NCBI GenBank assembly: GCA_042852035.1
Contig: BAAFHK010000003.1
Span: forward strand, 180,001 to 212,000
DNA length: 32,000 bases
Source: Candidatus Saccharimonadota bacterium
GTDB lineage: Bacteria; Patescibacteriota; Gracilibacteria; BD1-5; UBA2023
Direction of reading: 5' to 3'
This document shows, one piece after another, positions 1-32,000 of this stretch. A program made the translations under genes and the position numbers. A model generated the notes under the pieces. That model was not told where the DNA came from and did not search any database. It worked only from the letters and a program-made list of their open reading frames with translations. How positions within the stretch are numbered: position 1 is the stretch's first letter; the number at the start of each line of letters is the position of its first letter.

Positions 1-47
1 CTATTTTTCTGGTTTGTTTTGTATTTTTTTCAGTGAATTTTTAAATC

Positions 48-1250
48 ATGTATGCTCTTATTATCGCCATACATGCGATTTTCATAACGGTTTCACACTT
101 TCTTTGATATAAGATATTTGAGGGAATCTTTTTTTTACTTTGTGTATTCTTCCTTTTTTACTTTTCCCCCCTTTTTTTTCTCGATGATGATGAAAATAAG
201 AATTGAAAAAAGTGAAGAAAATCACCTATGGATATTTTAAAACAACTTTCACCAAAAAATTCACTCATTCTTCCAGTTATTTTACTTTATATCGCTATTT
301 ATGGTTTTCTTTTCTCTCTTTTTCCTCAGGAGGGAAATATTCTTATTTATCATAGTATAATAGTATCTGCGATATATATTATATTTATCTCCTATGCGAT
401 AGCTTTTTATTGGAAAAATGATATATTTTTTGAACTTTTGCGGTTTCATACACTTTTCACAATTATTAGTTCAATTATTTTTACTCTTTCACTTCTTCTC
501 CAATCACAAATACCATCTATCCTCCATCCAATTACTGCATTAATGTGAATTATTTCATGAACCTTTTTACTTTCCTATACTCGACAAGAAAATAATATTT
601 TTCTTTGGAGTTACCTTACTGGTATATTTGCAACGGTAATTCTTACCGCACTTTGGCTTATTCCAGGTATTCGTATTATTGAGATTTGTGCACTTCTTAT
701 TGCTCTTGCTCTCGTTGTATTTGAATATTTACCAAATCGTCCCATTTTTTATCCTTACTCAGATATATTTCGTTATTTTTCACTTGTAAGTGTTTTGGTT
801 CTTCTTCTTCCCGTTGTATATATTGCTTTCGATACGGTAGATTCTATTGCCATTATTCTTCTCTCAATAACAGTAATATTTTTTCTTTCCATTCATCGAA
901 GGTTTACGAATTATATCGTATACATAGTTGCAATTTTAGAAGTATTTTTAGTTTATTCACTTTTATTCTCGGGACTTTTAGTTCACCCTGATATCACTTC
1001 AGTATTTCTATTTCTGTTTTTTCTTCCACTTCTTTTAGTTATTTCGACCTATGTTTGGGAAGAATCACATATCTATGATTTTATTATTCTCCATTACTCC
1101 TCGATAGCATTTAGTATTCTTTATTCGCTATATACGATATTTTTTATGGGATGGGGATCGGATCTTCTCTTTGTTATTTCTCTTTGTGTATTTTGAATAG
1201 CATTACTCTTTTTTCTTTCTTACTTCCGTTTCTGACGCAATAAACACTAA
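48..1250 (+). CDS. polytopic integral membrane protein, function unknown
   Basis: Frame open from ATG 48 (preceded by TAA 42-44) to TAA 1248-1250 when TGA=Gly (in-frame TGA at 105, 204, 213, 546, 558, 1194, 1233). It joins track ORFs 228..548 and 795..1196, which share the frame. The translation is almost entirely hydrophobic helices. Alternative start is ATG 228. Confidence 0.6.
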
Positions 1251-1260
1251 CCCTTTATTT

Positions 1261-2655
1261 ATGATTTCTATTATTACTCAACTTACAAAAACTGATGCTT
1301 ATAATATTCTCATTGAAATAATCGACAATGAGTCAGTGAATTACTACAGAAACCTTTGATTTTCAAATGATATACTTCAATTTACTCAGGATCACCAAAA
1401 CGATAAAAAAAACAAAGGAAAGACTCTTACATTTCATGGGAATTTTTTTGGCGCGAAGATGCTTACGATTTTTTTTCCAAAAAAACTGAGTTTAAATGAT
1501 GATCGTGCAGATGCTATTCGAAATGCTCATAAAAATACACTTTTTTTACCCACAGAGAGCTTTGAAATGGCATATGAGATACTTACCCTTACAACATACT
1601 CATATGAGCGCTATCTCTCTAAAAAGGATGAAAAATCCTATAGTATTCTTGTTTCAGCAAATGCTAAAAAGCAAATACAAGAAAAGATACCTCTTTTAAA
1701 CGCTATAATCCGAGCTCGAGACATTATTAATCAACCCCCAACCGATACAAGACCAGAGGCTTTTGTTGAATATATATCATCCTATAAATGGAAAAACTTT
1801 ACTCTAAAAATCCTTGATGCAAAGGAATTAAAAAAAATTGGTTGTAATCTGCTTCTTGCTGTCGGTGCTTGAAGTGATTACCCACCATATATGGTTGTTC
1901 TTGAGCGTATTATTGATAAGAAAAAAGATACATATGCCCTTATAGGAAAGGGGGTTACTTTTGATGCTTGATGACTCCAAATAAAACCCGATACAGCCAT
2001 GTTGGATATGAAATGTGATATGTCATGAGCAGCAGGAATGCTCGGCGTTGCAGAATACCTTGATACGATTGAGACTCTTCCGGTAAATGTGGTTGTAGGA
2101 CTCGGTATCACTGAAAATGTTATCAATGGTAGAGCATTTAAACCACTTGATATTTATAAGGCATATAATGGAACGACCGTAGAAATACATCATACAGATG
2201 CTGAGGGTCGACTCGTTCTTGCTGATGTGATGTCGTATGTCGGAGAAAAATACAACCCCGACCATATGATCACTATGGCTACACTTACTTGAGCCTGTGT
2301 TTATGCACTTGGTCATGATATTGCAGGAATTATGGGTGATGATGAGAAAGTAATCGAGGCCCTTATTCATTCAGATTCTCCTTATGAAAAACTCTGGAGA
2401 CTCCCACTCAATGAAAAATTAAAAAAATCACTCAAAGCTGAAATTGCTGATCTTAAAAATGTAAATCGTACTGAAAAGGCAGGCTCTTCAGTCGGTGGGG
2501 CATTTCTTTCCTATTTCCAAGGAAAATCAAAACTTACACATCTTGATATTGCTGGACCAGCATACCGAGAAACTACTTGGGGATATATGCCAAAGGGTGC
2601 TACAGGTTGGGGAGTAAAAATTCTTTCAGAGTTTCTCTTGGGATTAAAAAAGTAA
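1261..2655 (+). CDS. pepA: leucyl aminopeptidase, M17 family
   Basis: Joins track ORFs 1459..1872, 2038..2292 and 2332..2655 (same frame) through TGA codons. Motifs GKGVTFDAGGLQIKP (the two Gly are TGA TGA at 1969-1974), MKCDMSGAAG, HHTDAEGRLVLAD and ATLTGA match the M17 active-site signatures. ATG 1261, TAA 2653-2655. Confidence 0.9.
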
Positions 2656-2688
2656 GAAACTTTTAATATTTTTCATGAGAATGAAAAA

Positions 2689-3300
2689 GTGAAATTTACT
2701 CACTTTTTAAGGGACATCTTTTTCCTTCAAAAAGAAGAAAAACCCACTGAATTATCTCCAAGAAATCTCACGGCTCACTATCGATATGAAAATTGAGATA
2801 TTTTTTTTGATGAAATATGTGTTGGTGGTAACTATAAGAATCTTTCCCATAAAATTGAGAGGTATAAATATCAGTCAGCTCGACATTTATCGACAGAGCT
2901 TGTCGAAGTTTTGTCGAAGTGTGTCGAAGTATCATGCTTCTTTTCTCAATGGGATGATTGGGAGGTAGTCCCTATTCCTATGCATTGGACCCGATATATT
3001 TTTAGAGGATTTCACCATACTAAAAAAATCGGTATTGAATTTTCTAAGAAATACAATTTCAACTTTTCTTCGCCAATTGGTACAAAGTGGACCAGGAGAC
3101 AATCAAAACTTAGGAGAAAAGAACGAATTCAGAATAAAAAAAATTCGTTTTTCATAAAAGATGGGTATACTGTTTCTTCGCATATAATCCTTATTGATGA
3201 TGTGACTTCCTCTGGATCAACCTTCAATGAGGCAGCGAAAGTATTATCTCTCGGTGGAGCAGAGTGTATTCTTTGTTTTGCCATAGCCTCAAATGCATAA
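2689..3300 (+). CDS. comF: ComF family phosphoribosyltransferase-like competence protein
   Basis: The C-terminal HIILIDDVTSSGSTFNEAAKVLSLGGAECILCFAIA is the PRPP-binding loop typical of ComF/ComFC. The frame is open from the pepA stop, with in-frame TGA at 2794. There is no upstream ATG, so the start is provisionally GVG-type GTG 2689 (MKFTHFLRDIFF...). The start is uncertain. Confidence 0.65.
2880..2930 (+). repeat. phased array of five TCGA-core repeats (2x TCGACA, 3x exact TGTCGAAGT) inside comF
   Basis: tcgacatttaTCGACAgagctTGTCGAAGTttTGTCGAAGTgTGTCGAAGT. The TCGA cores are at 2880, 2890, 2903, 2914 and 2924, giving spacings of 10, 13, 11 and 10 nt. Confidence 0.9.
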
Positions 3301-3302
3301 TT

Positions 3303-6155
3303 ATGTCAGAATTTATCGAAATTATTGGAGCAGAAACCCATAACTTAAAAAATATTGACCTTAAGATTCCAAAAAACAAGCTTGTTGTTATGACAGGAGT
3401 TTCTGGATCTGGAAAATCTTCCCTTGCTTTTGATACCCTCTATGCTGAAGGTCAAAAACGATATCTCGAGTCCTTATCGACCTATGCACGTATGATTGTT
3501 TCAGAGACTTCCAATGAAACAAGGGTTAGAGAAATACGAGGTCTTTCGCCAACCATCGCCATAAACCAAAAAACAGTTTCAAACAATCCAAGATCGACAG
3601 TTGGAACGATAACAGAAATATATGACTATTACAGACTTCTGTATTCAACGGTAGGTCAGGCATATTGTCCTAATCATTCACATATCATCCTAAAAAAGGA
3701 TACCTTGCAAGACATTGTCAAACATGTGTCGAAGTATGGCGAAGGAACAAAGTTTCATATCCTTATTGATCCAGCAAAGGACAGAAGTTTCTCAAATATG
3801 AGTGAGGTGTCGAAGTATGTGAGCGATCTTTGATTTGTACGCTTTCAAGCGAATGAGAACATCTATTCTGTAGCGGATGATGTATCTGAGATAGCTTACA
3901 CTGAAGGGATTAAAATCATTATTGATCGCCTGGTGGTAAAAACTTCAGAAGAAGAAAAGCATCAATTTGAAACAAGATTAAAGGACTCCCTTTTTCTTGC
4001 ATATGCTCGGTGAGAGGGAACGCTCTATCTCTATTTTCTTGACGACAAAAAATATTTTTCATTTCATGAGGATCCTGCTTGTCCTATATGTGGTTTTTCA
4101 CAGAAAGAACTTACCCTTTCGAATTTTTCATTTAACTCCCACCATGGAGCTTGTGAGGTCTGTCATGGAATCTGATCCTTCACTACTTTTCGAGAGCAAG
4201 ATGTTGTTAATCCCAATCTTACTCTCGCAGAGGGGGCACTTCTTCCATGGACCGCACATCCATATTATTCGGCCCTTCTTGAAGTAGTGTGTCGGCATGA
4301 AAAAATCGATATAAATGTTCCATACTCCACTCTAAGTCCTGATGAAAAAAATAAGATTCTCTATGGAGTAACTTGAAGCTTCGAGATTCCTTATATGGGA
4401 AAGTTTGATGAGGGAAAAACTCATAAATCTCGATATGAGGGACTTATACCAAATCTCGAAAGAAGATACCGAGAATCAGATATGGGGAATGATGCATTTT
4501 TTAAACGAATCGCCAACTTTGTCACAGAACAAGTGTGTCGAAGTTGTGGCGGACATCGTCTGAAGAAAGAATATCTTTCCGTATTGGTATGAGGAAAAAA
4601 TATTGGCGAACTAACTGATTTTTCTGTCGAAGATTCAAGATCCTTCTTTAATAATCTCATCTTTACAAAAGAAGAAAAAGAAATCGTTGCCTCTATTATG
4701 AAAAATATTACTGAGCGACTGGAATTTCTTTCATGAGTTTGACTGGATTATGTTACCCTATCTCGAAGAGCAAACACTCTCTCAGGATGAGAAAGTCAGA
4801 GAATTCGTCTTGCTACACAAATTGGTACAAGACTTGAGTGAATTATCTATGTTTTGGATGAGCCCTCTATCGGTCTCCATCCCCGAGATAATGAAATGCT
4901 CATACAAAATCTCAAAAGATTGGCAACGATTGGCAATAGTGTCATAGTCGTCGAACATGATGAAGACATTATGAGGGAAAGTGACTATATTATCGATATT
5001 GGACCACGAGCAGGTGTCCACGGTGGCGAAGTTATTTTCTCCGGAACATATGATGCAATTATTTCCTCACCTGAATCCGATACTTGAAGGTATCTATCAG
5101 GGAAGAATCGAGTTAATCGTCGACATTTTGTCGACACAAAATCGACAGAATATATCGCCATCATGTGAGCCGAGGAAAACAATCTTAAGAATATAAATGT
5201 TCGTATTCCTCTCGGATGTCTTACTGTTGTTACAGGAGTTTCCGGATCTGGGAAATCTTCCCTTATAATCGATATCCTTTCCGTTGCTCTGCAAAATCAC
5301 TTTAATGGTTCTACACATCCTGTTTGAAAACATCGTTCAATAGAGTGACTTGAAGCTATAGATAAGGCCATAATTATTGACCAATCTCCTATTGGGAAGA
5401 CTCCACACTCAAATATCGCCACTTATACGGGAGTTTTTACCTACATTCGTGAAGTGTTTGCTGCAAGCCATGAAGCCCAAAAGCGCTGATATGGTCCAGG
5501 AAGATTTTCTTTTAACACTAAAGGGGGTCGTTGTGAAATTTGTGAATGAAGTGGAGTAAAGAAGATAGAAATGCACTTTCTGCCTGATGTATATGTTGAA
5601 TGTGAATCCTGTAATGGAAGTAGATACAATCCAGAAACTCTCGATGTAAAATTTAAGGGAAAGAGTATTGCTGATGTTCTTGATATGACCATTGATGATG
5701 CTTGCGAATTCTTTAGTGCATTTCCGAGAATTAAGCGAGTTCTTGACGTTCTTCAGGATGTTTGACTTGGTTATATTACTCTTGGTCAGTCAGCACCGAC
5801 ACTTTCTTGAGGAGAAGCTCAAAGAATTAAGCTTGCTTTTGACCTAGCAAAACGATCAACGTGAAAAACACTATATATTCTCGATGAGCCAACAACAGGA
5901 CTTCACTTTTCAGATGTACAAAAACTTCTAGATATTCTCGATGCACTCGTAGAAAAGGGGAATAGTGTGATCGTTATAGAGCATAATCTTGATATTATCG
6001 CTAATGCTGATGCAATAATCGATATTGGATCTGAATGAGGTGATAAGTGAGGAAATCTTGTTTTTGCTTGACCACGTCAAAAACTTCTAGATGTCCAAGA
6101 GAGTTATACAGCAAGAGCACTGAGTAAATATCTTCATCAAAAGGGGGCTCTATAA
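3303..6155 (+). CDS. uvrA: excinuclease ABC subunit A
   Basis: A 950-codon frame from ATG 3303 to TAA 6153-6155 with 21 in-frame TGA by my count. Motifs: [23 protein letters not shown]-like N-terminus, two ABC signatures LSGGE (Gly = TGA at 4788 and 5808), second P-loop [25 protein letters not shown], and zinc-finger CxxC pairs. Track ORFs 3264..3833, 4395..4592, 4854..5087 and 5571..5765 are fragments of it. Confidence 0.95.
5120..5147 (+). repeat. three TCGACA repeats at 11-nt spacing inside uvrA
   Basis: gTCGACAttttgTCGACAcaaaaTCGACAgaa, with copies at 5120, 5131 and 5142. Confidence 0.85.
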
Positions 6156-6280
6156 TATCTTCCAAGGAGATTCCTCTTTCCCTCTTGTTTTCGAATTTTA
6201 TCGCGCATCACTCTTTTCCAGGATAATCCAATAGATTCCGAGCCTATGTTGAAGAGTGATTTTTTTTCATAGAAATTTTT

Positions 6281-6886
6281 CTAGAGGATCCATTCTATCT
6301 TGAAGTTGATAGAGTGTATCTGGGGTGCTAAAAAAATAATTTTTCAACCTGTTTCTAAAAAGGAAAAGCACCGATGAAGAAATCCATAGAGATCTTTTTT
6401 CCGAAGATATCAAGGGGAACAAAGAATGTATCGAAAAACAGTATCAAATTGGTAATCTAAAATATTTTGATCTGAAAAATTCCTTCTATTTTCCGGAAAA
6501 TATTGGTGTGCTTGCTCGATAGATTTTGAGAGAAAATCCACTCCATGAGGTGTAAGTTTAAAGGGTGATCTATCTTGGATAACCTTAAGAAGAAGGCCAT
6601 TTCCACATCAGAAGTCTATAATATGCCCATCAGCATTTATATTTTCCATTACAATATGCGCCTTCGTAAATAGATGTTCTTTATTTTCTCATATGATGCC
6701 ATTTGGTCGAAAAATATCGTTTCCTGTATATCATTCCCAATAGGTCTTCTCATACCATGCATGTTTCTTTTTATAGTACCTTCTGGCAAGGAGGTGATCA
6801 AGGAAGTCTCTACGAAAATATTCTTCCTGCTGTTTTTTCCAATATTGGTGTATGGCTCCTTTAAGATTTTCTATAAAGTGGTTCAT
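6281..6886 (-). CDS. class I SAM-dependent methyltransferase
   Basis: Hand translation of the minus strand from ATG (6884-6886) to TAG (6281-6283), 201 aa. SAM-binding motif I is IIDFGCGNGLLL (one Gly = TGA at 6608-6610). It starts 9 nt downstream of the DUF4256 stop. Confidence 0.7.
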
Positions 6887-6894
6887 AGTGAGAA

Positions 6895-7449
6895 TTATAT
6901 TTTTATAAAGCCACGAAACCCTCGAGCAGCGTAGTATGAGTCCGCCCCATTATGATAGGTAAAAACTCTATCATATCTTCTATCGCCATAGAGTGCGCCT
7001 CATTTGGAACGGATTTCTTTAGGAGTGTCGATCCATGTCGAAGTTTTAGTGTCGAAATTGTCGATAGATTGAAGCTTCCTATACTGTTCTTCATTTAAGA
7101 GGTTGATGCCTATTTCTTTCGCCATTTGTTCGACAGAACTTTTTGGTTTATTCTCTTTCCTTGCTATGAGAGCAGCCTCATCATAACAGAGACTTCTCCT
7201 CCCTACTGGACTCTCTGTCGAACAATCGACAAAGTATATATCTTCGCCATCAGTTAGCTCCACTACATCTGGTTCTCCCCCGCTTTCTTCCATTCGTTCG
7301 ATGATGGCAAGAGTGTCAGGGTTGGCGAGAAGTCCCTTTTCCACTTCTTCCCAAGTGATATTTGGATGACGGTGTGGGTGCGCGAGAAAGCGTGATTTGA
7401 AATTATCCATAAAATTAAGATTAAATTCTCCAACTATATGCACATTCAA
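6895..7449 (-). CDS. DUF4256 domain-containing protein
   Basis: Track ORF 7000..7449 continues through TGA (7000-7002) to TAA at 6895-6897. The joined C-terminus KGGALYGDRRYDRVFTYHNGADSYYAARGFRG, plus GGEPDVV and FDTKTSTW, match my recollection of the DUF4256 family. Length about 184 aa. The start is TTG 7449 or an internal ATG (MDNFKSRF). Confidence 0.7.
7026..7065 (+). repeat. four TGTCGA(N) repeats inside the minus-strand DUF4256 gene
   Basis: TGTCGAtccaTGTCGAAGTtttagTGTCGAAATTGTCGAtag, with copies at 7026, 7036 (exact 9-mer), 7050 and 7059. Confidence 0.85.
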
Positions 7450-7465
7450 TATATTTATTTATTCC

Positions 7466-7921
7466 TATTTTCATTTCTTCTTCTATTAAGAATACTCATC
7501 ACATTTTCTCATAAAAATGTTTTGATGGATTTTCTTTTAATACCCATACCAATATTTTTTTACATTGTAATATTTTTAAGTACTCCATCGCTTCTTTAAA
7601 AAGACGATTTCAAATATTCATTCTTTGATATTGTTCCAAAATATATAACGATGAAATAAGTCAATCATGTCAGTGAATTTCTTTTTTTAACTTTTCCAAA
7701 GCAATGAAGCCAATTATAGTATTATTTTTTTCTGCGACATAGACCACTATATCTTTATCTTGAAGAATATTTTCCCATTTAACTATCTTGTCTTCTAATG
7801 AGAGATCATCGAGATATTGGGCATCAATTATTCATTTATAAGTTGTTTTCCAACTTTCAATGTGAACTTTTGCTATATTCTCAGCATCGTTAGGATTTCA
7901 TTTTCGAATTCCGGTATCCAT
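7466..7921 (-). CDS. GNAT family N-acetyltransferase
   Basis: Hand translation from ATG 7919-7921 to TAG 7466-7468, 151 aa, with 6 in-frame TGA. IRKGNPNDAENIAKVHIESWKTTYKGIID ... IIGFIAL ... YQRMNIGNRLFKEAMEY ... LVWVLKENPSKHFYEKMG fits the GNAT acetyl-CoA binding core (Q/RxxGxG/A). Confidence 0.7.
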
Positions 7922-7930
7922 TTTGATAAA

Positions 7931-8851
7931 TTAATGCCCTATCCTTAACATATCCTCATGCACACTATTGGCCGCAAGACACCCTTCAGCAGCACTCATG
8001 ATGGTCTGACGGAATTTATTACTATTGGTCGTCACGTCTCACGCGGCATAGAGGCCCTTCACGGTTGTCTCTTGTCTCTTGTCGACGATGAGGCATCCGT
8101 CAGCATCCTTTTCAGGATTCATGCTGTCAACAATCTTTGTAAATGGTGTCGAACCAATGGCGACGAATACTCCATCGACGGGGAGTGTTTCGCCACTATT
8201 CAGTTTTAAGCCCGTAACTCCCATCATGCCACCTTCGACACTTTCGACTTGAGTATTCATATGGAAGGTGATATTTTCACGAGATTTTGCCTTTTCTACC
8301 CAGATATCTTCCGCTCTGATTCGGTCTGATCTGACGAGGATGTGGACGTGTTTACAGATTTCTGAGAGATAGAGTGCTTCGGTGATAGCAGTATTGCCAG
8401 CACCGACAACTGCGACAGTGAGATTTTTATAAAAGTTCCCATCACAGGTTGCACAATAAGATACTCCTTGTCCGTAGAATTCCATTTCGCCAGGTGCGCC
8501 AAGTTTTCGGTATTCATTTCCAGTGGCGAGGATAACCCTTTTTGCCTCGTATGAGTCTCATTTTTGAGTCTTTATTTCGAACTTATCTTCGCCAATCTTT
8601 GACACACTTTCGACACGATCTTGGATGATAACTGAACCCGCAGTTTCAGCATGTCGACGAAAGTTTTCCATGATTTCGCCACCAGGAGCAGAAAGGGTTC
8701 CAGGATAGTTTTCTACACAGTGAGAGGTTGCGAGAGCACCACCGGGCATTTCGCCAATGATAGCATTTTGGATTTTGTACCGAGAAGCGTACATGCCGGC
8801 AGGAAGTCATGCAGATCCGGCGCCAATTATTATAAGATCGTAGTGGTTCAT
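7931..8851 (-). CDS. trxB: thioredoxin-disulfide reductase
   Basis: Joins track ORFs 8558..8794 and 8039..8485 (same frame). The N-terminus is MNHYDLIIIGAGSAGLPAG (Gly = TGA at 8807-8809). Also present: redox-active CATCDG, the NAD(P)H site VAVVGAGNTAITEALYL, and the C-terminal GLYAAGDVT (TGA at 8039-8041). TAA at 7931-7933. Confidence 0.9.
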
Positions 8852-8854
8852 ACA

Positions 8855-8885
8855 GAAAAAATTAATAATGAGAATAATTCTCATT
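8855..8885 (-). terminator. putative intrinsic terminator after the PH-domain gene
   Basis: Hairpin AATGAGAA-taa-TTCTCATT (8867-8885) is followed on the minus strand by a T-rich run (A-run 8856-8861 on the + strand). Confidence 0.4.
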
Positions 8886-8924
8886 ATATAGAGGAGTGTC
8901 TAAATTGCAAATGCTTCTCTTCGA

Positions 8925-9470
8925 TTAAGAATTATTTTGAGGTGTTGTGACATGTGCATTTCGATAGGCCTGGATAACATTATTAATTCTGCGAGCATTT
9001 TCTATTGGATCAGGAGCATAATTTACGATCATGTTTGATGTCTCACTTGCTGTATGTATATGAACATCCCCATAACCAAAGATGGTCTGAAGGATTCATG
9101 CTGTATGGGCATTTACTTCTTGGACACGGTCAAGGCTACATTCGGTTACTCGTCGAGAGAGTGCAGAAATCTGCTCGATGCCGATTACTCGAGAATCGGT
9201 GATAATAAAAAGATCCAGCTCATCATTAATCCAATCAAGAAGAATGAATGTAAGGAATGCAATCCAATACACCGTAATACCCGCCCAATATATGGCCTCA
9301 TAACGAATGATATCGATAATAGCGAACTTATAGGTGAGAAGTATCCAAGTTGTAAGGACAAACGTCAAAAAATAGAGAAAGTGATAGACGAGTATTATCC
9401 AGTGTCTATGGAGGGTCATTACGACTTGCTCATTGTCTTTGAGGAGGGAAATATGTTCTTTTTTGACCAT
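8925..9470 (-). CDS. bacterial PH domain (bPH_2, YdbS/YdbT-like) membrane protein
   Basis: Track ORF 9096..9470 extends through TGA (9096-9098) to TAA 8925-8927. Two N-terminal TM helices are followed by ELDLFIITDSRVIGIEQISALSRRVTECSLDRVQEV...GILQTIFGYGDVHIHTA, typical of membrane-flanked PH domains. Alternative start is ATG 9417-9419, which overlaps the tsaB stop as TAATG. Confidence 0.6.
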
Positions 9471-10000
9471 GTTATGTGTGGTTCTTTGAGATAAATCGGG
9501 GAAAGTTGATCCACGTTTGAGATTCTCTCGAAAATCTTTGAGATGTATGGTATTTCTTCGGTATATTCTATAAACTTTTTTGCATCTGTAAAATCATTTT
9601 CATTTCCATATCAGCAGTATGATTCTTTGTTCTTAAGTTGTGATTTCTCTATGAGGAATGGGCCATCTTCTCCAAGAATGATGTATTCTCGTTCATTGGC
9701 GATAAGTATCGGGTTTGGATGATTTATAATCTCAAAAAAATGAACCCCCTTCAATGGGATTTTTTTTACGAGAGAAATAGTATTGAGTGTCAGAGTTACT
9801 ATTCGCATTCTCGTGAAAGATCAAGGTCAAACAATACACCAAATTGTGTCGATATTATGTCGATTTATAATAGTAGTTACCTCCTCAGGAAACATATTGT
9901 AGTCATTTCATTTTGGTATTGTCGAAGTATGTCGAACTTCGCCATTTTCAATAACAAAAAGTCGTATTTCTTGACCGATGGGATTGACAAATAGTATCAT
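9419..10000 (-). CDS. tsaB: tRNA threonylcarbamoyladenosine biosynthesis protein TsaB (YeaZ-like)
   Basis: Joins track ORFs 9908..10141 and 9611..9808 (same frame) through TGA codons. IDTIWCIVGPGSFTRMRIVTLTLNTISLVKKIPLKGV matches the GPGSFTGLRIG core of TsaB. The start is taken at ATG 9998-10000 (MILFVNPIG). TAA at 9419-9421. Confidence 0.7.
9847..9938 (+). repeat. two pairs of TGTCGA(N) repeats inside the minus-strand tsaB gene
   Basis: TGTCGATattaTGTCGAT at 9847 and 9858 (11-nt spacing). TGTCGAAGTaTGTCGAACT at 9920 (exact 9-mer) and 9930 (10-nt spacing). Confidence 0.85.
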
Positions 10001-10088
10001 AGGCTGAGTATAACTAAAAATACAAAAAAGGCGAGAATTTCTTATCTCGATCTCCGAGCAATATGTTTTATGGGTTATCAATATCTCT

Positions 10089-11603
10089 CTATGACGATCC
10101 TCGGTATGAGAGCGCTTCGAGGATGTGTCTTGATTCAACAAATTCCTCTCAATCTATATCAGCAATCGTTCGTGCTACCCGAAGGATGCGATAAAATACG
10201 CGAGTTGAAAGATGGAGTCGTTCGGTTGATGTTATGGCTATTTTTCGGGCCTCTTCTTTGATCTTCCCAAAATAATCAATATCTTTATTATTCATTTCTG
10301 CATTTTGATGGAGGTTGGTTCCATGAAATCGCTTTTTTTGAATTAATCGGGCTCATTCTACAATCTTTCGAATTTCAGCACTTGTTTTTCCTTTATTTTT
10401 GTTTTCTAATTCACCCGCTTTAATCCGGGGAACCTGAATAAAGATATCAATACGATCAAGAATAGGACCCGAAAGTCGTGATCGATATCTTTCTATAGAA
10501 CTTGCTGTACAAAGGCATTCTTTTTGAGAGTCTCCCATATATCCGCAAGGACAGGGATTCATTGCTCATATGAGTGCAAATCTTGCAGGATATCGACAGC
10601 TCATATTTACCCGATTAATGCTGATTTCTCCATCTTCAAGCGGCTGTCTCAATGTCTCGAGTATTCTTTTATCGAATTCAAGAAACTCATCGAGAAAAAG
10701 AACCCCCTTATGTGCGAGTGATATTTCTCCCGGCCGAGAATCTCTTCATCATCAGACTATGGATGCTTCACTTGCTGTATGATGGATAGTTCGAAAGGGT
10801 CTATCTAAAACAAGTGGCATTTCTTTTGTGAGGAGTCAGGCCACGGAGTATATTTTTGAAAGTTCAATTTGCTCCTCGACTTCCATATCTGGGAGAATGC
10901 TTGCGAGAGCCTTTGCAAGGAGGGTTTTTCCTGATCAGGGTGGTCACTGCATGAGGATATTATGTCATCAAGTTGCAGCTATGAGTAGGGCCCTCTTTGC
11001 CTGTTCTTGACCGTGAATGAATGAAAAATCTATCCCAAGATATCCTTTTGGAATTTTTTTTATATCGAACTTCGGGGCTGCTTCTATGATTTTTTGTCCA
11101 GTCAATAGATCAACCACATCGCTCAGTTGATCAACACCAATAATATCAATACCAGGAATAATTGTTGCTTCGGGGATATTTGCTTTTGGTAAGAAAATCC
11201 GTTTATATCACAACTCTCTTGCGAGGATTGTTGCTGGAAGGGCTCACTGAACTCATCGTACCCCTCCATCGAGAGCAAGCTCCCCGAGAAAGAGGGAGTG
11301 GGAAAGGATCTCTTCTTGAAACTCGATTTCTTTGCCAAGAATTCCAAGAGCTATAGGTAAGTCATAAATGGGTCACTTTTTCTTGAGATCAGCAGGAGCC
11401 AGATTCACCGTGATTCGGGCTCATCCAGGGAATTTATATCACGAGTTTTTCATGGCACTTCTTACGCGCTCTCGGCTTTCTTGTATTGCAATGTCCCCGA
11501 GTCATACTATCGTGAATTGTCACATTCCAGTAACAACATCAACTTCAACTTCTACGAGATTTCCAATAATCCCATGCATCGAGGCTGAAAAAAGTTTTTG
11601 CAT
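10089..11603 (-). CDS. comM: YifB/ComM family Mg-chelatase-like ATPase
   Basis: A 504-codon minus-strand frame from ATG 11601-11603 to TAG 10089-10091. The N-terminus [37 protein letters not shown] and [11 protein letters not shown] match ComM. Also present: a P-loop (GPPGSGKT with TGA glycines), the track ORF 10353..10562 segment [10 protein letters not shown], and the C-terminal [30 protein letters not shown]. Confidence 0.9.
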
Positions 11604-11776
11604 TTCTTGAATATACGAAGAAATATTGCGGAAATATTACTTTTCTTCAAAATTCCATCCTCATTCCTTCTTTGGACCATTTTCCATAATCTTGTAAAGT
11701 GAAAATGAAGCCGAATGTTTGGAATGATATTATGAATCTGTTACTATAGACTCACACCTTAGATTGCTAATTTTGT

Positions 11777-14773
11777 ATGCAGCGTTACCTTTACATATTC
11801 ATTGTGTATTTTCTTTCCTTCGTTGAATACGCGGGTGCAGTTAATAGATATGTAGCTACAAAGGAAGAAAAATGAGTTCAGTCGAGTAAGATTGGAGATT
11901 TTGTCGTAACGATCCTTGAAAACACTATCAATCTTCTTCTTTTTATCGTAGTTGCTTGGATTATGCTCAAGGTTATTCGCCTTGGGTATGAGGTGTTAAT
12001 GTCTGGACGACTTGTTTGTATGAAGGTCACACTCCCTCGTGCAGATTCAAAACTTGATAAAGAAAGAGAAACAAAAAAAGACTTTAAGGAGAAAGTTGGT
12101 ATCATGTCAATTTTTTATAAGTCAGTTCATAATCTTACCCAAGCAAGTGCCCTTGATACCGTAATGAATTTCTTCTTTAGGCATGCAAAAATTTCCCTTG
12201 AACTTATGTATCATGATGGGATGGTACATTTTTATGCCATAGGATATCAAGAGCACATGTCTCTCGTGGTTCAACAAATTACTTCAAACTACCCTGATGC
12301 CGAAGTAAAACTTATAGAGAGGGATAAATTTCCTGAAATTAAACCACTTGGCTTTACTCTTCAGGCAGCATCAGTCGGGAAGGTAAATGACGACGTTTTC
12401 CCTATTAAGACCTATAAATACTTTGAAGATGATCCACTTTCATCGTTTACGAATAACTTCTGATCACTCAAGAAAACGGATGTTGCATCAGTACAAATGG
12501 TGATGAAGCCACTTGGACATTCTTGGAATCGAAAAGCAAAACGAGCCGCAGGACTTGTGGCAAAAGGAGAGTATAAAAAGGGAATGAAATCCTCATTTAT
12601 CGTACAATTCTTAAAATGACTTATAGCACCAATAAATTGGCTTGCCTATCGTTTTGTGAAAAACGAGCAAAGCCCTGGGAGTAATGCTCCAGGGGCTACA
12701 AGCGGTGATTCGTATAAGATTTTTAACCAAGCAGAAACAGAAGCACATAAAATGGTTGGTGAGTCAGCGGGTCAGCCAGGATTCGCTGCATCTATAAGGA
12801 TTCTCGTTGCCTCTGATACGAGCGAATCAGCAAGAAATGCTCTACAAAATCTCGTAGCGGCTTCCTCTATTTTTACGGATGAATATAATAATCAACTCGA
12901 TAATCCACAACTCCTCGAAGATACTTTCCGCTTCCTTTTTACTCCATTACGATATTTTGCCTACCGATTTAGACTTCTTGGTATTCTTCAGACCGTATCA
13001 AAGTTTTCTTGTGATGAACTCTCAACGATATACCATTTCCCTGATATTAATTATAATAAGTCTCCAGTAATATCGTGGCTTGAGTATAAAATGCTTTCCC
13101 CTCCACCGAATTTGAGATTTCCCAAGGAGCCACTCATCATGAAGGACTATAAAAGAGATGCAAAGGGAAATATTTTCACAAACGACGGATCCCTTCTTCA
13201 GGTTGATAAGAATAAGAATCTTGTAAGAACGGCAGATAAAGACCTCCTTCTTCTTGACGGTACAGTTGTTCCAGTAGCTAAGGAAGGAGAATCAGTGGGT
13301 CGCCCTATCGATGAAGGGAAGACGCCAGTACAGGCTGATTTGCACCGTACACTCCAATGATTCCCACTCTTTAAAGATGGTGTTCTTATGGGATGGAACG
13401 AATACCGAAATCATCGTACCCCAATATATTTTGCCAAAAAGGATCGCGGACGTCACCACTATATAATAGGTAAATCTGGTTGAGGTAAGTCAGTATTTAT
13501 TGGATACCTTGCTCGCCAGGACCTTTGGACGGGGGATGGGCTCTGTGTTATTGATCCTCATGGTGATCTAGTAGAAGACATCGTTTCATTTACGCCAAAA
13601 GAAAGGGCTAAAGATATGATTATCTTTGATCCAGCAGACTATGAACGTCCAATGGGGCTGAATATGCTTGATATTATTGCAACTGACCCAGCTCTTCGAT
13701 CAATCGAGAAAGATCGAGCAGCCCTCGATGCTACCTCTATATTTATTAAGATGTACGGTGATGAGATATTTGGGCCACGTATCCAACACTATTTCCGTAA
13801 TGGATGTCTCACCCTCATGGATGATGAAGAAGAAGGAGGAACACTCATTGATGTGCCAAGACTATTTGTCGATGAATGATTCATGAAATACAAGACATCG
13901 AAGATAAAAAATGTAATGGTGAAAGCCTTCTGGGATCATGAATATGCTCAGACGGGTGATCGAGAAAAACAAGAAATGATTCCGTTTTTCTCAGCAAAAT
14001 TTGGACCATTCATCACAAATACAACCATGCGTAACATTATTGGACAGACGAAATCTGCCTTTAATCTGCGTCAAGTTATGGATCAACAGAAGGTTCTTAT
14101 GGTGAATCTTTCAAAGGGTCGCATCGGAGATCTCAATGCTCAACTTCTCGGTCTCATTATGGTTTCAAAAATTAATATGGCCGCAATGAGTCGTGCTGAT
14201 ATTCCGGAAGATCAAAGAAAAGACTTTTATCTTTACGTCGACGAATTTCAGAACTTTGCGACCGATACTTTCTGAGAAATCCTCTCTGAGGCTCGTAAGT
14301 ATCGACTAGCACTTATTATGGCTCACCAATTTATCGCTCAAATCTGAGGAAGCGGTGCAAAAAAATGAGATAAACCTTCTATTAAAGATGCTGTATTTGG
14401 GAATGCGGGAACAATCATGTCTTTTAAGGTTGGTGCTGAAGATGCTGAATATCTCGAGAAAGAATATGCTCCAATGCTCTCACAACAAGATATTATTTGA
14501 ATTGCGAATTTCACAACTTACTGTAAACTCAATATCGATAATGCAACAACTCGACCATTCGATCTTAAGACAATTTGGGACAATACCTATAAGAATGCAG
14601 AAGTATCGAAGATTATCAAAGAGTACTCAAGAAAAATGTATGGAAGAAAAAAGGAGTATGTCGATATGGAAATCGAGGCCCGCATGGGTATTGTACGAGA
14701 AGAAGAATCCCAGAGTACTCCCACTCCTTCTGCTGACCCAACTTTATGAAATCCTAACCAAGGAAATCCTTAA
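11777..14773 (+). CDS. VirD4/TraD-like type IV secretion coupling ATPase with N-terminal membrane anchor
   Basis: Frame open from ATG 11777 (preceded by TAA 11768-11770), through TGA 11873, into track ORFs 11963..12463, 12656..13360, 13616..13879 and 13883..14275, ending at TAA 14771-14773 (998 codons). It has two N-terminal hydrophobic segments. Motifs: Walker A HHYIIGKSGGGKS (Gly = TGA 13481-13483), VIDPHGDL, Walker B FYLYVDEFQNFAT, ARKYRLALIMAHQFIAQI. The N-terminal VCMKVTLP...HFYAIGYQEHMSLVVQQITSNYPDAEV region resembles the domain preceding TraD-like ATPases in CPR genomes. Confidence 0.75.
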
Positions 14774-14779
14774 ACTCCT

Positions 14780-16009
14780 ATGAACTTCCTTCACCGACTC
14801 CTCCCAGTGGTCGTATTCATCTTAGTAGTGCTTGATGCTGTACTTCTTTTCTGATTTTGAAATCAGTGAATTTTGAAGTGATTTGTAAATAGCTCACCAC
14901 TTCTCTCTTCGCTGATTATTTTAGCATGACTTCCGCTTCTCTATTTTATTACGTATAAAGCCTATATCTGACCGATACAGAGACTCAATAAAAGTATTTC
15001 TCGTTTTATGACGGGGATAGATGAAGAGCCAGTTCTTGAAGCAAATGCCTGGAGTAAGGGGATGAATTATGTTATTTGATTTTTTGTAAAGTCGCTTCAA
15101 ATTCTCCGTATTTTCAAAAAGGAACTTAGAGAAGGAAGACAGCTTCGAACCGAAGTAGAAATCGCATCAGAAATACAAAAGAACGTTATGGCGGATAGCA
15201 ATAGTATCGTTCCTTCTTTGGAGATTGCACTTGCGACACATTCTGCTTCTGAGGTTGGAGGTGATTCTCTTGGTATTATCTCTTGAGTGGATGAAAACTA
15301 TTACATGTATATATGAGATGTAACTTGACATGGCGTTCCAAGTGGGCTTGTTATGATGATGGTGAATGCTCTGGTATCAGCATTTGTACTGAGAGAAGAA
15401 AGCAGTGCGAAAGTGCTTGCCGAAACAAATCGAATCCTAAAGCCTCGCATTAAACAAAATATGATGATGAGTGCAGTAATGCTTCGGTGGGACTATAAAG
15501 ATAAGGCACTCTACTATACTTGAGCAGGACATGAATTCATTCTTCTTTATAGCAAAAGAGAAAACAAAGTATTCAAAATTAAAACGGGTTGAGTAGCTCT
15601 TGGTATGATGAGAGATGCATCAAAACTTTATAAAGAACAGCAGATTCGATTTGAGCCTGAAGATATTATTATTCTTTATACGGATGGAGTTACAGAAGCT
15701 CGTTATCGAAGTGAACAAAATTGACTTCTTTTCGGAATTGATAAAATGGTCGAGTCAATTTTGAAGGTTCCAGAAAAAACAGCAGATAACATTTTTCGAC
15801 AAATCACTATCGATCTTTCGGCTCATATGGGCTATAAACACAAGCAGTACGATGATATTTCTCTTTTTGTCGCTCGATATGCTGGAGGTTCAGGATCTAC
15901 GAATACAGCAGCTCATGAACTTATAGATCAGAGTAATATCACAGAATGGAATTGGTGAAGAGCTCCCGTAACCTTCAAACCCTCGCTAACACTAGATACA
16001 AATTCGTAA
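14780..16009 (+). CDS. membrane-anchored PP2C-family (SpoIIE/RsbU-like) serine phosphatase
   Basis: ATG 14780 lies 6 nt after the preceding stop, in the same frame as track ORF 15746..15958. Two N-terminal TM helices and a linker are followed by EIQKNVM...SEVGGDSLGI...YIGDVTGHGVPSGLVMMMV...GAGHEFILLY...IIILYTDGVTEAR...DDISLFVARY, the SpoIIE/PPM signature. In-frame TGA at 15956 is followed by 16 codons, then TAA 16007-16009. Confidence 0.85.
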
Positions 16010-16012
16010 CAT

Positions 16013-18067
16013 ATGGCAGTTCCTACGCTCGCTGAGCTCATACAAGAAAACTATACGTGAGATGTCGAATGACTCGAAGCACCTCTTTTGGTCAATCCTC
16101 CTGAAATAAAGAAAGAAATCGAAAAAACTGATATAAATGCAAATTTTTTCCCTTCGAATGAACCCCAGAATAGTCCTACTGCCCCTGTCCCAGCAAGAGT
16201 GAATATTGATTCCGATCCTTCAAGTTCACTTTTTATTACCCCAGAGATGGCGCAGCCACCGTCATCCAGTGCACCAAATCCGAAGAATGTTTCGATGGTT
16301 GAGGATCCAAATAAAAAGCTTACGAAAGAAGAGGCTGAAGAGCTCAGAAGAACTGAAAAAGAATATAAAGAGGCTCTTGCGTTTGTGAAAGATATGATTG
16401 CTCCGCCCATGATGCGAATCGATGCAACCAAGCTTCAGATTGGAGATACTTTTGTGAGAACTACCTATACGTACGCTTATCCTGATGTTTTGGAAGGGAA
16501 TTGGCTTTCCCCTCTTATTAACTGGGATGTAAAATTCGACGTATCCATGTTTATTTATCCAGTTGATTCAGCCCATGTGATGCGCTTTCTTCGGAGGAGA
16601 CTGACTCAGCTGAGGTCCCAGTATGCAATCAATCGTGATAAATGACTTATAGAAGACCCTCATCTGAATGCCCAAATGCAAGATGTTGAAGAGCTTCAGG
16701 TGTCACTTACACGAGGTCAGGAGAAATACTTTCATTTCTCTCTCTATATTACCACGTATGCAGAGACTGAAGATGATATGAAGCGTCTCTCGAATACTCT
16801 CGATGTCATGCTCTCAGGTCGAAATATTCTTACAAAGCAAGCCCTTCTTCGTACGGAGCAGGGGTTTATCGCAACAGGTCCATTCGCTCGAGATGAAGTA
16901 CTCGTGTACCGAAATATTTCAACAAAAGGTCTTTCGACAACTTTTCCTTTCTCATCAAATTCTCTTTCCCAGGACGATGGAATATTTTACTGAATAAATA
17001 CCCATAATAATTCTCTTATTATTTTTGATCGCTTCAGAACAGAAAATGCGAACATGTGCGTTTTTGCAAAATCAGGTTGAGGAAAGTCTTTTGCTGTAAA
17101 ACTCGAAATTCTTCGGTCGCTTATGATGGGGACTGATGTTATCGTTCTAGATCCTGAAAATGAGTACAAGGCTCTTGTTGATACGGTTTGAGGAACTTAC
17201 TTAAACATTAATCTCAACTCGAACGAACGTATTAATCCTTTTGATCTTCCAAGAGGCATGAAAGATACTGAAGCTCATGCTGGAGATTTGCTACGATGAG
17301 CGATTGTGAATATGATTGGTCTTCTTCGTCTCATGCTCGGAAGTGTGACACCAAGTGAAGAGGCAATTATGGAACGAGCACTGATAACTACGTATTCTCT
17401 TAAGGGGATTACTATGGAAGATGATCGAGCGGAATGAAAGGAAGTTCCACTTATGAGAGATTTTGTGTCGGTACTTGAAACTATGGATGGAGCAAAATGA
17501 CTTGTTGAACGACTTGATAAATATGTCAATGGAGTTTTTGCATGAGTTTTCTCTGAGCCAACAAATGTAGACCTTAAAGATGGACTTGTTGTATTTTCAG
17601 TTCGTGATCTTGATGAGATTCTCCGTCCAATTGCCATGTATATTATCCTTAATTACGTTTGGAATGTTGCAAGAAGTTCAGAGAAAAAACGAACTCTTGT
17701 TGTGGACGAGGCATGGAATATCATGCAGTATGAAGACTCAGCAAAATTCCTCTTCGGTCTTGTAAAGCGAGCTCGTAAATATGGACTCGGGGTTACAACC
17801 ATTACTCAGGATGTAGAGGATTTTATGCAGAATCAATATGGGAAAGCTATCGTAACAAATTCTTCAATCCAACTTCTTCTTAAGCAGTCACCCGCATCAA
17901 TCGATATATTACAAGACACATTTAAGCTTACAGAACAAGAAAAATATATTCTCCTAAATGCTTCAGTTGGTACGGGCCTCTTCTTCGCGGGAGGGGAGCA
18001 TGTTGGTATCCAGATCCTTGCCTCGTACTTCGAAGAGAAAATTATTACGACGAAGCCGAAGGTATAA
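16013..18067 (+). CDS. VirB4/TraC-like type IV secretion ATPase (DUF87/AAA_10-like)
   Basis: ATG 16013 lies 3 nt after the phosphatase stop. It joins track ORFs 16088..16645, 16676..16993 and 17636..18067. Motifs: Walker A MCVFAKSGGGKSF (Gly = TGA 17078-17080), VIVLDPENEY, Walker B RTLVVDEAWNIM, RKYGLGVTTITQDVEDF, SSIQLLLKQ. The first ~110 aa are Pro/Ser/Glu-rich low complexity. Confidence 0.85.
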
Positions 18068-18212
18068 TAATTTCTGGAAAATTCCGTCAGAGAGTTCTAC
18101 GGATTCGAGAGTGAGAGTTTATCCAGTTGAGAGTTCGGAATATTTTCATAAGATTTTTGATAGTCTCTTTTTGATTTGGATTTATTCAATCAAGTGCTAA
18201 AAGTACACGATT

Positions 18213-18719
18213 CCTAAAATCTTGTTCAAGGCCTTTAAGTTCAAATTCCGGAAATTCTGTTGCGAATGTTTTTTGTCAGCGTCTTCGATCATCATTTCTA
18301 TCAATTATATCATCATAGACCTGCATCCAAGAGCCTAGCTGGAAGACTGCTGCATTCAGGCTTTCATGGTCTCATGTTCCAAAAAATTGTCCAAATCCAA
18401 TAGTCATGGTTGAAGTATTTCATCAGGTGTCTCGTGCAATATTTACCCAATCATCAAATGACCCTCCTTCCATAATTAATTGATTCCGTACTACAGACTC
18501 GAGTCTTTTTAATGTGTCACAAAGGTCACTATTTTCTCAAATGAGTTTATGAAATTCAAAGGCTAAAAGCTCGAGTTCATGCAAATGAGGGGTATCGAAA
18601 TACAGCATCTCACTCGTTTCTCAAGAAAGTAGTAGAAGAAAATGTTTTAATATTTCTCTCTTATGTTCCACCGCAAGCTCAGAGTATTCATTATCGGTGA
18701 GATTATCAATATTTCTCAT
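18213..18719 (-). CDS. hypothetical protein, polyprenyl-synthase-like C-terminal-half remnant
   Basis: Hand translation from ATG 18717-18719 to TAG 18213-18215, 168 aa. ARDTGGNTSTMTIGFGQFFGTGDHESLNAAVFQLGSWMQVYDDIIDRNDDRRRGQKTF resembles the KTG...G.aFQ..DD..D second Asp-rich region of trans-prenyltransferases. No first DDxxD motif was found and the C-terminus is short. Confidence 0.35.
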
Positions 18720-18748
18720 GACTATTCAAAATAGCATGGCAGCAAGTT

Positions 18749-18946
18749 TTATACCTTTTCTTTTATTTTCTGGTACTCAGTAGAGTTTTGATGATACATC
18801 TCAGGTCCAATATCAAATTCCGGCACGAAAGCTCGCATGTGTAAGAAGAATCTCGCGAACTTTTCATTGAATATTGGGGAATTTTTCTTGTATAAAGTGA
18901 CGATATTCAACCCTTCATTCATATATTTGTCAAAGTCATCTTGCAA
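18749..18946 (-). CDS. small hypothetical protein
   Basis: Track ORF with a TTG start (first ATG at 18920-18922 gives 57 aa) and a TAA stop at 18749-18751. It lies immediately upstream of the ORF above, in a different frame. No recognisable motif. Confidence 0.25.
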   Translation of the reverse strand: MQDDFDKYMNEGLNIVTLYKKNSPIFNEKFARFFLHMRAFVPEFDIGPEMYHQNSTEYQKIKEKV

Positions 18947-18977
18947 GCATGAAATTATTTATATATAAATAATTTAT

Positions 18978-19205
18978 TTAGTCAATAACTATTACTTTCT
19001 TTCGAGTATTTGTCCATCCGCCCACAATCTCCCACTTCCTCCCTGTCTCTTCTTCGAGGTATTCGAGGAGTTCTGTATTTGCTTTCCCATCTTCTGGGAT
19101 GGCTTTGAGTCGAATTTTATAGCTTCCGTCATCCATTATTCCTACAAATTCTGTCTTTTTTGCTCTTGGGATGACCTTTATGGTGAGGATGTTGATGTCG
19201 GGCAT
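18978..19205 (-). CDS. DUF167 (YggU-like) family protein
   Basis: Only the C-terminal 75 aa of track ORF 18978..19721 is taken (MPDINILTIKVIPRAKKTEFVGIMDDGSYKIRLKAIPEDGKANTELLEYLEEETGRKWEIVGGWTNTRKKVIVID). This is the typical DUF167 length and pattern (V.P.A..... ..l...APP.dGkAN..l). The rest of that ORF is antisense to mtaB. Confidence 0.7.
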   Translation of the reverse strand: MPDINILTIKVIPRAKKTEFVGIMDDGSYKIRLKAIPEDGKANTELLEYLEEETGRKWEIVGGWTNTRKKVIVID

Positions 19206-19250
19206 GAGAGAAAGTTGCATACTCGGAGTTTCTCGATATAAAGTGGCTCT

Positions 19251-20549
19251 ATGGAGTATAAAGTTTTCGGGTGCAAAACCAATAGATATTTTGCAGAAAA
19301 GTGGCTCATGCATCCTCACCTTGAGGGAAAGGGGGGATATTTTATTGCCTCTTGTGTTGTCACGGATAAGGCGAAGGCTAAATGGCTCAAACATGCTAAA
19401 AGAGTAATCCCAAAGCTCGAAAAAAACCAGAGCCTCTACCTCTCTGGGTGTGGTAATATTCGTGATGGAGTTGTCGATCCAAAATTCTATGAGATCTATC
19501 CGGAACTTAGTGATTATCGAGAGAAAATAGAGATCCTCCCCGAAGATCCTGAGGATTTTACTCTTACTCCTGAGCAAAAAAAGGAAATTATGGTGAGCAA
19601 AATCAGAAAGCTCAGAAGTCTTAAGAAAGAAGGTATTTTCACGCGTAAGTTCCTCGTCGTTCAGACGGGGTGTGATAATTTCTGTACCTTTTGTCTTACG
19701 GTTCAGGCTCGGGGTCGACATAAATGGAGGCCTATTGATGAGATTCTTGAAGAAATCAATGACTTTATTGATGGAGGAGGCAAAGAGGTAGTTCTTACAG
19801 GTATAAATCTTTGAGCCTGGTGATCCCCATCATCAAATGACTTCCAGTTGTCGAAGTTTGTCGAACTTGTCGAAGTTATTCTCAGAAAAACTACTATAAA
19901 TCGCTTAAGAATCTCATCACTTGGTGTCGAATTTATGTCGGATGAACTAATTTCACTTTTTTGAAAGAAGCGAATTAATCCCTATGTTCATCTTTCTATT
20001 CAATCAGCATCATCAAAAATACTGAAAGCAATGAATCGTCACTATACTGGAGATAGGCTTCGAGAGGTTCTCGAGAAATTGAGAAACGTAAAACGTGAAG
20101 ATGGGCAACTCCTTAATATCTGAGCTGATCTTATCGTAGGTTTTCCAGGTGAAACAGAAGAAGACTTTTGAGAAACAAAGGAAATTGTCGAAGTATTTAA
20201 AATTACCCAACTTCATGCTTTCCCTTTTTCAGCACATATTGATCACTATCATGTACCAGCAGGGACTTATCCAAATCAAGTACCAAATCATGTTATACAG
20301 AGAAGGCTCAAAGAGCTTCTTCATGTTTGAGAACGAACATTCCTCTCTTTTGCAGAAAATGCGATTGGGAAAGAATACTCTGTTCTTCTTGAGAGAGTCA
20401 ATGGTCAGAATTTTTCCGGGTGGTCAGAAAATTATCTCTACTGTAATGAGACAAACTTTGAGGTATTCCCATGACAAGAGCTACGAAGGGGCGCTATTAT
20501 TCATTGAATTTATAAAAGCCCTATAATACATTCAAATGAAGAAGGTTAA
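19251..20549 (+). CDS. mtaB: radical SAM methylthiotransferase, MiaB/RimO family (MtaB-like)
   Basis: Track ORF 19251..19814 continues through 6 TGA codons to TAA 20547-20549 (432 aa). Features: the N-terminal MTTase domain FGCKTNRYFAE, the radical SAM cluster motif GCDNFCTFC, IVGFPGETEEDF, and a TRAM-like C-terminus. Confidence 0.8.
19849..19876 (+). repeat. three tandem TGTCGAA(G/C)T repeats inside mtaB
   Basis: TGTCGAAGTtTGTCGAACTTGTCGAAGT at 19849, 19859 and 19868, encoding LSKFVELVEV. Further copies lie at 19925 (TGTCGAATT) and 20186 (exact). Confidence 0.9.
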
Positions 20550-20789
20550 TTATTTCTTTCATGGAGGATTTTTTGTCTCCTTTGAGAAACTCCCGATTAC
20601 ACTTTCGATGAATCTCATAGGAACGCTCTCGAACTGTATAGCAAGCTCACGAAGGTGATTGGCGTATTCGAGTAGCTTATTTGCATGATCCATCATGCTG
20701 TAGGCCTTCCAAAGTACCATCATTAGTGGAATTGATATAAAGACAGCACAGACGGAAAGTACGATGAAGAGGATATCTTGGGATTGCAT
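20550..20789 (-). CDS. small single-pass membrane protein
   Basis: Track ORF 20559..20789 has one N-terminal TM helix. In-frame TGA 20559-20561 is followed by two Lys codons and TAA 20550-20552. Its stop abuts the mtaB stop. Confidence 0.45.
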
Positions 20790-20817
20790 AGAATTAAGGG
20801 GGGTGAAGGGCTAAATA

Positions 20818-21396
20818 TTATTTTCCTGCAAGAGGATCTGTTACTGGTGTTGGTATTTCTTTTTTTTCTTCCGGGGAACTGGTATCATTTTTTCATCCGC
20901 TATTTTCTTTATTCGGTTCATCAATTTTTTGAGCATCATCATATTTTCCATCGTAACATCGAGTTTCCCACCATTTCACTATACTTGCAACATCGCTTCC
21001 ATGAAATGTTTCTTCCCCGATATACCATACCTTCATATCAACAGGAGTTGAAATTGCTAGGTAGGTTGCCAGTTCACTTTCTTTCGATACTTCCACAAAA
21101 CGAATTTCTGCTGCATCTGACCAGGCTTGTGCACTCCAAATTGGCATACGCATAAGTATCTCCCGCGAATCAGCTTGCGTCTCATCATAAGCAATAAGAA
21201 TAATCCTCTTTTTTGTAAGAAAGTCCTTATATTCGTCAATTGTTTTTATTACAACAGGGGTATTTTGAAGTTGCTTTTGAGTAAAGTCGATTGCCTTAAA
21301 TCCGGCTACTTTTGCCTTCTCAAGCATTGGTCATGCTTTTTCTTTGAGGGGCGCTGTAGCATCAAGGAGTTTCTGTTTAAACGAGGTGAAATCCAT
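20818..21396 (-). CDS. hypothetical protein, possible thioredoxin-like fold without CxxC
   Basis: Track ORF 20893..21327 extends upstream through TGA 21331 to ATG 21394-21396, and downstream through TGA 20893 to TAA 20818-20820. The pattern KRIILIAYDE...PIWSAQAW...VDMKVWYIGEE is Trx-fold-like, which is a weak assignment. Confidence 0.45.
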
Positions 21397-21423
21397 ACAG
21401 TAAATTAGATATAAAGGAGAGTT

Positions 21424-22521
21424 TTAGAGTGTTCTTAGTTTATTTATGAGGTCAGCCCGAATCGTTTTATGGCGCTCCTGAGAGTTACTCTTAAGGAATT
21501 CATAGTGTTTTTCGAGTTCTTCCCAAAGTTTCTTGAATGAATCGAGAGAAAGTTCATGGGGGGGAAGGGTATAGCTTTTGTTATCGATAAGGCTTACGAA
21601 CTCATCAGTCTTTGGTCCGTAAGAAATCATAATAAGGGGGAGCCCATGTGTTATGGCAAGTATTCAAGCATGTAAGCGCATCCCAACAACAGCATAAAGT
21701 GTAGGATAAAGCTTGAGTGTTTGTTCGATAGTGCTCGTAATATTATAGGTTTTTCCTTGCATAACCCTTCTTATAAACAGCAGATCGTTTTGATTTTCGT
21801 ATCATTCTGTTGTATGAACGAGGAATATGGGGTCATATCACTTTTCAGCCAGGTAGTCGTAGATTTTTGGAATATCTGTTTCATTATCTCAAAAGAATCC
21901 CCCTCGAAATGATAGTCCTATGCGTTTTTTTTCTGGCATTTTTTCTTGTTTTTCTTCTGGTTTATAAAGAAATGCAAGGTCTGGGATCTGTGAGCATGGA
22001 ATTTCAAGGGCATCAAGGAGTCCAGCGCTTTTATCATCCCTGACAATAATAAAATCCCCCTTCTTAAAAATCTTGTGGAGTTGCATTTTGTTCTTTACTT
22101 GCTTTACTTCGAGAGATATCCCAAGAAATACTATTGTCGTTCCGGCAAGTCTAGCAAGCTTTACTCGGAACCACCATTGTGTAAGAAGATTTGTAAAAGA
22201 CACCCCCTCCTCATTATCAAATATAAGTCATCATCATCCAATAATCATAAAATCAGCACGAGCAATGAGCCAAACATTTCTCAATAAATACCAGATATTC
22301 ACAAATGGATTAGAAAGAAGTCCATGAGGAAAATAAGTTACCCAATGAAGAGATTCATCTTGTATGATTGCGCTTTTTTTATCGTGAGTAAAAATTATAA
22401 AATCTACCATCTCCCCATAGTGGCCATGCAAGAATTTGACCTCCTCAGACAGAATAATTTCATCTCAGAGATTATACGATCCAGTAGCCGTCATGATAAG
22501 TACCTTTTTCTTCTTATACAT
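21424..22521 (-). CDS. polysaccharide pyruvyl transferase family protein (CsaB-like)
   Basis: Joins track ORFs 22234..22431, 21889..22203 and 21424..21630, all in one frame, through TGA codons. ATG at 22519-22521, TAA at 21424-21426, 365 aa. ADFMIIGGGGLIFD and VVGMRLHAGILAITHGLPLIMISYGPK match pyruvyl transferase motifs. Confidence 0.7.
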
Positions 22522-22657
22522 GCCTCTATTCTATGGGAACATACTTATTTCTCCAAATTTTTTAAGACTCTCTGATTGAAATAATTAATACTTATTTAAT
22601 AATTCATTATTATAATTGCCGGAGATATTGTTGGATACATGAAAAGTCTATACCTCC

Positions 22658-22685
22658 TTGAATTCATAAAAAATATCTCTACAAT
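22658..22685 (+). promoter_or_regulatory. sigma70-like promoter candidate for ssb
   Basis: TTGAAT (22658-22663), a 16-nt spacer, then TACAAT (22680-22685), 38 nt upstream of the ssb ATG. Confidence 0.35.
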
Positions 22686-22723
22686 ATCGAGGCCCATACG
22701 TCTATACTATAACCCTACATCAT

Positions 22724-23188
22724 ATGAGCAATTCTCTAAACAAGGTTCAATTAATAGGAAATCTTACTGCGGAACCAGAGGTTCGTGAGACTCCGAATTG
22801 ACAAAAGGTTGCTACCTTTTCTGTTGCAACGAATCGTAAGTGGAAGGATGCTGGAGGCATGCTCCAAGAAGATACGGAGTTTCATAATTGTGTTGCATGG
22901 AGAGGACTTGCTGATATTGCGGAGCAATATATGCACAAGGGGAAGAAAGTTTATGTGGAATGATATCTTAAAACTCGTAATTGGGAAGATACTGCTTGAG
23001 TGAAGCGCTACAAAACTGAAATTGTCGCAGATAATGTTATTCTTCTTTCTTCTCCGGCATGAGAAGGCGGAAGCTATGCTTCACAGTCAGGCTCATCATA
23101 CTCAGAAAGTATTCCAGAAGAGCCTCGAGTAAAAAAATCAAAGTCAAAAGCTGAAGAAGAAATTGCCATTGAAGATATCCCATTTTAA
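22724..23188 (+). CDS. ssb: single-stranded DNA-binding protein
   Basis: MSNSLNKVQLIGNLTAEPEVRETPNGQKVATFSVATNRKWKD...FHNCVAWRGLAD...VYVEGYLKTRNWED forms the OB fold. A Gly/Ser-rich linker leads to the acidic tail IAIEDIPF. There are 4 in-frame TGA (for example in PNGQ). TAA at 23186-23188. Confidence 0.9.
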
Positions 23189-23213
23189 AAAATCCCCATT
23201 TGGGGATTTTTTT
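23189..23213. terminator. bidirectional intrinsic terminator between convergent ssb and the VirB4-N-like gene
   Basis: AAAATCCCC-attt-GGGGATTTT hairpin flanked by an A-run and a T-run, immediately after the ssb stop. Confidence 0.7.
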
Positions 23214-23255
23214 CAGATGAATGATTTATGTTCAGTTTTAATTCGAGGAAATTCA

Positions 23256-23975
23256 CTATCCTAAGTTCAGGCTTTCCGTATCGGCCTTGAGATTATTTTC
23301 CGTTTTAATTCGAGGATTATAGTAATTGTAGACTAATTTAATGAGATCTTCCTTTTCAAGGATGCTTGCTTTCAGTCAGATAGCCTCAAGACTCATTTTA
23401 ACCGTTGATACGCGCTCATAATTTTGCTTCTTGAGTTTATCTGTCCTAATGCGATTCATTCGGATATCAGAAGCATTTTCTTCCTGTCTTAGAGCGCTCC
23501 AAAAGGATGAAAATATTCAGAAGAAACTTGTTTTCCGAACACTCTCATTATTTTCCATATCATAGGGCACTATAATATAGAACTCTTTTTTCATGATTTG
23601 TGCGAGATCTACCAAATTCGTTAAGAAGTCAACGTATTTATAGGTTTGTTCCTGGAGAAGGGAGTTTGTTTGTTTGAGGGCAAGATTTTTGAGTCGATTT
23701 ATATAGGCCTCGATATCAACCTTTACAGATCTTACAACTATTTGGATAGGAAAATTGATGGAATTCAAGAATCTCTGATAAGAAATAAGAATAGCATCTT
23801 GTTCGTCGGTACTTTTGAGATTAAAGTTTGTCGCATGAACTCGCAGAATCATACGTGATGATCCATCTTTCATAATCATGAGATTATCTCTGATTTCGGA
23901 AAATGGAAGATAGCGCTGAGTGCTACTATCTTGAGGAGGTTTCTTTCATGTTTTTACAGAACTAGTATCAGGCAT
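23256..23975 (-). CDS. standalone VirB4/PrgJ N-terminal-domain-like protein (no ATPase domain)
   Basis: Track ORF 23517..23879 extends upstream to ATG 23973-23975 and downstream through TGA 23517 and 23376 to TAG 23256-23258 (239 aa). YLPFSEIRDNLMIMKDGSSRMILRVHATNFNLKSTDEQDAILISYQRFLNSINFPIQIVVRSVKVDIEAYI...KEFYIIVPYD has the layout of the domain preceding the P-loop in Gram-positive-type VirB4 proteins. No Walker motifs are present. Confidence 0.5.
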
Positions 23976-23977
23976 AT

Positions 23978-24394
23978 TTAAAGCTTTCCAATATTAGAAG
24001 AGAGTTCCTCATTCATTTTTGATTCGAGAGAGGTGTTCTTTTTTATTTCTTTTGTCTGTGCTCCAGGGGTAATATATCAGATTTCTAAGTCTGAATAACT
24101 ATCAGTACCTAGAGACCACCCTCTGAGTTTTGCATTCAAATGAAGTCTACAAAAATTCAGTACAGCTGGAAGAAATGTCATTTCAGAAATTTTGACGAGG
24201 GCAACTATAATAAAGAGTATTACAGGTATGACAGCAAACACGGTCGCAACCTTTGAGCCAACTTGTTGACTTAAAACATTAAATACCGTATATCCAAGTC
24301 CTCATCATACAGCAATTATCCCAAGTTGCCTCAAGGAAAGGCCGGCAACAATGGTGTCTTCGTTTTCTATCTGGATGGGAATCTTGTATTGCAT
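23978..24394 (-). CDS. PrgI family (VirB3-like) small membrane protein
   Basis: Hand translation from ATG 24392-24394 to TAA 23978-23980, 138 aa. MQYKIPIQIENEDTIVAGLSLRQLGIIAVGGGLGY (two Gly = TGA TGA), followed by two TM helices, matches the PrgI-family N-terminal pattern (Y.iP..id.EDkI.G.ltlrQ). Its stop lies 2 nt from the next start. Confidence 0.6.
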
Positions 24395-24469
24395 ACTATT
24401 CTTGAATTTTTTCTTTTGTAAGTATATAGTAATTTCTCTTCATGTGCAAGGTGTTTGTTTTGGATTCTT

Positions 24470-24497
24470 TTGACTTTTAGATGCTTCATCGTATAAA
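24470..24497 (+). promoter_or_regulatory. sigma70-like promoter candidate for secF
   Basis: TTGACT (24470-24475), a 16-nt spacer, then TATAAA (24492-24497), about 75 nt upstream of the secF ATG. Confidence 0.3.
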
Positions 24498-24572
24498 TGG
24501 ATTGATTTTTCGAAATAGTGTCCCAAAGCAAGATATTTATAATTCTTGGCCGTTACCCCTAACCTACACTCT

Positions 24573-25544
24573 ATGTATTCATTCGTTCATAATCGCTTTA
24601 AATACTATACCATAGCTTGAATTCTTGTATTATTCGCGCTGGTTTCACCATGGTTATTTGGTCTGAATCAAGGAATTGACATGACATGAGGAATTCAGAT
24701 AGAGTACCGTGTTGATTCTTGAGATGAACTTCAGGGAGAGGCTTTAGCAAAAGCCACAGCACTTGAATATAAGAAATCTATTACAGTAGGCGGAAAAGAG
24801 GTAATTAACGACGTTATCGTATATGGCATAGCTGGTACACCATCATTTATTGTTGAAGCATGATTCGCAACTCCAGAATGAGCAACGGATGCAGATATGG
24901 AGGCTGCAAAAACGGCTTTTACAAAGAATGTTACTGATAAGCTTGCATCATCTCCAGATGCAAAAATCAGTCAGTCGCGTTATGTAAATGTTTGAGAATC
25001 TTTCGGAGCTTATATTAAGAAGTCTGGATATGTAACTCTTACACTCGCGATTATTATGATTGCAGTTTATATTGCGTATGCATTTCGTGGATCTATACCA
25101 GGTATGTCTAGTTGGCCTTTTGCTTTAGTTACTTGAGTTTCTTTAATTCATGATGTTATAGTTGCTTTTGGGCTTTATGTGTTCACCTCATTCTTTTTTC
25201 CTGAGTTCAAGATTGATACATTTTTTCTTACAGCAATGTTAACTATACTGGGATACTCGATTAATGATACTATTGTTGTTATGGACCGAATCCGATCTAA
25301 TCTTGAGTCTGGGGATGGGAAAAAGAGTGGACTCTCGGGAATAATTGATAAATCAATCCATGATACCATGACTCGATCTATATTGACTTCTTCTACAGTA
25401 TTTATTGTGCTTCTTGCGATGTTCTTCTTTGGACCAGATAGTCTGAAGGGCTTTACGCTTGCTCTTCTTTTCGGTACAATTGTAGGAACGTACTCATCAA
25501 TTTTTCTTGCTTCACCTCTCCTCGTAGATATTACCAAGAAGTAG
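24573..25544 (+). CDS. secF: protein translocase subunit SecF
   Basis: ATG 24573 is in frame with track ORF 25179..25544. GIDMTGGIQIEY (TGA Gly), the TM bundle ...LIHDVIVAFGLYVF...TILGYSINDTIVVMDRIRSN... and GTYSSIFLASPLL are SecF hallmarks. TAG at 25542-25544. No secD is adjacent. Confidence 0.85.
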
Positions 25545-25553
25545 AAATGTCTT

Positions 25554-25587
25554 AAAAAAATCCACCCCGAAGGGGTGGATTTTTTTA
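25554..25587. terminator. bidirectional intrinsic terminator (secF / pilin-like gene)
   Basis: A7-TCCACCCC-gaa-GGGGTGGA-T7. The TAA of the convergent minus-strand gene (25585-25587) sits in the T/A tail. Confidence 0.75.
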
Positions 25588-26382
25588 ATTAGTAACAATA
25601 TAGTATGGGCCGCTTCATTTCACAAGATGTCCGTAGAGATTATTTGAACTTGTTTCTTCTTCGCTATATTCACTGAGAGGTTTTGCAGAGTTCCCAAGGG
25701 TTGGATCATCAAGTTTTGTTCCAATAGCGTAAAATTTTGCCCCTTTAATAGTGGAGGCATTTCCTCTTTCGTACTCTATGTCTCAGTATCCTCGGTACTC
25801 ATATTCACCAGGACGTGAACAGCCTACATTTTTATGATTTTTATTTGGATCAACGGGAACCCCCTTAGGAAAGTAGTTTGAGTTTAGATACTCTTGAGGT
25901 AAACATCAGCTAATATCATTAGGTGGATACATTTCTTTATCCGCATAATAAGCTCATAATGTTGTCGCAATCTTGTTCAAATCAAGGATTCGTACTTCAT
26001 CACGATTCTCATTAGAGGCGAGAGGGTTATCATCCTCTGCTTCTTCGTAAGACTTGAGTTTATTTTTGAGACTTTCTATTTCTTGATTGAGTCTGAGGAC
26101 TTCTTTTTCATTATCATTTTTTATTGATTCGATGGATCCAGATGATTCAGCTTTTATACGTAGGATTTCTCATTCATTTGTTTCTTTGGTCTTTTGAAGT
26201 TCATAATAGAGCCCTCAGATTGCTATGAGAAAAATAAATTCAACAATACTTAGACCTATAATAACCATTTTATAGGTACTCTTTTTTACTTGAGGTGGAG
26301 GTGTTTGATCTATTGGGGGAGGATTTCCAGAACTTTCTGAGGAAAGGGGGTTATTTGGAGTTGTATTGAGGAGTTCTTCCAT
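25585..26382 (-). CDS. membrane-anchored protein with coiled coil and pilin/pseudopilin-like globular domain
   Basis: Verified triplet by triplet: no TAA or TAG between ATG 26380-26382 and TAA 25585-25587 (265 aa, 6 TGA). It has a Pro-rich N-terminus, one TM helix (MVIIGLSIVEFIFLIAIGGLYY) and a coiled coil. RDEVRILDLNKIATTLGAYYADKEMYPPND is the motif typical of type IV pilin/GspG-like domains in CPR. No G/FxxxE prepilin cleavage motif is present. Confidence 0.55.
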
Positions 26383-26482
26383 GGGGGCGGAAATTAGGTA
26401 TAGAGTATGTGATTATAGTAGCATAAATTTCTTCTTAGGACAAATTCTTTGAGGAGATAAGTTTTTCTATATACTTCGGACT

Positions 26483-27553
26483 ATGATTTCAAGAATTTCG
26501 CTCTCATGATTCCGCGGTATAAAAAATAGAGCCTTCAATCTTACAAAGAAATCTGCCATTATTGGTATGAATGGTTCAGGAAAGACACATATCCTTGAAG
26601 CCATTCATCTTGTATCAGGATGACAGTTACACTACTTTCAGGCTCCACGAGAGGAACACTATAATCTCGAACTTTCGATTGATTCTTTGATTTGACCACG
26701 GACATACAATCTCATCAGAAATGACTGAAGAGAAGAATTCCGAATACAATGATGAAAAGTAACTTCAATAAAGTACAAAGAGGACCTTCCTTATAGGACT
26801 GTGTTTCTTTCGCCTTTCGATATGAATTTGCTCTATTTTGCCCCGGCAATTCGACGAGATTATCTTGATTCTATTCTTTCCCGCGCCTATGCTCAATTTC
26901 CTAAGATAAAGCGTGAATATGAAGCTGCTATGAGGCAGAGAAATGCTCTTTTGAAAAAAATTCGTGACCATGAGGTGGATAAAAAAAATCTTGATTACTG
27001 GGACCGAGTTTTTGCAGAAAAAGCGCAAAACTACCATCAATATCGAAAAAGTCTAATAACTTTTATAGAGCAAAATTCAAAGGTATTTTTAGAGTTTCTT
27101 CCGAAGTATAAGCATAGATTCTCCTATATTTCAAAATTCAATGAACGAGATGATATCCAAGAGTTTACTCTCGCGTATCTTCACGAGAATAGGGATCGTG
27201 ATATTATTACTGGTCATACACATATTGGTCCTCATCTAGATGATTTTATCCTCGAGATTCAATACCAATGAGATACCCAGTCGTTTCTTGATGCTACCTT
27301 GGTGCTTTCTCGGTGAGAGACTAAAGTTCTTCTGCTTGCTTTGAAGCAAATTGAAATTCTTTTTTTGAAAAAAATATTCCAGTCTCCCATAGTTCTACTT
27401 TTCGATGATATTTTTGCGGAACTTGATCAAAATTATGCTGAACATGTAATCGAAACATTTGACGTTGACCAAGTAGTATTTACAACTCAAAGAGTGCTTC
27501 CTGTTTCGGAAAAATGGGAGGAATTTTCTTGCATAAACCTTGAACTTCAATAA
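26483..27553 (+). CDS. recF: DNA replication and repair protein RecF
   Basis: MISRISLSGFRGIKN...IIGMNGSGKTHILEAIHL (Walker A). Joins track ORFs 26801..27271 and 27341..27553. SRGETKVLLLALKQ (signature-like) and VLLFDDIFAELD (Walker B) are present. TAA at 27551-27553. Confidence 0.85.
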
Positions 27554-27598
27554 TATGAGCCAAGTATTTCGACTCAGAATAGTTTCTCACTTTTTCGT

Positions 27599-29311
27599 AT
27601 GCGAAATTTTTTCACTCGTGTTCTTTTTCTTCTTGTTGGTGTTACAAGCTCGCCACTAGTCCTTTTGGCGGCAGATGTTACGAACTCCTGAGCAAATACT
27701 CAGGCTACTCCAAAAATTCACCATTTCTCAATTATTACTGTTCCAACAACAAAAGTCTGAGAGGCAATCGATGTGACTGTCGAAGCCCGTGATAAGGATG
27801 ATAAAGTTTTTACAGGTTACCGATGATCTATCTTCTTCCAATCGGATACAGATTTTGGAGCCTCTCTCCCTGCCCAATGAAAAGCAATTCAGTTCAAAGA
27901 AAATGATAATGGAGTTAAGACCTTTAGTAAGGGGGTAACTTTCAAAAGAGTTGGAAAACAAGAACTTGCCGTGACTGAGGCTACAGAAGATGTGGGTGGT
28001 TCTATCACTATTACTATCGAAGAGGCAACTACTACTCAACCCGTAGCTACAAATGAGCCAGTAACAATCACAGTTCCAGAACAGTGATCCACGGTTACTA
28101 CAGATACGATTATGGTGAGTGGAAAAACCAAAAAAAATAGCAATGTTTCAATTAAATTTAATGGAAAGGATAGTGGAACAGCGAAAACTGACGATGCAGG
28201 TATATATACCTATAAGCTCTCATGAATTTCTCAGCAATCAAATCTTCTCTCTGTCTCAGTCCTAGATGGAACGAATAATGTTATAGGTACAGCGCAGTCT
28301 CAGTTTAATTATGCTGGGAAAATGCCAACGTATTTTAATACATCCATAAAACCAGGACTTGAGGTTGTTGGTGGTACTGGGATTACTATAACGGTTGATG
28401 CTGAACCATGACTTACTTCAGTCTCTATTCTTATTGATGGTACAACACTTCCTGCAAAAGAAGAGTCACCAGGAAAGTATACCGTATCTACTGTTGCCCC
28501 TTCAAAAACAGGTTCGTATGCTATTGAGGTCTCGCTCAAAAATATACTCGCTCAAGCTACAAATAAACCGGATGCAGCAATACTGAAAGTTATCCCTAAC
28601 CCAGCTCCTATTGTTGTTCTCCCTCCAATAGATACAGGAGCACTCAATCCTCCAGCGTTTAAGAATGTTGTGACTACTATGGAGGGAACAAAGGTGAACC
28701 TAAATTTCTCAGTCGAAAACCTTCCTGCAAATACTTCTCGATTTAAGATTGTTTATGGTGATACGCCAGATACCCTCTCAAATGAAGTACTTACCTATAC
28801 CCTTGATAAAATTACGCGCCCAAATTGAACCTATAATTGGTATATAAATAATCTTCCTCCGAAAAACTACTCATTTAAGATTTTTGGTGTAGCAGCTGAT
28901 GGCTCTCTTGTATCTGGTTTAGTATCAGATCCTGTGAGTATGACTGTTGGGAAGTCGGGTGCTTGTAGTATCGGAAATGTTTCAAGCGTCAAAGCTCTAA
29001 CTCTTGCTGATAAAACAATACTTTCATGGGATGCTCTTTCATGAGCTATCTCTTATAATGTTTATAAAATAAATGCAGCAAAGGATCTTCAGCTTATTCA
29101 AAATGTAAAAGAAAATAGTTATACAATTCAGCTTTCTTCTGGATCTATAACGTATGCTGATTTTGCAATTAAAGCTCTTTGTGATGAAAAAACTGAATCA
29201 ACAGTTCCAGCTATGGCTTCAAAGGTCCAAACTGGTCCAAATGCCCTCGCTCTCATAGTTATCGTTGCTGCGCTTTGAAGTGTTCTTCTTCTTCGGAGAA
29301 AACTGTTTTAA
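27599..29311 (+). CDS. secreted/cell-surface protein with Ig-like and fibronectin-III-like repeats and C-terminal membrane anchor
   Basis: Not visible in the ORF track because 10 in-frame TGA cut it into pieces shorter than 60 aa. Triplet-by-triplet reading shows no TAA or TAG from ATG 27599 to TAA 29309-29311 (570 aa). Features: signal peptide MRNFFTRVLFLLVGVTSSPLVLLAA, beta-rich T/S/V repeats, the FN3-like segment ILSWDALSGAISYNVYKINA, and the C-terminal tail KVQTGPNALALIVIVAALGSVLLLRRKLF. Confidence 0.7.
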
Positions 29312-29320
29312 ATTCGAAAA

Positions 29321-29345
29321 AAATACCGATAATTCGGTATTTTTT
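29321..29345 (+). terminator. intrinsic terminator after the surface-protein gene
   Basis: AAATACCG-ataatt-CGGTATTT hairpin running into TTTTT (29341-29345). Confidence 0.6.
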
Positions 29346-29420
29346 GTATACATTATTTTTTCGCTGATATCGACAGAACCCCTTTAGATTCCTTTTATGA
29401 AAAGGAACTATTATTTTCCT

Positions 29421-29448
29421 TTGACATCTCCTTTCATTTTTATATAAT
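29421..29448 (+). promoter_or_regulatory. consensus sigma70-type promoter for rpmH-rnpA
   Basis: TTGACA (29421-29426), a 16-nt spacer, then TATAAT (29443-29448), 32 nt upstream of the rpmH ATG. Confidence 0.55.
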
Positions 29449-29480
29449 CCCGAAGCTTTAAAAAACTAAGTTCCCCTAGT

Positions 29481-29720
29481 ATGCTCGCAAAATTCAAGAA
29501 AAGAAAACGTCTTCGTGTTCATGGATTCCTTGCTCGAAAGAGTACGGTTGACGGACAAAAAGTTCTTCGCGCACGCCGAAGAAAAGGTCGTCATGTTCTC
29601 GCGGTGAGTTATCCAAACCGTGTAAAGAATATTCGTGGAAAAAGTAAACACCACAATATCGCCGGAGGAAACGCTCGGATCGTTACCTATCCTGGTCTTA
29701 CTGAAAGATTTCGTGGCTAA
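29481..29720 (+). CDS. rpmH: 50S ribosomal protein L34 with C-terminal extension
   Basis: [43 protein letters not shown] is a full L34 domain. The frame then continues 35 more codons ([36 protein letters not shown]) to TAA 29718-29720. Confidence 0.8.
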
Positions 29721-29735
29721 TTCACCTATTCTCGC

Positions 29736-30128
29736 ATGATAGCGAAGAAATATCGTCTTACAGAAAATGAAGTCCAAAAGGTTCTGCGCGCGCGCAAACC
29801 TTTTTTTTCGCATATACTAGTGGCGAATGTTTTTCCGAATAAGTTTTGATACGCTCGTATTGGTATCGTTCTTTCAGCAAAACAAACGAGAGGGAGTGTA
29901 AATCGAAATTCTATTCGCAGGATGGTATATGACTTATGTCGTGATGAACTACAAAAAACTTCGAATGATATCGTTTTTGTTGCAAAAAAAGGTACAATAT
30001 TCGACTATAAAAATCAGGCTCACTGCTCAAATATTCAAAGAGATATAGTCTTTCTTTTACGAAATATCGTGAATCAATGAACACCTTCTCTCTCAAGTTC
30101 TTCAAAAAAACAAAGAAACAAAGAATAA
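29736..30128 (+). CDS. rnpA: ribonuclease P protein component
   Basis: It directly follows rpmH (the canonical order). MIAKKYRLTENEVQKVLRARKPFFSHILVANVF...RIGIVLSAKQTRGSVNRNSIRRMVYD matches the RnpA RNR motif region. In-frame TGA at 29841 and 30078. TAA at 30126-30128. Confidence 0.8.
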
Positions 30129-30142
30129 TGAGTTTGTCTATT

Positions 30143-30745
30143 TTACTGAAATATACCCTTCCATCATTTTAGATAGTACCTTCGGCTAATGAGTATTCCT
30201 ACAACAATCCCATTGAGGGTGATGTAGACTACCCAGTAGAGACTTGTTTCTACATTAGCACCTGATTGTGCAAGGTACATAAATCCAATATTGAGTATTC
30301 CTGTAAACCAAGCAATACTTGTCTCGGTCCAAGGGCTTATCCAAGATTTCTTGAATATCGGTAGCATGATAGTGATATCGATAATACACGAAAATATCAC
30401 TGTATAGAGGATATTTTGCGATATATACCAGTATATGATGAGTATGATAGAAAGCCCGAGACTTAGGTAATCAAACCAGTTTATATGAATTTTATGAAAG
30501 CCACGAATTCCATACCCAATACCAAAGATACTTTGAGAAAAGAGTAAAAACACGAGAGGAATAAGAGAATAGTATTGTTGGTTGGTGTAGAGAACAAAAA
30601 AATTAAACCCAACGAGAATGAGTCATATAAAATTCACAAATGGATGAGGTATAGTTCGTCATCGTATCGTATCTCTCCAGTAAAATATTGACCCAGAAAG
30701 GTAAATAAAAGTACTAATGATCGCAAAAAGGAGTTCGTTTGGCAT
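30143..30745 (-). pseudogene. membrane-protein paralog interrupted by two compensating frameshifts
   Basis: Track ORF 30164..30553 covers the C-terminal two thirds. The N-terminal third (ATG 30743-30745, MPNELLFAIISTFIYLSGSIFYWRDTIR) is in the same frame but is separated by in-frame TAA 30602-30604. The segment 30601-30660 encodes GRTIPHPFVNFIGLILVGFN in another frame, which aligns to GRSYPHPITFGIWTILVGFN of the intact neighbour. Confidence 0.5.
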
Positions 30746-30748
30746 AGT

Positions 30749-31348
30749 TTATTCGAAAAGAGATTTCCATCATTTCAGATAGTATCGACGAGAAAGTACG
30801 AGAAGTACAAAGGTGATGTTTGCGATGAAAAGGTAAATCCAAAAGAGAGAATTTTCAAAAGTAACTTTCTCTATTGAAAGCAGGGTGAAGACTTGAGTAA
30901 TCCCCGGGATGAAGTAGGATATTGTTGTTTCTGACCAAGGAGCAATCCATCCTTTTTTAAATGCAGGAAGATAGGCAACGAAATCTACGGTAATAGTAAT
31001 AATAACAGTGTTCGTAATGTTCTTTGAGAAAAACCAGTAGCTAATCATGAATAGAGCAAGAATAAGGCAAAACCAGTCAAACCAGTTTATTTGAATACGT
31101 TTAAAGTGAATAATCCCAAAAATGATAAAAACAAAATTGGATACAAGCATGAGTAAGGACGGAATGAGCGCAAGAAATTCTCCAGAGAGAAATATAACAT
31201 AGGTATTAAATCATACGAGTATGGTCCATATCCCAAAGGTAATCGGATGAGGATATGATCTTCACCTCAATATATCGCTATAATAAGGAATATTTCATCA
31301 GACTACAAGTATGCTACTGAGGAATGCAAAAAAAATCTCTAGAGTCAT
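30749..31348 (-). CDS. integral membrane protein, function unknown (intact paralog)
   Basis: Track ORF 30770..31150 extends upstream through TGA codons (31211, 31262, 31295, 31298) to ATG 31346-31348, and downstream through TGA 30770 to TAA 30749-30751 (199 aa, about 6 TM helices). The C-terminus ...SRRYYLKGWKSLFE is shared with the neighbour (...SRRYYLKGWKGIFQ). Confidence 0.6.
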
Positions 31349-31424
31349 GTATTGTGGCTAATATCGAAGTCGGAACCTTCTGATAAAATGAGAGTGACTT
31401 GAGCTTATCTCCTATATAACTCAT

Positions 31425-32000
31425 TTATTTTATTTTCTTCTTATTCACGTACCACTGTTGGGCGATGACAAAAAGTGTACCAATAAACCAGTACAATCCT
31501 ACACCAAGAGGGAAAAATAGTGCGGTAACCCCAATCATTACGGGGAATACATAGAGCATTGATTTCTGCATCATTTGAGGATCAAGTGCAAGTTCAGGGG
31601 TCTCGCCTTCTTTCTTCTCAGTTTTTTTCTCTTCTTTTTTTGCTGGAGGATTATAGGCGAATGAAAGCTTTGCCTGAAGATATTGGAGTCAAGCAAGGAT
31701 AAGAGCAAAAATATTGCCCACCACACCCCCTATCTGTTTCAGGTCGATTCAGTAAAAATTTGTATTGATGGATGTAGGATCAAACTCTTTAAAGAAGCTA
31801 TAGAGGTGGTAGAAATTTGAAGGATCGGTAATGCTTGATACTACCCAGTATAGGCCTATGAGAATCGGCATTTGTATAAGAAGAGGGAGGCATGATCCCA
31901 TTGGAGAGACTCATTCTTTTTTGTAGAGTTCCAGCATTTCCATGCCAAGCTTTGCCTGATTATCCCTTTTTTCTTCAGGGGTAGCTCCCCCAGCATACTT
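31425..32000 (-). CDS. yidC: membrane protein insertase YidC (3' part; 5' end beyond the window)
   Basis: The minus-strand translation runs to the window edge: ...[38 protein letters not shown]...MLYVFPVMIGVTALFFPLGVGLYWFIGTLFVIAQQWYVNKKKIK, with TAA at 31425-31427. GCLP.LIQ.PI and the LYW motifs are YidC/Oxa1 hallmarks. Confidence 0.85.

Follow-up and report, generated by a model that had tools for sequence, protein, structure and literature searches.

Why does a single 9-mer, TGTCGAAGT, recur in the genes of one segment of DNA from a member of the Gracilibacteria? Across the whole stretch that we analyzed (32 kb; hereafter, the window), this word was the most frequent 9-mer, with 11 copies on the + strand and none on the – strand, and the first-pass annotation had given both counts and all coordinates exactly. 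We compared this number with two null models. Dinucleotide shuffles of the window yielded a mean of 0.22 copies (maximum, 2), and 1000 runs of a synonymous-codon shuffle, which preserves every protein and the codon usage of each gene, yielded a mean of 0.63 (maximum, 4); the proposed over-representation is thus real. All 11 copies were located within genes as read with code 25 (comF, uvrA, the DUF4256 gene, a tsaB-like gene and mtaB), in all three sense offsets and on the antisense strand, in agreement with the earlier statement that the word is embedded in genes of either orientation and in every frame. Because in-frame TGA codons were present in nearly all genes of the window, the UGA recoding that had been assumed is also real.

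The TGKCGAW box and its helical phasing

One-mismatch variants of the 9-mer, all of which had been assigned to the + strand, were found on both strands (22 on + and 6 on –), and the core hexamer TGTCGA was enriched on the + strand (30 versus 8.2 expected) and on the – strand (17 versus 7.6 expected). The wider consensus TGKCGAW occurred 60 times in the window, compared with 14.4 expected, and showed no strand bias (32 on + and 28 on –). TGTCGAAGT is the local, lineage-preferred form of this 7-bp box. Tail preferences vary between lineages, and in the window the AGT tail was restricted to + strand cores (11/30, compared with 0/17 on the – strand; Fisher p = 0.004).

The boxes formed rows with a period of 9–11 bp, direct or inverted, nearly all intragenic and in all six frames. 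The window contained 10 phased pairs, 9 of them on the + strand, compared with 0.02 expected. In 181 kb of related loci, 78 of the 118 same-strand neighbor distances of ≤40 bp were 9–11 bp, with secondary peaks at 21–22 and 30–33 bp, and convergent box pairs peaked at 8 bp, yielding the palindrome TGTCGAAnTTCGACA. An unbiased scan for any phased 6-mer returned TCGACA as the sole top word in the window and in the related locus L121, and as the third-ranking word in L207. In control uvrA loci of other bacteria (977 kb), box density was 0.34 per kb and there were 2 phased pairs. With L206, a locus of the sister genome, left out, boxes were enriched about 3.1-fold in coding DNA and showed no enrichment in intergenic DNA (4 versus 3.7 expected); enrichment at the coding level would have given about 11.5 intergenic boxes (Poisson P about 0.01 for the 4 observed).

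Arrays within genes and their conservation

The array in comF (2880..2930) consists of two – boxes (2880, TGTCGAG; 2889, TGTCGAT) followed by three + boxes (2901, 2912 and 2922) that are exact 9-mers; boxes are spaced by 10–11 bp, and the encoded peptide reads ...ELVEVLSKCVEVS.... In L206, two – boxes are again followed by three + boxes, with the variants TGTCGAT and TGGCGAA. The same arrangement was found in L074, L134 and L085 and was missing from L092, L121, L122 and L207. Within uvrA, a phased pair of G-variants on the – strand (TGGCGAA and TGGCGAT; 3545..3561) was identical in L206. At 3727..3743 (+), TGTCGAAGT is followed by TGGCGAA, and boxes in tandem were found at the orthologous site in L085, L092 and L206; in the last of these, the two boxes have exchanged their T and G variants. 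A lone exact 9-mer at 3808..3816 (+) remained a box (TGGCGAA) in L206. Farther along the gene, a loose group at 4509..4631 comprised boxes at 4509 (–), 4536 (+), 4604 (+) and 4625 (+), all four identical in L206; the box at 4536 is an exact 9-mer that codes for a CRSC zinc-finger segment, and those at 4604 and 4625 are 21 bp apart. The mixed-orientation cluster at 5120..5160 contained TGTCGAC forms at 5120, 5129 and 5131 and two – boxes, at 5141 and 5154, that were identical in L206.

Antisense to the DUF4256 gene, a four-box row on the + strand (7026..7065; boxes at 7026, 7036, 7050 and 7059, that at 7036 being an exact 9-mer) was retained completely in L206. Among the further boxes of this gene (7118..7249), the phased – pair 7118/7129 was retained there, and those at 7216 (+), 7225 (–) and 7243 (–) were not. 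Most of the trxB boxes (8147..8756) were on the – strand, the sense strand for this gene (8189, 8234, 8486, 8588, 8609, 8675 and 8750), and L206, L121 and L214 each had a clean array of three boxes at the site 8588–8615. In the tsaB-like gene (9847..9944), the + pairs 9847/9858 and 9920/9930, of which 9920 is an exact 9-mer, are followed by an inverted G-variant box at 9938; these arrays were conserved in the sister-genome loci L202, L203 and L206, with flanks that decay at third codon positions. The mtaB array (19849..19931, +) has boxes at 19849, 19859 and 19868, two of which are exact 9-mers, and a further box at 19925. Starting at 19849, a block of about 31 bp had 100% identity to L202 and L203, with every third codon position unchanged, whereas its flanks showed the usual third-position decay; the site carried a weaker pair in L204 and one box in L201. 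For an isolated exact 9-mer in mtaB (20186..20194, +), neither L202 nor L203 showed conservation.

Third codon positions were 53% identical to the sister genome outside boxes, compared with 69% within single boxes and 92% within clustered boxes (Fisher p = 2e-14). Selection therefore targets the DNA rather than the peptide, as the first-pass annotation had proposed. At aligned positions of L206, 34 of 45 boxes were still boxes, compared with 16% identity for all 7-mers, and the changes were T/G and A/T swaps that stay within the consensus. Third positions around the conserved array blocks decayed normally. Single arrays were gained and lost between lineages, and the arrays are confined to a sub-clade of Gracilibacteria (Candidatus Altimarinota).

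Regional distribution and a probable origin

Positions 1–10,000 of the window held 45 of the 60 boxes and 20 of the 21 G-variant boxes. With the uvrA start as anchor, arrays in seven genomes peaked from comF–uvrA to trxB–tsaB (–2 to +6 kb; 4.5–5.8 boxes per kb), dipped between –6 and –2 kb (0.2–1.0 per kb) and rose again at glyA–comEC (–10 to –6 kb; 1.7–2.9 per kb); farther out, density was mostly ≤1.5 per kb, save for isolated clusters such as that in mtaB. The arrays disappeared 14–60 kb away within the same genomes, as in two cases with arrays in the uvrA region and none in the mtaB region (L207 versus L201; L214 versus L204). In such far regions (about 64 kb from three genomes and the right two-thirds of the window), single boxes were still about twofold over expectation. 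A tandem scan of 185,579 species genomes placed all 6 of its 6 UGA-recoded loci in this one neighborhood. Across the sampled regions, the arrays are thus regional and not genome-wide. The first-pass annotation had also considered that the copies might be confined to the window by local duplication; the distribution is indeed regional, but duplication is not its source, because the arrays are hosted by different, unrelated genes and have been conserved in place in the orthologs. The closed genome CP042461.1 shares the synteny and has nearly no boxes (2 in 17.9 kb), and L123 has few; the phylum therefore includes members that do not need the arrays.

The two array zones flank the density trough, which contains an AT-rich divergent intergenic region of 300–470 bp with 17–23% GC; this region is probably oriC. 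By synteny, this region lies about 1.5–2 kb to the left of the window, whose genes include recF, rpmH (by synteny), rnpA and yidC. The small conserved protein that adjoins the region is acidic. The sequence TTTTTCACA, which fits the relaxed DnaA-box consensus, was present in the region in 5 of 7 loci and missing from 2. The CP042461.1 record starts exactly at this region, with a GC skew of +0.16 leading away from it; the paper on that genome does not state how the record start was picked. GC skew in the array-bearing genomes was weak, without a clear sign change. No dnaA gene was found in any locus, and the Pfam annotation of neighboring genes offered no obvious candidate for a binding protein.

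Possible roles of the arrays

We found no earlier description of phased TGKCGAW arrays in the literature. As their source, chance, coding bias, duplication or copying of a pan-bacterial intergenic micro-repeat, (..CACTGAGC)n(TTGTCGAAGTG)n, which dominated the database scan, was largely refuted. The tandem 9-mer does occur in Flavobacteriaceae, cyanobacteria and other groups, the comF array ACAGAGCTTGTCGAAGT is one mismatch from the micro-repeat junction, and the commonest sense frame is xxT GTC GAA (Val-Glu). However, the codon-aware null was exceeded >15-fold, all six frames were used (176 sense and 140 antisense), the CTGAGC half is missing here save at the comF junction, and the pan-bacterial element is intergenic and occurs in standard-code genomes. 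A DNA uptake sequence, which preferential uptake and recombination would spread genome-wide, coding regions included, would explain a short, over-represented, clade-specific word in all frames and both orientations that is kept at orthologous positions, as in the Neisseriaceae DUS and Pasteurellaceae USS. Competence genes are shared with those hosts, comEC, comF and comM being in the neighborhood and carrying arrays themselves, and the lineage-specific tails resemble DUS dialects. Nevertheless, known uptake sequences are genome-wide at about one per kb and, to our knowledge, are not arranged in rows spaced by one helical turn; those of Neisseria and Haemophilus are enriched in intergenic DNA, the opposite of our count, and a literature search turned up no uptake sequences described for CPR bacteria. 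With all six UGA-recoded scan loci in a single neighborhood, this role appears distinctly unlikely.

A replichore-polar signal of the Chi or FtsK/KOPS type would be retained on the leading strand because a translocase or helicase-nuclease reads it in a single orientation. This role would agree with the 11:0 count, the + strand bias of the phased pairs and of the AGT tail, and the mildly positive GC skew of the + strand. The sister genome showed + to – counts of 2:0 (L202), 3:0 (L203) and 6:2 (L206), both – copies in L206 lying to the left of the putative origin, but these counts are not independent because many copies are orthologous to those of the window. Other relatives were mixed (L121, 3:6; L074, 7:3; L122, 2:2), and orientation did not track local GC skew. 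The polarity noted at first therefore holds for the exact 9-mer in the window and its sister genome, and not for other relatives or for the balanced box. Furthermore, composite arrays contain both orientations, and we know of no part played by tandem rows or palindromes in Chi or KOPS recognition; such a signal is highly improbable. Both this reading and that of uptake, which had been among the proposed roles, need a genome-wide distribution, which was not seen 14–60 kb away, and both are accordingly unlikely.

There is also a small chance that the boxes are DnaA boxes of this clade, or sites of a DnaA-competing regulator, with rows that titrate the initiator or set its position close to oriC, like datA and the Bacillus DnaA-box clusters. 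In E. coli oriC, low-affinity DnaA arrays consist of 9-mers separated by 1–2 bp in a single orientation, which resembles the probably origin-proximal rows here, and the box in reverse complement (WTCGACA) shares 6 of 7 positions with the relaxed DnaA box WTNCACA. However, the key position 6 is G instead of C, the first two positions of the 9-mer mismatch the DnaA box, and canonical-type boxes (TTTTTCACA) stand separately in the AT-rich region, which suggests ordinary DnaA specificity in the clade; the AT-rich region itself contains no TGKCGAW rows. The 7-bp core is identical to the 0A box of Bacillus and Clostridium (5'-TGTCGAA-3'). Spo0A binds such boxes, including pairs 3 bp apart that are bound together with a 10-bp period, as here; imperfect variants are tolerated, and in Bacillus some boxes overlap the replication origin and block initiation (PMC2731898). 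This binding mode is a precedent for the one proposed below, and the block to initiation would suit a competing regulator. Unlike the present host, the organisms that use this sporulation regulator are endospore-forming Firmicutes, and no Spo0A_C protein was found among the annotated genes of the loci read. Moreover, 0A boxes occur in promoters and oriC, whereas the boxes here form rows inside housekeeping genes over tens of kilobases. The likeness indicates how rows of this kind can be read, not that Spo0A is present.

Of the roles first proposed, the best fit is a binding site for a nucleoid or segregation protein, given that the rows are helically phased and confined to a probably origin-proximal neighborhood; the earlier interpretation is in this sense partly supported. 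In Corynebacterium, Streptomyces and Myxococcus, clusters of 10–24 parS sites near oriC are bound by ParB. Like the boxes, parS sites are numerous within a few tens of kilobases of the origin (here, the probable one), are mostly located within coding sequences and show strong DNA-level conservation and a role independent of the host gene. However, parS is a 16-bp palindrome, whereas the phased direct rows here are made of a heptamer that is not palindromic, and no parS was found in the window. Plasmid centromeres and iterons (parC/ParR of R1, parH/ParG and tubC/TubR) consist of tandem direct repeats that recur about once per helical turn, as here, and on which small proteins bind cooperatively into a higher-order complex, a behavior that we also propose for the arrays. 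Such centromeres are single compact intergenic loci beside a par operon, on plasmids or phages, whereas the arrays here are numerous short rows (2–5 boxes) scattered over 10–30 kb of chromosome inside genes.

The arrays look like a docking platform for a DNA-binding protein. We consider it quite possible, if somewhat short of probable, that the rows are origin-flanking binding sites of a cooperative protein, with a centromere-like or initiation-controlling function. The 7-bp recognition boxes, written into coding DNA at one-turn spacing in direct and inverted order, would be spread over a domain that measures a few tens of kilobases and extends to both sides of the probable origin. Monomers or dimers of a sequence-specific protein would fill consecutive boxes along the same helical face, binding cooperatively head-to-tail on direct rows and head-to-head at inverted junctions, and the bound protein could assemble into a large origin-proximal nucleoprotein complex. 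The function of such a complex may lie in chromosome segregation or condensation, by analogy with parS clusters, or in the control of initiation, by analogy with DnaA-box or 0A-box clusters.

Occurrence and helical phasing of the TGKCGAW box

We compared the number of copies of the 9-mer TGTCGAAGT in the window with that in sequences in which synonymous codons were shuffled within each gene, so that proteins and codon usage were preserved (1000 runs). The 11 copies listed in the first-pass annotation were all exact at their start positions and on the forward strand, with no copy of the reverse complement, whereas the shuffled sequences contained 0.63 copies on average and 4 at most. Dinucleotide-preserving shuffles of the window yielded a mean of 0.22 copies (maximum 2), and TGTCGAAGT was the commonest 9-mer of the window. 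All copies were located within genes (comF, uvrA, DUF4256, a tsaB-like gene and mtaB) and, as had been claimed, regardless of frame, occurring at three offsets on the sense strand and also in antisense. That synonymous shuffling generated so few copies shows the enrichment of the 9-mer to be genuine and a feature of the DNA itself.

These genes are read with UGA as a sense codon. Under translation table 11 the window split into fragments; with UGA as sense, approximately 30 genes covered 93% of the DNA, and the summed length of six-frame open reading frames of at least 200 aa, relative to the window length, was 0.09 with TGA as stop and 1.14 with TGA as sense. In-frame TGA was present in 27 of the 29 genes examined, with up to 21 in uvrA. 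The window MtaB had a 100% match among MAG proteins at NCBI, and the relatives of MtaB carry the names Candidatus Gracilibacteria or Candidatus Altimarinota.

The hexamer core TGTCGA was in excess on both strands of the window (30 versus 8.2 expected on the forward strand and 17 versus 7.6 on the reverse strand). Since TGTCGAT and TGGCGAA stood in for TGTCGAA at aligned positions in relatives, we took TGKCGAW as the unit (hereafter, the box). The window contained 60 boxes compared with 14.4 expected, 32 on the forward and 28 on the reverse strand, and the G variant alone (TGGCGAW) accounted for 21 compared with 5.3 expected. The two variants were distributed differently between the strands (TGTCGAW, 27 forward and 12 reverse; TGGCGAW, 5 forward and 16 reverse), and the AGT tail that completes the 9-mer was restricted to forward-strand cores (11/30 versus 0/17, P = 0.004).

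The strand polarity that had been claimed for the 9-mer thus holds for its exact copies in the window (11:0), but it is not general. In loci of closely related genomes, the forward-to-reverse ratio of the exact 9-mer was 2:0 (L202), 3:0 (L203) and 6:2 (L206), with many copies orthologous to those of the window; in other relatives it was 3:6 (L121), 7:3 (L074), 2:2 (L122), 0:4 (L085) and 0:5 (L095). Box clusters were of mixed orientation in every locus, irrespective of whether local GC skew was positive or negative. Polarity is therefore a local trait, confined to the cleanest copies, and follows no general replichore rule. We found no sign change of GC skew at the scale of the window. A modest preference for the sense strand was observed (176 sense versus 140), the commonest frame being xxT-GTC-GAA.

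A listing of the cores revealed rows with a spacing of 9–11 bp. The comF row (positions 2880–2930) consisted of two reverse boxes followed by three forward boxes, the DUF4256 row of four forward boxes, the row in the tsaB-like gene of two forward boxes and then inverted boxes, and the mtaB row of three forward boxes. Ten phased pairs of boxes were found in the window compared with 0.02 expected. Related loci totalling 181 kb contained 407 boxes, and among same-strand neighbours no more than 40 bp apart, 78 of 118 distances were 9–11 bp, with lesser peaks at 21–22 and 30–33 bp; in the same loci, convergent box pairs peaked at 8 bp, yielding the palindrome TGTCGAAnTTCGACA. Such spacing typifies sites that share one helical face. 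In an unbiased scan for any 6-mer repeated at 9–11 bp, TCGACA ranked first in the window and in the related locus L121 and third in another, L207, and the same scan of control regions returned nothing.

Conservation and regional distribution of the boxes

We aligned the window with its sister genome (ENA scaffold_504; loci L203 and L206), to which it is 73–75% identical in nucleotides, and with a second closely related genome (L202). TGTCGA cores were retained in both L202 and L203 in 10 of 19 cases, compared with 9.6% of all 6-mers, and 34 of 45 boxes were still boxes in L206, compared with 16% identity across all 7-mers; 6 of these 34 displayed T/G or A/T swaps within the consensus. Third-codon identity to the sister genome rose from 53% outside boxes (4659/8733) to 69% in single boxes and 92% in clustered boxes (78/85; Fisher P = 2e-14). 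The mtaB row formed a block of approximately 31 bp that was 100% identical in three genomes, with the usual third-position decay in its flanks. The DNA of the boxes is thus under strong purifying selection, and the peptide varied where boxes stayed: in the comF product, ELVEVLSKCVEVS matched SFVDILAKCVEVS and EYVDILAKTGDIY in orthologues. The possibility that the rows are inserted sequence was rejected, because orthologues without arrays were equally long at these sites. Arrays were lost in some lineages, the comF row being absent from L092, L121, L122 and L207.

In comF (window positions 2656–3300), no ATG preceded residue 108 of the open frame, and homology to ComF began at approximately residue 20–67. 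Judging from this reading frame, translation probably begins upstream of the box array, at a codon other than ATG, which would place the array within the 5΄ part of the gene.

The arrays were limited to a clade. Related UGA-recoded loci had box densities of 0.7–7.4 per kb, with as many as 19 phased pairs. A metagenome UvrA scan yielded mostly distant bacteria, with 4 of its 80 loci belonging to relatives; the remaining uvrA loci, 977 kb from other bacteria, were used as a control and contained 4 copies of the 9-mer, 0.34 boxes per kb and 2 phased pairs. The closed genome 28_42_T64 (CP042461.1; 27% GC; UvrA 56% identical) shared the gene order and contained 2 boxes in 17.9 kb.

Within the window, 45 of 60 boxes, including 20 of the 21 G-variant boxes, were located in the first 10 kb. 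We computed a regional profile for seven genomes anchored at the uvrA start. Box density peaked between –2 and +6 kb, a stretch that covers the end of pepA, comF, uvrA, trxB and tsaB, at 4.5–5.8 per kb, fell to 0.2–1.0 per kb from –6 to –2 kb and rose again to 1.7–2.9 per kb from –10 to –6 kb (glyA, comEC). Beyond these zones it mostly did not exceed 1.5 per kb, although isolated clusters occurred, that in mtaB being one. In two genomes in which mtaB lies away from uvrA, arrays were present at the uvrA region and none or one at the mtaB region: phased pairs numbered 7 in L207 (uvrA region) versus 0 in L201 (mtaB region), which are ~45 kb apart on one 1.29-Mb contig, and 11 in L214 (uvrA region) versus 1 in L204 (mtaB region). 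Arrays were absent from the few sampled regions 14–60 kb away within the same genomes. Coding DNA was approximately threefold enriched, whereas intergenic DNA was not (4 boxes versus 3.7 expected, with L206 left out).

In some relatives, very large surface-protein genes (885 to 3301 aa) with Ig-like repeats have been inserted right after uvrA (L206:12915–19400, L207:12879–22784). Their coding repeats carry sense-strand TGTCGAT every 21–30 bp or 324 bp, which inflates box counts, and these genes were therefore masked in the profile.

The gene order of the neighbourhood was comEC, glyA, S41 peptidase, then, across the intergenic region at the trough, a small gene, a 450-aa gene, a membrane protein, pepA, comF and uvrA, followed further on by trxB, tsaB, comM, T4SS-like genes and mtaB. 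In the window, positions 10089–18067 and 23256–24394 hold comM and then the T4SS-like set, which comprises DUF8128 (VirD4-like in L214), a SpoIIE phosphatase, a VirB4/TraG-like ATPase and then TraC-like and PrgI-like genes. Together with the nearby comEC and comF, this set constitutes a dense DNA-transfer and uptake neighbourhood; the T4SS-like set itself contains few boxes.

A scan for tandem 9-mers, with one genome per species, returned at least 120 loci. Among the matches listed, all six UGA-recoded loci (L030, L035, L074, L085, L092 and L095) shared this one neighbourhood, at several sites within it; the chance of such agreement among these matches is very low (approximately 1e-9 by our own estimate for genomes of ~1.2 Mb). 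Viral contigs gave five matches of their own, none of them from a recoded genome, and two of the five carried the micro-repeat described below.

Among the matches listed, the genome scan was dominated by a pan-bacterial, intergenic composite micro-repeat of Flavobacteriaceae and other groups. It takes the form (..GTCACACTGAGC)n followed by (TTGTCGAAGTGy)n, at times nested in a GTCATTCCGAGC...GCGAGGAATC pair (for example, L100:2450–2620, L033:2360–2460, L091:3030–3150 and L062:750–960, and the viral loci L208 and L209). Its invariant segments are CTGAGC and GTCGAAG, and complementarity of the 4–6 bases next to them (CACT/AGTG) makes nested hairpins possible. Its hosts were Flavobacteriaceae (many of them Aquimarina), cyanobacteria, Thiomargarita, Chlorobiota, Latescibacterota and two IMG/VR phage contigs. 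A literature search for this repeat returned no match. It shares the 9-mer with the box arrays yet appears unrelated to them.

A candidate origin within the density trough

The trough holds a divergent intergenic region of 300–470 bp with 17–23% GC, from which the genes on both sides point outward. This AT-rich region corresponds to L206:4721–5191, L207:4703–4996, L214:4872–5179 and L213:1–177, and would, by synteny, lie ~1.5–2 kb left of the first base of the window. The word TTTTTCACA, which agrees at every position with the relaxed DnaA-box consensus TTWTNCACA, was present in the region in five of seven loci, with an inverted pair in L206. The record CP042461.1 starts exactly in the orthologous region, and over the next 18 kb, going outward from that region, GC skew is uniform at +0.16; the paper on this closed genome reports a normal bidirectional skew pattern and does not state the basis of the record start (10.1101/595074). 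Genes recF, rnpA and yidC lie in the window, as does rpmH by synteny. From the record start, the DnaA-box-like words and these four genes, we infer that the AT-rich region is a candidate oriC. In the array-bearing genomes, GC skew across the region was too weak to show a sign change, and no dnaA gene was found in any of the loci read, including beside the region. Two neighbouring gene products were considered as binders of the box and rejected: the small conserved protein looks acidic and the ~450-aa protein looks membrane-anchored, and neither is a DNA-binding candidate.

Comparison with known systems and possible role of the arrays

The first-pass annotation had suggested an uptake signal or a Chi/KOPS-like signal. 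The neighbourhood does contain the competence genes comEC, comF and comM. Both kinds of signal predict a genome-wide spread, and Chi/KOPS a steady polarity as well, and neither property was found in the regions read. DUS and USS occur in hundreds to thousands of copies genome-wide, at approximately one per kb, whereas TGKCGAW arrays are regional; the skew of Chi and of KOPS/SRS oligomers tracks the replichore in every carrier genome, which that of TGKCGAW does not, no replichore-linked orientation being seen against the sign of GC skew across the loci compared. DnaA itself is a further conceivable reader, since the box is one base off the relaxed DnaA box: its reverse complement WTCGACA has G at position 6 of TTWTNCACA, and the 9-mer in this comparison opens with AC. 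Canonical DnaA boxes showed no excess in the window, and the separate position of canonical-type boxes in the AT-rich region argues that DnaA is probably not the reader.

The window heptamer, whose general form is TGKCGAW, is identical to the 7-bp consensus of the Spo0A 0A box, TGTCGAA, of which imperfect copies are tolerated. Spo0A is a protein of spore-forming Firmicutes, its hosts being endospore formers, whereas the host here is a UGA-recoded member of Gracilibacteria (Candidatus Altimarinota), and no Spo0A_C domain was found among the annotated genes of ~170 kb of loci; because of this, the match would tell how rows can be read rather than denote membership among 0A boxes. Spo0A binds pairs of 0A boxes (consensus TGTCGAA) 3 bp apart, also at oriC (PMC2731898), and this arrangement appears comparable to the 9–11 bp, start to start, of the boxes in the window. 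ParB sites may resemble the arrays in another respect: parS sites cluster near the origin and are often intragenic, and the box arrays cluster regionally and may lie near the origin. The parS site is a 16-bp palindrome, TGTTNCACGTGAAACA, and a search of the window allowing up to 3 mismatches returned a single site (2 mismatches on the forward strand, 3 on the reverse), not above shuffles. Plasmid tandem-repeat centromeres and iterons are, like the box rows, direct repeats with a period of ~10–12 bp. They form one compact intergenic locus beside adaptor and motor genes, whereas the boxes form short rows in housekeeping genes over 10–30 kb, and no par-like genes were annotated near the arrays. 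In location and intragenic embedding the arrays come nearest to parS clusters, and in row architecture to plasmid tandem-repeat centromeres, tandem 0A boxes and the low-affinity arrays of DnaA.

The phased direct and inverted rows, the selection on DNA, the indifference to gene and frame and the location in a probable origin domain would fit sites for a cooperative DNA-binding protein, which would occupy the boxes as rows and build an origin-proximal complex. Such arrays may function in segregation, condensation or initiation control. By analogy, they could be origin-proximal, gene-embedded rows of protein-binding sites, and it is quite possible that both the reader protein and the system are new. 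A bolder version, which we offer tentatively and regard as rather doubtful, is that a sub-clade of Gracilibacteria organises its origin region by an undescribed system, in which hundreds of 0A-box-like heptamers in housekeeping codons flanking oriC are read as phased rows by a novel cooperative protein, and that this system replaces or supplements the universal ParB/parS.

Literature searches with the 9-mer, its complement and longer forms found nothing relevant. We likewise found neither the box nor any motif for uptake, polarity or centromere function described from Gracilibacteria or from other CPR bacteria. No Rfam family was found at the arrays or at the micro-repeat. The repeat described in the closed-genome paper is different and encodes PTD (10.1101/595074).

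The arrays also illustrate a caution for genome scans: in a single window the motif seemed strand-polar and genome-wide, and relatives show it to be regional and unpolarised. As a second code over coding sequence, the boxes shape local peptides of UvrA, ComF, TrxB, MtaB and other proteins. To our knowledge, almost nothing is known of replication, segregation and chromosome organisation in uncultured UGA-recoded CPR bacteria. The arrays could be used to mark a chromosomal domain, perhaps the origin, in fragmented MAGs, and as a conserved, recognisable cis-element they offer a handle on CPR chromosome biology and a possible bait for the binding protein.

Follow-up and report, generated by a model that had tools for sequence, protein, structure and literature searches.

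A chromosomal type IV secretion ATPase block with a SpoIIE/PP2C phosphatase gene in a code-25 Gracilibacterium

Gene layout and genetic code

Positions 11777–18067 of the window (the whole 32,000-nucleotide stretch of DNA analysed) resolve into three plus-strand genes once TGA is treated as a sense codon (ORF scan, code 25), encoding a VirD4-type coupling ATPase (T4CP), a SpoIIE/PP2C phosphatase and a VirB4-family ATPase (Table 1). Read from the sequence, the junction of genes 1 and 2 is ...cct TAA actcct ATG, a gap of 6 nt, and that of genes 2 and 3 is ...tcg TAA cat ATG, a gap of 3 nt. Because promoter and terminator scans of the block were uninformative, it is these gaps alone that suggest co-transcription of the three genes; the sole promoter-like match in the intergenic region upstream, on the minus strand at 11770–11743, is within chance expectation.

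The host genome belongs to the code-25 Gracilibacteria (Candidatus Altimarinota). TGA encodes glycine rather than tryptophan, and code 25 is correct: at the 35 TGA positions of the window, orthologs carry glycine 562 times and TGA 287 times, and tryptophan is absent from the ten residues most commonly aligned there. Translation with table 11 fragments the block, the largest pieces being 166–234 aa. A first-pass annotation of this DNA had given the coordinates and junctions of the tight three-gene block exactly as found here, and had rightly warned that standard-code gene callers would miss or truncate all three genes and that the first 32 codons of the VirD4-like gene are hidden behind TGA 11873, which is codon 33.

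Table 1. Coordinates of the ATPase block, its upstream neighbour and the other secretion genes of the window
Feature	Position	Strand	Details
comM	10089–11603	-	Divergent neighbour of the coupling ATPase gene
Intergenic region	11604–11776	.	173 bp; shared with divergent comM; presumed operon promoter region
VirD4-type coupling ATPase (T4CP)	11777–14773	+	998 aa; 11 in-frame TGA
SpoIIE/PP2C phosphatase	14780–16009	+	409 aa; 14 in-frame TGA
VirB4-family ATPase	16013–18067	+	684 aa; 10 in-frame TGA
TrsD-like protein	23256–23975	-	239 aa; NF045975 VirB4_plasma positions 95–235, 3.4e-10; NF041427 TrsD 3.2e-5
PrgI-family (VirB3-like) small membrane protein	23978–24526	-	Pfam PrgI (PF12666) 2.1e-11, 44.7 bits (cutoff 27), residues 48–131

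The two ATPases and the phosphatase between them

The third gene encodes a VirB4/TraC-like ATPase, as first proposed. It passes the cutoffs of NCBIfam NF045971 (VirB4 CD1110 family; 349.9 vs 325 bits, model positions 172–734 of 752) and Pfam P-loop_TraG (PF19044; 3.5e-25, 88.9 vs 25.8 bits), and among PDB entries it matches the Firmicute VirB4 4ag5 (5.7e-43, 150 bits) and TrwK (2.2e-5, 26 bits). Scores for other families were 245 bits for Mycoplasma ICE VirB4, 174 for F-type TraC and 109 for VirB4_CagE; this ranking, together with closest plasmid relatives that are monoderm and 30–35% identical, is consistent with a monoderm affinity of the protein. A low-complexity stretch of ∼100 residues rich in P, E, N and S comes first, followed by the VirB4 N-domain and then the ATPase domain at the C-terminus, whose Walker A and Walker B motifs, AKSGGGKS (near residue 352) and LVVDEAW, are invariant in a sequence alignment. 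The extreme N-terminal segment of the model is missing from the protein and has its counterpart in the TrsD-like gene encoded elsewhere, an arrangement also seen in the pGO1 subclass.

The first gene, whose product is an exact match of NCBI HHAS10_11610, encodes the membrane-anchored VirD4-like ATPase that had been suspected. Residues 558–896 match Pfam T4SS-DNA_transf (PF02534; 7e-11, 42.1 bits, cutoff 20.1), the Walker motifs being GKSGGGKS (Walker A, residue 565) and YLYVDE (Walker B, residue 818), and two N-terminal transmembrane (TM) segments lie at residues 4–22 and 51–69 by simple Kyte–Doolittle hydropathy. Among PDB entries TrwB is matched at 1.5e-4, and a profile built from 77 diverse T4CP relatives matched TrwB (2.9e-7) and DotL (8.5e-6) and did not match VirB4. 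The protein falls below every curated NCBIfam T4CP cutoff (TraD, CD1115 and others; best 32.1 vs 366 and 29.3 vs 250 bits). It shares the N-terminal two-TM anchor and P-loop ATPase of TrwB/VirD4 and DotL but departs from the canonical plan of anchor, nucleotide-binding domain and all-alpha domain through a large extra region of ∼470 aa, DUF8128 (PF26449, listed on homologs), between anchor and ATPase; it further differs from these proteins in that no relaxase partner was found and in the linkage of its gene to pilins in most Gracilibacteria.

In the structural comparison that had been suggested, Foldseek searches with AF2 models of the T4CP gave matches to TrwK/VirB4 only, weak ones from a low-confidence model. 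The ATPase half, including the part where an all-alpha domain would lie, was modelled poorly (pLDDT 30–40). The DUF8128 N-terminal half may weakly resemble the VirB4 N-domain, an apparently new likeness. Sequence identity is 62–91% over the best 120 homologs of the T4CP, with a nearly invariant ATPase half, and at least 74% among the best 120 matches of VirB4; such high identity across homologs points to strong purifying selection on both ATPases.

The phosphatase is the most distinctive element of the block. Its family, left unnamed by the first-pass annotation, is SpoIIE/PP2C (Pfam SpoIIE, PF07228; 8.4e-43, 147 bits, cutoff 25). The protein comprises TM segments at 7–25 and 36–54, a conserved juxtamembrane helical linker at ∼55–134, a PP2C domain at 171–367 and a conserved C-terminal EWNW motif at 389–392; HAMP, PAS and GAF sensor domains are absent (Pfam, E ≤ 0.01), the conserved helical linker being all that follows the two TM segments. 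The catalytic and metal-binding aspartates D180, D302, D358 and D359 do not vary among 18 orthologs, and the product is predicted to be a catalytically intact, membrane-anchored Ser/Thr phosphatase. SpoIIE/RsbU/SiaA-type phosphatases are membrane PP2Cs, and the combination of membrane anchor and PP2C domain seen here is like theirs. Orthologs carry the source names RsbU or PP2C, and the match to the NCBIfam SiaA-like model is weak (1.2e-13, far under that model's cutoff).

Further secretion genes and gene order in relatives

A PrgI gene and, 2 nt downstream of it, a TrsD-like gene form an operon 5.2 kb downstream of the block, so that secretion genes do flank the ATPases, where none had been noted before. 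PrgI has one strong TM segment (93–111) and probably starts at an internal Met near 24394; the product of the TrsD-like gene is similar to the very N-terminal portion of monoderm VirB4. With these two genes the Patescibacteria combination of VirB4, TrsD and VirB3/PrgI, chromosomal and without relaxase, is present in the window. Homologs of VirB6, VirB8, VirB1 and pilins were not found in the 32 kb (phmmer E < 10 for VirB2-like pilin).

Of 72 loci from related species, 54 have VirB2-like pilin genes directly after the T4CP gene and 15 have SpoIIE–VirB4 there; in loci of this triplet clade, no pilin lies within 10 kb of the T4CP (E ≤ 1e-5). The tight T4CP–SpoIIE–VirB4 triplet appears to be a derived juxtaposition of one sub-clade, not described before as far as we can tell. 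Because PrgI and TrsD lie nearby and pilins adjoin the T4CP in relatives, the block is not the minimal motor it was first taken for; it is one part of a type IV secretion system (T4SS) whose genes are dispersed over several loci.

SpoIIE–VirB4 appears to be a conserved gene pair, also apparently new. The phosphatase gene lies directly upstream of VirB4 in all 18 GTDB genome loci, with gaps of 9–47 nt in 15 tight triplets and 62–205 nt in the other three, and in 16 of 21 metagenome loci with a VirB4 at least 63% identical, where the upstream flanks differ; it is absent within 6 kb upstream in four of the 21. In 25 more distant metagenome loci (VirB4 47–50% identical), which likely belong to other CPR lineages, the slot immediately before VirB4 is instead taken by a TrsD ortholog.

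Known systems and the probable function of the block

A T4SS of this type is already known and widespread in ultra-small CPR bacteria. Chromosomal, relaxase-less MPF-FATA systems were surveyed in Patescibacteria in 2025, Gracilibacteria included, with relaxases lacking and co-option proposed (Quinonero-Coronel et al., PMC12102498); a Saccharibacterium cannot grow as an epibiont without its T4SS (Wang et al. 2023, PMC10633639), the S. epibionticum locus being SEML1_0006–0019 (PMC10633639); and Patescibacteria T4SS have been reviewed (PMC12857230). The view that the function is undescribed thus has to be given up. Like these systems, the present one is chromosomal, lacks a relaxase, combines a monoderm (MPF-FATA) VirB4 with TrsD and PrgI/VirB3 homologs, and has pilins in relatives. 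In the surveyed Gracilibacteria, too, TrsD and VirB3 are encoded away from virB4 and no VirB6 is detectable (PMC12102498). Among 5,713 surveyed cases only 148 had a t4cp gene close to virB4, whereas here the two share a putative operon; the S. epibionticum t4cp homolog was reported non-essential (both PMC12102498). The little-described feature is that most related Gracilibacteria loci have a gene for a membrane-anchored phosphatase immediately before VirB4; the main text of PMC12102498 mentions no phosphatase.

PrgI/TrsC, TrsD, VirB4 and T4CP are held in common with monoderm MPF-FATA systems (CTn2/CD1110; TrsC–TrsD–TrsE of pGO1/pSK41; an Embleya plasmid cluster, L083; Pontibacillus, L084), and in the Embleya cluster, as here, the T4CP is a long protein, of 812 aa, encoded beside VirB4. 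Unlike the monoderm conjugative systems, to which identity is 30–35%, the locus has no relaxase, peptidoglycan hydrolase or VirB6, and unlike mobile MPF-FATA systems its genes are chromosomal, vertically conserved and dispersed among housekeeping genes, with a phosphatase inserted.

Threonine phosphorylation controls the H1-T6SS of P. aeruginosa through the kinase PpkA, the PP2C phosphatase PppA and Fha1. As in that system, a PP2C phosphatase is encoded here inside a secretion-machine cluster, but the 32-kb window yielded neither a cognate kinase nor an FHA or STAS partner. By analogy only, a post-translational on/off switch of the T4SS is plausible, gene order being all that points to phospho-regulation; we know of no T4SS with PP2C control of the H1-T6SS kind.

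Given what was observed of the genes' structure, families, chromosomal surroundings and conserved pairing, we consider it likely that the block is the ATPase operon of a chromosomally fixed, relaxase-less, MPF-FATA-derived Patescibacteria T4SS with a PP2C switch, used for host-cell interaction. VirB4 would act as a hexameric assembly and translocation ATPase docking on a platform that it builds in the membrane together with PrgI/VirB3 and TrsD. The 998-aa protein would be a coupling-type ATPase, anchored in the membrane and carrying DUF8128 as an additional domain, and a working part of the T4SS rather than a stray gene, because it lies next to VirB2-like pilins in most Gracilibacteria. The PP2C would most likely switch the machine on or off by removing phosphate from a T4SS component or a partner protein, and the T4SS would most likely serve host-cell interaction (pilus biogenesis, protein or nucleic acid transfer) rather than conjugation.

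Improbable, though the strongest alternative, is that the system moves DNA or another nucleic acid in connection with competence and recombination, importing it in the manner of ComB or Ced or exporting it without a relaxase, in place of being a protein- or pilus-based host-interaction device. A coupling-type ATPase is present, divergent comM adjoins the T4CP gene in 29 of 66 species loci, RadA lies between pilin and SpoIIE–VirB4 in some relatives (L017/L047/L061 and L087–L089), the window also carries ComF-like, UvrA, SSB and RecF genes, and comF, recG and radA occur near T4SS in class ABY1 (PMC12102498). However, this linkage may be positional, since DNA-repair neighbours are ordinary housekeeping genes of a reduced genome, possibly near the origin, and in S. 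epibionticum comEC deletion abolishes competence but not viability, whereas the T4SS is essential (PMC12857230). ComB of Helicobacter and Ced of Crenarchaeota are likewise relaxase-less, chromosomal and VirB4-containing, but ComB has no T4CP and has VirB6–10 homologs absent here. Neither ComB6–10 nor CedA, CedA1 or CedA2 was found in the window, and the matches to Ced ATPases were generic (VirB4 vs CedB 56.9 bits, cutoff 700, and vs CedD 27.8, cutoff 600; T4CP vs CedD 16.1 bits). Beyond the neighbouring DNA-repair and competence genes, the ComB analogy appears to have little specific support.

Largely refuted, and highly unlikely, is that the block is a decayed, non-functional ICE or plasmid remnant captured by the chromosome. 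Both ATPases derive from the conjugation machinery of monoderms, the nearest relatives outside the CPR are carried on plasmids (e.g. the Embleya cluster PrgI–VirB4–T4CP–relaxase-like–NlpC/P60), and T4SS parts are scattered over the window. Yet all three ORFs are intact, conservation over many species is very high, and the plasmid relatives are merely 29–35% identical. The 29 ORFs of the window include no integrase or recombinase, relaxase, or replication or partition gene, the window holds no tRNA or att-like repeats, and its GC content is even, without a compositional island; these absences, together with conserved housekeeping flanks that are syntenic in many species, make an ICE remnant unlikely. 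The block was thus correctly seen as chromosomal and not an obvious conjugative element, and the relaxase, integrase and att sites that might have lain beside it did not turn up in the 32 kb. Of the housekeeping neighbours first listed, comM, DUF167 and mtaB (as a radical-SAM MtaB-like gene) stood; the prenyltransferase-like label of ORF 18045–18950 found no confirmation, that ORF having no family match.

Least probable of all, and disfavoured, are non-T4SS P-loop NTPases of HerA/FtsK type, for example in anti-phage defence with the phosphatase as signalling module, to which weak DUF87/HerA-central (24 and 35 bits) and PADLOC matches (mad8 33.7 and 69.5 bits, HerA 17 bits) would point: no other defence components were found in the window, the phosphatase has no PADLOC match, PrgI, TrsD and pilin genes co-occur, and in the profile searches models specific to T4SS gave much higher scores that clear curated cutoffs, upholding the original VirD4/VirB4 assignment.

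The three-gene operon and its genetic code

The locus belongs to the known Patescibacteria T4SS and is a clade-specific variant of it, in which a conserved SpoIIE–VirB4 gene pair is joined with the gene for a VirD4-like coupling protein (T4CP) in one operon. Under the standard bacterial code, ORF calling splits the region into ORFs of ≤234 aa; reading TGA as a sense codon yields three contiguous ORFs on the + strand. The failure of standard-code calling had been anticipated in the first-pass annotation, whose three-gene block (11777–18067) agrees exactly with ours in coordinates and in its junctions, read from the sequence as TAA-actcct-ATG (6-nt gap) and TAA-cat-ATG (3-nt gap), and whose TGA at 11873 lies in frame as codon 33 of gene 1. 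Ortholog residues aligned to the 35 in-frame TGA codons of genes 1–3 were glycine 562 times and TGA 287 times, with tryptophan absent from the ten commonest, so the code is code 25 and not code 4. GenBank holds an identical 998-aa protein as a hypothetical protein from a Candidatus Altimarinota (Gracilibacteria) MAG, and the depositor annotation therefore used the correct code. Many public database homologs (P0002–P0120) carry tryptophan at conserved glycine positions where the window has TGA/Gly, and were apparently translated with code 4 rather than code 25.

Features of the window (window coordinates; families as predicted from sequence)
Feature	Position	Strand	Description
Polytopic protein	48-1250	+	400 aa, no family match
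Gene 1, T4CP	11777-14773	+	998 aa, 11 in-frame TGA
Gene 2, SpoIIE/PP2C phosphatase	14780-16009	+	409 aa, 14 in-frame TGA
EWNW motif of gene 2	15944-15955		residues 389-392
Gene 3, VirB4	16013-18067	+	684 aa, 10 in-frame TGA
ORF	18045-18950	-	301 aa, 16 in-frame TGA, 23-nt overlap with the virB4 3' end
DUF167 ORF	18978-19721	-	247 aa, DUF167 only in residues 178-245
MtaB-like gene	19251-20549	+	overlapped by the 5' part of the DUF167 ORF
PrgI-family (VirB3-like) and TrsD-like genes	23256-24526	-	two-gene operon, 2-nt gap, 5.2 kb downstream of VirB4
Tandem paralogous polytopic membrane proteins	30143-31348	-	two, ~200 aa each, no family match

Both ATPase assignments of the first-pass annotation hold. 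Profile matches identify gene 3 as a bona fide monoderm-type VirB4: it exceeds the curated cutoff of the NCBIfam Firmicute CD1110 family (349.9 vs 325 bits) and aligns with the Thermoanaerobacter VirB4 domain structure 4ag5 (5.7e-43), with a weaker match to R388 TrwK. The CD1110 match begins at model position 172, so gene 3 lacks the far N-terminal segment of a canonical VirB4, and the N-terminal ~100 residues of gene 3 are Ser/Pro-rich and disordered. Gene 1 falls below all curated NCBIfam T4CP equivalog cutoffs; its prediction as a coupling-protein-type ATPase draws instead on Pfam T4SS-DNA_transf (42.1 bits, cutoff 20.1, residues 558–896), on two hydrophobic N-terminal segments with clear Walker A and Walker B motifs, and on a profile from 77 diverse relatives that matched TrwB (2.9e-7) and DotL (8.5e-6) and no VirB4 structure in the PDB. 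Both ATPases are under strong purifying selection.

The middle gene, left unnamed in the first-pass annotation, proves to be the key element. Its 147-bit Pfam match assigns it to the SpoIIE/PP2C serine/threonine phosphatases, and the catalytic aspartates are invariant among orthologs. Two N-terminal TM segments and a conserved juxtamembrane linker precede the catalytic domain, and Pfam recognised no HAMP or other sensor domain. Beyond that domain, an EWNW motif is invariant in 18/18 aligned orthologs, and this tail could be a docking motif.

Between its membrane anchor and its ATPase, the T4CP carries ~470 extra residues, DUF8128 (PF26449), for which a literature search returned nothing relevant. 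Proteins built this way are abundant, with 4,632 representative clusters at E≤1e-30, the majority ~800 aa long and matched in both halves. A full-length AF2 model built from 38 close homologs reached pLDDT 55, with an unusable ATPase half (30–40), and its only significant PDB matches in Foldseek (14 at E≤1e-3) were TrwK/VirB4 chains over 380–870 aligned columns (610–870 in 13 of the 14). Residues 70–450 folded alone (pLDDT 61, pTM 0.63) again gave TrwK/VirB4 as the top 12 structure matches, all weak (E 2.5e-3 to 3e-2, TM ~0.3). As a weak lead from these models, DUF8128 may be a module resembling the VirB4 N-domain that has been attached to an ATPase of VirD4 type. Comparing DUF8128 and the ATPase half of the T4CP with a VirB4 alignment in hhalign had no power (Neff 1.3–2.3), even ATPase against ATPase reaching only 52% probability.

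Gene order across relatives

We compared the code-25 ORFs of T4CP loci from 80 GTDB species representatives with the window proteins; 72 loci had enough downstream sequence. Directly downstream of the T4CP gene lay one or two VirB2-like pilin genes in 51 loci, a tight T4CP–SpoIIE–VirB4 triplet as in the window in 15, a pilin, RadA and ribosomal protein L31 followed by SpoIIE–VirB4 in three, and something else in three. Thus 69 of 72 species show linkage of the T4CP to a further T4SS gene. SpoIIE was directly upstream of VirB4 in 18/18 GTDB loci, with gaps of 9–47 nt in the 15 tight triplets and 62–205 nt in the other three.

A second, independent sample consisted of metagenome contigs anchored on VirB4. 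Among the 21 loci with a VirB4 at least 63% identical to the window's, SpoIIE was directly upstream in 16, 3 kb away in one and not found within 6 kb upstream in four. Upstream flanks of the metagenome SpoIIE–VirB4 loci vary, RadA–L31 being present in some and not in others, which indicates that the pair persists through rearrangements. TrsD takes the slot upstream of VirB4 in 25 more distant loci (VirB4 47–50% identical), likely from other CPR lineages, and an intermediate group (50–57% identical) has neither gene there. One locus of this group (L109, VirB4 54% identical) encodes a GGDEF diguanylate-cyclase-domain protein directly upstream of virB4 (locus positions 4193–5677; Pfam 8.4e-31), another signalling gene in the slot held elsewhere by SpoIIE or TrsD. 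A receiver-like protein upstream of VirB4 in a further relative (L107) was unsupported by Pfam.

On the most economical reading, SpoIIE–VirB4 and T4CP–pilin are two older conserved pairs that later came to share one locus, after which the pilin–RadA–L31 segment between them was lost or relocated in the sub-clade of the window, an order of events that derives from arrangement counts and not from a tree.

Genes 1–3 also share one reading frame, separated by one TAA plus two codons and by one TAA plus one codon, and roughly half of the related triplet loci likewise have neighbouring genes in the same frame. Stop-codon read-through across the three genes would give fusion proteins; the shared frame is maybe chance or shared ancestry.

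Chromosomal setting and known Patescibacteria systems

The first-pass annotation had placed the locus in the chromosome, without a relaxase and among housekeeping genes, a picture borne out by conserved synteny and by a Pfam scan of all 29 code-25 window ORFs. The flanks encode leucyl aminopeptidase, ComF-like, UvrA, TrxB, TsaB-like, ComM, DUF167, MtaB-like, SSB, SecF, RecF and YidC proteins, and GC content is even across the window. The 15 GTDB species genomes that have the complete tight triplet keep the TrxB–bPH–TsaB–ComM block in synteny upstream of the T4CP gene, divergent comM–T4CP adjacency occurs in 29/66 loci, and the closest plasmid-borne relatives are only 29–35% identical. The alternative of an ICE remnant finds no counterpart within the 32-kb window: the scan returned no integrase, relaxase, replication or partition gene, there is no tRNA or Rfam family, and no flanking repeats are convincing, a direct-repeat search yielding only short imperfect repeats inside coding sequence. 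On this survey of genes and repeats, there is no evidence that the locus is mobile. An imperfect 30-nt direct repeat (77% identical; 9918–9947 and 19847–19876) brackets comM through DUF167, and is probably a chance pair since each copy falls within a coding sequence and relatives retain the flanking synteny.

The ATPase pair had further been called minimal and its function undescribed; neither description stands, even as the protein families, chromosomal context and lack of a relaxase do. Further T4SS parts that the first-pass annotation did not list, a PrgI-family and a TrsD-like gene, lie downstream between ssb and secF, a proximity that is not conserved (no PrgI/TrsD matches near virB4 in the 80 GTDB loci). 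The match of the TrsD-like gene to a Mycoplasma ICE VirB4 model spans positions 95–235, and that of gene 3 begins at position 278, downstream of the TrsD part. These matches, with no BLASTP similarity between TrsD and the window VirB4, fit two proteins that correspond to separate parts of an ancestral VirB4.

Domesticated relaxase-less CPR T4SS motors have been published (PMC12102498, PMC10633639), so the basic finding was already known and the value added here is incremental. VirB4 occurs in 2,417 of 3,035 Patescibacteria genomes and forms a clade inside MPF-FATA (Quiñonero-Coronel et al. 2025, PMC12102498), and these chromosomal systems comprise TrsD, VirB3, VirB6 and VirB2-like pilins with almost no relaxases (PMC12102498). 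In Gracilibacteria, TrsD and VirB3 are encoded away from virB4, and VirB6 is undetectable (PMC12102498), exactly the window's pattern. The T4SS cluster of S. epibionticum is essential for epibiotic growth (Wang et al. 2023, PMC10633639), and Saccharibacteria genetics separates T4SS essentiality from ComEC-dependent competence (PMC12857230); the Patescibacteria T4SS is currently the sole T4SS shown to be essential for its owner's survival.

The phosphatase sets the present variant apart. Similar systems in an Embleya monoderm plasmid cluster (PrgI–XF1762–VirB4–T4CP–relaxase-like–NlpC/P60) and a Pontibacillus cluster (pilin-like protein, CD1110 VirB4, endopeptidase) are without one. The literature searched makes no mention of a virB4-linked phosphatase, a search pairing PP2C with VirB4 gave no relevant result, and the portion of the PMC12102498 supplementary tables covered contains no match to SpoIIE, PF07228 or phosphatase.

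Among the remaining window features, the 301-aa ORF overlapping virB4 had been labelled prenyltransferase-like, which could not be confirmed: neither Pfam nor NCBIfam matched it, and the 80 related species loci contain no homolog. The true DUF167 gene probably spans no more than about 18978–19200. The ssb, secF, recF and yidC genes lie within ~9 kb (22724–31943), and the window shows a rising cumulative GC skew; this region may lie near the origin, like T4SS genes in several Patescibacteria classes (PMC12102498).

A candidate phosphatase switch

In T4SSs, hexameric VirB4 binds to VirB3 and the membrane platform and drives the extraction of pilins and the assembly of the channel, to which coupling proteins recruit substrates. 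In the T6SS, PppA acts in a threonine-phosphorylation pathway. Given the 6-nt and 3-nt gaps, genes 1–3 would be co-transcribed; promoter and terminator scans returned fewer sites than shuffled controls. We infer that the membrane PP2C would modulate the T4SS by removing phosphate from VirB4, from the T4CP or from a partner, with PppA as a possible analogue. A fuller, speculative reading, which we regard as rather unlikely, is that the PP2C is a dedicated post-translational T4SS switch that uses its membrane module to detect envelope or host contact, dephosphorylates VirB4 or a partner and licenses pilus assembly or substrate transfer, with the DUF8128 coupling protein representing a lineage of hybrid VirB4/VirD4 ATPases that act together with the pilins. 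If true, this would be the first Ser/Thr-phospho-regulated type IV secretion system. A virB4-linked phosphatase gene across a large Gracilibacteria clade offers a concrete, testable handle on T4SS regulation. With comM, radA, comF, ssb and recF as neighbours, the T4SS may have a nucleic-acid role.

The survey found t4cp near virB4 in only 148 of 5,713 cases and suggested that the coupling protein was possibly exapted in Patescibacteria (PMC12102498). In contrast, coupling of the T4CP to pilins or VirB4 in nearly all species compared argues that it is a working T4SS part, at least in this class. Five relatives (L021, L025, L030, L071 and L080) carry a second T4CP paralog, 46–50% identical, ~8 kb upstream of the main T4CP, in agreement with the approximately two T4CP homologs per genome in the survey (PMC12102498).
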